Program-made: the position numbers and the translations under genes
Virus record (IMG/VR): IMGVR_UViG_3300044591_002613
From: a virus
Reading direction: 5' to 3' (one strand)
Length of the DNA: 64,000 nucleotides
Part shown: positions 1 through 64,000 of the stretch, piece after piece
Position numbering within the stretch: position 1 is the first letter of the stretch
How the letters are laid out: the number at the start of each line of letters is the position of its first letter
Notes under the pieces: generated by a model
Told to the model about the DNA's origin: nothing
The model's input: only the letters and a program-made list of their open reading frames with translations
Databases searched by the model: none

Positions 1-513
1 AATAGCGGTCGAGAGTTATTCAAAACCATTCCATATTTTGGCGATTGGGCTTGCTATAAAACATGCGAACTCATGGATCAAACACTTGGTTACAGTAACC
101 TCCGCATTGACGGATTGGGAATCGAAGCCTCTGACCCTAATAAAAACACCGGACCTGTATTTGGTCTACGTTACCTATACGGTATTAACCAAAAATTTAC
201 TAAAGACATAATTCCAGAATGGGAAGCTTTAGGCTGGAATTTATCAAAAGTCTGGAATGCCCCAATTGGTCAAGTCGAGAGCTGTTTGTGTAAAGTACCT
301 AAAATATTGCATAAGGGGAGTTATGTAGTTGGACATGACATTAATGAATTTCTAGTTCTTAAAAAACCAGAATTATATCCAGATAACATATTTTGGAATT
401 TAATCAATGAATGCGGATTTGATCATAAATTTTTGCAACATCATTTTTCAGTAAAAGAAAAAACTGCGTACATTAAAACCAAACAATTGCTTTTTGTGGA
501 GGAAGCCATATGA
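1..513 (+). CDS. Amino acid:DNA transferase (ADDT / aGPT-PPlase clade 2)-like DNA hypermodification enzyme, 5'-partial
   Basis: Frame +1 is open from base 1 (NSGRELFKTIPYFGDWACYKTCELMDQ...). Motifs FGDWACYKxxELMD, GPVFGL, QVESCLCK and YVVGHDINE resemble the FGxWxxFKxxD, ETxLCK and YxxGHDxxE motifs of this family; a P-loop kinase lies nearby. Confidence 0.72.
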   Translation, partial: NSGRELFKTIPYFGDWACYKTCELMDQTLGYSNLRIDGLGIEASDPNKNTGPVFGLRYLYGINQKFTKDIIPEWEALGWNLSKVWNAPIGQVESCLCKVPKILHKGSYVVGHDINEFLVLKKPELYPDNIFWNLINECGFDHKFLQHHFSVKEKTAYIKTKQLLFVEEAI

Positions 514-839
514 AAAAGAAAAGTAAGTCAAATAAGTATAGCCATTTGAGTGATATTGAAAAAGCTTTCGTAAAGAACTATTCTTACGATGAATTGCAAA
601 TGCTAAAGACCTACAGTGTCGATAAGCTAAAGCAGATTATCGCAGAACAGAATGCGCATGTTCTAAAGGCAAAGAAGGAAATGGAGGCTAATTCAGAATT
701 CAAATCTGCACAAGAAATTTTGCAAACATTTCGTAGTGCCTTCAATGAAACAAGAAACTTTGCAGACTCTAAACGAGTATTGGCTCTTTCCTTGCTGCAG
801 AAGGAGGGGATTGTAGACATGGGTGCTGAATTAGAGTAA
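510..839 (+). CDS. Hypothetical helical protein
   Basis: 109-aa ORF with ATGA overlap to the upstream gene and GGAGG RBS. Confidence 0.75.
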   Translation: MKKKSKSNKYSHLSDIEKAFVKNYSYDELQMLKTYSVDKLKQIIAEQNAHVLKAKKEMEANSEFKSAQEILQTFRSAFNETRNFADSKRVLALSLLQKEGIVDMGAELE

Positions 840-849
840 GGGCAAAACA

Positions 850-1224
850 ATGATTGTTAATGAAACTAAAATTACATTAAAAATGTTTTGCAAAACTCTT
901 AATATCCCAGTACCTTCTACTGAAGATCATCAACTTTTTATGAAAAATTATGTAGAACAACATAATTTGGACTGGAATAATTTAACAGAAAAAATTAAAA
1001 AGAATAAAGAAAAAACATCTAGTCGACGAAAACAAAGACATAAAGAGTTAATGGAAGAACTGCGCAAGGCAGACGAAAAATTCTTTTTAGACCACGGAGC
1101 TGCTAAAGCCAAAGATCGTAATTGTCTTAAATGCAATACTGTATTTTTTTCACCAAACGGTAATAGGATTTGTACTAAATGCCATAAAACAAACCAGGAG
1201 TATATTGAGGGCTTCCATGACTAA
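850..1224 (+). CDS. Hypothetical protein with C-terminal Zn-ribbon
   Basis: CLKC-x11-CTKC motif; operonic spacing. Confidence 0.7.
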   Translation: MIVNETKITLKMFCKTLNIPVPSTEDHQLFMKNYVEQHNLDWNNLTEKIKKNKEKTSSRRKQRHKELMEELRKADEKFFLDHGAAKAKDRNCLKCNTVFFSPNGNRICTKCHKTNQEYIEGFHD

Positions 1225-1855
1225 AGTAGCAATTTTTCTAATGGGCGCAGGCGCCACTGGCAAAACGACAACTAGAAATACTTTTTGCCAGGGTGATGGC
1301 AAAGAAATTTCTAAAATGGGTAAATTTATTAAAAAACGTATGCCTAATAGAGGGGCTACAATTGAGCAGAAATATAGTATTGTTCAATACGATAATTGTG
1401 TTTTGGTTGGTAATAAAAATTCTGGCACGGATTCCATAACTACACCATCGCTGGTTAGAACGGGCTTCTTTGATGCTCTAGAGCTATCAGATACAGTTAT
1501 TATCGATGGCGTTATGTCGACCTCTCGTTGGGTAGAAATGGTTAACGAATATCGGCATAAAGAAGATATTAAAGTCGTTGTTGTACATTACGACTTTGCC
1601 GTAGAAAAGATCAGAGAGCGTCTTTCATTGCGCAGAAAAAATGCGGGCATCGTAGAAGAACGTCTTCCTGACTTAACATTTAATAATGTTCAGGTCTTTA
1701 CGGATAGAGCAAAGATGTGCGTAGGATATTTCTTGGATTTATGCCGCGCCCCTGTTACTCTAGTAAAAGTAGATTTTGAAGATTCACCCGAACAAGTAGT
1801 GCAAAAGCTACAGCAAGGAATTAAAGAATGTTTGTCTACGGCACCTTCCCTGTAG
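1217..1855 (+). CDS. P-loop nucleotide kinase, 5-hydroxymethyl-pyrimidine DNA kinase-like
   Basis: Walker A GAGATGKTT, VLVG..SGTDSI and VIIDG motifs like phage modification-associated P-loop kinases; ATG at 1217 after GAGG; adjacent to the ADDT-like gene. Confidence 0.7.
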   Translation: MTKVAIFLMGAGATGKTTTRNTFCQGDGKEISKMGKFIKKRMPNRGATIEQKYSIVQYDNCVLVGNKNSGTDSITTPSLVRTGFFDALELSDTVIIDGVMSTSRWVEMVNEYRHKEDIKVVVVHYDFAVEKIRERLSLRRKNAGIVEERLPDLTFNNVQVFTDRAKMCVGYFLDLCRAPVTLVKVDFEDSPEQVVQKLQQGIKECLSTAPSL

Positions 1856-2364
1856 TTAGCACAGAGATCCTATTTGACGTTCTTAAAAAACGCAGTAGCG
1901 ATCCTCTAGTTCAGGTGGTTGCAATTGCCGTAGACACATCAACTAATTCCGTTATTGCCTATGGCGTTAACAAAATAATTTCAGCATTTGAAAAAAATGC
2001 AAGGGCTCTTTCTGAGCTTGCGGTTGATAAAAATCCTGCCAAAAAATTCTTAGTTCGCCATGCAGAAATTGATCTTTTAGAAAAAATGACGCAAACAATG
2101 AATATTGATAAATATCAATTTATTGTAAGTATACAGCCCTGCATGGCTTGTATGACTAAACTGCTTGATAAAAATATCAATAGTATTGGTTATATTAAAG
2201 AAAATCGCCACCAAGATGAACAAGAAATTATGAAGCCTTTTTTATCCAATATCCAATATGGTAAAATAGAGCATAAAATGGTTTGCGTACCACCTTGGAT
2301 TGTAACAGAGGCCGAACTTGAACAAACTGTTAGAAATAATCGAACTATGCAAGAAAATGGCTAA
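1828..2364 (+). CDS. Zn-dependent cytidine/dCMP deaminase family protein (divergent)
   Basis: HAE and PCMAC zinc motifs; SSDPLVQVVA...IAYGVN resembles the dCMP deaminase N-terminal strand. Confidence 0.8.
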   Translation: MFVYGTFPVVSTEILFDVLKKRSSDPLVQVVAIAVDTSTNSVIAYGVNKIISAFEKNARALSELAVDKNPAKKFLVRHAEIDLLEKMTQTMNIDKYQFIVSIQPCMACMTKLLDKNINSIGYIKENRHQDEQEIMKPFLSNIQYGKIEHKMVCVPPWIVTEAELEQTVRNNRTMQENG

Positions 2365-2551
2365 ATCCACGCCTGCGGAAACTGTACAAGACAGAATGTA
2401 TAAAATTCTTGATGGTTCTGTATCTTCTATTTCCAAAAAAACTACAGTTAAAACTCCAGAAATAAAAATGCCGGAAGCCCCTAAACTTCCGGGTACATCT
2501 ATTCCCACGGGTTCTCGTCAAAAAAACAAGATTGGTAATTCCGAAGTTTAA
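2318..2551 (+). CDS. Small hypothetical protein, possibly virion-internal
   Basis: 77-aa ORF filling the gap before the convergent gene; contains MAKS and a Pro-rich tail; start uncertain. Confidence 0.5.
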   Translation: MNKLLEIIELCKKMAKSTPAETVQDRMYKILDGSVSSISKKTTVKTPEIKMPEAPKLPGTSIPTGSRQKNKIGNSEV

Positions 2552-3000
2552 ATTAATTTTGCCTGATCATTTAATATTCTTTTAATTGAATCTTCAATAA
2601 TTTTAGTCACTTCCATAACATCTTCATGATTTTTAATAAAAGCCGGATCTTCAATTCGTTTTAAATCCAGGTCTGGCAGGACCGTGTAGAGCGGCTTGCA
2701 TTTATGTATAAATTGAACATGGTTTTTATACATATAGTTGAAATGTGCGGGGGCCATATATAAAACAATATCCGCCCACTCCATTAATTCTGCCGTAAGA
2801 TGCTGAGAACGTATTGTTGGCTCCGAATAACCTAATTCAATTAAACAACGACGCATTTTTTTAGCCATTAGGTAGTTTTTACCGGCACCTTCTGCAGTTC
2901 CAGCAGATTTAACTTCCATATGCGGCGCCAGGCATTTAAGGATATGCTCCGCAGTTGGGCTGCGGAATTTATTACCGGTGCAAATGAATAAAACTTTCAT
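2548..3000 (-). CDS. Low-molecular-weight protein tyrosine phosphatase / ArsC-like protein
   Basis: VLFICTGNKFRSPTAE (CX5R loop), VKSAGT, WADIVLYM and IEDP motifs. Confidence 0.9.
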   Translation of the reverse strand: MKVLFICTGNKFRSPTAEHILKCLAPHMEVKSAGTAEGAGKNYLMAKKMRRCLIELGYSEPTIRSQHLTAELMEWADIVLYMAPAHFNYMYKNHVQFIHKCKPLYTVLPDLDLKRIEDPAFIKNHEDVMEVTKIIEDSIKRILNDQAKLI

Positions 3001-3007
3001 TTAATCC

Positions 3008-3931
3008 TCAATAAAGAGTTTGTTCGTCAACTAAGCCTTGCTCAATTAAACGTTTGTAGTTTTCTCGTACCTCAGAGCGTTTGTTATGATAAACATTAGT
3101 TTGCCTAAAAATTTTATCTAGTTCGTGGTCATACGGGTGAAAATTTTGAAACACTAAGTCTGGATTGTTTTCCAAAATCTGCTTGGGTGTATAGCCAGTA
3201 ACAAAGACTGCTTCCATAAGCAACTTAGGCCATTTATACGCCGACAGCATTTTATTTAGATCCGGCGACATAGTAAAATGCCTAAATTCAATGGTTTCGG
3301 TGTCTTCAAACACTTGCTTAAGATTTACACCAGCCCTAACCACAACATGCCACATAGGCTGCCCAAACCGATTTTTAGGGGCATGAGCCTCATAAAACTC
3401 GCGTGGTGACTTAGCATTCATCATAAGTTTATAAACTTTTTCTGATACGCGGTATCTATGGGACTTATTGCGACGACGCCATCTTGAAACAGCACCGTTA
3501 TAAAAGTCCGGATTAGAAAATTTAAGCTGTCGTTCTGGGAACGGATTTGGGTCTATGAGTTCATAGATTTCTTCGTCATATTTACGAAGATATGCAGTAA
3601 TTTTCTTTAGGGCCTCTAGATCATCCTTCAGTCCGGGAATACGAATATGAACATGCAGATTAGTAGTAAAGTTAAAGTGTTTTTTAGGCAAAAGATCATA
3701 AATTTCTTTAGTAGCGCGAAGCAACTCTTCCGGAGAGTTTTCTGGCTTCATTTGAATCTCGCCACCATATCGATTAAAAACTTTTTTAGGATCATTTGCA
3801 GTTCCATTGGAATTACAGATAGATCCATCTTTATCACACCATCTATTTCCCGGCGGAAGAATAATTTTTGTATCAACATCGCCAAGTTCTAATTCGGCGC
3901 CAAACGTCATCTTGCTTAAATCAATTGCCAT
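3008..3931 (-). CDS. Putative amidoligase (COOH-NH2 ligase, Amidoligase_2-like)
   Basis: TFGAELE, DGS, GGEI, LHVHI and TIEFRH motifs; ATG at 3931 preceded by GGAG. Confidence 0.8.
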   Translation of the reverse strand: MAIDLSKMTFGAELELGDVDTKIILPPGNRWCDKDGSICNSNGTANDPKKVFNRYGGEIQMKPENSPEELLRATKEIYDLLPKKHFNFTTNLHVHIRIPGLKDDLEALKKITAYLRKYDEEIYELIDPNPFPERQLKFSNPDFYNGAVSRWRRRNKSHRYRVSEKVYKLMMNAKSPREFYEAHAPKNRFGQPMWHVVVRAGVNLKQVFEDTETIEFRHFTMSPDLNKMLSAYKWPKLLMEAVFVTGYTPKQILENNPDLVFQNFHPYDHELDKIFRQTNVYHNKRSEVRENYKRLIEQGLVDEQTLY

Positions 3932-4025
3932 AGGCGACTCCAAGTGTATAATTTATACTAGCGATTTGCTAATATAAGACAATGGCATTAATTTCATTAA
4001 AAGTCAAGGTTTTTTGGAGAAAAGA

Positions 4026-5738
4026 ATGAGCATTCATCATCTTAAAAAAATGCACAAAATGTGTAAGGCAATGCCCGTTGATCAGGCCGTAGAAGAAATC
4101 AAAGGACCGGCTAAAGTCAATGAAGTAATGCCTAAAGTTGCTCCAGAAGATCGAGCCGATGTTTTTAACAAGTTGCGAATGGAAAAAGCAACAGAGCTAC
4201 AAAAACAGGCTATGCCAGCTGGCGGTGCAAGACCTGGGACAGAAATGAGCCCGGCTATGGTTCAAACTTCTTCTCAAACTGCAATGGCAAAAGCGGACGA
4301 AGAGAACGATGACGCTGCTCTTACAGATGCTATGAAAGATTTAAAACGTCAGAAAAGATTTAGAGATGTAGCTAAGTTAGCACAGGACATGGGCGAAGCT
4401 GCAGAGCGTAGTGGAGATGCAAAAACAGCGCAGGCTCACTATAAAACTGCTCTAAGATATCACAATAAACATGCCGAACAAGACTATACAGGAAAACCTG
4501 TTGATGTTAGTGTTCCTAAAACCGAAGCAGTAACCGTTCCAAGAAAAGTTGGTCGTGATACTGAAGTACGTCGTCAGTTTGAGCAAGATCTTGCGCCTTT
4601 GCAAGAAGAACTTAGGTCTTTAACTAAACCAAAAACCGAAGAAGAAATTAAAAACGCACAAGATCCAAAGATTGCTCCTCAAAGATTAAAAAGAATTAAA
4701 GAATTAAACGAGCAAATTTTAGACAGAAAACAAAAATTTGGCGCTGCAGCACTTGGCCTTGGCGATCCTAAATCACCTAACTATGATCCTGATTTTGAAG
4801 ATCCCGATACAAAAAGTGCTCTTTATGATCCTAATGTTTCTATGGCTGCAGAACAATTCCGCGCACAACAAAAACCCGTTTCTGAAGAAATGCCAAAAGA
4901 ATTCTTGGAACAAGAAGAAACTAGACAGGTTCCTGGGTTTGAAACAAAACGTCAATACCAAGGAAGAGCCGATCAAAGTTTATCAAGCAGAAGTTACTCA
5001 CCAGATTCTCGTGGCTCGTTGACACAATTAACAGGGCCTGGAGTAAGAGGTGTGCCTGGTCGTAGTTCTAAGTTCGGTCCTAGCGCACAGGCTCAGGCTG
5101 AACACATGGATTGGTTTTTAGCTCGTCAAGGGGCTAAGGGTGGTTCTGGACTAAGGCCACAAGGAGCGGCTGAACGAGAAGTAGGCGATGCAACCGAAGG
5201 GGCGGCGCAAGAAGCACAAAGCGTTGTCTCGCAACCAAATTATTCTCCCGGTTCTGGTGAATTCAAAAGAAAAGTCAAGCCAAAATCTGGTGGCGGAGAT
5301 GTAGTAGCAGGCGGTGGCGCGGCTGAATATGCAGCTAGAATTGCTGAACTAAAGGCTAGACAAGAGGCAGCCCAAAAACAAAAAGTTTCCGCTGAAGCTC
5401 AAAAACCACAAGAAATTCCTTCTGCGAATGAAGGATTTGTAGCAATGCCTAAAGCAGAAATTGAAAGAAGAATGAAAGAAAAACAAGGCGCAAGCGACGA
5501 ACAGGCTGCTAAGTCTATGTATAAATCTGCAGAGCAGGCTAAAAATCCAGCGTTTATGAAAAGACCAAAAGAAGGGACGGTTGCTGGCGAAATTCCAGAA
5601 TCCGACATTGTTGGTGACTATTCTAAACGAATGGGAGAAGAAAAATCTGTGAATGACAAGCCAGCAAAAAAACAAGGGTTTGGCAGCGCGGAAACTCTTA
5701 AAAAGGCCCATTCTTTATTAAAGAAGAAATATAAATAA
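4026..5738 (+). CDS. Low-complexity, probably internal head (prohead core/ejection) protein
   Basis: About 570 aa, rich in A/E/K/Q/G and hydrophilic, with several x-x-K-A/S motifs near both ends; GGAG RBS before ATG 4026. Confidence 0.55.
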   Translation: MSIHHLKKMHKMCKAMPVDQAVEEIKGPAKVNEVMPKVAPEDRADVFNKLRMEKATELQKQAMPAGGARPGTEMSPAMVQTSSQTAMAKADEENDDAALTDAMKDLKRQKRFRDVAKLAQDMGEAAERSGDAKTAQAHYKTALRYHNKHAEQDYTGKPVDVSVPKTEAVTVPRKVGRDTEVRRQFEQDLAPLQEELRSLTKPKTEEEIKNAQDPKIAPQRLKRIKELNEQILDRKQKFGAAALGLGDPKSPNYDPDFEDPDTKSALYDPNVSMAAEQFRAQQKPVSEEMPKEFLEQEETRQVPGFETKRQYQGRADQSLSSRSYSPDSRGSLTQLTGPGVRGVPGRSSKFGPSAQAQAEHMDWFLARQGAKGGSGLRPQGAAEREVGDATEGAAQEAQSVVSQPNYSPGSGEFKRKVKPKSGGGDVVAGGGAAEYAARIAELKARQEAAQKQKVSAEAQKPQEIPSANEGFVAMPKAEIERRMKEKQGASDEQAAKSMYKSAEQAKNPAFMKRPKEGTVAGEIPESDIVGDYSKRMGEEKSVNDKPAKKQGFGSAETLKKAHSLLKKKYK

Positions 5739-5977
5739 TGTTACTAAAACCATTTAATGGCTGCAGGCGCACTGCAATTGCATTTTATACAATAACAGTC
5801 TTAGCAATCCTAGGATTTGTTAACGATATAGACGTTGCAAGTCCAATTGCGTCTGTAGCCATTGCATTGGCTGCCGTAAATGGTGTAGAAAAAGCATACA
5901 AAGAACCTCGCATGAAACAAAAAGAGGATACTGAGTATGTTGGAAATGGACCAAAGAACAAAAAAGCTAGTAGCTGA
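5738..5977 (+). CDS. Putative holin
   Basis: Two hydrophobic segments and a charged C-terminal tail; directly upstream of the endolysin. Confidence 0.65.
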   Translation: MLLKPFNGCRRTAIAFYTITVLAILGFVNDIDVASPIASVAIALAAVNGVEKAYKEPRMKQKEDTEYVGNGPKNKKASS

Positions 5978-6383
5978 GTTAATCCCACCGGCAAAAGAAG
6001 TAATGACTCGAATGCTAGAAATTGCATATGCCAACGGGCTAAATATGCAGTGCCATTCTGGTTATAGAGCACCCGAAGATCAAGACAAACTTTATGCCCT
6101 TGGACGTACCGAGCCTGGAAAGATTGTTACAAACGCAAAGGGTGGTCAGTCTACACATAATTATCGTTTAGCCTGCGATTTCCATTTTGTGGACAAAAAA
6201 GGCGCTATTATTTGGGACGAAAAGCTTTATCGCAAAATTTGGAGCCTAGTAAAGCCTATTCTTGAGCCAAAAGGTTTAAGATGGGCCGGTAATTGGAAAA
6301 AATTCAAAGAAACTGCTCATTTTGAATATAATCCACAAAATTTATCATGGCGTGATTTACAAAAGAAGAATCCTTATGTTTGA
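5937..6383 (+). CDS. Endolysin, peptidase M15 (L-Ala-D-Glu peptidase, Ply500/CwlK-like)
   Basis: SGYR..EDQ..LYA.GRT.PG.IVTNAKGGQS.HNY..A.D and WAGNW..F.E..HFE motifs. Confidence 0.92.
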   Translation: MLEMDQRTKKLVAELIPPAKEVMTRMLEIAYANGLNMQCHSGYRAPEDQDKLYALGRTEPGKIVTNAKGGQSTHNYRLACDFHFVDKKGAIIWDEKLYRKIWSLVKPILEPKGLRWAGNWKKFKETAHFEYNPQNLSWRDLQKKNPYV

Positions 6384-6930
6384 TAAAAAATATATTATAG
6401 TCGGAACGTTATGCCTAGTAGGCGGATATGCTATTGGTTATGGCAACCGTCCCGCGCCAGACATTCAAGTTAAAGAAGTATTTGTTTTCGATACCGAAAA
6501 ACTAGAAAAGGCTATTGCTGAAGAACGCGAACGTCTGGAAAAAGAATATCAATCTAAAAAATCCGAAAAAAAGATCACCAAGAAAATAACTAAGCCAAAT
6601 GGTGAAATTATTGAAACCACTAAAGAAGAATCTAAGTCCGAAGAAAATAGCTCCGAAGTTGTGCAAAAAGATAAAAAAGAATCAAAAGAAACTAAAGAAA
6701 CTGAAAGCGTGAAAAAAGAAACTGAAATTGTCCAAAAACAAAATTTATCTAAATATTCTGCCGGATTAATGGCAGAAAAACCAGTTGATAAACTATTATC
6801 GACTAAGCCAACTGAAGAATTAAACGTTGAATTAAATCTTGGGTTTAGATTGTATGGGCCACTATGGATTGAAACTGGATATGGGTTTAAAGATAAAAGC
6901 CTTGCCCTAGGATTTAAACTAGAGTTTTGA
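6376..6930 (+). CDS. Spanin-like protein: N-terminal TM/signal, charged stalk, C-terminal amphipathic beta-strands ending in Phe
   Basis: Follows the endolysin; YIIVGTLCLVGGYAIGYG hydrophobic segment, K/E-rich stalk, C-terminus ...LALGFKLEF. Confidence 0.6.
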   Translation: MFDKKYIIVGTLCLVGGYAIGYGNRPAPDIQVKEVFVFDTEKLEKAIAEERERLEKEYQSKKSEKKITKKITKPNGEIIETTKEESKSEENSSEVVQKDKKESKETKETESVKKETEIVQKQNLSKYSAGLMAEKPVDKLLSTKPTEELNVELNLGFRLYGPLWIETGYGFKDKSLALGFKLEF

Positions 6931-7210
6931 CATAAAAACTTCTAGAATTTGTATTGGAAATTTATTATCTGCTAAAAACTCTAAAAGATCTATTTTTGAA
7001 TTTGTTTCAAAGATAGATTCTTTTTTTATTTCTTCATATGAAATGATTTGTCCTTTAGTGTCTGTTAACATTACCCAAAAAAAACGCGGCAACCCAAGGT
7101 TGCCATGATGTAAGTTTTTCTTATTTATTCTTGTTGGCATTTTATACTTTTTGATATTGTTCCAACTAGGAAAGTTTGAACGCCACCATAAAAAGTACGA
7201 CTTAGGTTTT

Positions 7211-10150
7211 CTACCCTTGCCTGAGCGCCAGCAAATTATCATCCGGTTTTTGGTCACTAAGTACTTTTGCACGTTTAGTGGATTCTTTCGTATTTTTGGC
7301 AACCTGTGGCTTTTTGGTTAAACCAATCTCCTCTAAACTATTATGCATAAGTTTTTTGACGGCTTTTGCCGCCTCTTCTCCGACGCCTTTTAAAACACAG
7401 AGGGGAACGCGTATCTTGTCCCCTTCAATGACAAAATCTGTTGTATCGGAGTGAAGAACCGAAGGCTGCAAAAGTTTGTCGGAAATAAGTTGAGAGTATT
7501 CTCGCAATTTGTCTTCGTCTCCATATTCAACACTAAGCTCTGCAGTCCAAAATTCTAGAGGGTAGTTATTTTTAAGCCACGCCGTAGCGTAAGAAACAAT
7601 ACCGTAAGATGTGCTGTGGGCACAATTAAATCCGTAGCGTGCTGAAGCAATTACCATTTCTCGCAATTCGTGTAACTGATTTTCTGTCCACGATGAATCT
7701 TTTGCAATAATACGTTTTTCCATGTCATCCAAAATTTCATTAATAAGTTTCTTGTCCTTTTTACCAATACCTCGTCGCAGGTTTTCCGCTTCTTCAAAAG
7801 AATAGCCGCCAACTTCTCGAGCTAACTTTAGAATTTGTTCCTGAAACAACGGCACTCCAAATGTAGAACCAAAAATGGATTCAAGCGAGGAATGGATGTA
7901 ATAAGGCTTTTGGTTGCCTGCAGAGCATTGTACGTAAAATTCCATGGCATTACCGTGGAATCCATTTGGACGTTCATCAGATGGCTGCAAATGCATCTGC
8001 CAGTCAATTGTAGAAGGTCGGTAAAGCGCAATAAGGTTAGAAATATCTACAATGTTTTTTGGCTTAGTTCTTACGCACAAAGATCGAATACCGGACGTAT
8101 TGGTTTGGAATGTTGCATCAGTTTTACCAGTGTGATAGATGTTTTCAAACACCTGTTCATTATGTTCAAACTCACCCCATTTTAAATCAATACCGTAGCG
8201 TTGTTTGATTAGTTCAAAGGTTTTCTTGATTGTTTGCATTTTTTTAACGCCGAGCACATCAAACTTTACAGCTTTATACCATTCCAAATCTTTTGGACAC
8301 CATGCGGTAACAAGCGCACCGTTTTTTCCCCCAACACGGCACACTGGAAGCCAGTATTTGCTTTCGGTAGGGGTAACAATAAGCCCGCATGGATGAGAGG
8401 ACTTTTGCCGCATAACGCCGCACATTTGTTCAACCATCATCCAAATTTCTGGATTTTTAGCAGCATATGTTTGTAACTCTTGTGACGTCTCAAAATAACC
8501 TTGTATATGTTCGCCAGTTTCAATATCCTCATAGCCAAACAGCCATTCTGTTTCATCTTTCCCTTGTGGGACAAGTGGCATTGATTTGGTAAGAATTTCT
8601 GTTTCTTGGCGAACGGCACCAAGGATAAAGCGCTCGGCATCTTTAATAGCAGAGCGCGGCTTAAGGTTTTGATTTACTGAAATTGGCAAGACTCGATTTG
8701 GATACATTTCATGTATCATAGCCAGAGCTTCATCTTTAACATCAAAATCCAAGTCGCAGTCGGGCAAAGAGCCAGATTTAATACGACCTAGTGTGATGTG
8801 GCGCTCAAATTGTAAGTCATATTTAATTGGATCTGTAACAGATGCCCCTACAGCAAAATACGAAAGGCTACCGCCAGCCGAACCGCGAGTATTAACAAGA
8901 ATATTACGTTTTTCTGCTTCGTCGCAAATCTCACTTACTGTCCTCAAGTAAGCTAATCCATCAAACACGCCATTATTGCCAAGGACTTTAATCTCGTAAT
9001 TAAGACGATCTGCGTAATCTTTTTCGTCTAAGTTAATTCGTTTTTCGGCTTTAATTTTATTAACAATCCATTTCAAGTTAGAATCTTCATAACCTGGCAT
9101 AATCCATTCTTTAGATGGACCAAATTCATAACCATTAAACTTTTCTGCATAGTCTTCGGTATTATCTAGCAACTCTTCAATAAATTTATCGTCTAAGCCG
9201 CCATATTTTTTAGCCTCATATGCATATTCCTCCGCTCCACGCATATGTTGAAAGTTAGACATAATCCAATCCGAACCGTAATTCTTGGAATCTTGGATTA
9301 CTTTATCTTTTTTACGGGCGTAATGTGAATCAAGCGAAACAATAGGTTTAATATTTAATGGGCCTGTAACGTGCTCACGGCGCACATTGTTTACTGCCTT
9401 GCCGATATTTGGGGTATCTTGCCCGTATTGCAACAGATGTGGTGAGCATTCATTAAGTTCAAGCGCGGCCTCTTTGATAATTTTGCCTTCTTCAACTTTG
9501 GCAGGCGCATAATATTTACTTAGGTCGTCTACGATCCACTCGTCGTAAACATTGTCCCTGCCTACTAGGCTCACAACCCACTCAAGACGCTCACGTGACT
9601 CCTTAACGTTGCCGTGTTTATAAATAGGGTAGTTAAAGAACGAACCGATACAGCCAGTTCCTATGACAATACCAAGGGCTGCCAGCTCTTCAAGATGTTC
9701 GATAGTCATAACGGGTTTTACATCTCCCCATTTGACTTCCATATGTTTTTCGTCATACAGCGTATGTGTTAATTCACAGTACTTTTGAAATGCTGTACTG
9801 GTCTTAAATCCTATTGTGATGTGGGTAGATTTTTCATCTTTCGGGTGACGAATATATGCTTCTACTGAATGGAACAGCTTTATTTTCTTTTCTTTCTTGT
9901 TGATTTTTTCGGCTTCGCGAAACAACGCAACAGCGCTGTTAACATTTCCATGCTCGGAAAGGGTAAAGTGTGTGTATTCTAGCTCTACAGCTCGTTCAAC
10001 CATAGTCTGAACGGTTGAACCGCCATCCAACGAGAAGTGGGAGTGGCAATGCAGATTTGCACAAATTCTTTTATTTTTCCAACGGTTATTCCACGGTCGT
10101 TTTTCTTCTGGATGCTGGTCGACAAAATCAAACAATTTAAAATGTGACAT
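7211..10150 (-). CDS. dnaE: DNA polymerase III alpha subunit (family C) with PHP domain, C-terminally shortened
   Basis: LHCHSHFSLDG, SEHGN and DSHY (PHP); RGSAGGSL, LPDCDLDF, KFDVLG, FQEQ, YGFNCAHSTSY and LKGVG (HhH). Confidence 0.96.
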   Translation of the reverse strand: MSHFKLFDFVDQHPEEKRPWNNRWKNKRICANLHCHSHFSLDGGSTVQTMVERAVELEYTHFTLSEHGNVNSAVALFREAEKINKKEKKIKLFHSVEAYIRHPKDEKSTHITIGFKTSTAFQKYCELTHTLYDEKHMEVKWGDVKPVMTIEHLEELAALGIVIGTGCIGSFFNYPIYKHGNVKESRERLEWVVSLVGRDNVYDEWIVDDLSKYYAPAKVEEGKIIKEAALELNECSPHLLQYGQDTPNIGKAVNNVRREHVTGPLNIKPIVSLDSHYARKKDKVIQDSKNYGSDWIMSNFQHMRGAEEYAYEAKKYGGLDDKFIEELLDNTEDYAEKFNGYEFGPSKEWIMPGYEDSNLKWIVNKIKAEKRINLDEKDYADRLNYEIKVLGNNGVFDGLAYLRTVSEICDEAEKRNILVNTRGSAGGSLSYFAVGASVTDPIKYDLQFERHITLGRIKSGSLPDCDLDFDVKDEALAMIHEMYPNRVLPISVNQNLKPRSAIKDAERFILGAVRQETEILTKSMPLVPQGKDETEWLFGYEDIETGEHIQGYFETSQELQTYAAKNPEIWMMVEQMCGVMRQKSSHPCGLIVTPTESKYWLPVCRVGGKNGALVTAWCPKDLEWYKAVKFDVLGVKKMQTIKKTFELIKQRYGIDLKWGEFEHNEQVFENIYHTGKTDATFQTNTSGIRSLCVRTKPKNIVDISNLIALYRPSTIDWQMHLQPSDERPNGFHGNAMEFYVQCSAGNQKPYYIHSSLESIFGSTFGVPLFQEQILKLAREVGGYSFEEAENLRRGIGKKDKKLINEILDDMEKRIIAKDSSWTENQLHELREMVIASARYGFNCAHSTSYGIVSYATAWLKNNYPLEFWTAELSVEYGDEDKLREYSQLISDKLLQPSVLHSDTTDFVIEGDKIRVPLCVLKGVGEEAAKAVKKLMHNSLEEIGLTKKPQVAKNTKESTKRAKVLSDQKPDDNLLALRQG

Positions 10151-10151
10151 T

Positions 10152-10418
10152 TTATACTTCTTTTGTTAGTTCGTTTAATAATGCGGTTTTGTACGGTTCG
10201 GCATTAGTATCCCAAGAAATGATGTAATCTGCGAGTTGGTCCATTGTTTCAAATTTTGAAACCAAACGTTGGAATTTCACTTTTGTGGAAAGTGAGACAG
10301 AAGGGACGACGGAATCTGGTTCGTAAACCGGTGCATTGATGATAAAAAACGGATGTCCGTGATCTTCTAAAGATATATCTCGATACATTGGGTTAATTAA
10401 TTCGTATAAGTAAATCAT
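10152..10418 (-). CDS. Hypothetical protein
   Basis: 88-aa ORF abutting the dnaE start. Confidence 0.7.
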   Translation of the reverse strand: MIYLYELINPMYRDISLEDHGHPFFIINAPVYEPDSVVPSVSLSTKVKFQRLVSKFETMDQLADYIISWDTNAEPYKTALLNELTKEV

Positions 10419-10678
10419 TCTTCGTATTCTTCCAATTCTTCTTCGGTTTCATCATCAGAGTTATGAAATAATGGCAGTTTCCTGGTTACCACAACTTTGT
10501 ATTGCTGATTATTGAATAAGAAATCTGTATTATAAAAATTTCGTTTCGGCTGAGTGTTTTCTATGAGCTTTATAGATCGGTAGTTTCTGGCTAAAAGCTG
10601 GTGACTGATCTCCATTAAGTCTTCTTCTTCGGTCACTTCGTGTAAGAAAGCTATTAGCTCCCCGTTGAGGTTTTTCAT
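10415..10678 (-). CDS. Hypothetical acidic protein
   Basis: 87-aa ORF with GGAG RBS and ATGA overlap with the next gene. Confidence 0.7.
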   Translation of the reverse strand: MKNLNGELIAFLHEVTEEEDLMEISHQLLARNYRSIKLIENTQPKRNFYNTDFLFNNQQYKVVVTRKLPLFHNSDDETEEELEEYEE

Positions 10679-10819
10679 TTCGGGTTCTCCAATCTATCCG
10701 AGGCTAGCACTAATTGTCGCTCTTGAGTTAGACATTTATTACTGAGTTATTTTACGCCTAATCCTAAACAGTTGGCTTTATATAAATATGGGGTAATATT
10801 ATAGGAAGGGGGCTGATAG

Positions 10820-12370
10820 ATGGCCAGCAAACAGTACACCGATAGATTCTCTGTACAGATAGATTTGTCACTATACTTGCAAGTTAAGAACGGTGGCAGA
10901 ATGACACTAAACCTGTTTCCTAAACTCACCGCAGACCGCTGGACATGGTTTGTTAAGAACGCTAGCGTAATCGGACAGAATTTTGAAAATTACGCAAATG
11001 GCGACGAATTTTTAACTAGGCAAATTCTTCTATTCCATGATTACGTTGAGAGCTACCAAAATGGGGCAAACGTAAATCCATTCACAGACTTGAATATTTT
11101 TGCAGAAATGTCAGAGCTTCTTGAATTGATTGAAGTTAATTCCCTAGACCTAACAGACCCTGAATCTCAGTATATAAAAGAAGAAAAACAACGCGCCGCC
11201 CAGTTTGACGTTGAGAATTTCAAGGCAATGCTTCAGTTTTTAAAAAGCCAAAGAGAAATTGCCTTTGATTTCATAGGACTCGGAGACTCTTATTATGATG
11301 GTATTAGAGGCCGAAAAAGTTCTCCAAAACAGCGAGACTACTTCATTTCTGATTTAGTGTTTTTGAACAATACTATTGAATTAGAAAAATATATTGAAGG
11401 TGTAATTTTAGAATTCAAATATCAAAAAAACATTGCGCCTAATTTATTATCATTTGCCAATTCAAAACTCATTGAAGGTGGTTCAGATGTTAGAGTGCTG
11501 GACATTTATCGCAGTTATCAAGTAGTTCCATTTGAAAAAAGTTTACACCAAATGGCCCAAGATTATCTTGGAAGTTCAGATAGATGGTATGAGCTTGTCA
11601 CTGTCAATAATTTAAAAGCGCCGTATGTCGATTTATATGGTGAAAAAGTTCTTTTATTAGAGAGTGGTAGTGCTTCAACCGTAAGAGTACCTATTTCACA
11701 ACAGGATAAATTTCGTATCAATTCATCTATCAAAATCGGTAGTCGATTGGTACCCGAAGAAGTTAGGAAAGTAGAGCGGGTAAATGACAATCGTGACGGC
11801 TCTGCTACAGTGCATCTTAGCGGAAAACAAGATCTTTCAAAACTTTTGACCAGTCATGTCGCCTACATAAGAGTTTATACGCCAGAAACTCTCTCTGATT
11901 TCTCTTTAGTAAAAATCCCACTGTCACTGGCTGCAGCAAATACAAATATTCCAGAACCTTCTGAGGGGGAACTTAAAAGGCTTGACAAAGCCTTGCTTTC
12001 TTTCGGAGTAGACGTTGCAGTAGATGATATATCTGGCGACTTGCTGCTTGGCACAGATGGTGATTTAAAATATCAATTTGGAATAAATAATTTAAGACAA
12101 ACAATTATTTCTGCTCTAAAAACAGAGCAAGGACAGCTACCTCTGCATCAGCAGTATGGTTTGGCAAATAACATCGGTTTTGCCTTGCAAGGATCGACAA
12201 CTTCTACGAAAATAGCATCTGTAATAGAGCAAACTTTAAAACGAGATTTACGTTTTACATCTGTTACACTAAAGGATATACAAATATCGGCGGATAACAA
12301 AATCGGCATGACTGTTCTTGTTACAATAGCTGGATCTAGTCAGTTGATACCATTAGCCTTTGTGATTTGA
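10820..12370 (+). CDS. Baseplate wedge protein with LysM-like and C-terminal gp25/GpW-like domains
   Basis: LHQMAQDYLGSSDRWYELVTVNNL (LysM/gp53-like); GDL...GINNLRQ.I...L.TE.G.L..H..YG...TL.RD.RF (gp25-like); precedes baseplate J. Confidence 0.8.
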   Translation: MASKQYTDRFSVQIDLSLYLQVKNGGRMTLNLFPKLTADRWTWFVKNASVIGQNFENYANGDEFLTRQILLFHDYVESYQNGANVNPFTDLNIFAEMSELLELIEVNSLDLTDPESQYIKEEKQRAAQFDVENFKAMLQFLKSQREIAFDFIGLGDSYYDGIRGRKSSPKQRDYFISDLVFLNNTIELEKYIEGVILEFKYQKNIAPNLLSFANSKLIEGGSDVRVLDIYRSYQVVPFEKSLHQMAQDYLGSSDRWYELVTVNNLKAPYVDLYGEKVLLLESGSASTVRVPISQQDKFRINSSIKIGSRLVPEEVRKVERVNDNRDGSATVHLSGKQDLSKLLTSHVAYIRVYTPETLSDFSLVKIPLSLAAANTNIPEPSEGELKRLDKALLSFGVDVAVDDISGDLLLGTDGDLKYQFGINNLRQTIISALKTEQGQLPLHQQYGLANNIGFALQGSTTSTKIASVIEQTLKRDLRFTSVTLKDIQISADNKIGMTVLVTIAGSSQLIPLAFVI

Positions 12371-12382
12371 TGGAGATTGATA

Positions 12383-15300
12383 ATGGCAATTACAGTTAAA
12401 AGCGTTCAATCGATTTTAGCTGACATGATCAGAAAGCTAACTGCCAATACTGACATTACAGATGTCAGCGAAGGTAGTATCACTTCCACAATTCTTGAAG
12501 CTGCCGCGTTACAAGATTATCAAAATCAAATTGGCGTTCTTAAGGTATTAGAGAGTTCCAATCTACAAACTCTAGTAGGCAGCGAACTAGACGAAAAAGC
12601 TATTGAGGCACAAACTCCTAACGGAGTTGGTGGTTTTGGTCGATTTCCCGCAAAAAGAGCTAACGGTCAAGTACGAATTTCTTCGCCTTTTACTAAAAAA
12701 TCTACCCAGGTTTATATTGGTAAACCAACTCCATACGCGGGCAGTATTAAAGTTTATCTGCAAGATTGTACTGGATGGCCATCTGCCGGCGCATTTTATT
12801 TAGGGCGTGGCTCTGCAAACGAAGAAGGCCCTATTCAATATACAAGTATTGAAAATAACAATACTTTTTGGACTTTGAATTTAAATATATCAACACCCCT
12901 GGTCAATAACCATGCATATGGCGAAACAGCTATTTTGTCGCAGGGTGGTACAAGACAAATTTCTGCAGGAACCGTGGTTGTTGCACCGGGTTCTAGCGGA
13001 AACGTTCCTGTCCAGTACACTGTAGACGGTACATTCACTCTACCTGATGGTGAAGATACTATCACTGTATCTGTCACTTGCAGCTCGTTTGGTGAAACTG
13101 GAAACGTATCAGTAGGTGCAATCAAACAGTTTTTAACACCACCATTTACCGGTGCTATTGTTTCAAACCCGTCTACAATCACAAACGGCGCTAGTGCAGA
13201 AGGCGACGAGGCTTTAAGGCTACGTATTGCAAACTATATTGCGTCACTCAGCCGTGGTACAAAACAATCTATTTCTAGTTCTTTACAAGGATTACGAGAT
13301 CCTGTTAGTGGTAAAACAATCACATCGTTAAATATTGTTGAACCAACTAATAGAATTGATTCAACAAAAATTTATATTGATGATGGTTCGGGGTTAGAGC
13401 CTTCATATCGCGGCCAAGATTTTGAACAATTGTTGGTAAATTCCAGCGGACAAGAAATCTTCTTAAAAACTTCCAACAAACCAATCACACCGTGTATTGC
13501 GGTAGGAGTTGAACCGGCTCCATACGCTTTACAAGATGGCATGTATTTGGACATCATTATTGATGGCGTTCCAACGCGATTCGAAATCAATCAATCAGAA
13601 TACACAAATCTTTCTTCCGTTTCTCCTTCGGAAATTGTGCGAGCTTTTAACAGCGTAATTCTTAGCGGGTCTTCTGCATTAGGTTTTAGAACTGCTAACG
13701 ATGGAATTACATTTTCAGTATTTGATATTTCTGGTCGAGCAGAAACTTTACAAATTCTGCCCAGCGAGCTGCAAGCTATTTTAGGATTGCCTACTCACGA
13801 AATTAGACCTATTTATGTTTATAAAAACAACAAGCTTTTATCATTTAAAGGTTTATCTGCGGTAGTCTATTCAGCGGACTTTCCATGGCTGTCTTTAACT
13901 GATTTGGATTTGCAAAATGTTAGAATGACTGTTGATGGCGTAACGCAAACTTTTACCATCGACAATAATGACCTGCTGGCCCTTGGTCGTACAATTGCAT
14001 CTGCACAGTTATCCGACTGGATCACTGTTTTTAAGAAAAAAGTTGCGGGTGTAAATGTTTATCAAGTCGGTTCAAAACTCGCCTTTGCTTCGTGGCAGTC
14101 ATTGAGCCCTACCGGTTCGATTAAAATTGAGCCTACAACTTCAACAAGCGCCCCGGCAACATGGATTGGCGTTAATAAAATATTTAAATCGTCAGACGTA
14201 TTAGAAAGTGTAGGAGCAACGCCAGATTTTGAGATTAATAGAATTAGTGGCGAAATCAAACTTTTGAATGAACCCCAACTTAATGACAATGTTACGGTTT
14301 CATCAAAATTTACCCGCGCAGAAATTCAATCAAAACCAGCACCAAGCGGTTTATTTTCTGCCGGTAATACAAACCTTGGAACTCCAAGAATTATTGTTGG
14401 CGTTGATGGTGAGTTTGAATTAAGAACACTCGGTCTTACTGGTGCAAGCTCCCTTACTCCAGAAATTTTGTCGCCTAACTCTACGGTAGTTAGGTTACAC
14501 AGCTCCGATACTGCTCTGTATTCTAGTATTCAATTAGGCGATTACATTTATTTAAATAGTGACTCGTCAGTTGCAAACAGACTGCCCGGACGAACTAACA
14601 GCGTAATGAAAGTTCTTAAAAAAGGACTTTGTACAAGAACTGTAGATCAAAATTTTAATTTAGTGCCAATGGAATATTCAACAACCGATATAAATGGCGA
14701 TGTGACATTTACTATCACTACAACAGAAGATCATAAATTTGTTGTTGGCCAATCGTTTGAAATTACAGCGGCTAGTTTAGCGGTTGGTACAAGTTTTTTA
14801 AGCTCAGAAATTATCGGTATTCACACAGTTTCCGCAGTAGACAGTAGTACTGTTTTTAAATTTAAAAAACAAATTGCAGGTGTCACCTCGGTCTTTGCGC
14901 CAAATACTATTAATTTTTCCGTTTCTAAAGATACATTTATTGATATTGAAACTTCAAAAATTGAACGAGAAGCGTTTTTTGGTATTTTTTCAAGCACACA
15001 GATCGAATCAACTCTCGGTACTCCTACTGTCAAAGTGATACTACCTAATCATGGCTTTTTACAGCTTGATTCATTTCAAATCACAGGCGCAAGTGCTTTG
15101 ACGCAATCTATTTTCCCAGGGCTGGTATTTCCAGTCACAGCCGTTGTTAAAGCTTCTCCGGCTCCAACTACGGATACTTTTTATATCGATCTTCCTGTGT
15201 CTGCTATTGCGTCCTCTGTTTCGGGCGAAACAACTATTGACGGCTTGAGCCCATTAACTCCGGCTTCTTTTGATTTGACTTCGGGAATGCTTTCAGCATT

Positions 15301-18300
15301 CAAAATTGACAATGCTGTGCCTCAAATCATAAATATTCCAGTTTCTGATTATCAAACGGCAGACGTACTTGTTTCCGAAATTAATAAACAATTGATTGGA
15401 GCCACTGCCTATAAGCTATCTCCACGACAAATTGCTATCAGATCAAATAATTTTGATCAAAACAAATCCACAATCGCTGTTTTAGCTTCTATTTCTTCTG
15501 CTACTAATATATTCAGTCAAATGATTGCAGACAGTATTCAACCGCATATTGCCGCAAAAAAGAGCGGTTTTATCGCAAGCGGTGCGCCATACATTACCAA
15601 TACTGGCGATCCGACGCTTCCAAAAGATTTTTATAATACTCGTGGTTATTTAGGATTTTCAATAACCGAAACTGAAGTTTTGAACGATGCCGCAAATCCA
15701 GCAATCGTAGCATCTGCAAACGTTATCGACTATCCAAAAGGATTGCAAGAAGCTTTTATAACCGGTCGTAATGAAAATATCATTTCTCGTATTTACAATA
15801 ATGATTCAACTTCTCCGTTTGGCGGATTCGCACGCGGAGAAGATACTATTCCGCCTCTTCCACAAACTATTTATGGTTCAAACGAAACAGAATCAAATTT
15901 ATCGTTAAGATTAAATGATATTCCATTAACTCCAGTTGACCGTTTAGTTGTACAAATGGATTTGGATTCAACTAATAAAACAACCAACATACCAATGTAT
16001 AAAAAAGCACTAACAGAAGTGGTTGAGCCGTTTGGAGCAGGCCCCGGCAACCAACTTATTTTTACTTTAAAAGACCCAGAAGATCGATTGATAACAAACG
16101 AGCCACGTCCATTTTTTGAACCTAACAGCCCATTCCGTTCGTTTGATTTTACCGATTTCAATATTCTGTTTAAGCCGACTATTATACATACTGTGTATCC
16201 GAGTTTGCCATTTGGCGGAAATCCATCAGATGCATTAGTTATTAGATCTACTCAATATGGCCCAGTGCATGATTTTAGATTTAACTTCTCTCTTCCTTTA
16301 CAACCAAATTTATCACAAATTCAATTCACCCATGAATCTTTTCAAGAAGAAGATCGTACTGTTCTAGTTATAAACTGTACTCTTTGTTCAGGCGCAGCAG
16401 TTTTAGGAACTCAATATACTGGTTCTTATACAATCACACCATCGGACTACACCAGCCCCACTGGCGCAGAAATTGTTAAATTGACAATCAGTGCGCTTTC
16501 AATTAACCTTTCGGGCGCTTTTTTGATTGGTGATATTTTAAATATTGGCGGTTCCCAGTTATATTCTGGCTCATTTTTAATTATCGAAACTCCAGATCCA
16601 GATACAATCGTTGTTTCTGCCCCTGGTATTCGTCAAACTGTATATACACCCGTTAGTTATATTTCAGATTACGCCCCTATTCAGTCGTTTACTCTTTTAC
16701 AAAAAACCATTCAAGACGTAATCACTAAAGCTGGTCAATATTATACAAACAATCCAGTGTTTACGGTTGAAGCAACTCCAACGACTAATACCAGTTCCCC
16801 AATTAAATTTCCCACATACCATACTCACGGAAATACAGTCGCAAGAACTAATCTAACAACTCTCACTGAAAGTAATTATTATCATTCCGCACGCGCACCG
16901 TTTGGATGCGTCGCACATATCCACACTTATTCTCCAATCGACAACGAGATTGTTGCGCTTGTACAGTCAGACGACTCCGTACTACCAGAATCATCTAAGA
17001 TTTTGAACACTGGGTTCAGTTCAGTTTATTCAGACCAAGAATGTGTTTTAATTCCAGCTTCAGCAAAAGCTTTAGAAAAGTGGCTTAAATTTACGGCTAT
17101 TAGCCCGCTTAATATTCAAGCTGAAATTTCTCGCGTTACTGATGAAAAAAATATTCAGCTCAATTCATTAAACTTAGGAGCTGCCGGAGCTGTTAAAATT
17201 ACTGGTGTGACTGCAAATACAGTAACAGCAAAAGCAAAAAATGCAGCCTCTAAACAAGGAACATCAGTTAAAGTAAGAACCGATTTTCCTCTTGCTCAAT
17301 CATTTGCTCGTGGATCTTTTGTTGAAGTATACAATTCAATAACTGCCCCTATTTATAGGGCATATCGCACACAACCAAGCGCATTGCCTGTTGATTCAAA
17401 AATTACTGCTACAAACTCGCCCGATATTGAAACTTGGTTTAAAATTTCAACTGTTGTTTCATATACGCGTCCATCTCCAAATAAAGGCAGATTTGTATTT
17501 AGAAAATCATTGAGCGGTATTATTGGAGATGAAACTGTTCAAATCACAAAACCAACAAGCTCAATTGCAAAAATTGCAATAACTGCCGGAACTGGTACAT
17601 TTAATACAAAAGTTGGCGATATGTTGATCCTTAGAGGATCAAAAAATGTGTCTTCTCCATACCCGATTAATTACACGTCATTATTTGGCGCTAGTAATCA
17701 GTGCGTTACACCAGCTGAAGACTTAACAGATCAATACATTGGTTATCCAGTAGTACACATTGAAGATGAAAAAATTATTTATGTGATTGGTCCAAATATT
17801 GTTCCAGAAACAGTTTCTGCACGAAAAACAACAGATTCCAACACAATGTCTGCCATTTATCAAAATACAGGCTCTTTTACTGGGTCTGTTAAAATTGGCC
17901 CATTAGTTAATATTTCTAATTTTTACGTTGGTGATACCGTAACTATTTCTGGATTTTTAAATGATTCAAATAATACAAGATCTAGAATAATCGGGAAAGA
18001 TGCATCAAATATTTATGTAACAACTGCTAGATTGAACTCAACAAACGATGAGACAAATAGAGACGGAATTGGCGTTATTCGCGAAACAACTGAATTCATG
18101 TTTGTGCCAATGCTCAAAAATGAAAAAAATATTAAAACAAATTACAAAGCTGGGGCGCCAAAAGATCTTTCTTCATGGAAATTATCTTCAAATGAGTCGG
18201 TATACTACCGAATCAAGCCATTAGGAAATGGTTTTGTTTATGTAGATTTTGCATTTGATTCACATGATGACATGCAATTGCATGATTTATCCGTGAGTTC

Positions 18301-19354
18301 GGATGATTTAATTTCATTTTCAGATGCATTTGCAGTTGCAAATCGCGGTCGATTCAAAATAATTGCCCACAACGGTAAAAATGCTTTCATTATCAAAAAC
18401 GATGAAGCGGTTGAAGAAATTCTTTCTTTCAAAGAAGATGTTATTAATTCTGATAACACAATCGGAAATGTTAATTGGCAAGTTGGCCCAATCGGTGACG
18501 CAGATACAATAAATGCACAAGATAAACGCCATGTAAGAATATGGGATGCTGATTCTGTGTTTGAAAACGATTATTTGATTGTCAAAACTCCAAACGTAGG
18601 AACAACATCTTGGTTTGATACATCTTTAATTGGAAAATGGCCAATTACTAGAATTGGTATGAATAATGAATTTGATATTTTTGTTGAGGCAGACATTGTT
18701 AATGCAACAAGTGCTTCTAAACAAGTTGTTTTAGCAAACTCAAAAAATGCAATATCTTTTGAAGAAGCCACCCCTTATAAGGGTTATAGATGGGTTTCGG
18801 GTTATGCACACCACAACACCATTCAAACAGATGCAGAATTATATTTAATGCCTCAGGTTTTGGCATATAAATTAAGTCCAGCCTTTAACACACAAGTTAA
18901 ATGTTTGCATAAACTTAATTTTGATTCTTCAACAACCGTCGGTGTTGATGCATACAACTATTATTCTGAATTGATTGCAGAAGCCCACAAAGTGCTTGAT
19001 GGTTTGCCTTCTAATACAATTGCATACCCAGGTGTTAGAGCTGCTGGCACTTCGATTGAAGTCTTAGCACCGCTAATTAAGAGCATTCAAATTGGTATTT
19101 CTGTAGAATCCAGCGATGGTATTTCTTTGAATACAATTAAAAATCCAATTAAATCTTCAATTACAACGTATATCAACTCACTAGGTGTTGGTAAAGAAGT
19201 TGTAATTAGCCAAGTTGTAAAGCATATTCAAGAAGTGCCTGGTGTTAAAAGCGTTCAAATTACATACACTCTGCCATTAGCAAATGAGGGTGTTATTAAA
19301 GTTGGAAGTTTTGAAGTACCACGTATTTCTAAACCAGAGGATATCTTGCTGTGA
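12383..19354 (+). CDS. Giant baseplate J-like (T4 gp6 / P2 gpJ) wedge protein
   Basis: N-terminal TDVSEGSITSTILEAAA...LDEKA and GETGNV...EGDEALRLR...SLSRGT; C-terminal GVRAAGT.IEV...YINSLGVG.EV..S.V...I..VPGV; about 1,850 aa inserted between them. Confidence 0.88.
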   Translation: MAITVKSVQSILADMIRKLTANTDITDVSEGSITSTILEAAALQDYQNQIGVLKVLESSNLQTLVGSELDEKAIEAQTPNGVGGFGRFPAKRANGQVRISSPFTKKSTQVYIGKPTPYAGSIKVYLQDCTGWPSAGAFYLGRGSANEEGPIQYTSIENNNTFWTLNLNISTPLVNNHAYGETAILSQGGTRQISAGTVVVAPGSSGNVPVQYTVDGTFTLPDGEDTITVSVTCSSFGETGNVSVGAIKQFLTPPFTGAIVSNPSTITNGASAEGDEALRLRIANYIASLSRGTKQSISSSLQGLRDPVSGKTITSLNIVEPTNRIDSTKIYIDDGSGLEPSYRGQDFEQLLVNSSGQEIFLKTSNKPITPCIAVGVEPAPYALQDGMYLDIIIDGVPTRFEINQSEYTNLSSVSPSEIVRAFNSVILSGSSALGFRTANDGITFSVFDISGRAETLQILPSELQAILGLPTHEIRPIYVYKNNKLLSFKGLSAVVYSADFPWLSLTDLDLQNVRMTVDGVTQTFTIDNNDLLALGRTIASAQLSDWITVFKKKVAGVNVYQVGSKLAFASWQSLSPTGSIKIEPTTSTSAPATWIGVNKIFKSSDVLESVGATPDFEINRISGEIKLLNEPQLNDNVTVSSKFTRAEIQSKPAPSGLFSAGNTNLGTPRIIVGVDGEFELRTLGLTGASSLTPEILSPNSTVVRLHSSDTALYSSIQLGDYIYLNSDSSVANRLPGRTNSVMKVLKKGLCTRTVDQNFNLVPMEYSTTDINGDVTFTITTTEDHKFVVGQSFEITAASLAVGTSFLSSEIIGIHTVSAVDSSTVFKFKKQIAGVTSVFAPNTINFSVSKDTFIDIETSKIEREAFFGIFSSTQIESTLGTPTVKVILPNHGFLQLDSFQITGASALTQSIFPGLVFPVTAVVKASPAPTTDTFYIDLPVSAIASSVSGETTIDGLSPLTPASFDLTSGMLSAFKIDNAVPQIINIPVSDYQTADVLVSEINKQLIGATAYKLSPRQIAIRSNNFDQNKSTIAVLASISSATNIFSQMIADSIQPHIAAKKSGFIASGAPYITNTGDPTLPKDFYNTRGYLGFSITETEVLNDAANPAIVASANVIDYPKGLQEAFITGRNENIISRIYNNDSTSPFGGFARGEDTIPPLPQTIYGSNETESNLSLRLNDIPLTPVDRLVVQMDLDSTNKTTNIPMYKKALTEVVEPFGAGPGNQLIFTLKDPEDRLITNEPRPFFEPNSPFRSFDFTDFNILFKPTIIHTVYPSLPFGGNPSDALVIRSTQYGPVHDFRFNFSLPLQPNLSQIQFTHESFQEEDRTVLVINCTLCSGAAVLGTQYTGSYTITPSDYTSPTGAEIVKLTISALSINLSGAFLIGDILNIGGSQLYSGSFLIIETPDPDTIVVSAPGIRQTVYTPVSYISDYAPIQSFTLLQKTIQDVITKAGQYYTNNPVFTVEATPTTNTSSPIKFPTYHTHGNTVARTNLTTLTESNYYHSARAPFGCVAHIHTYSPIDNEIVALVQSDDSVLPESSKILNTGFSSVYSDQECVLIPASAKALEKWLKFTAISPLNIQAEISRVTDEKNIQLNSLNLGAAGAVKITGVTANTVTAKAKNAASKQGTSVKVRTDFPLAQSFARGSFVEVYNSITAPIYRAYRTQPSALPVDSKITATNSPDIETWFKISTVVSYTRPSPNKGRFVFRKSLSGIIGDETVQITKPTSSIAKIAITAGTGTFNTKVGDMLILRGSKNVSSPYPINYTSLFGASNQCVTPAEDLTDQYIGYPVVHIEDEKIIYVIGPNIVPETVSARKTTDSNTMSAIYQNTGSFTGSVKIGPLVNISNFYVGDTVTISGFLNDSNNTRSRIIGKDASNIYVTTARLNSTNDETNRDGIGVIRETTEFMFVPMLKNEKNIKTNYKAGAPKDLSSWKLSSNESVYYRIKPLGNGFVYVDFAFDSHDDMQLHDLSVSSDDLISFSDAFAVANRGRFKIIAHNGKNAFIIKNDEAVEEILSFKEDVINSDNTIGNVNWQVGPIGDADTINAQDKRHVRIWDADSVFENDYLIVKTPNVGTTSWFDTSLIGKWPITRIGMNNEFDIFVEADIVNATSASKQVVLANSKNAISFEEATPYKGYRWVSGYAHHNTIQTDAELYLMPQVLAYKLSPAFNTQVKCLHKLNFDSSTTVGVDAYNYYSELIAEAHKVLDGLPSNTIAYPGVRAAGTSIEVLAPLIKSIQIGISVESSDGISLNTIKNPIKSSITTYINSLGVGKEVVISQVVKHIQEVPGVKSVQITYTLPLANEGVIKVGSFEVPRISKPEDILL

Positions 19355-22300
19355 GTTCTCTTTTTGATTTTTTGCCAGATTCTTTTCTTAAAGAAGAGCA
19401 AATAGTTCTAAAAGGCTTACTAGAAGCTATTGCTACTGGTGATACTTTTGTTATTGAATTATTATCTCAAGCTAGAAGGCAGTTATTTTTAACCACTGCC
19501 GAAGGCGGATTTTTAACTAATCTAGCCAATAGATATAATTTTTCCGTACCACCTAATTCAGGTTTAGACCAAAACTCTTTTCGGCAATTAGCACTTCCAG
19601 CTATCTTTGCACCTAAACAATCAATTCCTACATTTAATAAAATAATTGAAGTATTTTATGGCACAGCAGTTCTTCATCCGGTTGTATCAAGTACAGTATC
19701 TGAGCCGTTTAGTCTTCAAGATCGCGATACATTAATAATTGAAACTGAATCTGGTATTTTCAGTGTTTTATTTTTAGCAGAGCGTTTTCCCGATATAACA
19801 AATCTTTCGGCATCTCAAATTGCTAGTACAATAAATGCTCAAGTTCCAGAGCTATATGCGGATATTGTCACTGATAAAAATACTCGCCGCAGTAGTGTGC
19901 GTGTTGTAAGTAAAGAGTTTGGAATTGCCGCAAAGATCAGAGTAGTCGGTGGCGCAGTACAGAATAAACTCAAGTTTCAGGGTTATAAAGATTCTTGTAA
20001 TTTAGCCGGAACTGAATGGAATATATCCCATTTTTCTGATGCCATATATTCTAAGACAATTAGGTTTACTTGGGTTGGTGGGCCAAATCCTAATCTAGCA
20101 ACAGTTAATGTTGGTGATTTTATATCCATCTATAACTTGCAAGACACTTCAACAGTTTTGTTTTCAAAACTAAACGGAACGTTTGAAATTGTAGACTGCG
20201 GTTATGATTATTTTGAAATAAACTCTTTCGAGTTTCCTTATACTAATATTCTTTGGACGCAAGAATCGAGTAATAATTTTGCGATTACTAGCCAAGATTT
20301 TAAAACAATATTTACTAACGATCAGTATGCATATATCACTGAAGCTACTGCCGGCACAGTAGATATTAGTATTCCGGTAATTCCACCAATTATCAGAAAA
20401 AACCAAGAAGGTGTTTCTCGATTTAGAAACCAATCAATTCAATTACTTGACATTGAATCAAATAAACTTATTATTCCATATCCAAACTCATTGCCAGAAT
20501 CTGGAGTAATTGCATTTGAGTCGGCAAAATTTTTGAACGGATTCATTGAAAAATATTATTATTATACAAACAAAGAACAACCATCAGGAAGTACGCAGGC
20601 GTTATCTATAGATAGTTCTATACAAAACAGTACTCCCTTTTTGTCCCCAGTTGAATGTCAAATTGCATTCGAAGCTTTAGAAATGACTAACCCAATCGGC
20701 GGATTAGTAGATAATTCTGAGTTATTTATACATACGCCCGAATTGCGACACAATTTAGAAAATATTGAAGAAGTTGTTTTTCAAGATGTAAACCTTGATC
20801 AACCAGTTTTTAAACATAAAACTATAAAAAATATTAGAATTGCACCAAATGCAGACGAAGTTTCATTTGAAAATGGTATGGAAACGCAACTTCTTTATGT
20901 GCAATTTGCAGATGAAACTACCAATGAAAAATATTACTTTAACTATGAACCAGATCCCGAAGACGCAGATAATAGTACTATTTTAAAATGCATTCCAATG
21001 CCTGATGAAAGATTCGTCCGAGCAATTATGTGCTCTATGAATCCAGCAGTCACGCCCGGTGAAGTCACATTATCAATTGGGCCCAACTCATTTCCTAATA
21101 TAGACACACAGACTACTTATACACATAATTTCAACACGCCATATACATCTTTTATGATGTCAGATGCAGATACTAACTCTAATCTCCATGGCGTTAGAAT
21201 TGTTGATAATGTTAATAATGTGAAATTTATTTCTGCGCCACATCAATCTTTAACAAACGTTAATACATATGTTTTGGATTATCAAAATGTATTTCCAAAT
21301 TTCACAAGAGCCGTTGCAATAAACGTTCTTTTACCAGCTTCTCCCGCTGGTGAAAATAGTATTACCGTTATTCACAACTTATTCTCAACAAACCTTATCA
21401 CTGAGATTAGAATTAGACCAACTCCAGCAAACACCATGGGCCTTTTGCCTAATTCTATATTTGAGGGTCCACGCATATTTTTCACAGATATTGGTGGAAT
21501 TCAAAGCGATACTCAATTTCAATTGAAATATATGAACACCGTCGAAGATTTACGTGTAGACATTTTTTTAATGGCTAGTTACTTCAACCCGGTTGAATCT
21601 GTTAACGGAAAACTTTTAAGGTCAGATATTGATAAAGCTCATAAAATTAAACGAATTGTTAATCAGGAAAGATTTATTTTTGAAATTCTAGGAACTGGAC
21701 CCGCACCATATGGTTCTGGAACCATTACAACTATTGGTAAAAACGTGACGGGGGTTGGCACTCAATTTCTAACACAAGTTCAACCCGGAGATTTATTAGT
21801 CCTGGCAACAGGTCAGAATCGCGAAGTGGCCTCGATTATTTCTAATACAAAACTCCGTCTTAGAAGTGGTTTTTATCCAAGTATTTCCACGCCAACAATT
21901 TATAAAGTGGCATCCCCCTCAGCAAACGATGCACCTCTTGGCGCTCCCATCAAATATGATGGCGCATGGATTTACGGATTTAATGTAATATTTAGGCCCG
22001 ATTCAACGCGTAGAACTGATATTGCCTTTGAGTTTCCGGATCGAATTTCTCGCGGATATGCTAATTTCCAAGAAGGCTCAATTGTTAAGTTATTAGATTT
22101 TGGTTTTATACCAACATCTCGGTATGGCATTGCCACATATTTGAAAACAATTTATCTACAGGTTCACAGCCAGGAAGGTAAATATGTTTATTTTAGGTCT
22201 AATATTGGTATTCCATTAGATTATAATCCTCTTGATCCAAACACTTGGCTCATTATTCGTGATGGTAAATGCAAGCGATCTGGAGAATTTGGCGGAACAG

Positions 22301-22899
22301 AATTTAAATATTATATGCAAAAACCTCTTTCCGAATGGAACAGAGAAACATTTTTCAAAAATGCAAAACTGTATTTAGTTTCTGCAAATGTTCCTGAAAA
22401 CGAATATATTGTAGGATCATATTTGTATGATCCAGTCGGCACATATTCTCCCTATGTCATTTCAGATAAATTTTGTCGACTTGAACAACCTATTGTGGCG
22501 TTTGAATCCCCTGGAATTGTTCTTATTGACGGAATAGACAGCCTCCCTTCTTCGGGTTTCGTAATGATTAATTACGGAAACTCACGGCAAGAAGGCCCTA
22601 TAAAATATGATCTAGTTATTGATGGAAACCCGGCTCAATTAAAAATTGACCCCGCCTATGTTTTCAAACAATCACATGAAAATAATTCAGTTGTTCGCGT
22701 AATTAGTCAAACATCACCGCCCACTATTGGAATTGCAGGAAAAGAATATCCTGTGTATATTACAGGTGCAACTCAAGTGCGTGTGACTCTTCAAAAGACT
22801 CTAGAGCAGCTTGTAAGTGTTGGAGTAAAATTAAATATACAGGTCCAATTGCCAGATCTAAAATATGATGATCCAGGAATTGCGCCGTTTCAAGCATAG
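19351..22899 (+). CDS. Baseplate wedge subunit (P2 gpI / T4 gp7-like), large
   Basis: N-terminal QLFLTTAEGGFLTNLA...DQNSFRQ; C-terminal LEQLVSVGV; follows baseplate J with a GTGA overlap. Confidence 0.7.
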   Translation: MSSLFDFLPDSFLKEEQIVLKGLLEAIATGDTFVIELLSQARRQLFLTTAEGGFLTNLANRYNFSVPPNSGLDQNSFRQLALPAIFAPKQSIPTFNKIIEVFYGTAVLHPVVSSTVSEPFSLQDRDTLIIETESGIFSVLFLAERFPDITNLSASQIASTINAQVPELYADIVTDKNTRRSSVRVVSKEFGIAAKIRVVGGAVQNKLKFQGYKDSCNLAGTEWNISHFSDAIYSKTIRFTWVGGPNPNLATVNVGDFISIYNLQDTSTVLFSKLNGTFEIVDCGYDYFEINSFEFPYTNILWTQESSNNFAITSQDFKTIFTNDQYAYITEATAGTVDISIPVIPPIIRKNQEGVSRFRNQSIQLLDIESNKLIIPYPNSLPESGVIAFESAKFLNGFIEKYYYYTNKEQPSGSTQALSIDSSIQNSTPFLSPVECQIAFEALEMTNPIGGLVDNSELFIHTPELRHNLENIEEVVFQDVNLDQPVFKHKTIKNIRIAPNADEVSFENGMETQLLYVQFADETTNEKYYFNYEPDPEDADNSTILKCIPMPDERFVRAIMCSMNPAVTPGEVTLSIGPNSFPNIDTQTTYTHNFNTPYTSFMMSDADTNSNLHGVRIVDNVNNVKFISAPHQSLTNVNTYVLDYQNVFPNFTRAVAINVLLPASPAGENSITVIHNLFSTNLITEIRIRPTPANTMGLLPNSIFEGPRIFFTDIGGIQSDTQFQLKYMNTVEDLRVDIFLMASYFNPVESVNGKLLRSDIDKAHKIKRIVNQERFIFEILGTGPAPYGSGTITTIGKNVTGVGTQFLTQVQPGDLLVLATGQNREVASIISNTKLRLRSGFYPSISTPTIYKVASPSANDAPLGAPIKYDGAWIYGFNVIFRPDSTRRTDIAFEFPDRISRGYANFQEGSIVKLLDFGFIPTSRYGIATYLKTIYLQVHSQEGKYVYFRSNIGIPLDYNPLDPNTWLIIRDGKCKRSGEFGGTEFKYYMQKPLSEWNRETFFKNAKLYLVSANVPENEYIVGSYLYDPVGTYSPYVISDKFCRLEQPIVAFESPGIVLIDGIDSLPSSGFVMINYGNSRQEGPIKYDLVIDGNPAQLKIDPAYVFKQSHENNSVVRVISQTSPPTIGIAGKEYPVYITGATQVRVTLQKTLEQLVSVGVKLNIQVQLPDLKYDDPGIAPFQA

Positions 22900-22909
22900 G
22901 TGATAAATA

Positions 22910-25192
22910 ATGGCAATTTTGAGTAGAGTAAATTATCTTTCTCAACAAAGATTAGATTTGCAACATGTTATTGCCACAGATTCATTTAACGCGTTTGATT
23001 TACGTGCATTTTCGTATATCTTAAATGGTCTTGAAAAAAACTACGTTGTTCGTGGGCTAGAAATCACAGCTTTGAACGGCTTTACTGTAACCGTAAAAGT
23101 TGCTAATTCTATTATACTTTTTCCTTTGGATAATGAAGCCTCTTTTTATTATGGCCTTGCCGATGCGTCTGACGAAATTATTAATGTTCCGCCCAGTACA
23201 GAAAAGGTTTTCTTGGAGGCATTTCTAGAAAGGGTTACAGAAACACCCGTAACTGCTGCGTTTTTTGACCCCAGCAACACAAACGATCAAAACCCAGCCG
23301 GTCAAGAATTTAATGCATCGGTTGATTTTCAGTCTATTGTAAAGTTGCAACTGAGATATAATACTGAAGGTTTTTCAGTAGATGCAATCCCTCTTGCAGT
23401 TTTAAGAACTGGCAGTGCTGGTGTTATTGATATTTCAGATGCCCGAGATTTGTTTTTTAGATTGGGTTCTGGTGGAGCGCTCCCAAGTCCATATAAAAAA
23501 TATGCATGGTCTACCAGTCGAGTAGAAAATGCACTTCCGGCTCAATCGATTTATTTGAATCAATTTACGCCACAAAACCCATATTATACGCAAGACGCAA
23601 ATGGTATTATTAACGACAAGGCTCTAACTAATCTTAAAGATTGGATGGATGCTACGATGACTATTATTGCAGAAATGAAAGGTTCTGCGAGTTGGTATAC
23701 ACCGATTGCTGGAAAAACAATTCCAAACCTTTTGTTCTTAAACCCTAACGCCACATCTTTTGTGCCATCAATCGATGGCCGTACTTTATCATGGACGGGA
23801 ACTCAACTAAAAAGCAGTTCTTTAAGCGGTTCATCAAACCCTCTTAGTCTCGCTATGAACTACGGCCCAGTAAAATGGGAAGTCGGTGGTGCGTTTGTAA
23901 ATGCTTTTACAAACCGCGCATTCACTAATACAGATTTTACTGCATCTATTCCAGATAATGCTGCATTCTTTTTAAAGCTAGAACGTGAAAAAATTCCAGT
24001 AGATTCTAGCGGAAACAGTGTTAAGTGGGGCGTAGAAACTCTTCTTATTCCCACACCCCCGCTCCAAGAGTATACTGTCTCTGGCCAAGAAGGTGATTTT
24101 ACTGGCGTGGCTATTGGTGATTATATTCGCAAGCTTGGTGAAGATTATTATCAATATAACCGAGTTGTTGGTTTGGTTGAAGGGGGAATCGTTTACAGCA
24201 CTACCGGTCGTGTAGCCACAGCAATCACGACTGCGCTAATTGTAGAATACCCGATTGACACACCAACGACCGAACCGTTTAGGTGGTTTAAGTCTAGATA
24301 CCAGCTGTCTGACTTGTTTGTTACGTCAGACGCTCAGGGTTTAAAAGTACAAAGTGTAGATGTTTCTCCACTTATTCTTCCGGTTGATGATATTAACTTG
24401 TATTTCCTTGGTCGCCGCAAAGGCGATCTATTTCAATTGCGCAATTATGGCGTAATGCAACCAGGGGAAGAAGTTCCGTTAATGGAAGATGCTGATTCTT
24501 CTCCCATCCGTAGTATTCCTAATTTATTCCTTAAATTAGATTACGGCATTCAAATAGATGGAACTGGAGCGTTGTCTTCACTGAACACTGACGTTTTGAC
24601 TATTCAAAAACGACGCACGTCTAATTTAGTAGAAGTCGGTTTAAATAATGCGGACGCATGGCAAACATTCAATATTTCTTCAGCAACATTATCATTTGCA
24701 AACGATGGCGATGGGTTGTGGGTTAGATTAGATGATTCAACTACTTCTACTCCAGCTACTCTCACATCTGGTGTAGTAGATTTTTACAAGCCCGGTGCCG
24801 CTGATAATACTTACGAAATTATTCCAGCGTCTAAAAATCCACGCCGAGACCTCCGTAATAAAAACGTTATGTTGATTGCCAGAAGAGCAACAATTAATGG
24901 AGTCGTTAGCCTCCAGTTTTTTGATGGTTCTGTAGTTCAAATCGAAGGACTTGCTTTACAGCGTGATTTAACTAAAATTATTACAGGCGTAACAACTAGC
25001 ACGTCAACAACTACATCTGTGAATCATGGATTTTTAAGAACAACGACTGATTTTATGTGGAATGCGCGAATTGCATCAACGGGACAAAATGTGTGGATTG
25101 GTGGAACACAATCCAACACTGGTGTGACTTTGGACTCAACCCCAGATGCTGCTCAGTCATTAACTATAATGTTTACAAGACATTTAAGGTGA
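22910..25192 (+). CDS. Baseplate / fibre-attachment structural protein
   Basis: 760 aa beta-rich; N-terminal RVNYLSQQRLDL...YVVRGLEI typical of myovirus baseplate-peripheral proteins; position in the operon. Confidence 0.6.
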   Translation: MAILSRVNYLSQQRLDLQHVIATDSFNAFDLRAFSYILNGLEKNYVVRGLEITALNGFTVTVKVANSIILFPLDNEASFYYGLADASDEIINVPPSTEKVFLEAFLERVTETPVTAAFFDPSNTNDQNPAGQEFNASVDFQSIVKLQLRYNTEGFSVDAIPLAVLRTGSAGVIDISDARDLFFRLGSGGALPSPYKKYAWSTSRVENALPAQSIYLNQFTPQNPYYTQDANGIINDKALTNLKDWMDATMTIIAEMKGSASWYTPIAGKTIPNLLFLNPNATSFVPSIDGRTLSWTGTQLKSSSLSGSSNPLSLAMNYGPVKWEVGGAFVNAFTNRAFTNTDFTASIPDNAAFFLKLEREKIPVDSSGNSVKWGVETLLIPTPPLQEYTVSGQEGDFTGVAIGDYIRKLGEDYYQYNRVVGLVEGGIVYSTTGRVATAITTALIVEYPIDTPTTEPFRWFKSRYQLSDLFVTSDAQGLKVQSVDVSPLILPVDDINLYFLGRRKGDLFQLRNYGVMQPGEEVPLMEDADSSPIRSIPNLFLKLDYGIQIDGTGALSSLNTDVLTIQKRRTSNLVEVGLNNADAWQTFNISSATLSFANDGDGLWVRLDDSTTSTPATLTSGVVDFYKPGAADNTYEIIPASKNPRRDLRNKNVMLIARRATINGVVSLQFFDGSVVQIEGLALQRDLTKIITGVTTSTSTTTSVNHGFLRTTTDFMWNARIASTGQNVWIGGTQSNTGVTLDSTPDAAQSLTIMFTRHLR

Positions 25193-25196
25193 AAAC

Positions 25197-26744
25197 ATGA
25201 GAATTGTAAGCAGAGTAGGCATAGGGAAAAACCCGACCAGCCATCATTTAGATGTTACTGGTTCATCTAATTTTGATTCACAAGTATTTTTTCAAAGTAC
25301 AGCATTTTTTAATGCCAATATCGAGTTAGGCGATACGACTGCAGATCTAATTTCTATGAATGGTCGTATCGATACAAATGTTGAGCCGTCTACAACTCTT
25401 GCTAGGAATCTAGGTTCTTCTTCATTATTTTGGAATAATTCATATACACAAAATTTAATTATTAAGAATGCAGGTTCTATTGAATCTGATGGCGATATTG
25501 TAAATATCGGAACGGTTTCTGCTTCTACAATCAATATTGGTAAAGTTGGCGCAACTGTTAATTTTTACGGAACTGTAAATAAAATCCAGTCAACCGACAC
25601 CGAAGTTTTTGATAAACTGGTAACTTTAAATAAAAACGGTCTAACCGCTTCTGCATTTGGTTCGGGAATTGAAATTGAAGAAAATGCCTCAATTACTGGA
25701 TATATTAAAACATCTGCAGATCGAAACGCATGGCTCTTAAAATCCCCAAATAAATCAGGGATTATTTCTCTAGAACCCGGATCTTCTGCCTTTACCCATA
25801 AAATTCTTTCTCAGGCTTCTGCAGATAGAACCTGGACGCTACCAGATAACACAGACACATTCGTCGGTACTACAAATGCACAAACCGTTGATAATAAAAC
25901 ATTAAATAATACAACTACTACAGGAGCGTTTGTTGCTAACGGCACTGTAACTACGAATGGAACAGTTACCACTAATGGAGATGTAACAGTTAACGGTTCA
26001 ATAACCATTAACGGAACTGCTATTGGCGTGGGTTTTGTTCCGCTAGGTGCGGTAATTGGTACCGTTCCTGCTCTGACTGGCGCTTATTCTTGCACCGCTA
26101 CAACAGCAGCTGATGCTTTTGGATACGTAAGATGTAATGGCCAAGTTATTGCAGACGTAACGAGCCCATTAAATGGTCGTACTATTCCGAATATTAATAA
26201 TGATGTTTATTTAAAAGGTAATACTACTTCTAATGTGGCAGGAGGCAGTAATAGCCACTCCCACACTGTAAATGGCCATACACACACAATTCCAGGCCAT
26301 TTCCATTGGTGGGGCAGCCATTGGTCTAATGATAACTCAAATGATGTTTATAATGACAATGGCGATGGTGGCGGTAATACATATAACGATTCCTACGGTT
26401 ACGGCACTAGAACAAATGACGCTGGCTGGCATAATCATGGAACTGAAAACGTAGCACCAACGGGTTTCCCTAATGAGTCGGGAGACCGAACCGGTAATTA
26501 TTATTACATTTATGGCGACCGAGACCCCCCTTCATCTCGTGATTTTGGAATTGATGGTAACGGTAACCATTGGCATCATGTTCAAAACCATCGCCACTGG
26601 ATCAAAGCAAGGCCAACCCATCGGGTTAATGCTAATATAGATGGTCGATATGATTTTACTTCGGGAAGTACGGGGCCGGGAACTAACTCTGTTTCTTCTG
26701 AGCCAAAATATATTACCACTTTGTATATTATGAGGGTTAAGTGA
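25197..26744 (+). CDS. Tail fibre with C-terminal tail-collar domain and HxH metal-binding needle
   Basis: VPLGAVI...GYVRCNGQ...IPNIN collar; about six HxH motifs; ends EPKYITTLYIMRVK. Confidence 0.82.
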   Translation: MRIVSRVGIGKNPTSHHLDVTGSSNFDSQVFFQSTAFFNANIELGDTTADLISMNGRIDTNVEPSTTLARNLGSSSLFWNNSYTQNLIIKNAGSIESDGDIVNIGTVSASTINIGKVGATVNFYGTVNKIQSTDTEVFDKLVTLNKNGLTASAFGSGIEIEENASITGYIKTSADRNAWLLKSPNKSGIISLEPGSSAFTHKILSQASADRTWTLPDNTDTFVGTTNAQTVDNKTLNNTTTTGAFVANGTVTTNGTVTTNGDVTVNGSITINGTAIGVGFVPLGAVIGTVPALTGAYSCTATTAADAFGYVRCNGQVIADVTSPLNGRTIPNINNDVYLKGNTTSNVAGGSNSHSHTVNGHTHTIPGHFHWWGSHWSNDNSNDVYNDNGDGGGNTYNDSYGYGTRTNDAGWHNHGTENVAPTGFPNESGDRTGNYYYIYGDRDPPSSRDFGIDGNGNHWHHVQNHRHWIKARPTHRVNANIDGRYDFTSGSTGPGTNSVSSEPKYITTLYIMRVK

Positions 26745-26977
26745 AATATACATTCAAGTATCGTAAAAATTTTTTTTGGAAAAAATTTATAGCAGTTGGG
26801 CATAAATATGATCCAGATCAAGACAAAATGATTGTATATTTTGAAGATGGTGGTTTTCAAGAAATTTGTGAATGGAAAAAATGTGAGTTAAAGTTAGGAC
26901 AAGACTGGGTTTTATATAGAAAAAAAATTATGGAAAAAGAAGCCGGTGTTGATGTTAAACTTAACATAGGTGGTTGA
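26741..26977 (+). CDS. Hypothetical protein
   Basis: 78-aa ORF with GTG start overlapping the previous stop. Confidence 0.65.
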   Translation: MKYTFKYRKNFFWKKFIAVGHKYDPDQDKMIVYFEDGGFQEICEWKKCELKLGQDWVLYRKKIMEKEAGVDVKLNIGG

Positions 26978-27314
26978 AAAAAGTATGGTGCGGTTAAAAT
27001 TAAAACCAATGGATGCAATGTATGATCGTCACGGCAATGTTGTCGTCGATCCATTGACAGGTTTGCCTCAAATCGTTACAGAAGAAATAGATATTTTAAT
27101 TGACGATGAAGTCGCGGCAAGTACAATTGCCTATATTGAACAAGTGCGAAAATATCGTGTTTCTCTTAACCCCCCTGTGCCTCTAGATGATTCAAAAGCA
27201 AGACTTTTACAGCAACAGCAGGAAGAAGAAAAACAGAATTTAATCAAACTAGAACAAGAGCGAAAAAAACAGCGATCTGTAGAATTTGAGAAAAATAAAC
27301 ATAAAGAAAAATAA
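26970..27314 (+). CDS. Putative fibre assembly chaperone-like protein (related to 46916..47533)
   Basis: Beta-hairpin N-terminus plus Q/E/K coiled coil; follows a collar fibre gene; start may be 26985. Confidence 0.45.
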   Translation: MVEKSMVRLKLKPMDAMYDRHGNVVVDPLTGLPQIVTEEIDILIDDEVAASTIAYIEQVRKYRVSLNPPVPLDDSKARLLQQQQEEEKQNLIKLEQERKKQRSVEFEKNKHKEK

Positions 27315-27335
27315 TACTTTTAAAATGGACTAATT

Positions 27336-30300
27336 ATGCATATTGTATCAAGGGTCGGCATAGGTAAAATTCCACCATCATCACCTCTGTATTTAGATGT
27401 TGGCGGTGCCGTTAATTTTGATAATACGTTACGTGTAATTGGCCAAACAACTGTTAATTCTTTGATTTCGTCTCAACTATCAACTAATTCTTTAGTTTAT
27501 GAAAGCAGAATTGAAGGCGAACCTAATGTTTTGTTTTCAATAAACCGAGATGGATTTCTTCAATGGGGATTAGGCGGTGCTCTTACCCCCGATACTAACC
27601 TATACCGATCCGCTGTTAGCACATTGCGAACCAGTTCTTCTTTTATTATTGACGGCTCTTTGAGTGTTGGTGACTCAACTGCAGACACAGCAGCGTTTAC
27701 TGCAAGAATTGCTAGCAATTTTGATCCAGCTACTACAAATTTATACAGCTTGGGTCAAGATTTATTACGATGGCAGAATTTATGGTTAAGTGTTAAATTA
27801 ACATCGGTAGATGGATTATTTACCGGAGATTTGCAGGTAGATGGTAACACCATACTCGGCAGTGCAGATACAGACACACTTGCAATTAACGCAAAAGTCT
27901 CTACATCTATTATTCCAGCTTCCGATAATTTAAATGATTTAGGTTCTAACTCGTTTAGATGGAAATCTTTGTGGCTCGGATCAAATTTAAAAGTTGATGG
28001 CAATGTTATTTTGGGAGATCTAAACTCAGACACCGTTGCGATCAACGGCAGGGTTTCAACTTCAATCGAACCTTCAGCAGATAATTTGCATAATTTAGGC
28101 AGCCTAGGACAACGCTGGTCTTCGTTGTGGCTTGGGACTGATCTTCAGGTAGACGGTAATTCTATATTAGGTAGTGCAAACACCGATACGGTTGCTATAA
28201 ATGCACAAATATCCACTTCATTAGTTCCATCTACTGATAATACAAACAATTTAGGCGATTTATCTAAGCGCTGGGCTTCTTTGTGGCTAGGCGCAGATCT
28301 TCAAGTAGACGGCGATACAATTCTTGGTGATTCGCCATCTGATACCGTTACAATAAACGCCGGCTTTGCCTCGCCTCTTAATCCGTCTGTAGATAACTTT
28401 TATGATCTAGGTACATTTGATTATAGATGGAAGCAAGTACACGTAGGGCCTGCTGGCCTTGTTGTTAGAAATGACAATACAGACACAGATAAAGTCTCTT
28501 TGTTTTTTAGTGCCGGAACAGCTACGCTGGGCAGTTCTAGTGCCGTAAATTTAAAAGTTACAACCGGTTTAAATAACGGAATTTTATTAGATACATCTGG
28601 AAACGTCGGAATTAATATTGCCTCCGGACCTCTATCAAAAGTTTTTAATGTAAACGGTACTTCAGATTTTTCCGACACGGCTTATTTTTCTAAGCCTTCC
28701 GGATATAGTCTTGAAGTACAATCTATTGCGGGAATAGCAGGTTCAATAGAATCTTCTAATTTAGAAAAACAATTAAATCTTGGCGTTGGCACCGAAACTG
28801 AGTTTATTAATCTTGGTACCGGATCTTTAACAAAAACGATCAACATTGGCACCGGCTCTGGTAAAACCACAATTAATATTGGCGGTGCTTCAGATATTAT
28901 CAATATTAATGGTACTGTAACAACAACACAAACTATACAATCTTTTGTTTCAGATAAAACTTTTTCTTTAAATGTTGGCGGCCTTAACGGAACTGCACAA
29001 AACAGCGGTCTTCTTGTAGAAGAAGCAAACAGTGTCCTATTAGATATTACCGATCCAACATGGCAGAGCGGAAATACAGTCAGATATTTTGCAATAGATA
29101 CTGGAAATATTGAAATTGGCTCAGTCGTTCTAGTTACTGGATTTTTCAATATTCAAAATAATGGTCAATTCGTTGTCACGAATGTTTCTGCAAATAGTTA
29201 TTTTGAAATTGAAAACGCAAATATTACCGATAGCAGTTTTGACGAAATTGCTTCTGGTCAATGCACTAATCCAATTGTGTCGGCAAAAATTTTGTTGTCA
29301 TCCGATAGATCGGGTTGGGAATTTTATTCTCCGGCAAATATTTCTAATTATTTTAAATTAAGCAATTCAGGAGCAAACGCGGAACTAAAATCTACTATAG
29401 ATGGATTAGTAGTAGTTTCAAATGCTCTTTTGCCAGATGTCGCAAACACTCCGATTGGATCGGCGGCAAAACAATGGGACGCGCATTTATACGATTTAAC
29501 AGTTTATAATGACTGCATTATTGGTAATGCATTAACAGATACATTGAATATTAATTCACTAACTTATTTTAACAATAACATCGACTCAAACGTTATTCCA
29601 GAAATTCATGAAAATTATAATCTAGGAACACCTTTTAACTCTTGGCAATCATTATATGTAAAGAATATTTATTCTAGCTTTTTAAGTCAGCTAAAAGGTT
29701 CAATCTATCTTGGTACAACTGCATCTGATGTTATTTATGCAAACGGTTGGTTTTCAACAAGTTTAATTGCTGTCGATAGTACATATGATATTGGTTCTTT
29801 AGCTACTCCATGGAATAATGTTTTTGCAAATAAATTATTTTTGCAAAACTATACGCCTGGATCTATCACATTCATTAACGATGCATTTGAAATTGCAGAA
29901 GCAAATAGTAAGTTATTCTGGGACATCGCCAACGAAAGATTGTATCTTGGCCAAAATACTGGTTCGTATATCTTAGATATAGCAAAAGCTGGCGCAGATT
30001 CAATCAGATTAAGAAATACAACGGATTCTCAAGCAATTGCATTAAATGCAAACTCCGCATCTACAAAGTTAGAGTTTACTTCTTCTTTGCAATTCGGCGC
30101 AAATACTTATGCAAACGTTGGTAACGGTGGGTCAACAGCAGTACTAGAACTTACCTCCTCACAAGTAAAACTTTTAGGGGCAGTTTCGGTCAACTCTGTA
30201 TCAGTGGGTACTGCTACGTATACAGTGCAATCTACAGACGTAATTATTAATGTTGACACTATGTCTTCTGGTTGTGCAATCACTTTACCTTCTGCAGTAA

Positions 30301-30488
30301 CAAAGCGTTTACTGGTGATTAAAGACATTGGAAATAATGCATCAATGACAGGAAGGTCAATACAGTTATCTCCAGCATCTAACGAATATGTAGAGTTTAA
30401 TGCGATTAATACGGCGTATGTTTTAGATAGAGATGGAGAATCTGTAACGCTACAAAGCGACGGTGTAAATCGCTGGTATATTATTTAA
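27336..30488 (+). CDS. Long tail fibre with 52-aa repeats and C-terminal gp9/gp10-like domain
   Basis: N-terminus MHIVSRVGIGK shared with 25197; repeats DLQVDGN.ILG...DT..IN...S..P..DN...LG....RW..LWLG; C-terminal INVDT...ITLPSA...IKD...ESVTLQSDG.NRWYII. Confidence 0.8.
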   Translation: MHIVSRVGIGKIPPSSPLYLDVGGAVNFDNTLRVIGQTTVNSLISSQLSTNSLVYESRIEGEPNVLFSINRDGFLQWGLGGALTPDTNLYRSAVSTLRTSSSFIIDGSLSVGDSTADTAAFTARIASNFDPATTNLYSLGQDLLRWQNLWLSVKLTSVDGLFTGDLQVDGNTILGSADTDTLAINAKVSTSIIPASDNLNDLGSNSFRWKSLWLGSNLKVDGNVILGDLNSDTVAINGRVSTSIEPSADNLHNLGSLGQRWSSLWLGTDLQVDGNSILGSANTDTVAINAQISTSLVPSTDNTNNLGDLSKRWASLWLGADLQVDGDTILGDSPSDTVTINAGFASPLNPSVDNFYDLGTFDYRWKQVHVGPAGLVVRNDNTDTDKVSLFFSAGTATLGSSSAVNLKVTTGLNNGILLDTSGNVGINIASGPLSKVFNVNGTSDFSDTAYFSKPSGYSLEVQSIAGIAGSIESSNLEKQLNLGVGTETEFINLGTGSLTKTINIGTGSGKTTINIGGASDIININGTVTTTQTIQSFVSDKTFSLNVGGLNGTAQNSGLLVEEANSVLLDITDPTWQSGNTVRYFAIDTGNIEIGSVVLVTGFFNIQNNGQFVVTNVSANSYFEIENANITDSSFDEIASGQCTNPIVSAKILLSSDRSGWEFYSPANISNYFKLSNSGANAELKSTIDGLVVVSNALLPDVANTPIGSAAKQWDAHLYDLTVYNDCIIGNALTDTLNINSLTYFNNNIDSNVIPEIHENYNLGTPFNSWQSLYVKNIYSSFLSQLKGSIYLGTTASDVIYANGWFSTSLIAVDSTYDIGSLATPWNNVFANKLFLQNYTPGSITFINDAFEIAEANSKLFWDIANERLYLGQNTGSYILDIAKAGADSIRLRNTTDSQAIALNANSASTKLEFTSSLQFGANTYANVGNGGSTAVLELTSSQVKLLGAVSVNSVSVGTATYTVQSTDVIINVDTMSSGCAITLPSAVTKRLLVIKDIGNNASMTGRSIQLSPASNEYVEFNAINTAYVLDRDGESVTLQSDGVNRWYII
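27828..28450 (+). repeat. Four tandem 156-bp (52-aa) intragenic repeats, plus a degenerate upstream copy
   Basis: Unit starts at 27828, 27984, 28140 and 28296 (exact 156-bp spacing). Confidence 0.9.
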
Positions 30489-30503
30489 TCGGAGATAAAT
30501 AAA

Positions 30504-30881
30504 ATGGCATATTCAGGAACAGAACGCGGAAAGAAAAAAGCACTGGCTTCGGTCCGTCTTGTGCATCAAGGCGCGGGAGCAGCACAGCTTTATAAAGATT
30601 TAGATTTACCGTCGTCAGTCACTATTAGTACATCGACGTGGCTAGAGCTGTTTAACTCTTCGGCGGCAAAAGTCACTATGGTTGAAATTTTTAGCTCTAG
30701 CGGTGAAGTAGAAATTCTTGCTACTGGTGATTCTGGTTTAGAAACGGTTTTATTTAGAATCATTCCAGGTGGCGGTGGATATGGTCTTATTCAAATAGAT
30801 GCAGCCACTCGTATTTGCTATCGCCCAGAATCTGTTGTTCCCGGTGCTAACAGCGAATTAATTATCAACTTTTTCAACTAA
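30504..30881 (+). CDS. Small virion structural protein (beta-sandwich-like)
   Basis: 125-aa ORF with GGAG RBS in the tail operon. Confidence 0.65.
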   Translation: MAYSGTERGKKKALASVRLVHQGAGAAQLYKDLDLPSSVTISTSTWLELFNSSAAKVTMVEIFSSSGEVEILATGDSGLETVLFRIIPGGGGYGLIQIDAATRICYRPESVVPGANSELIINFFN

Positions 30882-30900
30882 AAAATATCTAAGATATATC

Positions 30901-30937
30901 GTGTTACAATTTAATTGCGGTCACTGGCAAAAGCCAC
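30901..30937 (+). promoter_or_regulatory. Conserved 37-bp leader (TACAAT -10-like box plus TGGC-N4-GCCA hairpin), copy 1
   Basis: 32/37 identical to 39325..39361; both copies precede paralogous fibre genes. Confidence 0.65.
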
Positions 30938-31008
30938 ATACAGATTTTCTGGCCAGCAATTAGTGCTTTAGCGTAATTCCTAGCCAGAAATTAACAAAGG
31001 TATTACGT

Positions 31009-32853
31009 ATGAGCAGCGCTATTATATTTAATGGCGATTATCTAAAAGCCCTCAAACCTAAACTGAAACTCAGTGATGCTGCGTATATAGAAACTGGATC
31101 TGCAGATCCTACCACTTTATCATTATCATCGCCAACCGGCTCGCTTTATCTTAGATCAAACGGCGCTCTTTATATTAAATATGCCGCTGCGGCTTCAGCA
31201 TGGGCTCCTGCATTAACTACCGGTACTGGTGGCACTTTAACTAGCACGTCTTTGCAAGACAGTACGGTTTATTTTGTTGATGAAATAGACCCTACTAAAA
31301 AATTGTATTTTCAACTGTCTGGTATTAGCAATAACACATCAATAACTTTAACAATTCCAAACACTAGTGGAACTATTCCATTAGGAACAAGCACAAACGG
31401 ATATGTTACATACTGGAGTGCTACCAACACATTGACCGGCGAGGCGCAACTCGCCTCCACAAGAGGTGGTACCGGTGTTAATAACACAGGTACGCTTACT
31501 TATGGCTCTAATAATATTACATTTACTACATCTGGAGTAACAGCCCTTACTCTGCCAGCCGTAGGAACAGTAGCTACTCTTGCCGGCATCGAAAACTTTG
31601 ATAATAAAACAATTAATTCTTCGTCGATTGGTTCTACAACAGCAAGCTCTGGCGCTTTTACCTATTTAACAGTAAAAGGTACCGGTTCTGCCGGAACTGC
31701 ATATGTTGATTTATTAAACGAATCATCTGCTCCAACTTCTCCAACCGTTGGATATACAAGGTTTTATACCACCGCTGATGTTTTAAATTTAAAAAACGCT
31801 GCTAACGAAGTATTTGCAATTGATTATTCTGGAATAACAGCATCGAGAACGTTAACAGCTCCAAATATATCCTCAACAATTGCCACTTTAGATGGAAACC
31901 AAACCTTTACAGGCGTGCTTTCATTAAGCACAGCAAATGCTGTAAGCCTAGCAATTACCGGTGGACTTAAAGTTGGTAATGTGACGTCTACGGCTGCTAC
32001 AGCGGGTAGCGGTGCAATAAAGTATACAAGCGGCTTTTTGTATTATTCCGATGGCACAAACTGGAATACTATTGCGCAGTATGCAAACTCTATATACCAA
32101 AGCACATCGTTTACGGCTTCAAATAACGTCAATTATTTCGTTGATACTACATCCGTCGCAGTTACTGCTACATTGCCGTCGGGTTCAGTTAATGCGCGTA
32201 TCAGATTTGCCGATGTAAAAGAAAAATGGGGATTGAATAATTTTACAATCACCCCGGCAACTGGTGAAAAAATTGATAACTTAGCAATAAATGAATCTTT
32301 AATCATGGACATTAATGGTTCGTGGATTGAGCTGGCATGGGATTCTACATCCTCTTCTTGGGTTGTAACTGGCTCATTGTCATACGGAACTACACCTTTT
32401 GGTTTTGTTACCCATACTGGAAATAGCTTAGCAACTGATTTACTAATCGGTACTAATGATAATTATGCTCTAGCGTTTGAAACAAACGGATCAGAGCGTA
32501 TGAGAATTACTAATACAGGATTTGTTGGAATTAATACACTTTCTCCGCAAGCGCCACTAGATCTTAGCGGTGGCTTCAAAGGTTCTTATGATTCTTACGC
32601 TGTAAATGCAAATTTAAATAAATATCACCATTTTGTGGTTGCTACCGCCGCCATCACTTTAAATTTACCAACATTAACATCAAACGATGCAGGGTTTACT
32701 CTTTATATTAAAAGAGTTACAGCGACTGGAATTGTAACTATAAATCCCGGTGTTGGTGTCACAATTGATGGCGCTAGTTCATGGCCATTAACATCAAATT
32801 ACGAATCAGTTAAATTAGTTTGGCGCGGTTCTACTGATTGGAGTATTTTCTGA
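31009..32853 (+). CDS. Mosaic fibre/adaptor protein A with two gp9/gp10-like domains
   Basis: First ~250 aa closely paralogous to 39388; internal YFVDTT..AVTATLP...GEKIDN and C-terminal ITLNLP...TIDG...ESVKLV domains. Confidence 0.78.
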   Translation: MSSAIIFNGDYLKALKPKLKLSDAAYIETGSADPTTLSLSSPTGSLYLRSNGALYIKYAAAASAWAPALTTGTGGTLTSTSLQDSTVYFVDEIDPTKKLYFQLSGISNNTSITLTIPNTSGTIPLGTSTNGYVTYWSATNTLTGEAQLASTRGGTGVNNTGTLTYGSNNITFTTSGVTALTLPAVGTVATLAGIENFDNKTINSSSIGSTTASSGAFTYLTVKGTGSAGTAYVDLLNESSAPTSPTVGYTRFYTTADVLNLKNAANEVFAIDYSGITASRTLTAPNISSTIATLDGNQTFTGVLSLSTANAVSLAITGGLKVGNVTSTAATAGSGAIKYTSGFLYYSDGTNWNTIAQYANSIYQSTSFTASNNVNYFVDTTSVAVTATLPSGSVNARIRFADVKEKWGLNNFTITPATGEKIDNLAINESLIMDINGSWIELAWDSTSSSWVVTGSLSYGTTPFGFVTHTGNSLATDLLIGTNDNYALAFETNGSERMRITNTGFVGINTLSPQAPLDLSGGFKGSYDSYAVNANLNKYHHFVVATAAITLNLPTLTSNDAGFTLYIKRVTATGIVTINPGVGVTIDGASSWPLTSNYESVKLVWRGSTDWSIF

Positions 32854-32854
32854 T

Positions 32855-33514
32855 ATGGCGTACTTACCATTTCCATCAGGAACATTATTAACGTTTGCCG
32901 GATCAACAGCACCAGATGGCTGGCTTTTATGTGACGGTTCTGCAGTAAGCAGGACGACTTACGCTCGTCTATTTGCTGCAATTTCTACTACATACGGTAA
33001 CGGTGATGGCGCTTTAACATTTAACATACCAGATTTACGCGGTGTTTATCCGCGTGGCGCGGGAACAAATGGCACAGCAAACTATGGTGGTGTAACTGGC
33101 CACACACCAACAGCAGGTGTTTTAGCTACTAAAGGTGGGCAAAAGACTGCAAAAAATGGTTTGAGCAATGCCGCAAGCTCATTATCTGCGTTAACATTAA
33201 ACAGCAGCGGCGTTTCTGGATCTGCTACTTCTGGCGGTGTAGATCATACACACACTGCAGGCATCTTTCGCAATACCGCAGATTTTACAAACGGAACCAC
33301 TGGTCTAATTAGACAAGGTGGAGCTTCGACCCCTACTAGTTTTGGTACGGCAGAGGCAACAGCAGGCGCATCGGCCTTTAACCATACACATGGATTATCT
33401 GGGACTGCAGCGGCTCAGGGTCTTTCTTCTAGCACCGTTACCGCACAAACAATTACTGGCGATACCGAAACAACTCCTGCCTTTTTGGCAGTTAACTATA
33501 TTATCAAACTATGA
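32855..33514 (+). CDS. Tail-collar (T4 gp12-like) short fibre, two HxH motifs
   Basis: PSGTLLTFAG..APDGWLLCDGSAVSRTTYARLF...FNIPDLRG; ends NYIIKL. Confidence 0.9.
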   Translation: MAYLPFPSGTLLTFAGSTAPDGWLLCDGSAVSRTTYARLFAAISTTYGNGDGALTFNIPDLRGVYPRGAGTNGTANYGGVTGHTPTAGVLATKGGQKTAKNGLSNAASSLSALTLNSSGVSGSATSGGVDHTHTAGIFRNTADFTNGTTGLIRQGGASTPTSFGTAEATAGASAFNHTHGLSGTAAAQGLSSSTVTAQTITGDTETTPAFLAVNYIIKL

Positions 33515-33557
33515 AAATACTAATATCTTTAACTAACAATTTAATAGGAAGAAATCT

Positions 33558-34229
33558 ATGATTGTTACTAAAGATACATCTGTTAATTTTCCATTTTTTA
33601 TTATTAAAGATTTTCTTCCAAATCCAGAACTGTATAGAAAAATGGTTTTAGAAGGGGAATACGATAAAACCAACGGTTATTGGGTGGGGGATAATGTCAT
33701 TCTTCCGCAAGAATTTAAAGACAGAACACTAGAATATATTCTAGATACTGCGGCAAAAACACTAAACGACTATGTGTGGACACATCGACCATTCATTTCA
33801 TTTCGCAGATTAGAACAGCCCAGAACATCTGAACTAGCCGCGCATGTTGATCGACCAAAAGAATTTGACTTTGATAACCAAGGACGTCCTATTTATGCCA
33901 ATTATAAATATTGGGCCTTCATTTTAGATTTTACTCCGCAAGATAAATCTGCAAGATTTTGTTTTTGCGAAAACGACAGTGGCGAGCGCTTTGTTAAAGC
34001 GAGTACCCTTCCAGATTTAGAAAGACAAAAAGATTTTTCTAAGTGGAGTATTTATAAAGATTTTTATTATTCGTATAATACAGCAATTATGTTTCCAGCT
34101 CACTTCTGGCATACAGCAATTGACTTTACATGTTCTAAAGAACTGCCTAGAACAATGGCTGTAACATGGTTTTATTCTGGATTTAATGCAAAATATAATA
34201 AATGTGGTATACCATCTATTGATGAGTAA
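33558..34229 (+). CDS. 2OG-Fe(II) oxygenase-like protein (DUF6445-like)
   Basis: IIKDFLPNP N-terminus, HVD, YN..IMFPA.FWH and distal R (PRTMAVTWF): HxD...H facial-triad pattern. Confidence 0.7.
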   Translation: MIVTKDTSVNFPFFIIKDFLPNPELYRKMVLEGEYDKTNGYWVGDNVILPQEFKDRTLEYILDTAAKTLNDYVWTHRPFISFRRLEQPRTSELAAHVDRPKEFDFDNQGRPIYANYKYWAFILDFTPQDKSARFCFCENDSGERFVKASTLPDLERQKDFSKWSIYKDFYYSYNTAIMFPAHFWHTAIDFTCSKELPRTMAVTWFYSGFNAKYNKCGIPSIDE

Positions 34230-34240
34230 AGGGCTTAGCG

Positions 34241-36937
34241 ATGGCTTTATGGTCTAATAAAACAGTACAAGTACCAGGATTGGCGTCTGTTTACGCATCC
34301 ACTGGGCCAATCACAGCCGAAAGCCGTCGTCATTATATTCTTGATACAACATCAAATACAATTGTTGTTAATTTGCCGATTGGTATTGATGGAACAACGA
34401 TCCGTATTTCCGACGCTAAAGGTACATTTTTAACAAACAACGTAACTGTTAATCCAGCGTCTGGCGAAAAAATTAATAACTTAACAACAAACGAACCGCT
34501 CATTCTAGATGCAAATGAAATGTGGATTGAGTTTACATGGAATGCATCGGCAGGATCTTGGATTGTTAATGCGCCTGGCATACTCGCGTTAATAACAGAT
34601 ACATATACTGATTATCCATATATCACGTCCCCCTCATCTCCAGCAACAAGTACACTCAGACTTTATGCAAAATCGGATGGAAAACTTTATACAAAAGATT
34701 CGTCGGGATCCGAAAAAAAAGTTGGTGGTGGATTAGACCATCCAACAACCGGATCAACGTTTGAAGTTGATAGTTATAATGCGTCAATGACTGGCCAATA
34801 CAATACCGGTATTGGTTATCTTGCTGGTGTTTCTATAACTTCTGGTTCAGAAAATACAGTATTAGGGTTAAGTGCCGGCCAACAAATAACGACTGGCGGA
34901 TCAAACACATTAATTGGATCTGGCGCCGGTTTATATATCAGCGCAAATGGTTCGAACACAGCAGTTGGAAGAAATTCGTTTCGATCATACGGAACTGTTA
35001 GTAACTCAACTGCCATAGGTTCTAGTGCAGGATTTTATGCACAAGGAAGCGGTCACACATTAATTGGATCAAATGCAGATTCTTATACTGATTCTGGTTC
35101 ATATAACAACACAGCAATTGGTAAAGAGACTGGCATCCAAACAAGTTCAACCGGTGTATCAGGAACTGTGTGCATCGGAATTGATAGTTCTGGAAATGCC
35201 GCAGTTGCAACTTCTAGCAATCAATTTGTATTAGGCGCAATAAATCATAAATATAGATTTCCCGGCGTCGTAGAAACATCTTTGGTTCTCGGACCCACAG
35301 GAACATTAACTGGTCAAACGGGTGAGCTCAGGTTTAGAGAACTTGTTGCTAACGGCACGCATTCTGTTGGTTTAAAGGCTGCAGATTTAATTGCGGCTGA
35401 TGTTACTTGGACATTACCATCCGCAGATGGCACAAGCGGACAGGCGTTAGTTACTAACGGGTCTGGAGTGTTAAGCTTTTCATCGATTGTGGCTAAATCT
35501 GGCGACTCCATGACTGGCGCATTAACTATGAATGCGCAAAACCAGATTAGATTTGCCGACAGCGATTCATCAAACTACGTTGGTTTTCAAGCTCCAGCAA
35601 CTATATCTACAAACAGAATTTGGACATTACCATCTGCAGATGGGATTAACGGCCAAGCCCTTACTACTAATGGTTCAGGAACATTAAGTTGGGCGCCTGC
35701 CGGAAACACTATTGTTTTAGTTACTCAAAACACACATGGGTTTACTGCCGCAGATGTTGGCCGACCACTGTATTTAAGTGGATCAACCTATACATATGCC
35801 AGAGCAGACTTGGAAGCTACTGCCGAAGTAGCGGGACTTATTTATAGCATTATTGATACAAATACTTTCCAAATTTGTTTAGGTGGGGAAGTTACTTCTG
35901 TTGGCGCAAACCTTGTTGATGGTGGCGGATCTTTAGCCGCTGGCGAAGTTTACTTCTTGTCACCGACAACTGCCGGAAAAATTACTACAACTCCACCATC
36001 TGTGGTTGGTCAAATTTCTAAACCGATTGGTGTTGCCAGAACAACTACTGCATTAGATTTTTACAATATGCGCGGTAGTGCAGTTGGTGGATCTAACGTT
36101 TATACACAGATTTCACTAGCAAATGCTGTTGCAACAACAATTCAAAACGCAAGTGCATATAACGCGGTTGAGCTTGTTGGATTTATTTATATAAATGCCA
36201 CAACACCATATCGTTTTACTTTTAAAGCGCAAGTAACCAAAAAGGGTGATGCTACTGACTATTTAATTAGTTATCAAACATCTGGTGATACACCGCCGGT
36301 AGGATTTAATATTTCCGTAACGACTGGCGGATTGGTTCAAGTAACACTGCCATCAGTAGCCGGATTTACCAGCGCGATTGCACAATTCAGCCTGAACGGG
36401 CCAGCTGTTGGCGTATCGCTACCCTTACAAATTCAGTCTAGCCTACTAACGCTAAATGCTGGAATTCAATTTCCAGCGACTATGATTGCTAGTTCAGATC
36501 CAAACAATTTAGATGATTACGAAGAAGGTGTTTTTGCGCCTTCTTTTTATGGAAGCTCTACTGCCGGAACTTGGACCCCAAACGCAACACAAACCGGTGG
36601 ATATTATATTAAAATTGGTAAACTTGTTTATTTATTTATTAATCTTAATGGTACGATGTCCGGAGCAGCCGGAGAATTGCGAATTGGCAATCTTCCTCAT
36701 CCAAGAGCTGCATCAAATGCGGGCAATGCATGGAATGCAACATATTCAGCATTTACTATGGCATATGGCAACGGCTTAACATGGACTGCAGGTCATTATT
36801 GTTCCGGCTGGCTAATCAATCCTTCTAACTTTTTGTATGGCCATACAATGCCAACGGGCGGTGGCACCGCAGGCGTTATTAATGTAACCAATGGTGTCTT
36901 AAACGTTCACATTGCTGGCGCGTATTATACAGATTAA
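34241..36937 (+). CDS. Mosaic fibre protein B
   Basis: N-terminal gp10-like domain, NTxxG beta-roll repeats, ELRFRE...WTLPSADG modules, HGF...AEVAGL domain, C-terminal LDDYEEG...YIKIG domain. Confidence 0.8.
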   Translation: MALWSNKTVQVPGLASVYASTGPITAESRRHYILDTTSNTIVVNLPIGIDGTTIRISDAKGTFLTNNVTVNPASGEKINNLTTNEPLILDANEMWIEFTWNASAGSWIVNAPGILALITDTYTDYPYITSPSSPATSTLRLYAKSDGKLYTKDSSGSEKKVGGGLDHPTTGSTFEVDSYNASMTGQYNTGIGYLAGVSITSGSENTVLGLSAGQQITTGGSNTLIGSGAGLYISANGSNTAVGRNSFRSYGTVSNSTAIGSSAGFYAQGSGHTLIGSNADSYTDSGSYNNTAIGKETGIQTSSTGVSGTVCIGIDSSGNAAVATSSNQFVLGAINHKYRFPGVVETSLVLGPTGTLTGQTGELRFRELVANGTHSVGLKAADLIAADVTWTLPSADGTSGQALVTNGSGVLSFSSIVAKSGDSMTGALTMNAQNQIRFADSDSSNYVGFQAPATISTNRIWTLPSADGINGQALTTNGSGTLSWAPAGNTIVLVTQNTHGFTAADVGRPLYLSGSTYTYARADLEATAEVAGLIYSIIDTNTFQICLGGEVTSVGANLVDGGGSLAAGEVYFLSPTTAGKITTTPPSVVGQISKPIGVARTTTALDFYNMRGSAVGGSNVYTQISLANAVATTIQNASAYNAVELVGFIYINATTPYRFTFKAQVTKKGDATDYLISYQTSGDTPPVGFNISVTTGGLVQVTLPSVAGFTSAIAQFSLNGPAVGVSLPLQIQSSLLTLNAGIQFPATMIASSDPNNLDDYEEGVFAPSFYGSSTAGTWTPNATQTGGYYIKIGKLVYLFINLNGTMSGAAGELRIGNLPHPRAASNAGNAWNATYSAFTMAYGNGLTWTAGHYCSGWLINPSNFLYGHTMPTGGGTAGVINVTNGVLNVHIAGAYYTD

Positions 36938-36951
36938 TCAAAGGGATAATC

Positions 36952-37416
36952 ATGGCTCAGGTGCCGTTAATTAATCATACAACCGCGCTAAATCCAAATC
37001 GACCAGCATTTTTGGTCGGCTGGCCCGGCTCCATGTCTATTACTGGCACCGCTGCTCTTCCACCAACTGGCGGAACTGTAAAGATCAATATTGGATCAAA
37101 TTTTAATACGTCTACAATGCGGTTTACGTGTCCCGTTAACGGCGTTTATATGATAGGTGGTAGTTATTTAAGACAAAGTAGTAATAACATAGTTGTTCGT
37201 ATGAACGCATATAAAAATGGAGTTTCTGAAGGGCAACAACTCCGTACAACAGAAGGTTATACGGGATATAATTACACTGCGGGTCAATGGTGGATAATAA
37301 ACGCAAATGCTGGAGATTTATTAGATATCAGAATTTGGTCTGATGCCCCGACCACATTATACGCAGACACAGGAAGCGCTGAGTATAATTGGGTTTCCGG
37401 ATATTTATTAGGATAA
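36952..37416 (+). CDS. C1q/TNF-like domain protein (putative fibre tip/adhesin)
   Basis: PAF...NIGSNFN.ST.RFTCPVNGVY...GD.L.I...SGYLLG matches the C1q signature. Confidence 0.78.
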   Translation: MAQVPLINHTTALNPNRPAFLVGWPGSMSITGTAALPPTGGTVKINIGSNFNTSTMRFTCPVNGVYMIGGSYLRQSSNNIVVRMNAYKNGVSEGQQLRTTEGYTGYNYTAGQWWIINANAGDLLDIRIWSDAPTTLYADTGSAEYNWVSGYLLG

Positions 37417-37420
37417 AAAT

Positions 37421-37921
37421 ATGGCAAATGTACCTCTTTTAACACAAACCGGACAAATTTTGCAAACTGTGCAAAACAGCGTAAATATTTCAGATTCTAC
37501 AACGTCCGGAGCTACCTACGTAATATCTGGTTTAACTTGCCAGATTGCGCCAAAAATAATTAACTCTAAATTTCTTGTGAGCGGGACTGCATTGATAAAC
37601 TCGCGAGCCGCAGGTTTTGGTTTTACCGCTAAAGTAATGGTTAGAAATGTAACTACTGCGAGTGCTTGGAGCGATTTTGCTATGGGTCCATCTTGTGATT
37701 CGCATGGAATAGGTTCATACGCGGATATAGATACAGACCAATGGACTTCATCAGGGTTTACTTTGTTTGGTACATCATCTGTTTCTTATTCGGTCGGTCA
37801 AATTTTAGAATTTGCGGTTTGGATTAGATCGAGTGGAATTGGAAGTCCAGGCTCAACGACATGTCGTTTCGGACACCCAAATCGTACATGCAACATGGTT
37901 ATAACTGAAACTTTAGGATGA
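37421..37921 (+). CDS. Small virion beta-sandwich protein (GxILQ-type)
   Basis: GQILQTV...GLTCQIAPK..NSKFLV motif common in phage fibre-associated proteins; N-terminus MANVPL resembles 36952. Confidence 0.6.
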   Translation: MANVPLLTQTGQILQTVQNSVNISDSTTSGATYVISGLTCQIAPKIINSKFLVSGTALINSRAAGFGFTAKVMVRNVTTASAWSDFAMGPSCDSHGIGSYADIDTDQWTSSGFTLFGTSSVSYSVGQILEFAVWIRSSGIGSPGSTTCRFGHPNRTCNMVITETLG

Positions 37922-37925
37922 AAAG

Positions 37926-38621
37926 ATGTCATCATCAAGCATATCTCAACAAAAAATAAATATTGCATCCGATACTCAAGACGGACTGGTATCTACCACG
38001 CAGCAAACTTTTGCAGGAAATAAAACATTTAGTAACGGTTTGAAAACAAATGAAATACAAGCAAATACAGCGGCACCAATAGTTATTAAAAATTCATCCG
38101 GCACAACAACTGCAACAATATCAGAAACTGGAAATTTATCTGTTTTAAATAATATTCAACAAAACGGTTCTAACGTTATTTCCTGGGTAGAGGTAACGCC
38201 ATTTTTTATTGAATGGTCATTCAGTGGCGCAGTTACTTCGCAATCCGTAGATTTAACAGCCGTAATTCCAACAACAGCTAGGTATATTTTGGCAGATGTA
38301 TTTGCTACTGCAACTGTTGTTCCAGGCCAAACTTATGGTGATCACCAAAATTTTATTCTTGCCCGAAGTGCTCTAACAAATCAATATTCTTGGGTTGATT
38401 CTCGCGGACAGCGCCCATCAACAGTTTTTGGATCTGGTTTGCCCAGACACGCAGTTATTTTAAATTATCCCGGCGAAACAGATGGTTTCAGTCCATTTTA
38501 TGGAATTTGGTTCCCTTCTCAAAATATTCCAGTAACCGGAAGAACTGTTTATTTTAGTAATTATGGCAACAGCGGAAGCAGTGGTTGGATTTACATGATC
38601 ATTAAAGGCTACTCAATCTGA
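37926..38621 (+). CDS. Short fibre/adhesin, paralog 1
   Basis: GLVSTTQQTFAGNKTF neck motif; paralogous along its length to 38629. Confidence 0.7.
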   Translation: MSSSSISQQKINIASDTQDGLVSTTQQTFAGNKTFSNGLKTNEIQANTAAPIVIKNSSGTTTATISETGNLSVLNNIQQNGSNVISWVEVTPFFIEWSFSGAVTSQSVDLTAVIPTTARYILADVFATATVVPGQTYGDHQNFILARSALTNQYSWVDSRGQRPSTVFGSGLPRHAVILNYPGETDGFSPFYGIWFPSQNIPVTGRTVYFSNYGNSGSSGWIYMIIKGYSI

Positions 38622-38628
38622 GGATATT

Positions 38629-39315
38629 ATGGCTAGTAGTATTATTGATAATGAATCAAAAGGTCCAGCTAATGCTAATCAGCCGGGTCAAGTTACTACA
38701 AGCCAACAAACATTTGCAGGTAATAAAACACTTGCAAATGGATTAAAAACTATCGAAATTCAGGCGGCTACTGCAAATCCAGTCGCCTTTAAAAATTCTT
38801 CTGGTGCTACAACTATAGTTGCAAATGAGACAAATAGTTTATCTATATTGAATAATATTCAACAAAACGGTTCTAATATTATTTCTTGGGTAGAAGTAAC
38901 ACCTGCATACACAGAATGGTCATTTGCAGGTGTTGCAAGTTCATCCGTTACGTTAAACCCAAGTTCTATTCCAGCTAACGCAAGATATGTTTTATTAGAT
39001 GTTTTTATAACCGCTAGTGCATCTGATCATTTCAATTTATCTTTAGGCAGAACCGCTCTTAGTGATCTGCGTAACTGGACTAACCCTCAGGGCTCTCAAC
39101 CTAGTGCTTATTTTGTTGCGGGGGTTGGTTCTAGAAATGTTGTTTGCATGACTCATCATGGTAATGCTGACGGATATTCAACTATGATGGGAAAATGGTG
39201 GTCTAGTGTAATAACACCATGTGATGGCAGAACCTTATATTACAATTTATCTGGCGTCGATAGCGTTTCAACTACAGGCTGGATATATGTAATAGCCAGA
39301 GCTTATTCTTTATAA
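38629..39315 (+). CDS. Short fibre/adhesin, paralog 2
   Basis: GQVTTSQQTFAGNKT and LNNIQQNGSN.ISWVEVTP shared with 37926. Confidence 0.7.
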   Translation: MASSIIDNESKGPANANQPGQVTTSQQTFAGNKTLANGLKTIEIQAATANPVAFKNSSGATTIVANETNSLSILNNIQQNGSNIISWVEVTPAYTEWSFAGVASSSVTLNPSSIPANARYVLLDVFITASASDHFNLSLGRTALSDLRNWTNPQGSQPSAYFVAGVGSRNVVCMTHHGNADGYSTMMGKWWSSVITPCDGRTLYYNLSGVDSVSTTGWIYVIARAYSL

Positions 39316-39324
39316 ACCCATCTT

Positions 39325-39361
39325 GTGTTACAATTTAATAGCAATTACTGGCGAAAGCCAC
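39325..39361 (+). promoter_or_regulatory. Conserved 37-bp leader, copy 2
   Basis: GTGTTACAATTTAATAGCAATTACTGGCGAAAGCCAC; 32/37 identical to 30901..30937. Confidence 0.65.
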
Positions 39362-39387
39362 TTTAAAAATAACTAAGGGCAACTACT

Positions 39388-42039
39388 ATGAGCGGCGCTG
39401 TTATATTTAATGGCGATTATGTCAAGGCGTTAAAATCTAAGCTAAAACTTGGCGAAGCCGCTTATATTGAAACTGGATCTGCAGATCCTACTACTCTGTC
39501 CCTTAGCTCTCCACTTGGCTCATTATACTTAAGATCAAACGGTATAGTTTACATTAAATACGCAGCCGGTGTTTCAGCATGGGCCCCTGCATTAACTACT
39601 GGCACCGGCGGTACATTAACATCTACAGCTCTGCAAGACAGCACTGTTTATTTTGCGGATGAAACGGATCCCACCAAAAAACTGTTTTTCCAACTATCTG
39701 GAATTGATAATAACACATCAAGAACTTTAACAGTTCCAAATACTAGCGGCACAATTACTCTTGGCACAGCATCTACCAATCAGGTTGCTTATTGGAACAG
39801 CACTAATACGTTAGCTGGAGAAGCTCAATTATCACCAACAAGAGGTGGTACCGGAACTAGTAACACTGGTTTATTTAGTTATGGCTCTAATAACATTACG
39901 TTAACGACAACCGCTTCAACAAGTCTAACTCTGCCCACCTCTGGCACATTAGCTACTCTAGCCGGTGCAGAAGCTTTAACTAATAAAACTATCAACTCAT
40001 CTTCGATTGGTGCAACCACTGCAAGTTCCGGTGCATTCACCTTTCTTACATTAAAAGGCACAGGCGTTGCGGGCACCGCATATTTCGATTTCTTGAATGA
40101 ATCAGTAACACCCTCGTCCCCGCTTTCCGGCTATACACGAATTTATTTTAAATCGGACGGTTCTCTTTATTACTTGAGTTCTGCAGCAGTTGAAAAGAAA
40201 ATTGGTGATATTGCACACCCAACTACCGGATCAACATTTGAGACTGGTGCGTTTAATGCATTAATGACTGGTACAAATAATACAGCGTTTGGTGTTGCAT
40301 CTTTAGACTCAGTAACTTCCGGCGTGCAAAATACTGCCTTCGGCACAAATGCACTGGCTGCCTTGACAATTGGAACAAATAACACTTCTGTTGGTTATAA
40401 TGCGTTAACAACTTTAACAGATGGTTCTGATAATACAGCAATTGGCTGGCGCTCGATGCGGCTTGTTACTAGTGGTTATAGCAACACAGCAGTTGGTAAC
40501 CAGTCCTCCGAATTAATGACAACCGGATCAGATAACACTGCGGTTGGTTATTTTGCTTTAAGAAATGTTACAGATGGATTTGGCAATGTTGCAATCGGTT
40601 CTGGCGCTGGTCTTTTATTAGGCGGCTACAGTAATAACAACGTATGCATCAATACAGGCGGGGCATTAACTCCCGGTTCTGTTTTAAGCGGCACAGTTAC
40701 CATCGGAAAAACAGCAGCAGGTGGTGGTTCTTACGCCACGGCTGATAACCAATTTGTATTAGGCGATTCTGGCCATCTTTATAGATTCCCTGGTATTGCG
40801 GAAACTTCTTTAATTCTTGGCCCTACCGGAACATTGGCAGGAAATGGTGGCGAGCTTAGATTTAGAGAGCTAGCAGCAAATGGCACAAACTCAGTTGCGT
40901 TTAAAGCTGCAGATTCTATCATCGCAAATGTTACATGGACACTGCCAGCCGCTGACGGCACAAACGGCCAAGCATTAATTACAAATGGTTCAGGCACACT
41001 GCGATGGGCAGAGGCCACTAACACAATTGTAGAAGTTACTCAAAATTCGCATGGATTCACAACTGCCGATATTGGCAGACCGTTATACTTAAACGGATCT
41101 ACGTATACCTACGCAATTGCTAATGCGACAAACACAGCCGAAGTAGCTGGATTAATATACAAAATCGTAGATACAAATACATTCTTAGTTTGTTTAAGTG
41201 GTGAAGTTGCTTCAGTTGGGGCAAACTTAATTGAAGGCGGTGGATCGCTAGTAGCCGGCGAAACATATTTTCTTTCACCGACAACTGCCGGAAAAATTAC
41301 TACATCAGATCCTACAGTAGTTGGGCAAGTATCTAAGCCTATTGGCGTTGCTCGCTCTACAACTGCGTTTGAATTTTTCAACATGCGCGGTTCAGTTGTT
41401 GGTGGTGCTAATGCCAGAACGCAGCTTTCGTTATCTAATAATGCAATAACAACAATTCAAGTAGCCTCTGCTTACGATGCCGGCGAATTAACTGGCTGGG
41501 TAACTATTGACGCAACTACTGATTATCGTTTTTATGTTCAAGCCCAGTTCGCCAAAAATGGCGCTGGGACTGACTATAACATTTCATATCAAACCATGGG
41601 CGATGTTCCGCCACTTGGATTTAGCGTTACTATCACTGCCGCTGGTTTAATACAAATCACTCTGCCAAATATTGCGGGGTTTGTTAATGCGGGCGTTAAC
41701 TTTGCATTAAATGCTCCAGCTGTTGGCGCAACTTTTCCGTTAACAATTGGCGGAAATAATATAGTAGCAAATTATAGAGCAGTTACAGGAACGTATACAA
41801 TCACACCATCTGATTACTATGTATCTGCTTCTGGTGCTGCTGGATACACAATCAGTTTGCCCGCAACATCCTCCGTATCCGGTAAAATATTTATTGTAAA
41901 AAGCAGACTAAATGCTGGCCAAGTTTTGACAATTGATGCCAATGGTTCGGAAACTATTGATGGTTCTTTAACGGTTGGTCTATTCCAAAACGAGTCTTGC
42001 TATTTAGTCAGCAATGGCACATCTTGGGAGATGTTCTAA
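39388..42039 (+). CDS. Mosaic fibre protein C (A-type N-terminus, B-type middle, gp10-like C-terminus)
   Basis: MSGAVIFNGDY N-terminus as in 31009; HPTTGSTFE, NTAxG repeats, ELRFRELAANG and AEVAGL blocks as in 34241; C-terminal TISLP...TIDG...WEMF. Confidence 0.82.
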   Translation: MSGAVIFNGDYVKALKSKLKLGEAAYIETGSADPTTLSLSSPLGSLYLRSNGIVYIKYAAGVSAWAPALTTGTGGTLTSTALQDSTVYFADETDPTKKLFFQLSGIDNNTSRTLTVPNTSGTITLGTASTNQVAYWNSTNTLAGEAQLSPTRGGTGTSNTGLFSYGSNNITLTTTASTSLTLPTSGTLATLAGAEALTNKTINSSSIGATTASSGAFTFLTLKGTGVAGTAYFDFLNESVTPSSPLSGYTRIYFKSDGSLYYLSSAAVEKKIGDIAHPTTGSTFETGAFNALMTGTNNTAFGVASLDSVTSGVQNTAFGTNALAALTIGTNNTSVGYNALTTLTDGSDNTAIGWRSMRLVTSGYSNTAVGNQSSELMTTGSDNTAVGYFALRNVTDGFGNVAIGSGAGLLLGGYSNNNVCINTGGALTPGSVLSGTVTIGKTAAGGGSYATADNQFVLGDSGHLYRFPGIAETSLILGPTGTLAGNGGELRFRELAANGTNSVAFKAADSIIANVTWTLPAADGTNGQALITNGSGTLRWAEATNTIVEVTQNSHGFTTADIGRPLYLNGSTYTYAIANATNTAEVAGLIYKIVDTNTFLVCLSGEVASVGANLIEGGGSLVAGETYFLSPTTAGKITTSDPTVVGQVSKPIGVARSTTAFEFFNMRGSVVGGANARTQLSLSNNAITTIQVASAYDAGELTGWVTIDATTDYRFYVQAQFAKNGAGTDYNISYQTMGDVPPLGFSVTITAAGLIQITLPNIAGFVNAGVNFALNAPAVGATFPLTIGGNNIVANYRAVTGTYTITPSDYYVSASGAAGYTISLPATSSVSGKIFIVKSRLNAGQVLTIDANGSETIDGSLTVGLFQNESCYLVSNGTSWEMF

Positions 42040-42755
42040 TGGCATTTTTAGGTATTGCACCAACCGGAACAGTATTACCGTTTGCCGGTTCAGTAGCACC
42101 AGAAGGCTGGGCATTGTGCGATGGTTCGGCTATCAGTCGCACAATATATACAAAACTATTTGTCGTTATTTCAACTACATATGGAGTTGGCGATAACTCA
42201 TCAACATTTAATGTTCCTGATATGCGCGGTGTTTATCCGCGTGGCGCTGGCACAAACGGCACAGCGAATTATGGTGGAGTAACTGGACATACTCCAGCGG
42301 GTGGAGCATTGGCTGCAAAAGGTGGACAAAAGACCGCTAAGAATGGATTAACAAATGCATCTGCTACAACAACTTCTTCTGGTAACAGGAATCAATTTGA
42401 TAGAACTAGCGGAACGGTGAGTTCTGATCATGTTCATGGAACTGGAAATGCCGGAGGCCATTCACACTTTGTAGCTTATGGTAATTTTGGTGGCGATGAT
42501 TTTAACTTGATTGACGGCACTTACGCAGAACGTTTACAAATGGCAGATGCACCAGATAATGATATTGGAGTGTATGCAGATGGTGTTGGTGATCATAATC
42601 ACGGCAATACAGGGGGTATATCTGCTAACCACACCCATACGGTTACATATGACAGTACGTTTTCTGTTTCTGGAACTACGCCAGCACAAACAATTACTGG
42701 AGATGCCGAAACCACACCCGCGTTTTTAGCCCTTAATTATATTATTAAGTTATAA
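42039..42755 (+). CDS. Tail-collar short fibre (triplet 1, member 1)
   Basis: TAATG coupling to the upstream gene; collar motif; four HxH; closest to 32855. Confidence 0.9.
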   Translation: MAFLGIAPTGTVLPFAGSVAPEGWALCDGSAISRTIYTKLFVVISTTYGVGDNSSTFNVPDMRGVYPRGAGTNGTANYGGVTGHTPAGGALAAKGGQKTAKNGLTNASATTTSSGNRNQFDRTSGTVSSDHVHGTGNAGGHSHFVAYGNFGGDDFNLIDGTYAERLQMADAPDNDIGVYADGVGDHNHGNTGGISANHTHTVTYDSTFSVSGTTPAQTITGDAETTPAFLALNYIIKL

Positions 42756-42764
42756 GAGGATCAA

Positions 42765-43565
42765 ATGGCAAACGCAGCATTACTGGCAACATTAGGAGAC
42801 CAAACTTCGTCGCAAGCTGCGGGCGCAATTTCTGTATTAATGCCAGCAGGTGTTATATTGCCATATGGCGGTGGCACTGCGCCAACAGGCTGGTTACTGT
42901 GTGATGGCTCAGCAATCAGCCGAACTACTTATGCAAGTTTATTTGCTGCAATTGGAACATCGCACGGCTATGGTGATAATTCTACCACTTTCAATTTGCC
43001 CGATTTTCGCGGTAGATTTATGCGTGGTGTAGACGGAACAGCTAATAGAGATCCCGATAAAGGGACTAGAACATCAGCCGCAACCGGTGGTAACACTGGC
43101 AATAACGTCGGTAGTGCGCAAACAAACGCTACTGCTAAGAACGGATTAACAGCAAGTGCAGCTTCGGTGTCAACTTCTGTCAGTGGCGCAAAAAACCAAA
43201 TGAATGGAACTTCTGGAGGTCAAAGTGCTAGCCATTCACATGGAATTGGTACTGATGGATGGCATGATCACATGCAATATGTCACCGCAAATCCAGGCTT
43301 AGGACCATATAACACCAGGCATGACTATAATTATGATGCAAATAATCTTCAAATATACGATCATGTTCGCACAGGTGGTGGAGGCAGCCATTCCCACGGT
43401 GGTGGAACAGGCGGTCAAAGCGTAGACCACTCCCACTCTTGGGATTTTGGTGCGACAACTTTTTCTGCATCAGGGACAACTCCAGCACAAACTGTTACAG
43501 TAGGTAACGGAGATAATGAAACAAGGCCATTAAATATAAACGTTAACTATATTATCAAGGTATAG
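42765..43565 (+). CDS. Tail-collar short fibre (triplet 1, member 2)
   Basis: Collar motif, four HxH, ends NETRPLNINVNYIIKV. Confidence 0.9.
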   Translation: MANAALLATLGDQTSSQAAGAISVLMPAGVILPYGGGTAPTGWLLCDGSAISRTTYASLFAAIGTSHGYGDNSTTFNLPDFRGRFMRGVDGTANRDPDKGTRTSAATGGNTGNNVGSAQTNATAKNGLTASAASVSTSVSGAKNQMNGTSGGQSASHSHGIGTDGWHDHMQYVTANPGLGPYNTRHDYNYDANNLQIYDHVRTGGGGSHSHGGGTGGQSVDHSHSWDFGATTFSASGTTPAQTVTVGNGDNETRPLNINVNYIIKV

Positions 43566-43568
43566 AAA

Positions 43569-44357
43569 ATGTCTAACAGTGCAATTTCTGGACTTACAAT
43601 TATCGATTTTCCAGCAGGAATGATTATGCCATATGCCGGCACATCAACGCCGGCAGGTTGGTTGGAGTGTAATGGTGCAGAAGTTGATGTTTCTGCATAT
43701 CCAACTCTCGCCGCTGCTCTTGGAACTACTTGGAATAATGCTAAAAACCCTTTAACTGGCGCAACATATGCAAACCCGGCAGCTGGTAGGTTTCGTTTAC
43801 CAGACTTACGAGGTTCGTTTTTACGAGGATCTTCTGGCGGAGCTAATAACGCGCAAGGCGTTGCAACAGGATTAGCAGAGTTCCAAGGAAATAAAACAGC
43901 TAAAAATGGATTAACAGCAACAGCCGCATCAGTAACAACTTCTGTGAGTGGTTTAAAAAATCAATTAAATGGAAGTTCTGGCGGTATGTCTGCTAATACA
44001 ACACACGGACATGGAATTTCAGATCCCGGCCATGGCCATGCGCACGGTATCGATACAACCCAAGGATATGCAGTTGGTACGCCTATTTCTGCAACAAGCG
44101 GAGCTACTGGTTTTCAAGGAGGTACGTTTTCTGATCGAGGTGCTACAACAACTGGATCAGGATTTGTGAGAAACGGCGGCACAGGAATTTCAGTTAATGG
44201 ATCTGCCGATTTAAACCACTCCCACTCGTGGGATTTTGGCGGTTCTGCAACTTTTTCTGCATCAGGGACAACTCCAGCACAAACTGTTTCTGTGGGAAAT
44301 GGTGATGCCGAAACAAGACCTGATGCAGTTGGTGTTAGATATTTGATTAAAATTTAA
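43569..44357 (+). CDS. Tail-collar short fibre (triplet 1, member 3)
   Basis: PAGMIMPYAG..TPAGWLECNG...FRLPDLRG; HxH motifs; ETRP...YLIKI. Confidence 0.9.
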   Translation: MSNSAISGLTIIDFPAGMIMPYAGTSTPAGWLECNGAEVDVSAYPTLAAALGTTWNNAKNPLTGATYANPAAGRFRLPDLRGSFLRGSSGGANNAQGVATGLAEFQGNKTAKNGLTATAASVTTSVSGLKNQLNGSSGGMSANTTHGHGISDPGHGHAHGIDTTQGYAVGTPISATSGATGFQGGTFSDRGATTTGSGFVRNGGTGISVNGSADLNHSHSWDFGGSATFSASGTTPAQTVSVGNGDAETRPDAVGVRYLIKI

Positions 44358-44366
44358 GGATTTACC

Positions 44367-44702
44367 ATGGCATTTTATACATCTAAATTTAAACCAACGC
44401 CAGTATTCATGAAGGATTTTTACCTTCAATATTACACAGTTGTTATTACATCTAGTGTAGCTCTAACAGATTTGCCAGTAAATTATCTTTATATTTGCAA
44501 CTCGGCATCAGCAATCACAATCACTCTGCCTTCGGCAGTTAATAAAGATGGTTGCGTTTTATTTTTTAAAAATGTAAATACTGGTAATGTAACTGTTGAT
44601 GGCAATGGGTCGCAAACAATTGATGGACAGTTAACACAAATTTTGCCACAATATTCTTCATTCGAGCTTGTGGCATTTAATGGGAACTGGTTTATTAAAT
44701 GA
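44367..44702 (+). CDS. Stand-alone gp9/gp10-like adaptor domain
   Basis: ITITLPSAV..DG..L.FKN...GNVTVDGNGSQTIDG...F.LV..NGNWFI, the same module that ends 27336, 31009 and 39388. Confidence 0.7.
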   Translation: MAFYTSKFKPTPVFMKDFYLQYYTVVITSSVALTDLPVNYLYICNSASAITITLPSAVNKDGCVLFFKNVNTGNVTVDGNGSQTIDGQLTQILPQYSSFELVAFNGNWFIK

Positions 44703-45433
44703 CGTTAATGAACTTTGTACCAACCGGAACAATCCTTCCAACTGGAGAATCAACAATTCCAGCTGGTTGGCTATTGTGTGATGGATCTGCAGTTAGTAGA
44801 ACTATATATGCAGATTTATTTGGCATGATTGGTACAAACTGGGGAAACGGTGACGGCACCACTACTTTCCATCTACCCGATTTGCGGGGTCGATTTTTAA
44901 GAGGCCGCGACGGTGGAATAGGTCGAGATCCAGACAGATCAACAAGAGTAGCTGCTAATCCCGGTGGCAACGCTGGTGATAATGTTGGCAGCATAGAAGA
45001 CCACGCTTATAAAACTCACAACCATGGCGTTAGTGTTGCCGGCGGTACTACCGGCGGCGAAAGTAATGGCCATATCCATGGTAGTGGTTGGGTATCGCAC
45101 GATCATGGCCATTATATGCCGGCGCAAGGAAATCATTCGCACTGGCATAATGATGCATATTTTGCCGAAGCTGGAGCTGGAAACCAAGGTATTCGCGGCG
45201 AAGGTTATGGCTCTGACTGGGACAACCGTCCACATTATCGATGGATTACATGGAATTGGGCCGGCTGGCATGGACACAGTATGGATGGTAGAAATACAGA
45301 CCACAGGCATTGGGTTGGCGGTCGCGATGCAGGTCATACACACGGAGTGACTTCTTCTGTTTCGGTAACAAATAGTGGCGGTAATGAAACGCGACCCAAA
45401 AATATAATTTTACATTACATGATAAAAGTATGA
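44699..45433 (+). CDS. Tail-collar short fibre (triplet 2, member 1), about seven HxH
   Basis: Collar motif; tip DWDNRPHY and NETRPKNI resemble T4 gp12 DWDNRSY / NETRPWNI. Confidence 0.9.
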   Translation: MTLMNFVPTGTILPTGESTIPAGWLLCDGSAVSRTIYADLFGMIGTNWGNGDGTTTFHLPDLRGRFLRGRDGGIGRDPDRSTRVAANPGGNAGDNVGSIEDHAYKTHNHGVSVAGGTTGGESNGHIHGSGWVSHDHGHYMPAQGNHSHWHNDAYFAEAGAGNQGIRGEGYGSDWDNRPHYRWITWNWAGWHGHSMDGRNTDHRHWVGGRDAGHTHGVTSSVSVTNSGGNETRPKNIILHYMIKV

Positions 45434-46170
45434 CGTTTTTTAAAACAGTTCCACCAGGTACAATTCTTCCTTTTGCTGGCACCGCTGCTCCAGCTGGTTG
45501 GCTATTGTGTGATGGATCTGCAGTTAGTAGAACTATATATGCAGTATTATTTTCAAAAATTTCTACAAATTTTGGTAATGGAGATGGTTCTACAACATTT
45601 CATTTGCCAGATATGCGTGGAAGGTTTGAACGATCACGAGATCATGGTACAAATAGAGACCCCGATAAAATAACACGCACGGCTGCAAATCCTGGCGGTA
45701 ACACTGGTGATAATGTTGGTAGTGCCCAAGACCATAACTACGCATCTCATGGCCATACTAATACTAATAGTATTTCGACTGGTGGAGAAAGTGTAGACCA
45801 TAACCATGGCGATTCGGCTTGGGAATCTGCATATGGTAACCATGCACATGGTGTAAATGGAAATGGAGATCATCAACACGGTTCCGATGACGCATACTAT
45901 TCAGAAAATTATAATGGCGGTGGTGGCTACTATGGTTCAAACCACGGCGGTGATTTTGATAATAGTGCAGACTCTACATCTCAGACTGCCAATAATGCGG
46001 GTTGGCACAACCATGGTACTGATGGTGTTTGGCAGGACCATTACCACGCAACCGGTACTGTTTCTGCATGGCATACTCATTCAGTTCCATTTTCATTAAC
46101 GATTAATACAGATGGTGGAAATGAAACAAGGCCAATAAACGCTAATATTAATTATGTGATAAAAATATGA
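45430..46170 (+). CDS. Tail-collar short fibre (triplet 2, member 2), seven HxH
   Basis: ATGA coupling; collar; DAYYSE...DFDN tip. Confidence 0.9.
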   Translation: MTFFKTVPPGTILPFAGTAAPAGWLLCDGSAVSRTIYAVLFSKISTNFGNGDGSTTFHLPDMRGRFERSRDHGTNRDPDKITRTAANPGGNTGDNVGSAQDHNYASHGHTNTNSISTGGESVDHNHGDSAWESAYGNHAHGVNGNGDHQHGSDDAYYSENYNGGGGYYGSNHGGDFDNSADSTSQTANNAGWHNHGTDGVWQDHYHATGTVSAWHTHSVPFSLTINTDGGNETRPINANINYVIKI

Positions 46171-46895
46171 CCGTATTTAATACATTACCCCCAGGAATAG
46201 TTGTTCCGTTTGGTGGCTCGTCTGCACCACCAGGCTGGCTGCTGTGCGACGGTTCTCCGGTAAGCAGGACTGTATACCAAAATCTTTTTTTATCAATCGG
46301 AACAGTTTGGGGAAATGGAGACGGCTCTACAACATTTCATCTACCCGATTTACGCGGTCGGTTTTTACGCGGAAAAGATGGCGGCATAGGAAGAGATCCA
46401 GACCGAACTACAAGAACTGCCGCAAATCCTGGCGGTAACACTGGTGATAATGTTGGTAGTGTTCAAGATAATGCGCATGGACACGATCATGCAAATACCA
46501 GATCAGCCACCTCGGCTACTCCAAGTGTAAACCATACACATGGAAATACTGGGTGGATTAGTAATAATCATGGCCATTACATTTACGGAAATAATGACCA
46601 TACGCATTGGCGTTCAGATGCTCATTTTAGCTCTCCGCCGAGCGCAAGTTTATTTGGCACAAATCAAAGATACGACTCTGATAATGGACGATATACTCAT
46701 GGAATTAACTCAAATACAACCGGAAACCATGAGCACTGGACAGCTGGAATTGACACAAATCACCAACATAATAGCGGTGGCAGATCTGCAGATCATACTC
46801 ACGTGGCTACAGCCGGTGTTACGATCAATAGTAATGGCACAACAACCGAAACTAGACCTTTAAATGCAAACGTAAATTATATTATAAAAATATAA
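46167..46895 (+). CDS. Tail-collar short fibre (triplet 2, member 3), about seven HxH
   Basis: ATGA coupling; collar; DAHFS...DSDN tip. Confidence 0.9.
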   Translation: MTVFNTLPPGIVVPFGGSSAPPGWLLCDGSPVSRTVYQNLFLSIGTVWGNGDGSTTFHLPDLRGRFLRGKDGGIGRDPDRTTRTAANPGGNTGDNVGSVQDNAHGHDHANTRSATSATPSVNHTHGNTGWISNNHGHYIYGNNDHTHWRSDAHFSSPPSASLFGTNQRYDSDNGRYTHGINSNTTGNHEHWTAGIDTNHQHNSGGRSADHTHVATAGVTINSNGTTTETRPLNANVNYIIKI

Positions 46896-46915
46896 TAAAT
46901 GGTTAGGAGCGTAAT

Positions 46916-47533
46916 ATGAAAATTATTATTAAAAAAGGCGAGCCTCTTTGGAACTCTGATGGTTTTCATGTTTTAGATGACAGAGGTTTTGCAGTCGTTA
47001 GCGAAGAACTTCATAAAGAAATAATCATTACAAATCCAGAAGCGGTCGAAAGAGTAAAAAAATCTTTGCGCCGTGACCGCTGGGATGAAATTTATGTTTT
47101 GGCATTAAATAGCACAGAACAATTTTTGCAAGAAAAGCAAGAGCAACTTCTTGATTACGAAGAAGAGCAAAAAAAAATTGAAACTGAACAATTACAAAAA
47201 TCAGAAGAACAATTAAAAATGGAACTTCAAGTGCGCCAGCAAGAACTCGAAGCTCAACGATTGGCATTTGAAATTCAACGTCGCGCAGAACAAGCAGAGC
47301 GTGATGCAGAAATGGCTCGTATACTCCAGGAACAAAAAGAAAAAGACGAAAAAGCCATAGCTGATTCCGAAGTTGAGATGGCTCGTCTTCGTGCTCAAAC
47401 CGAACCAATTATTGCAGAGCGCAAAGCTCGAGAAAAGGCTGAAGCTGAAGCCGCTGCCGCTGAAAAACTAGCACAAGAAGAGCTAATCAAGCAGCTATTA
47501 GAACGAATTGATTCTCTTGAAAAAAGTAAATAA
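46916..47533 (+). CDS. Coiled-coil protein, putative fibre assembly chaperone
   Basis: N-terminus similar to 26970; long E/Q/K/A coiled coil; follows the collar array. Confidence 0.5.
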   Translation: MKIIIKKGEPLWNSDGFHVLDDRGFAVVSEELHKEIIITNPEAVERVKKSLRRDRWDEIYVLALNSTEQFLQEKQEQLLDYEEEQKKIETEQLQKSEEQLKMELQVRQQELEAQRLAFEIQRRAEQAERDAEMARILQEQKEKDEKAIADSEVEMARLRAQTEPIIAERKAREKAEAEAAAAEKLAQEELIKQLLERIDSLEKSK

Positions 47534-47545
47534 TTGAGGGAATAT

Positions 47546-48535
47546 ATGAAACTCCAAAAATTAATTGTAAAAGATGTAAAAGATCTTTTGCCGGGTAGTG
47601 AAATTGAAATTGACAGTAATTTTATTATTCAAGATAATAAAGTTATTTCGTATGGAATTGAATCAAAATATATTTCCGAAGAAACAATTAATCCCGAAGA
47701 CGATAAAGAAAAACAAAAACTAGAAGAAGCCAAAAGAAAAAAAGAAGAAGAACTACAAGAATTTAAAGAAAAACGACAAATTAGATGTGGAAGGCATTAT
47801 CTCCATCAAGAACATGGAATGATCGCAATTCCTCAATCTGAAGAAAAGTTTTTTGAAACTAATACAAGTATGTATTTAAAGAAACTTTTTTCTAACTTCT
47901 TTGAAAAGAGTGATCTTTTAAGAGAAAAATTCAAAAGAAATAAACGCGCATATTTGCTTTATTCTGAACCGGGTATGGGTAAATCTGCTCTTATTCGTAA
48001 TTTTACCGAGTATGTTCTTCAAAATGAAGGTACAGCGGTAGTCCAAGTTGATGGCGATATTAACTTTAATATGCTTACCCACATCTTTTTAAGTCCATAC
48101 GCAGAAGATGTTAAACGTATTATTGTGGTTATTGAAGACTTTGGCAAAAAAGATTCCGTACAGAATTCAACCGTATTTAATCCGTCATGCTTAAACTTTC
48201 TTGATGGCACTGCCGGTCTTTTTCGTGTTCCAACAATGATTCTTTGCACGACTAACTTTGCTAAACAACTAGGCCCACAACTAACTAATAGACCAGGTCG
48301 TTTTAATAAGCTTATTAAAGTGCTCCCCCCTTCTGATGAAGAAGTTTTTCAGTTAGTAGAAGGTGTGGGCAAAATTAAAATGACTGAGTCGCAAAAGTCT
48401 GCATTTCGTGGCAAGGGAATGACTCCAGACCATGTAATTGAAGCAATTGTTCGCCATGAGCTTGAAGAAATTACATTAGAGCAGTCTGTAAATGAAGTAT
48501 TATATGAACGAGAGGGAATGACGCAGTGGAATTAA
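47546..48535 (+). CDS. AAA+ ATPase
   Basis: Walker A YSEPGMGKS, Walker B VVIEDF, LNFLDG, TTN and RPGRF (second region of homology). Confidence 0.92.
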   Translation: MKLQKLIVKDVKDLLPGSEIEIDSNFIIQDNKVISYGIESKYISEETINPEDDKEKQKLEEAKRKKEEELQEFKEKRQIRCGRHYLHQEHGMIAIPQSEEKFFETNTSMYLKKLFSNFFEKSDLLREKFKRNKRAYLLYSEPGMGKSALIRNFTEYVLQNEGTAVVQVDGDINFNMLTHIFLSPYAEDVKRIIVVIEDFGKKDSVQNSTVFNPSCLNFLDGTAGLFRVPTMILCTTNFAKQLGPQLTNRPGRFNKLIKVLPPSDEEVFQLVEGVGKIKMTESQKSAFRGKGMTPDHVIEAIVRHELEEITLEQSVNEVLYEREGMTQWN

Positions 48536-48536
48536 A

Positions 48537-48833
48537 ATGGCTAATTATCAAAGGGTAAGTGTACAATCTTTAAGATATTCTGCGGTGATCACTGATCCCG
48601 TAGAATTTGATATTGCGTCTGGTACAGTCATTGTCGACTATACCGACGCAGCTTTTTATTATATCGATGTACTGAATCCATCAGCCACTCCATTTGTTTT
48701 AAATGCTAACCAAGTCCATTTGTCTAACAATCTCCAAGTAAATGCGGACTATAATGTTATAGGAACTATATATACCGAAGATTCGGATATTTACGGAACC
48801 GGTGATATTTATGGTTCTGGAGATGTAGTGTAA
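48537..48833 (+). CDS. Small virion protein
   Basis: 98-aa ORF, TAATG-coupled to the next gene. Confidence 0.6.
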   Translation: MANYQRVSVQSLRYSAVITDPVEFDIASGTVIVDYTDAAFYYIDVLNPSATPFVLNANQVHLSNNLQVNADYNVIGTIYTEDSDIYGTGDIYGSGDVV

Positions 48834-49738
48834 TGGCAAAAATATATGGCGCAACAAAATTAGATCCAGTTAATGCACCGATTGGCATTGTTTCCGACGG
48901 TGTTGCTGTAATTTTGCCGCAAGGCTTTACAATTCCTGCAGGAAAAGATGCCGCTATAGGGCGTAATTTGACGGTCGGCGGATCGCTCTCTGTTACTGGC
49001 ACTATCACACTGTCTGGTGCTGTTAATACAATATCTAATACCACTAATCTGAGTACTTTAAACGTTTCTAGTGCCGCAACATTCAGCTCTACCATTGCTA
49101 TCAATGGCAGCATAAATTCAAATGTAGTCCCAGATTCTAACGTCAGAAACTTTGGTAGCTTGTCGGTAAGATGGGGTACGGGATTCTTTTCTACAGTTAA
49201 TGCAACAGCAATAACCGCCGACACGCTATCAGTATCTACATCGTTATCTTCCAGTGCCGGATTATCAGTTACCGGCACCACGGCCTTGACTGGTGATTTA
49301 ACTTGCACTGGCTCAGCCTTGCCAAAAGAACTAAAAATTAATAATCCTGCAGATACAAATAATACTCAAAACACGGCGCTGGGTTTTTTTGCAGAAGGTT
49401 CTTTTATAGGGGCTTTAACAGGCTGTACTACCAATCCAACTGCTGTTTTTAGATATATTCGTATAGGCAGAACAGTAATATTATCAGGTTCCCCAACTCT
49501 AGAAGCAACTAGTAATAGCGGAACTATGACAATTACCGGACTCCCTGCATTCTTAAATCCATTGAATGATAAGAATATGCCGCATATTATTAAAGATAAC
49601 GGTGTATTAGCTCAGGGTAAAGTAAAAATAACAAGTGGCGGAGTTATTACTCTACATAAAGACGCCGCTGAAACAGCATTTACATCGTCGGGAACAAAGG
49701 GAATAGTTGGATTATCTTGTTATTATATAATTGATTAA
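48833..49738 (+). CDS. Fibre-like virion protein
   Basis: S/T/G-rich shaft with a P...NFGS...RW repeat; C-terminal EGSF...YIRIGR.V...ITGLP domain like the end of 34241. Confidence 0.7.
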   Translation: MAKIYGATKLDPVNAPIGIVSDGVAVILPQGFTIPAGKDAAIGRNLTVGGSLSVTGTITLSGAVNTISNTTNLSTLNVSSAATFSSTIAINGSINSNVVPDSNVRNFGSLSVRWGTGFFSTVNATAITADTLSVSTSLSSSAGLSVTGTTALTGDLTCTGSALPKELKINNPADTNNTQNTALGFFAEGSFIGALTGCTTNPTAVFRYIRIGRTVILSGSPTLEATSNSGTMTITGLPAFLNPLNDKNMPHIIKDNGVLAQGKVKITSGGVITLHKDAAETAFTSSGTKGIVGLSCYYIID

Positions 49739-49788
49739 CGCACTTCGTTTATATAATATAATTGATTAGAAACTCATTAGGAGCTGTC

Positions 49789-50322
49789 ATGGCTGGACAA
49801 ATTCCATCATTTTTAACAGGCGCGAACCTTGTTATTCGAATCGGTGATATTCGAGTGGCGTTTGCACAAAGCCTTTCATTTCAAAGAAATGTAGCCCATA
49901 CAGCAGTCATGGGTGTTGGCGCATACGATGTTCTTGCGTTAGAACCTACCAGCTTTGCGGCTAGCGGTTCGATGCAGATTTTGCGCTGGACTGATGATAT
50001 GCTCGAAAAACGTAAAAATGACAGAGATACTCTTCCCGAAAATATGGCATCTACAGCATCTAAGCCGGATCTTGTAGGTAACTCAATCGTTAGCGATACA
50101 GCCTTCAACCCCCAAAAACTTCTATTGTCAACGACATTTGACATTGAAGTCTATGAGAAAAAGGCAGACGAGGCGCAAGTAGAAGGTACTCTTTTATTTG
50201 TGTTGAAAGATTGTCGCATTCAAAACTATAACTTCAATTTCGTTCCCGGTGAGCTTTTGGTAGAGAATGTTTCGTTTCTTTGCCGAAGAATTGAAGACCG
50301 AATTGCAAAAGCAATTGACTAA
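49789..50322 (+). CDS. Tail tube protein paralog 1
   Basis: FLTGA...I....VAFAQS.SF...GSMQI.R...FDIEVY...LKDCRI....F...ENVSF; AGGAG RBS. Confidence 0.72.
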   Translation: MAGQIPSFLTGANLVIRIGDIRVAFAQSLSFQRNVAHTAVMGVGAYDVLALEPTSFAASGSMQILRWTDDMLEKRKNDRDTLPENMASTASKPDLVGNSIVSDTAFNPQKLLLSTTFDIEVYEKKADEAQVEGTLLFVLKDCRIQNYNFNFVPGELLVENVSFLCRRIEDRIAKAID

Positions 50323-50338
50323 TTAAAGAGAGGATAAT

Positions 50339-50992
50339 ATGTCCAACAAACTTCCATTATTTGCTTCTGCGCCTCTCTGTACAATTGAGATTAATAGTAC
50401 CAAAATTGCGTATGCAGTTGGTCTAAGCCTAAACGTTGGCATCTCTCTTCAAGAGATCCGTGTTCTTGGTCAATATGAACTAGAATCAATTGAACCAATG
50501 GCTATGATGCCCGTGACCGGTTCTTTTCAGGTTATTCGTCTACTTACCCAGACGCTTCGCACAGAAAATGTGGTTGCAGCGACAGCAGCGTCAAACTCTT
50601 TAGTAAGAACAAAAGAAGAGGTTGGCGACTTAAAAGGTCTTGCAAAAGATGCTGTAATTGCTAATTCATCCGTTTCTGAACAAGGCACTGGCGCTTTAAC
50701 CGGCAGTTCAGAGCTTGCCAAGCATCTTGATCCTCGTACTATTCTTTTGTCTAAATCATTTGATATTACTATCAAAATGAAAGTTCCATCTGTTAAGCAG
50801 GGAGATGATTGGGTTCAAGGCGCGGAAACAGTATTTATGGAAATCAAAGATTGCCGACTTTCTGGTGCTAGCGCTAGCATTTCTCCTGGCGCCTTGCTTA
50901 CGGAATCGGTAGAGTTCCAAGGACTGATTGCTATTCGTAAAAAAGCTAGTAATAGCGTTGAAGCTTCTAGTGTTAAGGTTAAGGATCTTTAA
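50339..50992 (+). CDS. Tail tube protein paralog 2
   Basis: Same pattern (IAYA, LGQYE...EP, FDI, KDCRL, PG.LL.E.V.F). Confidence 0.72.
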   Translation: MSNKLPLFASAPLCTIEINSTKIAYAVGLSLNVGISLQEIRVLGQYELESIEPMAMMPVTGSFQVIRLLTQTLRTENVVAATAASNSLVRTKEEVGDLKGLAKDAVIANSSVSEQGTGALTGSSELAKHLDPRTILLSKSFDITIKMKVPSVKQGDDWVQGAETVFMEIKDCRLSGASASISPGALLTESVEFQGLIAIRKKASNSVEASSVKVKDL

Positions 50993-51702
50993 TCTTTCCG
51001 CAGCGCCTTTTTAGCTTTCTCGAAGTCTCGTTCGTATAGATGTAAACTACCGGCATTACACATAATAATGCCGGTTTTTACGTTTAATTCATCCGCAATT
51101 TTAGTTTGTAGATAGTGCATAAATTCGATGTCGTATGGAACGCCTAAGAAAATATCCCAACTACGAAAATTAATAATACAAATTAACTCATCGTTACGAA
51201 TAATAAATTGATTATTAGCGCAACATGGCGTGTCCTTGTTCCCTTCCCAAAAGTTTTTAGACTCGCCGTAATGCATTATTGCTTGCCGGCTGTCTTTGTC
51301 ACGTTTGAGAGTTTTAACAACATACTCAAATCCAGTAATGCCCCCTCCCCCCTGGGTGGCGTATTTCTTATCGAATAGAGTTAGATAACCATAGTTGCTG
51401 GTAATATTTCCATGCTCGTCGGCAATTGTTTGCCAGAACTTAGCAGGCGCAGAGTCGGCTCTAAGATTACCGCTTAGGTACCAGTCAAGCTCTTTTTTAC
51501 AGTAGTTGTCGTAGATGGGTTGGCGTTCCGGCAGGCCAGTCTGTGTCCAATCTAGTTTTATCCCAAGGTTAGGATTAATGACAAATTGTTTACCTACTAG
51601 TTCATGGATCTTCTGTCCTCTGGGGGCAGAAACGAATTGCGGGTGGCTGTAAAGTTCTTCCAAAAGATTAAAATAAACGTCATGAAAATTAGCGTAAATC
51701 AT
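50989..51702 (-). CDS. Thymidylate synthase superfamily enzyme, dCMP-type (hydroxy)methylase-like
   Basis: ELDWYLSG, SNYG, DKDSRQA, KDTPC (catalytic Cys), RSWDIFLGVPYD, GSLHLY; Asp at the E. coli ThyA Asn177 position; AGAGG RBS before ATG 51702. Confidence 0.85.
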   Translation of the reverse strand: MIYANFHDVYFNLLEELYSHPQFVSAPRGQKIHELVGKQFVINPNLGIKLDWTQTGLPERQPIYDNYCKKELDWYLSGNLRADSAPAKFWQTIADEHGNITSNYGYLTLFDKKYATQGGGGITGFEYVVKTLKRDKDSRQAIMHYGESKNFWEGNKDTPCCANNQFIIRNDELICIINFRSWDIFLGVPYDIEFMHYLQTKIADELNVKTGIIMCNAGSLHLYERDFEKAKKALRKD

Positions 51703-51755
51703 GTATTTTCCTCTTTGATACATGGTACGATTTTATTAATACGGAGACAATACGC

Positions 51756-52376
51756 ATGGGCGTTTTTCAAGAAAAAGAATTTAAAAATGCTTTACTTAGT
51801 GATATTGACGTTGCAAACGAACGCAGAAAAGCCGAGGCAAATGCTCTTCTAGACGGAAAAAGATCTCCTAATTTTCCTAATTACGGTTCTGGTGCCAGAG
51901 CAAAACTTCTTGTTAATGGCAAAACGATTGGTGCAGCTCTTGATGTTAGTTATTCAGTTACTGCAAGTGTAACCGAGGTGAGAACAATTGATCAGTATTT
52001 GCCGTGGGAAATAGTTCCGGGACAAATGTCTATAAAGGCTAACTTAAGAAGAATTGTTGATCCGAATAGATCTTTGGGATCAGATTCTTTATACTCGACA
52101 ATCCAGTCTTACCTCCACCAACCTTACGTATCTATTGAGATTAGAGATAAATTAGGTAATTTGCAATTTTATGCAAAAGGCATGTTTACAGATATTCAGG
52201 CAAATATTCAAGCTGGACAAATGTCTGTTGAAGGCGCAAGTTTTGTTGGGTATTATTGGCGAGAAAACGTTAAACAAGATTACGCTCCGGAAGACCCTGT
52301 TGACAGTGTCGATAGTTTAATTAAAAAGAAATTTACACAGAATTCTTTAGTAAAAAAAGTATCTTCAATATTTTAA
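51756..52376 (+). CDS. Tail tube-like protein paralog 3
   Basis: SGARAKLLVNGKTIG.A..VSY.V....EVRTID...PWEI.PG tube-fold pattern. Confidence 0.68.
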   Translation: MGVFQEKEFKNALLSDIDVANERRKAEANALLDGKRSPNFPNYGSGARAKLLVNGKTIGAALDVSYSVTASVTEVRTIDQYLPWEIVPGQMSIKANLRRIVDPNRSLGSDSLYSTIQSYLHQPYVSIEIRDKLGNLQFYAKGMFTDIQANIQAGQMSVEGASFVGYYWRENVKQDYAPEDPVDSVDSLIKKKFTQNSLVKKVSSIF

Positions 52377-52386
52377 TGAGAGTTAT

Positions 52387-53400
52387 ATGGTGAATATAAA
52401 TAAAATGATAGCGCCAAAAGGCGGAGGGGGATTGTTTCAACCCGAGTTATTTTATTTTATCAATCCCGCTAATTGGTATAAAACATATCCGTTTGCGTTT
52501 GAAATAGTTGATTCGGAAAATAAATTATTATGTAGGTTTTTCTTACCTATCCCCCCACAAAACTATACAATTCAGGATATGTCTGCTGCTGAGGCTCATG
52601 CGACTATTGGTGGCGTTGTTGAAGAAGTCAATAAGCCCGTTTTTACAATGGCGACTTTAGTAGGAACTACTGGATTATCAATCAACAGTCCTGCTCTTGG
52701 GAATGGAATTGCATCTGATTTAACAATCAATCAAAGAAAAATGTTAGATGAAATTACAAGAACAAATACATTTGCGGGTAAAATCTTATCTGAATTGCGA
52801 AATAATGTATCAGATTTGATTTCTCTCTCTTTTACAGAGCAAGAAACTTCATTACCATACCAAGATGCACCAAGCTCTGTGAATACGCCCTCCGAAAAAA
52901 CTATTACGCATTTGTTCCATGGGGGGAAAACTGGATATTCACCAGAAAGTCGGCTTGAAAAAATGAATCCGTTTAAAAAAATTGAGATTCCAGATACAGA
53001 ATTTTCTAACGGTTGGGCGTGGTCTCAAGCATTGCGGCAATTTTTCTTGATATACCAAAGAGAAAGGTCTTTGAACCCAAGTATTCAATTGTATTTTTCG
53101 GATTATAAATCCCGCACAACATACCGATGTGTACCAAGGTCTGTGCAATTTCAACAGAATGCAAACGCTCCATATTTAATTAATTACACAATTATTTTAA
53201 AATGCTGGAATCTAATAGACGCAAACACTGAATTTGGTGCTCAAAAAGACGTCAATCGGTTTGATACCGACCTCAAAGAAGTTAATACGGCCTCTATTGC
53301 AGGGGTAGTGTCAAAAGTTGGAAAACTTGCTAATAGTCTTAATAGACTCCCTTCAGTAGCAGGTTCTTTTGTTAGGAACTCAACTGGTTCATTTTTATGA
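52387..53400 (+). CDS. Tail tube initiator / baseplate-tube junction protein (gp48/gp54-like)
   Basis: FFLPIPPQNYTI...TIGG.VEE...L.GTTG and P.S.QF......PYL.NY.I.L pattern; position. Confidence 0.55.
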   Translation: MVNINKMIAPKGGGGLFQPELFYFINPANWYKTYPFAFEIVDSENKLLCRFFLPIPPQNYTIQDMSAAEAHATIGGVVEEVNKPVFTMATLVGTTGLSINSPALGNGIASDLTINQRKMLDEITRTNTFAGKILSELRNNVSDLISLSFTEQETSLPYQDAPSSVNTPSEKTITHLFHGGKTGYSPESRLEKMNPFKKIEIPDTEFSNGWAWSQALRQFFLIYQRERSLNPSIQLYFSDYKSRTTYRCVPRSVQFQQNANAPYLINYTIILKCWNLIDANTEFGAQKDVNRFDTDLKEVNTASIAGVVSKVGKLANSLNRLPSVAGSFVRNSTGSFL

Positions 53401-53777
53401 TTCATGATAGCGATCTAGTAATAGATAGCAACATAGAAAAAATAAGAAAAAAAGCTACGGCGTTAAAATACGCCGAAATTTCTTCGTTTGAAGATTCTAT
53501 AAATTTTGTCCGTTATTGGCTCGCCGATTATTATAAAGTGCCGTCAAAATCTCCAATATTTGATGAATATACAGTTGAAGAACTATTTTTTGAATATTAT
53601 TATTTGACCGCCCCGGAGAAAAAGGTCGACTCAGCATCTATGGTCCGCGAATCCGCTAAAGAATTAGCTAGCCTCTTTGACCAAGAGTTTTCCGACGAAG
53701 AGCAAGTCGCTATGGACAAAATGTTTGAAAATGATGTAAATTGGTCGTTAGATGAACTGGAAAAGAAAGGAAAATAA
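53397..53777 (+). CDS. Putative tail assembly chaperone (T-like part)
   Basis: YWL..YYKVP..SP.F.EYT.EEL..EYY followed by an acidic tail; upstream of the tape measure. Confidence 0.5.
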   Translation: MIHDSDLVIDSNIEKIRKKATALKYAEISSFEDSINFVRYWLADYYKVPSKSPIFDEYTVEELFFEYYYLTAPEKKVDSASMVRESAKELASLFDQEFSDEEQVAMDKMFENDVNWSLDELEKKGK

Positions 53778-53779
53778 TT

Positions 53780-54121
53780 ATGCCAATCGTAAATGGAAAA
53801 GCTGTATTTGATGTAAATGTAAAAGGTGAATTCAGCGGTAGAGTTTACGAAGGAGGCTTTGTTCTGAAACTTTTCCCTACTCTAAAAGACCGCCAACAAA
53901 TTGCGGTAGAATTTAGTAGGCGCAATTTAGGAAACGATTCGGACTACGAAACTCAGCAAATCACAAAAGCAATTTGTGAACTGACTACGTTATGTGAAAA
54001 ATGTCCAGAATGGTTTTCTAAAGATAAAATCTGGGATTTAGTTGATTTAAATCCAATTGTTGCCGTAAGGGAAGGTTTAGAGGCGGCTCAAAATGAGCAT
54101 ATGGAAGCTTTAGATAAATAA
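53780..54121 (+). CDS. Putative tail assembly chaperone (G-like part)
   Basis: G.F.LK..PT..DR..I.......LG...L......PEWF pattern; directly upstream of the tape measure. Confidence 0.55.
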   Translation: MPIVNGKAVFDVNVKGEFSGRVYEGGFVLKLFPTLKDRQQIAVEFSRRNLGNDSDYETQQITKAICELTTLCEKCPEWFSKDKIWDLVDLNPIVAVREGLEAAQNEHMEALDK

Positions 54122-54133
54122 AAGAGACTATGA

Positions 54134-57010
54134 ATGGTCCAAAAACGTATAGATCCAACTAGTTCGATTGCCCGTAATTTAAAAGAACGGGCAGATCAAA
54201 TTGCTGCGCAAAATCGACAAGGTTCTCAGCTAGTTGAAACTATCAAAACGTTACAAGGCAATGCAAATCTTCCACAACAACTCAAAACTTCAGTTTTAGA
54301 CGCATCTAAAAATAGACCCGCGTTTTCTGGACTCAATGTTCCTAATTCAGTTAATGCCGTAATTGGACAACAAAATAGGCCGACGATTTATAATTCTTCA
54401 TATAATACTTCTGCCAGCCAAGCAATAAATCGATTCCAAACATCGCTATCCGGTTTAAATCAATACTCCCCATCACATCAAGGTGCGGGCGTTATTCAAC
54501 GACCATTAATGCAAACACAAGGTACGTTTGGAAGCGGAGCGTTTGATCGTAGCCAAATTGCAAATGCACCACAATCAGCCTTGTTTATACAAAAACAAGA
54601 TAGATTAGCTACTTCTACTGATAAATTAACTCAAGCCGTTGAAAAGCTTAACACTAGCTTGTCAAGCTCTGCACGCTCACGAGGAGGTGCAGCCGGTGCT
54701 GGGGGAGGAGATGGTGGAGATGGTGGTGGTTTAGGGGACACCCTTGAAAACCTTGGTACAAAACCTCGTAAAGGTCTTCGTGGGGGAATGGCCGGTCTTG
54801 GTTTGCAAACTGCCGGATCTTTAATTAATTCTGGAATTGACGCATATTTAAATTATCAATCGGAAATGGCCACTGCGGCTACCGATACATATTCAAATAT
54901 GGCCCGCTTGAGTGGGTTTCAGCAAAAAAGATTTTTAAGAAATTTTCAAGATTATAGCGCAGAAGCTTTAGTTTTGCGTTCTCCAGGTTTGGCGTCTACT
55001 GCAGCAACATCTAATTTAGTAGGCAGGATTGATAAGCTAGCGACCGAAAATAAACAAGCCATCGACACTGCTGAAACTCAAAGAGAATTAAAAGATATTG
55101 CTAAAACAGTAATATTCGATAAGGGTTTCAACCCAAAAAACTTGTTAGAAGGTTTTACTAGCGGCGGCCCAAAAGGGGCGGCGCTATCCGTTTTAGCTGG
55201 TGGATTAACCTCTGCGGCTGATATTGCGGCTAACGCGCCGGGCAATAATGTTTTAATGCGCCAAAGTATGACAAAAGATCTATTTGGCGGCATGATGGGC
55301 GACTTGTATCTTAAAAACAGAACTGCTTTCGATACTCAAAATCTTACCGAGCAAATCAGTAAGATGGAAAATGCAGTTCTTCAAAACGAAACTGTAAATA
55401 TTAATAATTTAAATAAATATCTTGGTTCTGTTAATCCGCGTATGGGTGCAATAAAATCTGGTCGTTTCTTTGATGTTTTGGAAGAATCTGCAAAAGGCGT
55501 TACGGCCCCAGGGTATGACCAAGAAGGTGCAATGGTTCGCACTGCGGAACAGCTTCGTGCGCCAGAAAAGAAAGAGTTCGCAAACGTTTTAGGCAGAATG
55601 GGTGTAACTGTAGGTACCGAGGCAAGTGAGTCTGTAATGGCGTCTTTGGGTGCTGTTGGTGGTGCCGGTGCTGGTGGAGTTAAAGCTTCCGATGCTGCTT
55701 CTCTTGAGCGCGTCCGTCGTATGGCTGTGAGTGGTCGTGGAAATGAACAGCAACTGTTAGGACAAGCTTCCCTTTTAGGAAGAATTTCTGGTGGTGTTTC
55801 GGTTGAAGGAAACATCAAAAAGCTAGAAGAAGTGCTTGGCCGTGCCGTTGCTATTGGAATGGATAATAGCGAATTAGGTCAAGCGTTTGTGCAAAATGTG
55901 GCAAATGTTGCGGCACAAATGAAAACCGGCGATATTGATATGGTCTCTAAGCTTGTAGCAAATATGCAAAAAGCTGGGGGTGGCCAATTAGTAGACTTTG
56001 AACGTATGCAACGAAGCTACGGCCAAGTTGATGAAGTTAGAAATAAAAATGTTGGCGTTAAAACATACACACGCGAAAATATGGCAGCATTTTTGGACAA
56101 AGTAGATATTAAAGATAAAGACATTGCATTAAACATTCTAACCGAAAAATTTACTACAAAAGATTTTCAAGTTCTTGGCGATTATGCAAAAAAATTCTCT
56201 GAAACTGGAAAAATAGGTAAAAATGCGCCGAAAGCGGTTCGCGACTTACTAGAAACAGTAGGAAGAGAAAAAGCCGGTTTGTTCACTGGCCAAGCTATAG
56301 ATGATTTGCGCGATTCCATGATTTCTGGACTGGTCATGATGACCATGAAAGAGTTTAGAGAAAAATTTGGCTCAGCAAAAAACATGAGCGAAAAGGCGCT
56401 GCAAGAGTTTAAGAAAGAATATCAACGAGTTCAGGGTGGTTCGGGAGTTGATGCCGAAGACGTAGTTAAGGGGACTAGATCAGATCTTAATCTTGGTGGA
56501 AAAGCATCTAATGATGATGCAGTAAAATCTGCCGACAGAAAAAATGCTTCTGAACAAGCTCAGGCAACAGCAAATTCAGCGGCTGCTATAACTGGAGCAG
56601 TTCAAGCAGGAAAAAGTTTTTTCCAAAATATTTCTGAAGGACGATTAACAACAAGTCAGCTACAAGAGTACAAATCGTTAAAGATTTCAGAAGCTGACAC
56701 AAAGTTAATGGAAAAGCACCAAGAGCTTTTTACTAAAAGTGTTGATCCAAATAAATACTTCCAAGATAAAAAAGTTTCGGACGATGAACGGTTTCAGCTT
56801 ACCGGCCTCCTCAGCTCATTAAAAAAGACAGAGGTTTTAGAAACCGAACTACAGAAAACCCCTGCTACAACAGAACAAATGGCCAAAGGCGCTGTGATGT
56901 CTGGAGAACAAGCTGCAGACATTGGTACTAAATTTGCGGACGCATTTTTTACTAGACTGCAAGGTTCCGGCGGAAAAGTTGTTTTAGAAGTTCCTGCTAA
57001 AAGACCATAA
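54134..57010 (+). CDS. Tape measure protein
   Basis: 958 aa, A/G/Q/K-rich and helical with Gly-rich linkers; between chaperones and hub. Confidence 0.75.
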   Translation: MVQKRIDPTSSIARNLKERADQIAAQNRQGSQLVETIKTLQGNANLPQQLKTSVLDASKNRPAFSGLNVPNSVNAVIGQQNRPTIYNSSYNTSASQAINRFQTSLSGLNQYSPSHQGAGVIQRPLMQTQGTFGSGAFDRSQIANAPQSALFIQKQDRLATSTDKLTQAVEKLNTSLSSSARSRGGAAGAGGGDGGDGGGLGDTLENLGTKPRKGLRGGMAGLGLQTAGSLINSGIDAYLNYQSEMATAATDTYSNMARLSGFQQKRFLRNFQDYSAEALVLRSPGLASTAATSNLVGRIDKLATENKQAIDTAETQRELKDIAKTVIFDKGFNPKNLLEGFTSGGPKGAALSVLAGGLTSAADIAANAPGNNVLMRQSMTKDLFGGMMGDLYLKNRTAFDTQNLTEQISKMENAVLQNETVNINNLNKYLGSVNPRMGAIKSGRFFDVLEESAKGVTAPGYDQEGAMVRTAEQLRAPEKKEFANVLGRMGVTVGTEASESVMASLGAVGGAGAGGVKASDAASLERVRRMAVSGRGNEQQLLGQASLLGRISGGVSVEGNIKKLEEVLGRAVAIGMDNSELGQAFVQNVANVAAQMKTGDIDMVSKLVANMQKAGGGQLVDFERMQRSYGQVDEVRNKNVGVKTYTRENMAAFLDKVDIKDKDIALNILTEKFTTKDFQVLGDYAKKFSETGKIGKNAPKAVRDLLETVGREKAGLFTGQAIDDLRDSMISGLVMMTMKEFREKFGSAKNMSEKALQEFKKEYQRVQGGSGVDAEDVVKGTRSDLNLGGKASNDDAVKSADRKNASEQAQATANSAAAITGAVQAGKSFFQNISEGRLTTSQLQEYKSLKISEADTKLMEKHQELFTKSVDPNKYFQDKKVSDDERFQLTGLLSSLKKTEVLETELQKTPATTEQMAKGAVMSGEQAADIGTKFADAFFTRLQGSGGKVVLEVPAKRP

Positions 57011-57019
57011 AGGTGCATT

Positions 57020-58882
57020 ATGACTACGAGCAACGTTTCTCATGACATAGCCCTTATCCATTATGGTTGGAATGATTTTATTCCAGAATTTAATTATTTA
57101 GAAGAAAGAAGACTGGTTCGTGAAGGATTAACTTACGTTTCTTTTACAAGAACAAAAAATATTGGAAACATATTAAATTTAACATTCACCGGTAAATTAC
57201 CAGATTTATATGTTGGTGATTGGTTAGTTTTAAAAACTACAAGCAATGGTCGTTTTTCCGAAGACGAAGATAGTTCAGAATTTTATCTAAAAAAAGGATT
57301 AGTGAGGTTTATTGGCCAAATCTACAACGTTAATTCGCAATATAACGTTGATGCAGACGGTATTTTACGAAAAACTTTTAACATTTCTGTTCGTGAGTGG
57401 TCGCATTGTTTGAATATTCCCGTGAGGTATAGCGACCAAATTCGTCTTTTAAGTCTTAATGAAGAATCTCAAACTCAAGAATTAAAAAAAATTATATCTC
57501 AAGAAACTGCCAAAATACAAAACCCGCAAATTAGAAAGTTTGTCGATAGTGATTGGAAAGAATACCTTTCAACACGCAAACCAGCATTTGAAATTATTAA
57601 AAATATTTTAACTATGATTGGCGTAAGATCTTATGCTCTTTCGGAAAGAAAAGAACAATCTTGGATTTATTTGACAACAAGTCAACTACCATCAATTCCC
57701 GCTCAAATTTATGAAGATCATATTTTTAAATATCAAGAAGAAAAATACGAAGCTGATTTTCCATTTAATACGGGATTCATGGAAACTCTAGTTGGCCCAC
57801 AACAATGGGGAACAAATGCTCAGCTAGGGGCAAATGATTTTTTCTCTTCAAAGGCAATATTTGATATTGTAAATAAAAACGCAAATCGGCCAGTTACGTT
57901 TATTAGTCCAGCTGAGTATTCAAAGGGCGACCCATTCCCAGAACTTGTAAAATCAATTTTGGATTCTGGCGGAGAATACGAAATTTATTCTGACATGTTA
58001 TATATTGCAAATTCTAATAATGGTTCGTCAACCAATTTATGTAAACCAGTTTTCATCGTTAGAGACAAACCTATTTCTTTTAAGGCATTGCAAAATTCTA
58101 ACGATATTAAAGATTACAGAGAAAGCGAAAAAGATTTTGGCTTTACGTATAAAGACGATGTTCCAAGAATCACCATTCCGCTAAACCACGTTTTATCTTT
58201 ATACGTTTCTTATACAAGCCAAGAAACATTTAATTATTTACAATTTAATCCAAAGGCGAAAGCATTTATAGAAACATATGCTCAATCGGTTGCATACCGA
58301 GAAGGTCGGTATAAAGACGTCCAATCTCAAAAAAGGTTTGGTGGGCAGGAGTATTTTGCCTCAATTGGCGAATTTATTTCTGCACCTAAAGAAGAACCTG
58401 CCGAAGCGCCGCCCACATTAAAACGAACTGAAAAGAAAGATAAACAAAATCCAAAAACTAAGGTGGGTTCAGAGCCAGAAGCTAAGAAAAATGGCGCACT
58501 TTCTGTTGATTGGTTTAGAGCATTAACTCAAAAATATAGATATTATATGCCTATTAAACACGCAATGCCCCATGTTAATGTGCAAATCATTGATAAGGAC
58601 TTTCCATTAACTATTGGTTTAATGGTTCGCATCGAGCTGGGAGAAAACAGGCCAACCATTTGTGGAGAAATTCAAGAAATTTCTTATACAACAAATATCA
58701 ATGGCGAAGGTAAAATTTCTAATCAAACTTATGTAAAACTTATAGATTTGTTAATGGAAAATCCAGAAAATCCAAGTGAGCTAATTATTATTCCAAAACA
58801 ATTTTCACAAACATTATTTATTGATACTACTCAATATAATGCAGAAAATTACTCTTTCTTAAACATTAAAAGAGAGAATTAA
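57020..58882 (+). CDS. Baseplate hub protein (gp27-like)
   Basis: Position between tape measure and spike; VGDWLVL...FIGQIY.V and ...IG..V...GEI..ISY patterns. Confidence 0.62.
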   Translation: MTTSNVSHDIALIHYGWNDFIPEFNYLEERRLVREGLTYVSFTRTKNIGNILNLTFTGKLPDLYVGDWLVLKTTSNGRFSEDEDSSEFYLKKGLVRFIGQIYNVNSQYNVDADGILRKTFNISVREWSHCLNIPVRYSDQIRLLSLNEESQTQELKKIISQETAKIQNPQIRKFVDSDWKEYLSTRKPAFEIIKNILTMIGVRSYALSERKEQSWIYLTTSQLPSIPAQIYEDHIFKYQEEKYEADFPFNTGFMETLVGPQQWGTNAQLGANDFFSSKAIFDIVNKNANRPVTFISPAEYSKGDPFPELVKSILDSGGEYEIYSDMLYIANSNNGSSTNLCKPVFIVRDKPISFKALQNSNDIKDYRESEKDFGFTYKDDVPRITIPLNHVLSLYVSYTSQETFNYLQFNPKAKAFIETYAQSVAYREGRYKDVQSQKRFGGQEYFASIGEFISAPKEEPAEAPPTLKRTEKKDKQNPKTKVGSEPEAKKNGALSVDWFRALTQKYRYYMPIKHAMPHVNVQIIDKDFPLTIGLMVRIELGENRPTICGEIQEISYTTNINGEGKISNQTYVKLIDLLMENPENPSELIIIPKQFSQTLFIDTTQYNAENYSFLNIKREN

Positions 58883-58884
58883 TA

Positions 58885-60420
58885 ATGTTGTGTTTAGGTG
58901 AAATAATTGAATCATATCCACCAAATGATCCAAGGAACCTAAATAAAGTTCGTACAGAGTATCTTGTCCGCTCTGTTTCACCAAGCGGCGCTATGACTAC
59001 TTATAACAATTGTATTATTATGCAAAATGTTGGCGGGGTGGACGATTTTTCTGAACTTGTTGTACAAACAACTTCAAATGATGCCCAATCTCCATATTTT
59101 GAAGAATATCCAGTTGGTGCTGGCAGTACAGTAGATACTGATGTTTCTAAACAAATTAAAAGAATTGGCGCAAGATGCGTGCTCAGTTTTATGGGCCCAA
59201 ACGAAACACTTCCTATTATTATTGGTTTTTTGCCATTTGAAATTTACAGCAAAGACGGTGAAGAGCTTCTACAAAATGTAGAAAAAAACGAAGACCAAAT
59301 ATTAAACAGGCCAATTAATCTTGAGCGCATGGGCCCAATGTGGCGTATGCGCATGAATGGTGTTAATTTGCATATTGACGAACTTGGTCAATATCGTATT
59401 CAGCACACTGGTATGCCAAACGTTGCCCTCCAAGATGGATATTATGGATATACTGAATGGGGCGATTCTGCTCTTACTACAAGTTTAGATTTTTTGCAAA
59501 ACGGTGAATTTAGAATTGTTGACGGCCAGCAGCAAGGATTGGTAATTAACCCCGACAAAAAATATATTAGTCTTAATAATACAACCGAAATTCCAAATGC
59601 AGAATATGATCCTCTAGAAGAAGTTTTAATTCATGAACCGCAAGAGGACTCCCTCTCCCCCCTGGGGGAGGAGGTTCGCCTTGACAAAGAAAACAAAGCT
59701 CTTATTTTAAGGTCGTCGGGAACATTTTTAAAACTCATTGGTGATAATGCCAAGGAGATAATTTTTGGAAATGAAGAAAGAACCGTACAGAAGAACAAGA
59801 TCGAGACTATCGTAGAAGACTCGCAGATAAAGATTGGCAAGAACGGTGTTATGAACGTTGCCAAGAACTACTCGGTGAGTGTAGGTGACACGTTCGCTCT
59901 TACTTCTACACAGGGAACCCAAGCGCTGATAATGGATTCTACAAAAGGAAAAGAATCGATCTTCCTAAATCATAAAACTGGCGCACAGTTGGTTATGGAC
60001 AAGGACGGTTCGGTTAAACTGACGGCTAAAGATGGCTCGTTTTTATTCTTCGATGCCACCACGGGTGCTGCAAGCATAGTAACAAAAGCGGGGGATGTGA
60101 TATCCGCTAATGAAGGAATTGTAATTTCTGACTCGGCTGGTACTGAGCTACTCAAAATGAAAGACGGCAAGATTGAAATTAGTGCCAAACAAGACGTCGT
60201 AGTATCTGCTACAAATGTATCTGTTAACGCAGGTAGCGTTTCTTTGGGTGCGGGAGCAGCTCTCAGCGCAGTATTGGCAGAAAAGCTAGTAGCAGCGTTC
60301 AACATGCATCTCCATCCAACGCCAACAGGCCCATCAGGGCCTCCTGTAATGCCACTCTTAGCAAGCGGCTCTCCCGCACCAAATGACATTGCCAGTGGCA
60401 GCGTCAAGTTAAAGGCTTGA
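58885..60420 (+). CDS. Baseplate central spike (gp5/gpV/VgrG-like)
   Basis: OB-fold N-terminus (IGARCVLSF...PIIIG), beta-helix repeats (IGDNAKEIIFGNEERTVQKN; HKTGAQLVMDKDGSV), C-terminal FNMHLHPTPTGPSGPP apex with HxH. Confidence 0.85.
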   Translation: MLCLGEIIESYPPNDPRNLNKVRTEYLVRSVSPSGAMTTYNNCIIMQNVGGVDDFSELVVQTTSNDAQSPYFEEYPVGAGSTVDTDVSKQIKRIGARCVLSFMGPNETLPIIIGFLPFEIYSKDGEELLQNVEKNEDQILNRPINLERMGPMWRMRMNGVNLHIDELGQYRIQHTGMPNVALQDGYYGYTEWGDSALTTSLDFLQNGEFRIVDGQQQGLVINPDKKYISLNNTTEIPNAEYDPLEEVLIHEPQEDSLSPLGEEVRLDKENKALILRSSGTFLKLIGDNAKEIIFGNEERTVQKNKIETIVEDSQIKIGKNGVMNVAKNYSVSVGDTFALTSTQGTQALIMDSTKGKESIFLNHKTGAQLVMDKDGSVKLTAKDGSFLFFDATTGAASIVTKAGDVISANEGIVISDSAGTELLKMKDGKIEISAKQDVVVSATNVSVNAGSVSLGAGAALSAVLAEKLVAAFNMHLHPTPTGPSGPPVMPLLASGSPAPNDIASGSVKLKA

Positions 60421-60424
60421 CGTT

Positions 60425-61021
60425 ATGCCATCTAGTTTAGTCTATACATATAAAGTTTATAAAGACGACAAATTAATCTCGGAAAAGTCTTTTAGCGTCC
60501 CCATCCCAGAATTGCCCGTCCCTAGCTTTGGTATTAGCCTTCCAAGTTTGAGTTTACCAGAGCTGCCAGAACTGCCTAAATTGCCACAAATAGATATACC
60601 AGCTATACCCAAAATGCCGGGTATGCCAAAAATGTCTATGAAAGGGATTGGAATAGACGCAAAGATATCTGCAATTACAATGCCACCAATTCCAGATTTG
60701 CCATCACCAAATTTGCCAATTCCACCTCTAGGGCTATCACTGCCTAGTCTGTCTATACCCGAACTGCCAGAATTACCAAAATTGCCAGAAATACCGACAC
60801 CTAATCTGCCAAAGATGCCCGGTATGCCGAAGATGTCTGCTATTGCAGTTCCACCTCTACCCCCGTTGCCATCATTGGATTTGCCGATTCCGTCTTTTGG
60901 AATATCGTTGCCTAGTTTATCTTTACCGGAATTACCAGAAATGCCAAAATTGCCAAGTATAGACATTCCGTCTTTACCTGGTTATAGATTTACTCAATCT
61001 AAAACTGTTAAGAGCAGTTAA
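60425..61021 (+). CDS. Proline-rich repeat protein
   Basis: 46 of 198 residues are Pro by hand count; three copies of LP.PSFGISLPSLSLPELPE.PKLP.I..P; 4 bp after the spike gene. Confidence 0.75.
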   Translation: MPSSLVYTYKVYKDDKLISEKSFSVPIPELPVPSFGISLPSLSLPELPELPKLPQIDIPAIPKMPGMPKMSMKGIGIDAKISAITMPPIPDLPSPNLPIPPLGLSLPSLSIPELPELPKLPEIPTPNLPKMPGMPKMSAIAVPPLPPLPSLDLPIPSFGISLPSLSLPELPEMPKLPSIDIPSLPGYRFTQSKTVKSS

Positions 61022-61198
61022 TCTAGCGGTGGGACTTTTTAGGTTGGCATCTAATCACATTAGGGTGAGCCGAAATAACTTTTTTAATCATATTTTTTTG
61101 AATCACAACTATACGTTTACATTCAATAATCTGTTCTTTTGATTCCGAGGCTACAGCGACACTCGTCAGTAATAGCCCCGAAATCAAAACAAACAGTT

Positions 61199-62941
61199 TC
61201 ATCTCTCGCCCAATACTTTTGGAATGTTAATCACATGCAACTTCCAACGATCATCGCGCAGCGATTCTTCGAGGCCATTTACACACTCATCTGTAAGGTA
61301 CACGAAATCAACGTTCTTGGATAGGTTGTTCTCTTCGAGCATCTTAGCTAGCAGTTGTGGGGACAATTCCGTACCGCCACCACCCTGCATCTCGATTTGG
61401 GAGAAGTTACTCTTTAAATCGATTTTGTGGTGTTCGGTATCGCAGCAATAAAACGCAGCGAGCTTGTTAGACTTGCTGTAGAACTTTGCCGCAGCAGCAA
61501 TCTGATTGAACCACTGTTTATTCCACATAGAGCCTGATGTGTCGGCAATCATAATAACTTGCTTCTTGGGCTTTTCGATCTTTTGGCGGCCAGGAATATC
61601 TTTAATGTCGTTGAAAATACGGTTGATCTTGGCAAAGTTATAGGTCTTTTCATTGCTTGGTGCAAAGAGTCGAACAAACTTGATATGCAAATGCTCAAGT
61701 AGCTTTTTGATTTTGTTATCAAGTGCGGCAGTAGCATCGCCAAACATGGAATTATCAGCAGCGTTCTTACCGGCTTTATGAGCCATAAGTCGGCCTTCTT
61801 CCTGCGCTTTACGAACAGCTTCGCGCAGGCGACGTTCAGCTTCTTCCTTTTTGTCGCCACTCATACCATGATGATCAAATTCATTATCTTCCATTTGCTT
61901 GAGGATTTCATCAATTTCGTCACCGCTACCACCGCCTTCTCCACCTTCGCCATCTCCTTGCTGTGGATCATTGGCATCGCTGTTTTCGTCAAGCTGTTGA
62001 GCAAGCCATTCGATATACTCGTCAGCGTAGTTCAGCCACTCGCCCTCTCGTCGTAGGGTGGGCTGATAATGTGGCATATTGCGGAAGCTATCTTCGAGTT
62101 TTTCAACAGTACAAAGGCCAATCTGTAGGCGCATACATTCAGCAAGCGCCGCAGCTTGGTTTGAGCTGTGTTTTTTGAGCGCAGTTTCAATTTCTAGTTT
62201 CTTCTTAGGGCCAGCATACTTCAGGACATTTTGAACTTCTTCTTCAAACTTACCTGCGGCAATCTTATCCTTGGCTTGTTCTTCCATCGAAAAGCCGCTC
62301 AGGTATGGAACAAAGCGATCAGCCATAAACTGGTTGATGGTCGTAAGCACTTCTTTTGAATTTGGAAAGGCTTTGACCAAATCCTCGTGCAGAGCGGAGT
62401 CCATGGTGATGTTGGATGCACGATACTTCAGGTTTTTCCACCGATTGTTATCTTTGTTGTCGAGGCTATCAATTTGTTTTTGCCAAATATCTTTGTGTTC
62501 CTGCTCTTTGGCTTCGTCGCGCTTTTTGATATAAACATCACGAATGGGGGACAAGTCAATAAGGTTTTCAATAGCTCGCATGTCAGCGCATTGGATAAGG
62601 TGGCGAAGTTCATGCATGATAATAAAGAATGCAGCGTTTTTGTTCTTTTGGGCCAGCTCCGCCATCAGGGGGTGTATATACATTGTAAGGCGTTCAACGT
62701 TTGTGATGCCCGCAATAGCAGGAAAGTTGGGATCAGTTTTAATTTCAACAGTGCCAAGCAGTGCAAGCGTGAAGTAAAACTCACGACCAGCCGCCCACGC
62801 GCAGAAATCGGCACGCAGGTTCAGGATACGATTGCGATATTCTGCAACTTGTGCATCGGTCAACAAAGGAATTTGTCGTTGAAGTGCATTCTGCAGGAAT
62901 TTAGCTTTCTTGGCTTCGAGGCTTGTATCATGGCTGGCCAT
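61199..62941 (-). CDS. HExxH metallopeptidase-like plus VWA domain protein (DUF2201-like)
   Basis: IMHELRH, NITMD..., acidic Gly linker, MIDAS IADTSGSM, CDT, GGGGT, YLTD; AAGGAG RBS before ATG 62941. Confidence 0.88.
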   Translation of the reverse strand: MASHDTSLEAKKAKFLQNALQRQIPLLTDAQVAEYRNRILNLRADFCAWAAGREFYFTLALLGTVEIKTDPNFPAIAGITNVERLTMYIHPLMAELAQKNKNAAFFIIMHELRHLIQCADMRAIENLIDLSPIRDVYIKKRDEAKEQEHKDIWQKQIDSLDNKDNNRWKNLKYRASNITMDSALHEDLVKAFPNSKEVLTTINQFMADRFVPYLSGFSMEEQAKDKIAAGKFEEEVQNVLKYAGPKKKLEIETALKKHSSNQAAALAECMRLQIGLCTVEKLEDSFRNMPHYQPTLRREGEWLNYADEYIEWLAQQLDENSDANDPQQGDGEGGEGGGSGDEIDEILKQMEDNEFDHHGMSGDKKEEAERRLREAVRKAQEEGRLMAHKAGKNAADNSMFGDATAALDNKIKKLLEHLHIKFVRLFAPSNEKTYNFAKINRIFNDIKDIPGRQKIEKPKKQVIMIADTSGSMWNKQWFNQIAAAAKFYSKSNKLAAFYCCDTEHHKIDLKSNFSQIEMQGGGGTELSPQLLAKMLEENNLSKNVDFVYLTDECVNGLEESLRDDRWKLHVINIPKVLGER

Positions 62942-62970
62942 AGCGTTCTCCTTATTGTTATTATCCCACA

Positions 62971-63660
62971 TTACTTATCGGAGCTGCTGGCATCTAACTT
63001 TAGGGTTTTTGCGTCCTTTACTTTTTCTAAAAACCTCGAAATTTTAGTGACGTAATTAGCGGTTTCAGTGTTTATGTTTGTCATTTGTTCAACACGTTTA
63101 AGGTCTTTGGAGAATTGACCAGCATTGTAAGAGATGAGCGCAAGCGTTTTAGAGCCGTTTACGTTCTTTAAAATCTCCTTAAAAGCACATGCAGAGATTG
63201 TTAGGTTAATTTCTGTTAAGTACAAGTCTTCGTCGCTAAAATCACTGGGCAGGCCACATTTTTCTGCATACCATTTAGCCGACTTAGGCATGATCTGGCC
63301 GATACCGATTGCACCTACAGGTGATTTAGCTTTGGGGTTGAACCTACTTTCATTGGCAAGAATTGCTACCCATGTTTCACGTTCGTCGCGACTTTCAAAA
63401 GAATCCATGCCTATACGAACAATTTGCGAACCAAGATAAGCATTCTTAGCTTCGGAGTGTTTTGGTGCTGCAATAGCCATTGCATTACTAACGAATTTGA
63501 TAAACTCTTTTTGCTTGCTGTTTTGTCTGTCGAGTAGTTCGGTATATTGGTTGGCAGCGCATTCACTGCTTTGTGTGAGTTTGTGCTGAGTAACGGGTTT
63601 TGAGCAGCCAACAAGTGCAATAGAAGCAATAACCGAAGATACATACGAAAAACAATTCAT
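62971..63660 (-). CDS. Lytic transglycosylase (SLT domain) lipoprotein
   Basis: Lipobox ALVG-C; NESRFNPKAKSPVGAIGIGQIMP, ALISYNAG and ETANYV motifs. Confidence 0.9.
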   Translation of the reverse strand: MNCFSYVSSVIASIALVGCSKPVTQHKLTQSSECAANQYTELLDRQNSKQKEFIKFVSNAMAIAAPKHSEAKNAYLGSQIVRIGMDSFESRDERETWVAILANESRFNPKAKSPVGAIGIGQIMPKSAKWYAEKCGLPSDFSDEDLYLTEINLTISACAFKEILKNVNGSKTLALISYNAGQFSKDLKRVEQMTNINTETANYVTKISRFLEKVKDAKTLKLDASSSDK

Positions 63661-63684
63661 TGGAAACACCTCACGTTATAGTAC

Positions 63685-63718
63685 AAAACTCTCCACCCGT
63701 GTAGCACAGGTGGAGAAA
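63685..63718 (-). terminator. Hairpin / putative intrinsic terminator
   Basis: CTCCACC...GGTGGAG inverted repeat (63691-63697 / 63709-63715) with inner GTG/CAC pairing, followed by AGTTTTG on the minus strand just after a stop codon. Confidence 0.6.
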
Positions 63719-63737
63719 GGGGCGCATCAAACCGTCC

Positions 63738-63998
63738 TTACGAACGGTCTTTCGGAGAAAGTTTGCCGAGTTTCAGTGCATAGAGCTGCCATGGAAGGCC
63801 AGTGTCTTTGATTTCCGCATCGTTCTTGCCGGGGCGATTATCTTTATAAGGCTGGCTATCTTTGTCGAGTGGGAACTCTTCTTGGTCATAACGGAACGCA
63901 AACTTGGCTTCTTGCATGGAGCGGGCAAGTTCAGGCGAACCGTATTGGAGCAGGTAATCAGCAACATGGCGTTCAACTTTTTTGAGCGTGCGCTTGCC
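63738..63998 (-). CDS. C-terminal part of a gene extending beyond the window (missing from the ORF track)
   Basis: Open minus frame GKRTLKKVERHVADYLLQYGSPELARSMQEAKFAFRYDQEEF...LSPKDRS*, ending just before the hairpin. Confidence 0.7.
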   Translation of the reverse strand, partial: GKRTLKKVERHVADYLLQYGSPELARSMQEAKFAFRYDQEEFPLDKDSQPYKDNRPGKNDAEIKDTGLPWQLYALKLGKLSPKDRS

Positions 63999-64000
63999 TT

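What the first reader, a model, noticed from the sequence alone, without database searches (positions are those of the whole stretch)
25197..47533. Branched multi-fibre adsorption system: six gp9/gp10-like docking domains and eight gp12-like collar needles
Seen: a ~90-aa module (VDT...ITLP...I.D...TI...E.IDG...L......L.....W) occurs six times: ~30200-30488, ~32090-32370, ~32580-32853, ~34280-34570, ~41770-42039, and as the stand-alone gene 44367. Three times a gene ending in this module is directly followed by tail-collar gene(s) with 1-bp spacing or stop/start overlap (32855, 42039, 44699). Eight collar/HxH proteins are present. Established: T4 gp10 domains dock gp11 and gp12, and gp10-like domains build branched tailspike complexes in Kuttervirus CBA120 and G7C. 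Inference: a tree-like receptor-binding network with metal-bound needles rather than enzymatic tailspikes, plus C1q and other small tips, for multivalent or broad-range adsorption.
Basis: partly seen in the sequence, partly recalled or inferred. Interest (0 to 1): 0.8.

Follow-up and report, generated by a model that had tools for sequence, protein, structure and literature searches.

The report
Split phage fibres with capped joints
This is the host-recognition gene cluster of an uncultured lake phage, in which several fibre proteins end in a small gp9/gp10-type cap domain and are each followed by short needle-tip genes that probably plug onto that cap; this would be a new use for a domain so far regarded as a spacer.

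Summary
The observation largely holds. Six homologous ~90-aa modules lie at the stated places, with leave-one-out E-values of 1e-4 to 4e-15. Three genes that end in a module are followed by tail-collar genes with a 1-bp gap or a start/stop overlap. There are seven collar proteins, not eight. The eighth "HxH" protein (25197) has no collar domain, and 46916 is a coiled coil.

The module is gp9/gp10-like, but it is the XD1 type (T4 gp10 residues 47-146, CBA120 TSP4 residues 80-175, Z 10-12). It is not the XD2/XD3 type that docks partners in T4, CBA120 and RaK2. Published work treats XD1 as a spacer.

Here four of the six modules are C-terminal caps with a free distal face, and the collar proteins have no shaft. 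Three matched pairs of cap tail and collar head are kept in three related genomes, one of them on a different carrier. Natural single-chain fusions place the module 9 residues before the collar, the same spacing as in the split pairs.

My best reading (0.55) is three two-piece fibres, not a branched tree. Runs of three collar genes may form one heterotrimeric needle, as published for a virophage. Docking itself was not tested. I rate it a new variant of a known kind, of moderate interest.

The parts
25197..26744 (+). g25197, a 515-aa fibre protein with six HxH motifs (aa 354-465) and no collar domain. Its first 27 aa are 65% identical to the N-terminus of g27336.
27336..30488 (+). g27336, a 1050-aa carrier fibre that ends in XD1-type module M1 (nt 30186-30485). 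The next gene is not a collar gene.
30504..30881 (+). g30504, a 125-aa all-beta protein conserved at 78-91% in relatives. Its fold could not be assigned.
31009..32853 (+). g31009, a 614-aa carrier. It has anchor A (aa 1-257, 76% identical to g39388), internal module M2 (nt 32074-32370), a triple-beta-helix stalk repeat (aa ~481-522), and C-terminal module M3 (nt 32587-32850, junction type A).
32855..33514 (+). Collar needle A (219 aa). It has no shaft: the collar domain starts at aa 9. It starts one base after the g31009 stop.
33558..34229 (+). g33558, 223 aa, matching only phrog_1644. It shows an HxD...H pattern, but an oxygenase assignment was not confirmed.
34241..36937 (+). g34241, 898 aa, with N-terminal module M4 (nt 34283-34567, 45% identical to M2) and a tailspike-like body (aa 130-731, 47% identical to g39388).
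36952..37416 (+). C1q-domain tip protein (154 aa).
37421..39315 (+). Three small putative tip proteins: g37421 (166 aa, with an N-terminus like that of the C1q protein), and the paralogues g37926 and g38629 (49% identical).
39388..42039 (+). g39388, an 883-aa carrier with anchor A, a tailspike-like body and C-terminal module M5 (nt 41770-42036, junction type B).
42039..44357 (+). Collar run B: three collar/HxH genes (42039-42755, 42765-43565, 43569-44357). The first overlaps the carrier's stop codon (TAATG).
44367..44702 (+). g44367, a stand-alone 111-aa protein: a 22-aa head plus module M6 (nt 44433-44696, junction type C).
44699..46895 (+). Collar run C: three collar/HxH genes (44699-45433, 45430-46170, 46167-46895). 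All are joined by ATGA overlaps, are 51-54% identical to each other, and carry 7-9 HxH motifs each.
46916..47533 (+). g46916, a 205-aa E/K/Q-rich coiled-coil protein. It is not a collar protein.
30896..30937 (+). A 42-nt leader containing ACAATTTAAT. It is repeated at 39320-39361 (83%), and its core recurs at 33536. It marks the starts of the cassettes.

Best explanation
The stretch is the variable receptor-binding cassette of an uncultured freshwater myovirus of about 165-170 kb. It lies directly downstream of the baseplate wedge genes. Six copies of an XD1-type beta-sandwich are built into its fibres; this is the fold of the T4 gp9 middle domain, T4 gp10 XD1 and CBA120 TSP4 XD1. Four copies are C-terminal caps (g27336, g31009, g39388 and the stand-alone g44367). 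In XD1 the chain enters on one face of the trimer and leaves on the opposite face, so a C-terminal cap has a free distal face on the three-fold axis. Three caps are each followed by translationally coupled genes for shaftless gp12/gp37-type collar-needle proteins, in which the collar domain starts at residue ~9. I propose that each collar trimer sits coaxially on the distal face of its cap, guided by a short head peptide specific to its junction type. The result is a two-piece fibre that is split exactly between cap and collar. A run with one collar gene would give a homotrimer. The two runs of three positionally conserved paralogues may each give a single heterotrimeric needle, or else three alternative tips for one cap. 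The outcome is about three needle-tipped fibres, plus the HxH fibre g25197 and the C1q and other small tips. It is not a tree with eight needles. Shown here: module homology and fold, collar homology, gene syntax and its conservation, and natural fusions. Inferred: trimer states, physical docking, metal binding and receptor binding.
For: The module is an XD1 fold: profile hit to gp10 49-144 at E 2e-8 and Z 10-12 to TSP4 80-175, gp9 65-163 and gp10 47-146. The collar proteins match the T4 gp12 receptor-binding region (1ocy, E 2e-13), including the C-terminal ETRPxNxxxNYIIK strand, and start with the collar domain. The syntax 'cap, then collar' is kept in related IMG/VR genomes despite different gene counts. 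G002 has 6 modules and 7 collars. The complete 169-kb G001 has 7 modules and 3 single collars, and each collar lies directly after a C-terminal module. Three cognate junction types are kept in all three genomes..DWSIF|MAYLPFP..SWEMF|MAFLGIAP and ..NWFIK|MTLMNFVP. In G001 the type-B cap and head sit on a different, g34241-like carrier. Single-chain fusions of module and collar exist: L034 has 9 residues between the module's W and the collar's P-x-G, against 9-10 in the split pairs, and P0165 and P0178 have a 26-aa linker. Starts overlap stops (TAATG, ATGA) or lie 1 bp apart. PMC8825819 states that the XD1 termini lie on opposite faces of the trimer. PMC12724248 shows that three consecutive short collar/gp37-tip genes form a 1:1:1 heterotrimer in a virophage. 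Positional orthology of the triplet members holds between the window and G002.
Against: No interface was modelled or measured. In T4 and CBA120, XD1 binds no trimeric partner (PMC8825819, PMC10253068). Outside this lineage the rule does not hold. In seven unrelated genes ending in the module, six have a downstream gene on the contig and none of the six is a collar gene. Among 80 collar loci in IMG/VR, only this lineage shows module gene followed by collar gene. Adjacent DNA is co-inherited anyway, so conserved junctions could reflect linkage alone. One C-terminal cap (g27336) has no collar partner. The C1q and other small tips follow a carrier that has no cap. The heads of the second and third collars of run B differ in length (26 and 14 aa).
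Confidence: 0.55

Rival explanations
1. The XD1 modules are only structural spacers or distal lectin-like knobs of the fibres. The collar proteins attach elsewhere, for example to the greatly enlarged baseplate wedge proteins. The adjacency reflects operon order and duplication of whole cassettes.
For: XD1 is described as a spacer in T4 and CBA120 (PMC8825819, PMC10253068). The same fold binds glycans in StcE and CpaA, and it lies at or near the C-terminus of the Pa223 capsid spike (198-289 of 294) and of the Solidus gp83 tailspike. The module family is very large (40,957 representative proteins). It mostly occurs in tandem arrays, 70 of the top 150 hits end in it, and it also occurs in a bacterial protein next to a Por_Secre_tail gene. 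The genes after C-terminal modules in other lineages are not collar genes. g31009 and g39388 are duplicated cassettes, leader included.
Against: Collar proteins without a shaft need some platform, and none other is evident. Natural fusions place the module directly before the collar at the same spacing. The type-B cap and head moved together onto another carrier in G001. Stop/start overlaps occur at every cap-collar junction.
Confidence: 0.25
2. One reading: a truly branched, tree-like complex in which multi-site carriers hold several different needles and small tips at once, as TSP4 does in CBA120 or gp528 in RaK2.
For: There are many tips (7 collar proteins, C1q and 3-4 other small proteins) for few carriers. 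g31009 has two modules. gp10-like domains are used for branching in CBA120, G7C and RaK2 (PMC8825819, PMC10253068).
Against: All six modules align to XD1, not to the XD2/XD3 docking jellyrolls. phrog_958 (gp10) matches the carriers only over positions 49-143. An internal XD1 cannot offer a three-fold face, because linkers leave both faces (PMC8825819). Each collar run maps to exactly one C-terminal cap in three genomes.
Confidence: 0.1
3. The collar proteins are not virion parts that dock on the fibres. Each triplet acts as a free or separately anchored heterotrimeric adhesin. Alternatively, several of the genes are redundant spares kept for recombination.
For: Short MdpB-type collar proteins with no known anchor are common (and the short forms). 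The DSLV2 heterotrimer is predicted to sit directly on capsomers through its collar domain (PMC12724248). Single-contig joints between paralogous collar genes occur in lake metagenomes (weak).
Against: The genes lie inside a late structural operon between baseplate and fibre genes. All frames are intact and kept position by position in relatives. Translational coupling to the caps is present.
Confidence: 0.07

Closest known systems
CBA120 TSP1-4 branched tailspike complex (TSP4-N domains AD-XD1-XD2-XD3; PDB 7REJ, 7RFO, 7RFV), and the G7C gp66/gp63.1 complex
   Same: Both are myovirus or podovirus multi-receptor-binding clusters in which gp10-like domains occur in carrier proteins. The module here superposes on TSP4 residues 80-175 at Z 12.1.
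   Different: In CBA120 the partners dock on XD2 and XD3, which lie at the N-terminus of the carrier, and XD1 binds nothing (PMC8825819). Here only XD1-type modules are found, mostly at C-termini. The partners are shaftless collar needles, not tailspikes with D1/D2 heads.
T4 baseplate periphery: gp10 (XD1-3) with gp11 and gp12, and gp9 with gp34
   Same: The module matches gp10 47-146 and gp9 65-163. The collar proteins match the gp12 C-terminal collar and receptor-binding domain, including its last strand.
   Different: T4 gp12 is one 527-aa chain with a long shaft whose N-terminus binds gp10 XD2. Here the needle is cut down to collar plus tip (219-266 aa), and it is encoded directly after an XD1 cap.
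DSLV2 virophage tripartite tail proteins (PMC12724248)
   Same: Both have three consecutive genes of similar length for short collar/gp37-tip proteins. In DSLV2 these were shown to co-purify 1:1:1 as a heterotrimeric needle. Positional conservation of the three members is seen in both systems.
   Different: The DSLV2 heterotrimer is predicted to sit on capsomers. Here the runs follow an XD1 cap on tail fibres, there are two triplets plus a singleton, and a relative (G001) has only singletons.
RaK2/phiK64-1 (Alcyoneusvirus) adsorption complex (PMC10253068)
   Same: Both are large phages with about ten receptor-binding genes in one cluster and gp10-like domains used as connectors.
   Different: The RaK2 connectors are of the XD2/XD3 type and the branches are depolymerases. 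The authors explicitly exclude XD1 from partner binding.
T4 gp37 tip (PDB 2XGF) and gp12 tip (PDB 1OCY) metal-binding needles
   Same: HxH motifs are repeated along the tip (2-9 per collar protein, six in g25197). The alignment profile of the collar proteins (A2, which also held the unrelated g46916) hits 1ocy at E 2e-13 and 2xgf at E 1e-3.
   Different: Metal binding was not tested. The tips between the constant collar and the last strand are highly diverged.

Membership tests
XD1 fold (T4 gp9 middle domain, gp10 XD1, TSP4 XD1; Pfam PF07880 T4_gp9_10_N) | Nine-stranded beta-sandwich that superposes on XD1 of solved structures | tested here: met
   The AF2 model of the weakest copy has pLDDT 86. 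VIA Z-scores are 12.1 (7rej 80-175), 11.9 (9f4b gp10 47-147), 10.6 (1qex 65-163) and 10.2 (5iv5 gp10 47-146). Unrelated rows start at Z 3.4.
XD1 fold (T4 gp9 middle domain, gp10 XD1, TSP4 XD1; Pfam PF07880 T4_gp9_10_N) | Sequence-profile similarity to gp10 or TSP4 over the XD1 range | tested here: met
   Profile A1 against the PDB gives gp10 49-144 at E 2e-8 and TSP4-N 98-175 at E 4e-6. phrog_958 matches positions 49-143 in two copies.
XD1 fold (T4 gp9 middle domain, gp10 XD1, TSP4 XD1; Pfam PF07880 T4_gp9_10_N) | Pfam PF07880 score above the gathering cut-off | tested here: inconclusive
   No window protein reaches E 0.01 for PF07880. More distant family members found with the module profile do reach it (P0029 48 bits, P0081 30 bits).
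gp10-type docking domains XD2/XD3 | Beta-jellyroll of ~60-70 aa with N- and C-termini on the same face, aligning to gp10 or TSP4 XD2/XD3 | tested here: not met
   All alignments fall in the XD1 ranges. No match to TSP4 181-335 or to gp10 beyond residue 147 was found for any module or carrier.
Phage tail collar proteins (PF07484), gp12-type | Collar domain above the Pfam cut-off, plus the returning C-terminal strand ETRPxNxxxNYIIK | tested here: met
   Seven ORFs score 63-83 bits against a cut-off of 24. The C-terminal strand aligns to 1ocy 179-196. ORFs 46916 and 25197 do not match.
gp12/gp37 metal-binding needle | HxH motifs in register along a trimeric tip that coordinate Zn or Fe | not testable with these tools
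   The motifs are present: 2-9 per collar protein and 6 in g25197. Metal occupancy needs a structure or spectroscopy.
Branched receptor-binding complex of the CBA120 or RaK2 kind | A carrier with two or more trimeric docking platforms that bind different partners at once | tested here: inconclusive
   No XD2/XD3 domains were detected. Only g31009 has two modules, and one of them is internal. Remote platforms in the carriers or in the giant wedge proteins cannot be excluded.
Heterotrimeric collar needle of the DSLV2 kind | Three consecutive, positionally conserved collar paralogues of similar length that assemble 1:1:1 | tested here: inconclusive
   The gene arrangement and positional orthology are met for two runs. 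Assembly was not tested. G001 has singletons at the same sites.
C1q/TNF-like tip | Pfam C1q above the cut-off | tested here: met
   g36952 scores 27.4 bits for PF00386 against a cut-off of 23.7.

The most novel reading that the evidence does not exclude
XD1, so far called a spacer of unknown function, is a general coaxial plug-and-socket connector that lets phages cut fibres into exchangeable pieces. On this reading, C-terminal XD1 caps hold heterotrimeric collar needles through type-specific head peptides. The orphan cap of g27336 would also hold the orphan N-terminal XD1 of g34241, as a tandem array split between two genes.
Probability: 0.2. Interest if true: 0.7.

Novelty: new variant of a known kind. 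Interest (0 to 1): 0.5.

Why it matters
Clusters of several receptor-binding proteins decide phage host range, and the rules for joining their parts are known for only a few phages: T4, CBA120, G7C and RaK2. In all of these the joints are XD2/XD3 jellyrolls, and the role of XD1 is left open. This lineage gives a concrete, cheaply testable case. The stand-alone 111-aa cap and its three coupled collar genes could be co-expressed to test whether XD1 is a joint. If it is, this would explain why tens of thousands of fibre proteins end in this domain. It would also offer a small natural adaptor for swapping needle tips. The cluster is a second place, besides a virophage, to test for heterotrimeric collar needles.

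Tried and rejected
- Megablast of the whole stretch against 50,697 phage records found no match. The DnaE-like polymerase is only ~25% identical to cultured phages, so no annotated relative could be used.
- The search for related loci with the six-module alignment failed because no block was conserved enough.
- No whole genome is held for the window.
- phmmer of the carriers g27336 and g39388 and of g25197 against the PDB found nothing useful. The g31009 hit to Bdellovibrio MAT fibres concerns the stalk repeat between its two modules, not the modules themselves.
- g30504, the gene after the fourth cap: the Atlas, Foldseek and the wide VIA search gave no clear relative, with a best Z of 5.1. 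Its role as tip or chaperone stays open.
- Seven unrelated proteins ending in the module were looked up. Six have a downstream gene on the contig and none of these is a collar gene; one contig ends too soon. The syntax is therefore specific to this lineage.
- No listed sequencing run holding the stretch is on record as RNA.
- The joints seen in lake metagenome contigs each rest on a single contig with short sides, so they are only weak hints.
- The oxygenase reading of g33558 was not confirmed by Pfam, NCBIfam or PDB phmmer.
- No tRNA genes were found in the window.
- The motif ACAATTTAAT with one mismatch is no more frequent than chance. Only the exact copies in intergenic gaps are notable.

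Full report
**Context.** The window carries one long plus-strand train of late genes. A DnaE-like polymerase lies upstream on the minus strand (7211-10150). It is followed by baseplate genes: 10820 (phrog_975), the 2325-aa gp6-like wedge protein at 12377 (phrog_6), and the 1182-aa protein at 19351. The stretch in question comes next. Megablast finds no cultured relative, and the polymerase is about 25% identical to phage DnaE-like enzymes. An identical protein is recorded on a 164-kb contig. Close relatives exist in IMG/VR, among them a 169-kb genome rated complete (G001) and a 79-kb fragment (G002). Lake and freshwater metagenomes from several studies hold the stretch. This is therefore the adsorption cassette of an uncultured freshwater myovirus of about 165-170 kb.

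**The observation.** Aligned, the six stated segments are only 14-25% identical, with L-P and W invariant. The similarity is nevertheless far beyond chance. A profile built from any five copies finds the sixth as the best non-training hit in the six-frame translation of the window, at E 1.2e-4 to 3.5e-15. Unrelated frames start at 0.02-0.1. A profile built from 540 instances of the domain in other proteins scores all six at 5e-19 to 7e-26 and finds no seventh copy.

The junctions are as described. There is a TGA stop, one base, then ATG at 32855. The sequence is TAATG at 42039. It is ATGA at 44699, 45430 and 46167.

The count of collar proteins is seven. These are 32855, 42039, 42765, 43569, 44699, 45430 and 46167, with PF07484 at E 1e-17 to 2e-23. 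ORF 46916 is a coiled-coil protein. The likely eighth "HxH" protein is g25197, which has six HxH motifs but no collar domain.

**What the module is.** The six-copy profile hits T4 gp10 residues 49-144 (E 2e-8), CBA120 TSP4-N residues 98-175 (E 4e-6), and more weakly T4 gp34 residues 97-164. An AF2 model of the weakest copy (pLDDT 86) superposes on:
- TSP4 80-175 (Z 12.1)
- KP1 gp10 47-147 (Z 11.9)
- a domain of the Solidus gp83 tailspike (Z 11.7)
- T4 gp9 65-163 (Z 10.6)
- T4 gp10 47-146 (Z 10.2)
- the C-terminus of the Pa223 capsid spike (Z 9.5)
- CpaA (Z 9.0) and StcE (Z 6.9)

The next rows fall to Z 3.4. This includes every XD1 neighbour listed in Table 2 of PMC8825819 (T4 gp9, T4 gp10, CpaA and StcE). 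That paper and PMC10253068 state that the docking domains of gp10, TSP4, TSP2, G7C gp66 and RaK2 gp528 are XD2 and XD3, a different jellyroll. They also state that XD1 binds no trimeric partner, because its N- and C-termini lie on opposite faces, and that it seems to act as a spacer.

The family is very large. There are 40,957 representative proteins at E 1e-3 or better, mostly with 2-7 tandem copies and a median linker of 7 aa. Seventy of the top 150 end in the module. Some reach Pfam PF07880. One lies in a bacterial genome next to a Por_Secre_tail gene.

**What the collar proteins are.** An alignment profile of the collar proteins (A2, which also held the unrelated g46916) matches the T4 gp12 receptor-binding fragment (1ocy, E 2e-13), both at the collar domain and at the last strand ETRPxNxxxNYIIK. 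It matches the gp37 tip weakly. The collar domain begins at residue ~9 in five of the seven proteins, and after 14 and 26 residues in the other two. These are therefore gp12-like tips with no shaft. HxH motifs number 2-9 per protein.

**Link between caps and collars.** Four modules are C-terminal; each protein ends 3 residues after the invariant W. In relatives the gene numbers differ, yet every collar run starts directly after a C-terminal module. G002 has runs of 1, 3 and 3 collar genes. G001 has three single collar genes.

Three junction types recur in all three genomes, each with its own cap tail and collar head:
- Type A: DWSIF | MAYLPFP
- Type B: SWEMF | MAFLGIAP
- Type C: NWFIK | MTLMNFVP

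In G001 the type-B cap and head sit on a carrier with a g34241-like N-terminus and body. They therefore moved as a unit.

Natural single-chain versions exist. An IMG/VR ORF (L034, 324 aa) has the module followed by the collar, with 9 residues between W and the collar's P-x-G. The split pairs have 9-10. Two ~1240-aa fibre proteins (P0165, P0178) have the same order with a 26-aa linker. Together with the opposite-face topology of XD1, this makes coaxial stacking of a collar trimer on a C-terminal cap the simplest reading.

No interface was tested. The rule is also lineage-specific. In seven unrelated genes ending in the module, six have a downstream gene on the contig and none of the six is a collar gene. 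Among 80 collar loci, only this lineage shows the two-gene syntax.

**Branching and the number of needles.** I found no XD2/XD3-type platform. Each collar run maps to exactly one cap. A virophage with three consecutive short collar/gp37-tip genes was shown to make one 1:1:1 heterotrimer (PMC12724248). The members of the two triplets here are kept position by position between the window and G002. Those of run C are joined by ATGA overlaps and have similar heads. The system may therefore hold three needles on three caps rather than seven or eight needles on a tree. Alternative homotrimeric tips competing for one cap remain possible.

**Mosaic structure.**
- g31009 and g39388 share a 42-nt leader and a 257-aa anchor (76% identical).
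- g34241 and g39388 share a tailspike-like body (47% identical).
- The N-terminal module of g34241 is 45% identical to the internal module of g31009.
- g25197 and g27336 share their first 27 residues.

One cap (g27336) has no collar partner. The gene after it, g30504, is a conserved beta-protein of unassignable fold. The N-terminal module of g34241 has no anchor. These two orphans might pair like a split tandem array. That is speculation.

**Verdict.** The docking precedent applies to a different domain, branching is unsupported, and the needle count is too high. I rate it a new variant of a known kind, of moderate interest. Other first-stage notes of this scan describe the same syntax, the triplets and the duplicated cassette on this DNA.

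Noticed in passing
window 30896-30937, 33536-33545, 39320-39361: Exact ACAATTTAAT copies lie in the only sizeable intergenic gaps of the fibre region. They fall within a 42-nt leader shared at 83% upstream of g31009 and g39388, which also contains a small hairpin (ACTGGC-AAA-GCCAC). This may be a late promoter or leader that marks cassette starts. A fourth exact copy lies inside a gene at 58240.
   Followed up: partly
window 33558-34229: A 223-aa protein inside the fibre locus shows an HxD...H pattern that another first-stage note reads as a 2OG-Fe(II) oxygenase. Only phrog_1644 ('minor coat protein') matches it. Pfam, NCBIfam and PDB phmmer give nothing.
   Followed up: partly
window 46916-48535: Directly after the last collar gene come an E/K/Q-rich coiled-coil protein (205 aa) and a weak AAA/P-loop ATPase (333 aa). 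Both are conserved in G001 and G002, the ATPase at 83-86% identity. They may be assembly factors for the fibres.
   Followed up: no
window 35773/41348, 42073/33062, 44821/45571: Single contigs from other lake metagenomes join paralogous segments: g34241 body to g39388 body, collar 42039 to collar 32855, and collar 44699 to collar 45430. The first join resembles the g34241/g39388 hybrid carrier seen in G001. Support is weak, because each is one contig with short sides.
   Followed up: partly
window 32449-32574 (g31009 aa ~481-522): Between the two modules of g31009 lies a short repeat (ERMRItNtGfVGInT..P) that matches the triple-beta-helix stalk repeats of Bdellovibrio MAT fibres (8ond, 8ojn, 8oml).
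   Followed up: partly
L093 3001-5286 (P0101): The XD1-type module also ends a 761-aa protein in a bacterial genome, next to a gene with a Por_Secre_tail (T9SS) signal. The family is therefore not confined to phage fibres.
   Followed up: no
L007 (G001) reverse strand, ORF of 1637 aa: In the complete relative G001, the g34241-like module and body are fused behind about 1040 further residues. In the same genome the g31009 anchor occurs a second time, in a 495-aa protein without a cap that lies two genes upstream of the stand-alone cap.
   Followed up: partly
window 12377-22899: The baseplate wedge proteins are very large (2325 and 1182 aa), with only short matches to phrog_6, phrog_1608 and phrog_1980. 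Their inserted domains were not examined for docking platforms.
   Followed up: no

Follow-up and report, generated by a model that had tools for sequence, protein, structure and literature searches.

In the usual description, the receptor-binding fibres of phages are homotrimers that offer three identical binding sites. The locus described here raises the question of whether such a fibre could instead be built from three different chains. It carries two tandem triplets of short collar-needle genes, and a preliminary description of the DNA proposed that the members of each triplet may assemble as 1:1:1 heterotrimers or as mixed trimers or, alternatively, that three homotrimers share one trimeric adaptor. 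The sequence analysed, referred to below as the window, is a stretch of 64,000 nucleotides whose source is best explained as a novel large freshwater phage of ~164 kb with a contractile-tail-type baseplate. The locus gave no match by Megablast against 50,697 phage records, and neither did a 620-aa structural protein by tblastn against the same records, whilst tblastn with the first protein of triplet 2 (B1) matched collar-domain pieces only. An IMG/VR scan with B1 as the single-protein query found no match and a metagenome scan with the adaptor as query added one new contig only. The relatives compared below derive from metagenomes of fresh water. Our preferred reading, to which we give even chances, is that a branched tail-fibre system has its outermost receptor-binding tips encoded here, with a heterotrimeric needle from triplet 2 (B1–B3) and separate homotrimers from triplet 1 (A1–A3).

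Tip proteins and docking modules

The features on which the argument draws are the following.

31009..32853, + strand: 614-aa fibre with a C-terminal gp10/TSP4-like module (last ~70 aa, about 32635-32853)
32855..33514, + strand: seventh collar-needle gene, 219 aa, A1-type, 2 HxH (Pfam Collar E 9.9e-23)
39388..42039, + strand: 883-aa tail fibre with a C-terminal module (residues 783-883, about 41734-42039), upstream of triplet 1
42039..42755, + strand: A1 collar-needle tip, 238 aa, 4 HxH (Pfam Collar E 3.3e-22; orthogroup support 100/100)
42765..43565, + strand: A2 collar-needle tip, 266 aa, 4 HxH, ~19-aa N-terminal extension (Pfam Collar E 1.8e-23)
43569..44357, + strand: A3 collar-needle tip, 262 aa, 11-aa insertion in the collar (Pfam Collar E 1.6e-17)
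44367..44702, + strand: free-standing 111-aa gp10/TSP4-XD-like adaptor (AF2 model and Foldseek)
44699..45433, + strand: B1 collar and seven-HxH needle, 244 aa (Pfam Collar E 2.6e-22)
45430..46170, + strand: B2 collar and seven-HxH needle, 246 aa (Pfam Collar E 8.4e-23; orthogroup support 100/99)
46167..46895, + strand: B3 collar and seven-HxH needle, 242 aa (Pfam Collar E 2e-23; orthogroup support 100/99)

The identification of six collar-needle ORFs in two triplets stands. All six have an N-terminal Collar domain (PF07484, E 1.6e-17 to 1.8e-23, 63.6-82.7 bits against a gathering score of 24 bits) and are closed by a C-terminal collar return strand, ETRP/ETTP..NYIIK. This strand (ETRPxNxxxNYIIK) aligns with GNETRPWNISLNYIIKV of T4 gp12, and sequence matches to gp12 take in the C-terminal GNETRPxNxxLNYIIKV. 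Collar HMM and Pfam searches together bring the number of collar genes in the window to seven, and a search for an eighth with both gave none. The additional gene (32855-33514; 80.3 bits against PF07484) shares 50% identity with A1 over the whole protein and is almost the same in the collar stretch RGVYPRGAGTNGTANYGGVTGHTP. B1 matched 8kec (1.2e-8) and T4 gp12 (1ocy, 2.4e-5) among PDB sequences, and 8kec (the A-1(L) fibre), gp12 and the gp37 tip by Foldseek. In its AF2 monomer model the collar is confident, with a pLDDT of 94 for the C-terminal strand, and the needle falls below 50. Each of the six proteins corresponds to only the C-terminal end of a fibre of the T4 gp12/gp37 type: it consists of a collar with an inserted His-rich needle and lacks a shaft.

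Seven core HxH sites are present in each of B1–B3, in nearly the same register and with the differing tips noted before, and four in each of A1–A3 when overlapping words are counted (three to four had been given), together with the shared words TAKNGL and SGTTPAQT. In T4, gp12 has one zinc site and gp37 seven iron sites, each of the latter made by HxH motifs of three chains; the seven HxH sites of a B needle may likewise be metal sites on the three-fold axis.

Both triplets follow a gp10-like module, as had been suggested. Over its last ~100 aa, the 883-aa fibre, which matches phrog_4636 (tail spike), is 33% identical to the 111-aa ORF, and the module HMM finds a domain at residues 783-883 with an E value of 2e-43. 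The C-terminus of the 614-aa fibre, within which there is also a match to phrog_958 (baseplate wedge), aligns with the module by hhalign (E 3.3e-5, 35% identity) as far as the extreme C-terminus of both. AF2 models the 111-aa protein (pLDDT 84) as a disordered N-terminal arm and a beta-sandwich, and Foldseek matched this model best to Solidus gp83 (E 6.8e-6, tailspike N-terminal/XD domains), then to CBA120 TSP4 1-250 (E 1.4e-3, TMq 0.61) and T4 gp10 (5iv5_AC; E 0.036, TMq 0.56). The adaptor's identity to its counterparts in relatives is 75-86%.

The order of module followed by collar gene or genes occurs three times in the window: the 614-aa fibre precedes one collar gene, the 883-aa fibre three and the adaptor three. 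The module itself is not collar-specific, and in most of 80 IMG/VR loci that bear it there is no adjoining collar gene. A fusion gene of a distant phage (L053:5425-6288) combines a collar of the A3 type (52% identity, E 2e-29) with an adaptor that is complete (residues 3-110, E 2e-15). It is followed by a single collar-needle gene, with no A1 or A2 partners. From the three cases of gene order in the window and this one fusion, we infer that the tips hang on the module, be it a fibre C-terminus or the free adaptor. An A3-type gene lies directly upstream of the adaptor in the window and in L001, L008, L012, L096 and L269, and it is probably A3 that carries the 111-aa protein. With the adaptor most likely on the A3 collar, triplet 2 would hang from a member of triplet 1, and the fusion in L053 likewise makes a serial connection of the two triplets probable. 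The possibility that the 111-aa protein is a fibre chaperone was also considered, and was rejected in view of its homology to structural fibre C-termini and its fusion to a collar protein in L053.

Conservation of the two triplets

The ATGA coupling reported for triplet 2 was confirmed, with 4-nt overlaps at the adaptor/B1, B1/B2 and B2/B3 junctions, and these overlaps are retained in L001, L008 and the P0012 contig. The window/L011, L001 and L008 share gene order and orthogroups, and in three more contigs B2 lies next to B3. B1, B2 and B3 each form a clade (100/99) with the same inner topology, whilst single-copy forms make up a basal grade. The branch uniting two of the three paralogues is short (0.09) next to their stems (0.31-0.34). 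On this tree, triplet 2 arose by one old triplication of a single-copy phage gene.

A check put forward in the preliminary description was whether relatives always carry these genes in multiples of three. Within the triplet clade they do: three copies stand behind the adaptor in the window, L001, L008 and partial contigs, and neither a two-copy arrangement nor the loss of one copy was found among the relatives seen, although the known triplet lineages number only about seven and are all fairly close relatives. Beyond the clade they do not, as L005, L012/L096, L269 and L270 have one copy. All seven HxH sites are present in 19 of 19 triplet-clade sequences, which are 242-246 aa long and have offsets of 0, 17/18, 29, 39, 84, 95 and 106, the exceptions being 2-aa indels in B2 of the window lineage and in B3 of two lineages. 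Single-copy relatives, by contrast, vary between 222 and 267 aa and have 4-6 sites. In B1 the core sites start at 107/125/136/146/191/202/213, the second being one residue later than in B2 and B3; in the window, 2 aa are inserted between the second and third sites of B2, and the tip of B3 is shorter by 2 aa. The tips (DAYFAE..DWDN in B1, DAYYSE..DFDN in B2 and DAHFS..DSDN in B3) differ among paralogues and are kept among orthologues. Restricting the analysis to the collar domain leaves the orthogroups intact, which shows that gene conversion has not taken place. Few departures from family-conserved collar residues are specific to one paralogue, a point against the heterotrimer.

Triplet 1 is looser, judging by its HxH sites, which are uncoordinated: A1, A2 and A3 have 1, 4 and 2 in L001, and 4, 4 and 3, at different positions, in L012. 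The lengths of the three paralogues also differ (238/266/262 aa in the window). There is no translational coupling within the triplet, where the intergenic gaps are 9 and 3 nt, and the stop codon of the 883-aa fibre overlaps the start of A1 as TAATG. The order A1-A2-A3 is retained in the window, L001/L004, L012 and L099, and single A1-type and A3-type genes are found in L008, L269, L096 and at 32855 in the window. Three consecutive PF07484 genes are therefore kept as a set in triplet 2 but only in part in triplet 1, since L008 and L269 carry single A-type genes.

One heterotrimer, three homotrimers or mixtures

Given even odds overall, how would a B1-B2-B3 heterotrimer work? Each adaptor trimer would receive one heterotrimeric needle made of B1, B2 and B3 at 1:1:1, with each of the needle's seven metal sites taking HxH motifs from all three chains, and three different segments of 40-42 aa would form an asymmetric tip. 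Coupled translation would supply the three proteins in equal amounts, the adaptor would sit on the A3 collar and the B needle would be hung from the adaptor. What makes this a serious reading is that a single triplication has been kept intact, that the HxH register is locked and that a heterotrimer of this kind has been published: in the virophage DSLV2, three consecutive co-oriented PF07484 proteins co-purify as a complex of ~55 kDa, and a heterotrimer was demonstrated with the help of AF3, native PAGE and a His pull-down (Chu et al., J Virol 2025, PMC12724248). The earlier proposal of 1:1:1 heterotrimers is thus upheld as a possibility for triplet 2, where such an assembly is plausible, with about as much to be said for it as against it. 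The same proposal loses ground for triplet 1, where uncoordinated HxH sites, differing lengths and single genes make an in-register metal heterotrimer unlikely and separate A1, A2 and A3 homotrimers more likely. The fully specified version, an obligate B1-B2-B3 heterotrimer with seven metals and an asymmetric head, hung serially from A3 by a split-off gp10-like adaptor, we rate slightly below an even chance. Complex prediction of B1, B2 and B3 with four Fe (79-row alignment per chain) gave 0.21/0.18 against a mark of 0.32 and weighs neither way.

The closest competitor is that all tips, six or seven with 32855-33514, are homotrimers and that B1–B3 compete for the same adaptor trimer, giving three receptor specificities per virion. 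We consider this credible, if on balance doubtful. Such a mixture could provide broader or more secure host recognition. Every solved relative (T4 gp12, gp37 and A-1(L) gp34, trimers of which are described in the A-1(L) paper) is a homotrimer, and a homotrimer must be workable behind this adaptor, where at least four lineages have a single-copy B gene; a single collar gene also follows a module within the window (32855-33514). That the three B tips are distinct and each conserved is what three receptors would predict. The 1-2 aa spacing shifts among the B paralogues are in keeping with homotrimers too, and a strict common register would need to absorb them. It is also conceivable that the length, register and HxH motifs of the B proteins are ancestral and have been maintained by the fold in three separate homotrimers. 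Homotrimers on one adaptor, the alternative already put forward for this DNA, thus fit most of the same data but leave the constant three copies unaccounted for, with no two-copy or one-lost lineages. Nor do they explain why lengths and all 21 HxH sites are locked in triplet 2 whilst single-copy relatives and triplet 1 vary freely, or why paralogue-specific collar residues persist without gene conversion in proteins that would dock on one identical adaptor. The excess of triplets over pairs across the family is likewise left aside: in 401 Bacteroidota genomes, collar genes occur as about 26 triplets, as against 7 pairs and 59 singles, and no tandem run exceeds three; five genomes preselected for triplet loci have only triplets genome-wide (3, 3, 3, 3 and 3+3). 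The true pairs among these bacterial genes imply that three is not obligatory in the family.

It is improbable, in our estimation, that both triplets are heterotrimers, with A1-A2-A3 on the module of the 883-aa fibre, B1-B2-B3 on the adaptor and the adaptor borne by the A3 chain only. The conserved order of A1-A2-A3, the family-wide excess of triplets and the unequal chains of the DSLV2 heterotrimer (196/205/247 aa) are compatible with this arrangement, but it sits poorly with the uncoordinated A-type HxH sites, the A1-type and A3-type genes found singly, the partnerless A3-adaptor fusion of L053 and the uncoupled genes of triplet 1. Free mixing of the paralogues into trimers of any composition, up to ten B needles per phage, would be permitted by near-equal length and register, but this combinatorial idea is very hard to sustain, as it is without precedent and predicts tolerated gene conversion and no pressure for exactly three genes in fixed order, the opposite of what is seen.

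Were the B heterotrimer real, it would give the Caudoviricetes their first heterotrimeric receptor-binding fibre. The surface of a needle built from three different chains could be a single asymmetric one or could have three distinct faces, and the prediction and engineering of host range from sequence would change with it. The locus is a good test case: one and the same adaptor bears a triplet here but a single-copy tip in sister phages, chain register can be measured with the seven HxH motifs as a built-in ruler and the B proteins are small (about 27 kDa) and readily co-expressed. The grammar of module then collar, including the split or fused A3-adaptor, could also aid the reading of branched fibres in uncultured phages.

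Comparison with known fibres

The tips resemble those of T4 gp37 (2XGF) and gp12 (1OCY/1H6W) in the collar, in the inserted needle that returns to it and in the HxH motifs. In gp12 and gp37, however, the tip ends a long homotrimeric shaft, whereas here it is a separate shaft-less gene product of 238-266 aa and there are seven separate tip genes. T4 gp10 and the XD domains of CBA120 TSP4/TSP2, which serve as branching adaptors in phages with several tailspikes, share their small beta-sandwich fold with the adaptor and the fibre C-termini of the window, and these lie at the expected docking position. In gp10, TSP4 and TSP2 this domain is N-terminal and its partner is the N-terminal domain of a tailspike; here it is C-terminal or free and its partner would be a collar domain.

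For other heterotrimeric tail fibres, our literature search found only wedge heterotrimers; a heterotrimeric collar fibre has been shown for a virophage and so far not for a tailed phage. DSLV2 is alike in having three consecutive collar proteins of about gp37-tip size, conserved as a three-gene set among relatives, but it is a virophage whose fibre docks on a capsid capsomer, its chains are unequal and 'HxH' is absent from the text of the paper (PMC12724248). Our locus, by contrast, is that of a tailed phage, with two triplets, putative docking on a gp10-like module, and near-equal lengths (242-246 aa) and seven HxH sites in triplet 2. The bacterial MdpB-like proteins (COG4675, 'microcystin-dependent protein') are likewise collar proteins whose short genes stand three in tandem and are nearly equal in length but, unlike the phage B set, they are about 170-200 aa long and lie outside phages, and sequence comparison indicates that the phage B triplication is independent of the bacterial triplets. 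If the B needle is heterotrimeric, then together with the virophage and bacterial cassettes it would mark triplication of a homotrimeric tip as a recurrent route to asymmetric binding sites.

Collar-needle genes and the gp10-like module

The preliminary description named six collar-needle genes in two sets of three, and all six are present as it described them. Each set follows a gp10/TSP4-XD-like beta-sandwich module, which either ends a long fibre or stands free as a 111-aa adaptor.

Features discussed in the text (window coordinates unless prefixed L053)
31009-32853, 614-aa fibre ending in a third module copy, with the seventh collar gene directly after
32855-33514, seventh collar-needle gene, 219 aa, two HxH motifs, A1-type, single copy
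33558-34229, 223-aa ORF inside the fibre block, non-structural in appearance, with an HVD...H pattern that recalls 2OG-Fe(II) oxygenases
36952-37416, 154-aa protein with a C1q domain (Pfam E 4e-6), among small fibre genes
39388-42039, 883-aa module-ending fibre
42039-42755, A1
42765-43565, A2
43569-44357, A3
44367-44702, 111-aa adaptor
44699-45433, B1
45430-46170, B2
46167-46895, B3
46916-47533, 205-aa Glu/Lys/Gln-rich protein (125-205 aa in relatives)
47534-48535, 333-aa AAA-type ATPase (Walker A motif GMGKS; weak Pfam AAA matches)
L053:5425-6288, 287-aa fusion of an A3-type collar and the whole adaptor, on the unrelated IMG/VR contig IMGVR_UViG_3300036985_004708
L053:6301-6951, single collar-needle gene after the fusion

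All six proteins carry an N-terminal Pfam Collar domain (E 1.6e-17 to 1.8e-23), followed by a histidine-rich stretch and the return strand ETRP..NYIIK; the shaft is absent from every one, leaving tips only. At the sequence level B1 hits the long fibre of A-1(L) (8kec, E 1.2e-8) and the receptor-binding domain of T4 gp12 (1ocy, E 2.4e-5, return strand included). Its AF2 model, confident in the collar part only, has structural hits to 8kec, gp12 and the tip of gp37 (2xgf). The seventh collar gene starts 1 nt past the 614-aa fibre. Its collar is almost identical to that of A1 over RGVYPRGAGTNGTANYGGVTGHTP..KTAKNGL, and this near-identity suggests that the two A1-type genes have recently exchanged sequence.

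Over its final ~100 residues the 883-aa fibre is homologous to the adaptor (33% identity). The adaptor is predicted (pLDDT 84) to fold into a small beta-sandwich behind a disordered N-terminal arm. It resembles tailspike N-terminal domains, the XD region of CBA120 TSP4 and T4 gp10, and the label 'gp10-like' is thus a fair one. Junctions from module to collar gene or genes occur three times in the window. The module is also widespread at the fibre C-termini of phages that lack collars, and is probably a general terminal or docking domain, not a collar-specific one.

The L053 fusion would connect the two triplets. Its collar half is 52% identical to A3 (E 2e-29) and contains A3's diagnostic insertion, whilst its adaptor half covers residues 3-110 (35% identity, E 2e-15), which makes it a putative Rosetta-stone link joining A3 to the adaptor. 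Wherever the gene immediately before the adaptor encodes a collar protein, it is of A3 type (window, L001, L008, L012, L096 and L269). From gene fusion and gene order we infer that the adaptor sits on A3 and bears the B needle or needles, the triplets being connected in series.

History and proposed assembly of the triplets

Relatives came from freshwater metagenomes. Three genes follow the adaptor in the window, in its 95% variants L009/L011, in L001-L004 and in L008. Fragments of the set (B2-B3 or B1-B2-B3), whose genes overlap by the same 4 nt, turn up on three more short contigs. A single gene (230, 239 or 267 aa) follows it in L005, L012/L096, L269 and L270-272, and none of the recovered loci has two. 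The idea that copy number stays a multiple of three survives in part: after the adaptor it is three or, in several relatives, one, and never two.

In trees, B1, B2 and B3 each form a clade (support 100/99) with the same internal phage order, and single-copy B-type genes form a basal grade. Together with the long stem of the triplet clade (0.48) and the short branch joining two of the three paralogues (0.09, support 74/54), this shows that there was one triplication, with a brief two-copy stage and no loss seen since. The B triplication arose inside a phage lineage, independently of the bacterial collar triplets described below. Because the orthogroups persist when the collar domain alone is analysed, the tandem copies are not homogenised.

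Seven HxH sites are kept in 19/19 triplet-clade sequences (242-246 aa), at offsets 0, 17 (18 in B1), 29, 39, 84, 95 and 106; in L001 and L008 each of the three paralogues has a 42-aa tip separating sites 4 and 5, and the exceptions to the register are 2-aa indels. Single-copy relatives have 4-6 sites in 222-267 aa. The B tips differ among paralogues, yet rank with the most conserved regions when orthologues are compared. In the window lineage, two extra residues (AY) separate sites 2 and 3 of B2, and B3 has a 40-aa tip, 2 aa shorter than the tip of the 244-aa forms in other lineages; this B3 deletion recurs in P0015.

The reading we prefer, with evenly balanced confidence, is that B1, B2 and B3 form a heterotrimer and that the A proteins are more likely homotrimers. 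A 1:1:1 trimer would account for the presence of exactly three genes, their fixed order and coupled translation, and for a register that is locked compared with that of the variable single-copy relatives. A serious alternative, to which we give appreciable but lesser weight, makes all tips homotrimers, with three B homotrimers competing for one adaptor: all solved relatives are homotrimeric, sister phages manage with one B gene, the B paralogues differ slightly in register, and the register could be maintained by constraints of an inherited fold.

It is unlikely that both triplets are heterotrimers. A1/A2/A3 carry 4/4/4 HxH motifs in the window and 1/4/2 in L001, and those of L012 have 4/4/3 at different positions; the lengths of the three are unequal (238/266/262 aa), the genes do not overlap, and lone genes of A1 or A3 type are seen (L008, L269 and window 32855), all of which argues against an in-register metal heterotrimer of A1-A3. 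Free mixing of chains is very improbable.

The phage and the surrounding genes

The window comes from a large phage, and contigs as long as 164 kb carry identical copies of B1; no close relatives of it were found among 50,697 deposited phages. The neighbourhood is a baseplate and tail-fibre block: a 2325-aa protein contains a gp6-like wedge, and there are several fibres as well as tube-like paralogues. The 205-aa protein and the ATPase, always downstream of the last B gene in relatives, may aid fibre assembly. For the 223-aa ORF there is no Pfam match, its sole match being phrog_1644 'minor coat protein' (E 3e-11); L001 and L008 have ORFs of equal length at the corresponding place, ahead of a fibre gene. 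The C1q domain forms, in relatives, the terminal part of a 1637-aa fibre (L005).

Collar runs in bacteria and virophages

We surveyed PF07484 in 401 Bacteroidota genomes. Tandem runs, counted in the best 150 of 181 matches, comprised 59 singles, 8 apparent pairs and 25 triplets, with none longer; on inspection seven pairs were confirmed and one was a triplet. In five further genomes, chosen after their loci had already shown triplets, the complete collar-gene complements are 3, 3, 3, 3 and 3+3. More triplets than pairs, with none above three, is not the pattern of free duplication and loss, and fits sets of three working together. True pairs do coexist with the commoner triplets. At eight bacterial loci (L259-L266; genomes G062, G192, G256, G340, G332, G140, G046 and G017), ~180-aa collar pairs or triplets end ..NYxIxxxGIFPSR; in two (L259 and L265) an adjoining ~330-360-aa protein ends GIYF(Y/C)RL..., resembling a T9SS sorting tail, and ~380-aa neighbours in L260 and L266 have a different ending.

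Collar-needle proteins are a known family, and the heterotrimer reading, which is directly testable, has a published precedent. In virophage DSLV2, three consecutive PF07484 proteins co-purify with one tagged chain, the complex runs at ~55 kDa on native PAGE, AF3 scores the heterotrimer above homotrimers, and 44 related virophages retain all three genes (Chu et al. 2025, PMC12724248). If true, a tailed phage with a heterotrimeric needle holding seven metals would be new, as would the split-tip-on-module architecture and the A3-adaptor link.

Follow-up and report, generated by a model that had tools for sequence, protein, structure and literature searches.

The 64,000-nucleotide stretch of viral DNA analyzed here (IMG/VR record IMGVR_UViG_3300044591_002613, hereafter the window) encodes a predicted dCMP 5-hydroxymethylase of the thymidylate synthase (TS) fold, in a phage lineage that also carries a 5-HMUDK-family kinase and an AADT. 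To our knowledge, the characterized kinase/AADT pathways all start from hmdU, supplied either by an Asn-type dUMP hydroxymethylase or as the product of a thymine dioxygenase. In the window lineage, as in three or more further lineages of uncultured phages, the cytosine-type enzyme is, on sequence grounds, the only predicted source of a hydroxymethyl pyrimidine. This pairing suggests a route to a modified DNA base that has not been described before. Among the possible routes, we tentatively favor one in which dCMP is hydroxymethylated and part of the resulting hm-dCMP is deaminated to hm-dUMP, which would feed the known thymine-type pathway.

A Predicted dCMP Hydroxymethylase

The hydroxymethylase gene stands alone amid tail genes on the opposite strand, with no adjoining glucosyltransferase. 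Its features are as follows.

50989..51702, minus strand: predicted dCMP 5-hydroxymethylase, thymidylate-synthase fold, 237 aa (PF00303, PDB matches, D143/C146/D169/D177 signature, T4 gp42 clade)
51130..51132, minus strand: Asp at the E. coli Asn177/T4 Asp179 position, codon GAC
51220..51234, minus strand: D-T-P-C-C in the alignment, comprising Asp143 (the hydroxymethylase marker), the catalytic Cys146 and a second Cys, Cys147

The minus-strand frame is open over 50989-51723 and would encode 244 aa if read from 51723. Because AGAGGA lies 7 nt upstream of the ATG at 51702, while the ATG at 51723 lacks a ribosome-binding site, the former is the likely start codon, in keeping with the gene bounds (50989-51702, 237 aa) given in the preliminary description of this DNA. 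A promoter scan around the gene, together with a search for a sigma-28-like element, returned no usable promoter. The product matches Pfam PF00303 (Thymidylat_synt) with an E value of 3.8e-24 and 85.7 bits, against a curated cut-off of 24.3, and PHROG 160 with an E value of 6.6e-40. Its top PDB matches are the CMP 5-hydroxymethylase MilA (E 1.3e-18) and T4 gp42 (E 3.3e-18), with ordinary thymidylate synthases ranking lower at about 1e-12. An identical protein, letter for letter, is encoded on independent metagenome contigs.

Active-Site Residues and Substrate Type

The protein was aligned using MAFFT with E. coli ThyA, T4 gp42, SPO1 gp29, SP10, PaMx11 gp51, Ab18, IME250 (ViI-like), and SH-Ab 15599, the reference sequences being taken from annotated records. 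The segment RSWDIFLGVPYD (residues 187-198 in the 244-aa frame) lines up with E. coli RSCDVFLGLPFN at every column; these columns and the GAC codon at 51130-51132 bear out the earlier placement of an Asp at E. coli Asn177. In E. coli numbering, the remaining active-site columns read R21, E58, W80, Y94, D143, C146, C147, R166, S167, D169, G173, H207, and Y209, with minus-strand codons at 51232-51234 for D143, 51223-51225 for C146, and 51154-51156 for D169. The active site looks intact, given that the catalytic Cys146 and the nucleotide-binding columns (R166, S167, D169, Y94, H207, and Y209) are kept. Asp177 is shared by the whole immediate subclade, of 12 members, and by 47 of the 47 members of the clade containing T4 gp42; this conservation, along with the occurrence of the same protein on independent contigs, indicates that it is not a sequencing accident. 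Cys147 is restricted to the 12-member subclade, and T4 gp42 has Thr there.

Position-specific rules exist for reading such a signature. An Asp at position 177 has been associated with dCMP as the substrate, an Asp or Glu replacing Leu at position 143 with a hydroxymethyl instead of a methyl product, formed by hydration of the methylene intermediate, and an Asn at position 169 with 5-hydroxy-dCMP synthases (PMC13326640). In MetaGPA, residues 177 and 147 separate the synthase homologues on modified-cytosine contigs from others, and these contigs are enriched for Asp177 (PMC8670742). Reciprocal swaps, Asn177 to Asp in TS and Asp179 to Asn in gp42, invert specificity (Hardy & Nalivaika, 1992; Liu & Santi, 1992; Graves et al., 1992; as recounted in PMC8670742 and PMC13326640). 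The Asn/Asp rule is founded on the E. coli and L. casei TS, T4 gp42, and the metagenome association.

The D143/D169/D177 combination of the window enzyme exactly matches that of T4 gp42. All six reference dUMP hydroxymethylases read D143/N147/D169/N177 in the alignment. Their N147/N177 signature is ruled out for the window enzyme by Cys147 and Asp177, and their C-terminal extension (326-433 aa in total) is missing from a protein of 237-244 aa. A 5-hydroxy-dCMP synthase, for which Asn169 is needed, is rejected by the retained Asp169, and a dCMP methylase acting in a 5mC route is judged unlikely, with position 143 being Asp rather than a bulky hydrophobic residue. By every published diagnostic residue and by its phylogeny, the enzyme can be confidently predicted to be of the cytosine type.

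Relation to Characterized Synthase Homologues

The TS phylogeny suggested in the preliminary description was built with FastTree from 103 sequences, including the window enzyme and the references. It places the Asp-type enzyme with T4 gp42 in a 47-member, all-Asp clade (support 0.96) and apart from the dUMP hydroxymethylases, whose six references all fall in a separate clade (support 0.98) that is itself nested among Asp-type enzymes. The closest homologue from an isolate, at 34% identity, belongs to a T4-like Acinetobacter phage, where two glucosyltransferase genes lie directly downstream of it.

T4 gp42 (PDB 1b5e) offers a close parallel in fold, size (246 aa), the D143/C146/D169/D177 residues, and clade. 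The two proteins nonetheless share only about 29% identity and differ at position 147, and T4-like phages lack the AADT and 5-HMUDK genes, both of which the window lineage has, the latter being read in the relative G001. The dUMP hydroxymethylases (SPO1 gp29, SP10, PaMx11 gp51, IME250 gp017, and SH-Ab 15599) share the TS fold and Asp143 with the window enzyme and likewise come from genomes that encode a 5-HMUDK and an AADT, but they are set apart by Asn147/Asn177, by the C-terminal extension, and by forming a clade of their own. The 5-hydroxy-dCMP synthases RB69 gp48 and DLP3 gp80 resemble the window enzyme in combining Asp177 with an acidic residue at position 143 and depart from it in having Asn169. 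MilA (PDB 5b6d), the best PDB match by sequence, carries Asp at both diagnostic positions; in contrast to the window enzyme, it is a 325-aa bacterial enzyme of an antibiotic pathway, with a ribonucleotide substrate and an unrelated gene context.

The AADT Operon

A second group of relevant genes lies at the start of the window (1-3943).

1..513, plus strand: AADT/aGPT-Pplase2, C-terminal 170 residues (AF2, Foldseek, hhalign)
510..1224, plus strand: two small ORFs of 109 and 124 aa within the AADT operon, order conserved in relatives
1205..1855, plus strand: P-loop kinase, Walker A GAGATGKTT, overlapping the deaminase gene
1828..2364, plus strand: divergent CDA-fold (dCMP-deaminase-like) zinc deaminase, PF00383 E 5e-7; candidate hm-dCMP deaminase
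2548..3000, minus strand: low-molecular-weight phosphatase, PF01451 E 9e-15, convergent to the AADT operon
3008..3943, minus strand: amidoligase-like protein, weak match (PF12224 E 0.0013, below cut-off)

The full-length AADT orthologue, 287 aa, was read from the relative G002 (L012:7731-8594, minus strand). The AF2 model of the AADT (pLDDT 94) finds PaMx11 gp46/PUGT as its top Foldseek match (probability 1.0, TM 0.55-0.58), over the full length and at an identity of about 15%, and hhalign pairs the two with a probability of 93.7% and an E value of 1.9e-7. In the latter alignment, W133, E210, S211, and C214 fall on gp46 W146, E243, T244, and C247, respectively. In gp46, Trp146 clamps the base, Glu243 and Thr244 are ligands of a metal bound to thymine O4, and Cys247 is catalytic (PMC11472151). 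The window AADT thus keeps the Trp clamp, the Glu-Ser/Thr metal site, and the catalytic Cys of both PaMx11 gp46/PUGT and the YuA/15599 Pplase2 proteins, and neither E210 nor C214 varies among 15 sequences. The family profile PF18724 (cut-off 26.2) scores it below threshold, at 14.2 bits for the full-length orthologue and 17.2 bits on G001, and its homologues P0119, P0121, and P0122 (26-45% identity) carry PF18724. Its nearest relatives are found in TET/JBP-type clusters of actinophages, and the aGPT-Pplase2 protein of Rhodococcus phage Tonitrus matches it. In modeled fold and catalytic apparatus, the product of 1-513 is a genuine AADT.

The preliminary description had regarded the downstream enzymes as being of the hmdU type. 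This view holds for the transferase, through its gp46 fold and catalytic motif, but not for the kinase at 1205-1855, which is rejected as a 5-HMUDK: it has no PF18723 match, and its AF2 model (pLDDT 87) shows only a generic P-loop fold of the adenylate-kinase/polynucleotide-kinase kind. Searches of Pfam, PHROG, PDB, and phage proteins gave no match for this kinase, although it is weakly like the P-loop proteins whose genes in PaMx11 (gp49), G021, and G023 separate the 5-HMUDK gene from that of the AADT, with an E value of about 0.02 to PaMx11 gp49 and the G023 kinase. The small ORFs at 510-1224 have no family match.

The divergent deaminase retrieves from the PDB a nucleoside deaminase (6l2m, E 4e-7) and human dCMP deaminase (E 3.5e-4, residues 20-141). 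It stays linked to the AADT operon in the records G001, G017, and G019, down to 48% AADT identity. BLAST against the deaminases of G021 and G023 gave no match, and orthology with them is rejected. The flavoprotein-like neighbor of the AADT has a homologue in Tonitrus gp8; homology with PaMx11 gp47/NGTO is rejected, there being no significant match. Compared with the PaMx11 gp46 pathway, the window operon adds the deaminase, the phosphatase, and the amidoligase-like gene, and the accompanying hydroxymethylase is of the cytosine type.

A Single Synthase Homologue in the Lineage

Two IMG/VR relatives extend the view beyond the window: G001, of 169 kb and 100% complete by CheckV (TS 76% and kinase 90% identical to those of the window), and G002, of 79 kb (TS 92%, kinase 97%). 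The preliminary description had proposed a search of the rest of the genome for an Asn-type enzyme. In the complete relative G001, none was found; the single PF00303 match is the orthologue of the window enzyme, and no second ThyA-type gene or ThyX occurs in G001, G002, or G003. Judged from G001, the Asp-type enzyme would thus be the only member of the thymidylate synthase family in the lineage.

The 5-HMUDK family is represented in G001 by a PF18723 protein (87.2 bits, E 1.6e-24) encoded between TerS and TerL. Directly after it, and overlapping it, lies the gene for a 217-aa 2OG-FeII_Oxy_3 protein (E 1.8e-17). This oxygenase is prolyl-4-hydroxylase (P4H)-like, of a common viral family; it matches Tet_JBP weakly and below the cut-off (E 5e-4, 18-20 bits) and shows no similarity to the Tonitrus TET. 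No TET/JBP above the cut-off exists in G001, and TET/JBP is rejected as its source of hmU. G001 also encodes a second, more canonical dCMP deaminase elsewhere, and has the genes for a TMK-like kinase and a dUTPase together in one operon.

A Rare but Recurrent Pairing

The company that 5-HMUDK genes keep was surveyed with a PF00303 search of 47 IMG/VR contigs outside the window lineage, each of at least 30 kb, that carry 5-HMUDK-family relatives. A synthase homologue is present in 35 of the 47, and 34 of these 35 read N147/N177, which shows that Asn is strongly selected for in enzymes acting on dUMP. These 34 Asn-type enzymes are 326-433 aa long, in contrast to the 237-244 aa of the window enzyme and the 246 aa of gp42. 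The one Asp-type exception is found in G074, a complete 300-kb phage that also encodes an AADT, three 5-HMUDK paralogues, and a deaminase.

Approached from the side of the transferase, synthase homologues are absent from the AADT records in which a true TET/JBP occurs. In the two near-complete AADT records that lack TET/JBP, G021 and G023, the one synthase homologue is of the Asp type; a dNMP kinase and a deaminase come after it, and a 5-HMUDK/P-loop kinase/AADT cluster is present as well. G021, G023, and G074 resemble one another in that the Asp-type enzyme is the only synthase homologue, accompanied by an AADT, a 5-HMUDK, and a deaminase, and none of the three has TET/JBP. Approached from the side of the hydroxymethylase, only the two close relatives carry an AADT among 15 viral records with relatives of the window enzyme. 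On this count a general co-occurrence of the Asp-type clade with AADT is rejected, and the AADT operon seems to have been acquired, in this lineage specifically, by a phage in which a cytosine-type enzyme was already present. The co-occurrence of Asp-type TS and AADT that the preliminary description had proposed to survey hence recurs in G021, G023, and G074 without being general: Asp-type enzymes rarely accompany a 5-HMUDK and an AADT, yet they do so repeatedly, in several lineages.

Possible Routes to the Modified Base

In the route that we tentatively prefer, the folate-dependent, T4 gp42-like enzyme would make 5-hydroxymethyl-dCMP, some of which would probably undergo phosphorylation and enter DNA as 5-hmC. 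The divergent CDA-fold deaminase, whose gene in the AADT operon is translationally coupled to that of the P-loop kinase, would convert a further share to 5-hm-dUMP, to be phosphorylated in turn and enter DNA as 5-hmdU. Once the DNA has been replicated, 5-hmdU would be phosphorylated by the 5-HMUDK-family protein, the AADT would exchange this phosphate for an amino acid or amine, and the flavoprotein-like neighbor, the amidoligase, and the phosphatase may tailor or proof-read the adduct. The analysis demonstrates the fold, residues, and phylogeny of the hydroxymethylase, the lack of another synthase in the complete relative, the fold and motif of the AADT, and the rarity and recurrence of the pairing; which substrates are used, that deamination takes place, and how the reactions follow one another are inferred.

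The preliminary description had set out three alternatives: that the kinase and transferase act on 5-hm-cytosine, that hm-dCMP or m-dCMP is deaminated, or that the phage carries two independent modifications. Sequence alone does not separate them, and the evidence leans to deamination for several reasons. A divergent deaminase is conserved in the AADT operon while a second, canonical dCMP deaminase lies elsewhere, and deamination of hm-dCMP would give the operon enzyme a role that the canonical one does not cover. Furthermore, the AADT retains the metal site that in PaMx11 gp46 engages uracil O4, and no change of base specificity would be needed in either the 5-HMUDK or the AADT. dCMP deaminases are known to accept 5-substituted dCMP. 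Deaminases also accompany Asp-type enzymes in modified-cytosine phages, where they presumably make dUMP (PMC8670742), so that the presence of a deaminase does not by itself discriminate. A point against the deamination route is the G001 2OG-Fe(II) oxygenase, whose gene overlaps that of the 5-HMUDK and which could supply hmU otherwise.

Direct action of the 5-HMUDK homologue and the AADT on 5-hmC, in this lineage as in G021, G023, and G074, would produce an amino-acid- or amine-substituted cytosine, an undescribed base, and we regard it as unlikely. It would accord with the only hydroxymethylase being of the cytosine type and with four lineages pairing an Asp-type enzyme with 5-HMUDK and AADT in the presence of no other hydroxymethyl source. 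The Asp-type enzyme, dNMP kinase, and deaminase of G021 and G023 resemble the modules of modified-cytosine contigs, and the Cys-addition/elimination chemistry would be feasible on cytosine, to judge from C5-methyltransferases and TS N177D. Nevertheless, all characterized 5-HMUDK and AADT enzymes use hmdU, two enzymes would have to switch base specificity, and the operon-encoded deaminase would be left without a role; the AADT also keeps the Glu-Ser/Thr metal site, which binds the base O4 in PaMx11 gp46, and cytosine has no O4. A search of a paper library found no report of such a base, no 5hmC DNA kinase, no cytosine-acting AADT/kinase pathway, and no hm-dCMP deaminase route. Two independent modifications, in which the Asp-type enzyme makes hmC and the 2OG-Fe(II) oxygenase oxidizes thymine after replication to provide hmU for the 5-HMUDK and AADT, seem to us similarly unlikely. 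Thymine oxidation by a P4H-like oxygenase is a fourth option, beyond the three alternatives set out earlier. Phage T-dioxygenases are established (PMC13229309), the oxygenase gene of G001 comes immediately after the PF18723 gene within the terminase operon, and the window AADT and its flavoprotein-like neighbor are most similar to their counterparts in Tonitrus, whose cluster has TET/JBP and ParB and adjoins the terminase; such a division of labor would also fit the lack of a synthase homologue in AADT records with a true TET/JBP. On the other hand, the oxygenase belongs to a common, prolyl-4-hydroxylase-like viral family with no Tonitrus TET similarity, and the operon deaminase would stay unexplained. 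The other Asp-type lineages, G021, G023, and G074, have neither a P4H-like oxygenase nor TET/JBP, so the oxygenase cannot explain the recurring pattern.

We consider it highly doubtful that the Asp-bearing enzyme uses dUMP, or dUMP as well as dCMP, within an ordinary pathway from dCMP through dUMP to hm-dUMP, followed by the kinase and AADT. The gene set, comprising an AADT, a 5-HMUDK, a deaminase, a TMK-like kinase, and a dUTPase, is that of an ordinary hmdU phage, and the nesting of the dUMP-hydroxymethylase clade among Asp-type enzymes implies that specificity has switched in evolution, while position 147 is Cys here as opposed to Thr in gp42. Weighing against dUMP are the inversion of specificity by the N177D and D179N swaps in TS and T4 gp42, according to the accounts in PMC8670742 and PMC13326640, the retention of N147/N177 in 34 of the 35 synthase homologues on other 5-HMUDK contigs, and the missing C-terminal extension.

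Implications for Phage DNA Modification

Phage synthase homologues cannot safely be labeled "dUMP hydroxymethylase" unless positions 147 and 177 are inspected. Such modified bases govern restriction and CRISPR resistance and serve as tools of DNA chemistry. If hm-dUMP is indeed reached by way of hm-dCMP, as in the deamination route that we tentatively favor, the steps would follow a new order and a phage deaminase would have a role not seen before. If instead the kinase and transferase act on hmC, the outcome would be a new DNA base and a new substrate specificity for both enzyme families.

The hydroxymethylase and cytosine-type relatives

Position 147 of the predicted dCMP 5-hydroxymethylase (E. 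coli ThyA numbering), which immediately follows the catalytic Cys and, together with position 177, discriminated best in the MetaGPA study (PMC8670742), is occupied by Thr in T4-like enzymes, by Asn in dUMP enzymes, and by Cys in the present subclade. This Cys (window 51220-51222) is common to all members of the immediate subclade (12/12).

The hydroxymethylase gene is a lone minus-strand gene amid plus-strand tail-module genes (window 49762-52376), its stop overlapping that of the convergent upstream gene, and the gene immediately downstream carries a faint Pfam match to the Phi812 tail tube. The same arrangement around the gene recurs on independent metagenome contigs.

The cytosine-type signature D143/T147/D177 is found in proteins of Pseudoxanthomonas phage PW916 (L015:3280-4098), Stenotrophomonas phage AXL_3, and Bacillus phage G, the last encoded at:

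L023:2986-4032: gp319, cytosine-type synthase homologue

The annotations of all three name deoxyuridylate hydroxymethyltransferase or thymidylate synthase; the dUMP annotation of the PW916 protein is probably wrong. Phages PW916 and G carry neither a 5-HMUDK (DNA kinase, PF18723) nor an AADT (amino acid:DNA transferase) gene.

Kinases and associated genes in other phage genomes

The complete 300-kb jumbo phage record G074 (L194, L197-L199, L201) encodes three 5-HMUDK paralogues, an AADT, a single Asp-type synthase homologue, and a single deaminase; it has no TET/JBP (thymine dioxygenase-type) gene. Two other records pairing an Asp-type enzyme with 5-HMUDK and AADT, G021 and G023, carry P-loop kinases between the latter two genes, homologous (E about 1e-23) to PaMx11 gp49 (L081:6218-6787), itself a P-loop protein although annotated as "terminase small subunit." The P-loop kinase of the window weakly matches phrog_800, the PHROG of the gp49 group.

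The 169-kb complete close relative of the window, G001, contains an operon of kinase and other genes:

L075:6599-9331: genes encoding an AAA_28-type kinase, a 287-aa protein without a family match, a thymidylate-kinase-like protein that does not reach the Pfam cut-off, and a dUTPase-family protein

Neighbors of the AADT operon

Flanking the AADT operon are:

Window 2548-3943, minus strand: low-molecular-weight phosphatase and amidoligase-like protein, gene pair convergent to the operon
L012:8578-9483, minus strand: 301-aa protein, gene overlapping the AADT gene, just upstream of the window start

The phosphatase matches PF01451 (E 9e-15) and the amidoligase-like match of its partner is weak; the 574-aa protein encoded next (window 4014-5738) has no family match. 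The 301-aa protein, with no match in Pfam or PDB, is homologous to hypothetical gp8 of Rhodococcus phage Tonitrus (E 5e-28), so that AADT and the 301-aa protein make up a pair conserved between phages that are only very distantly related.
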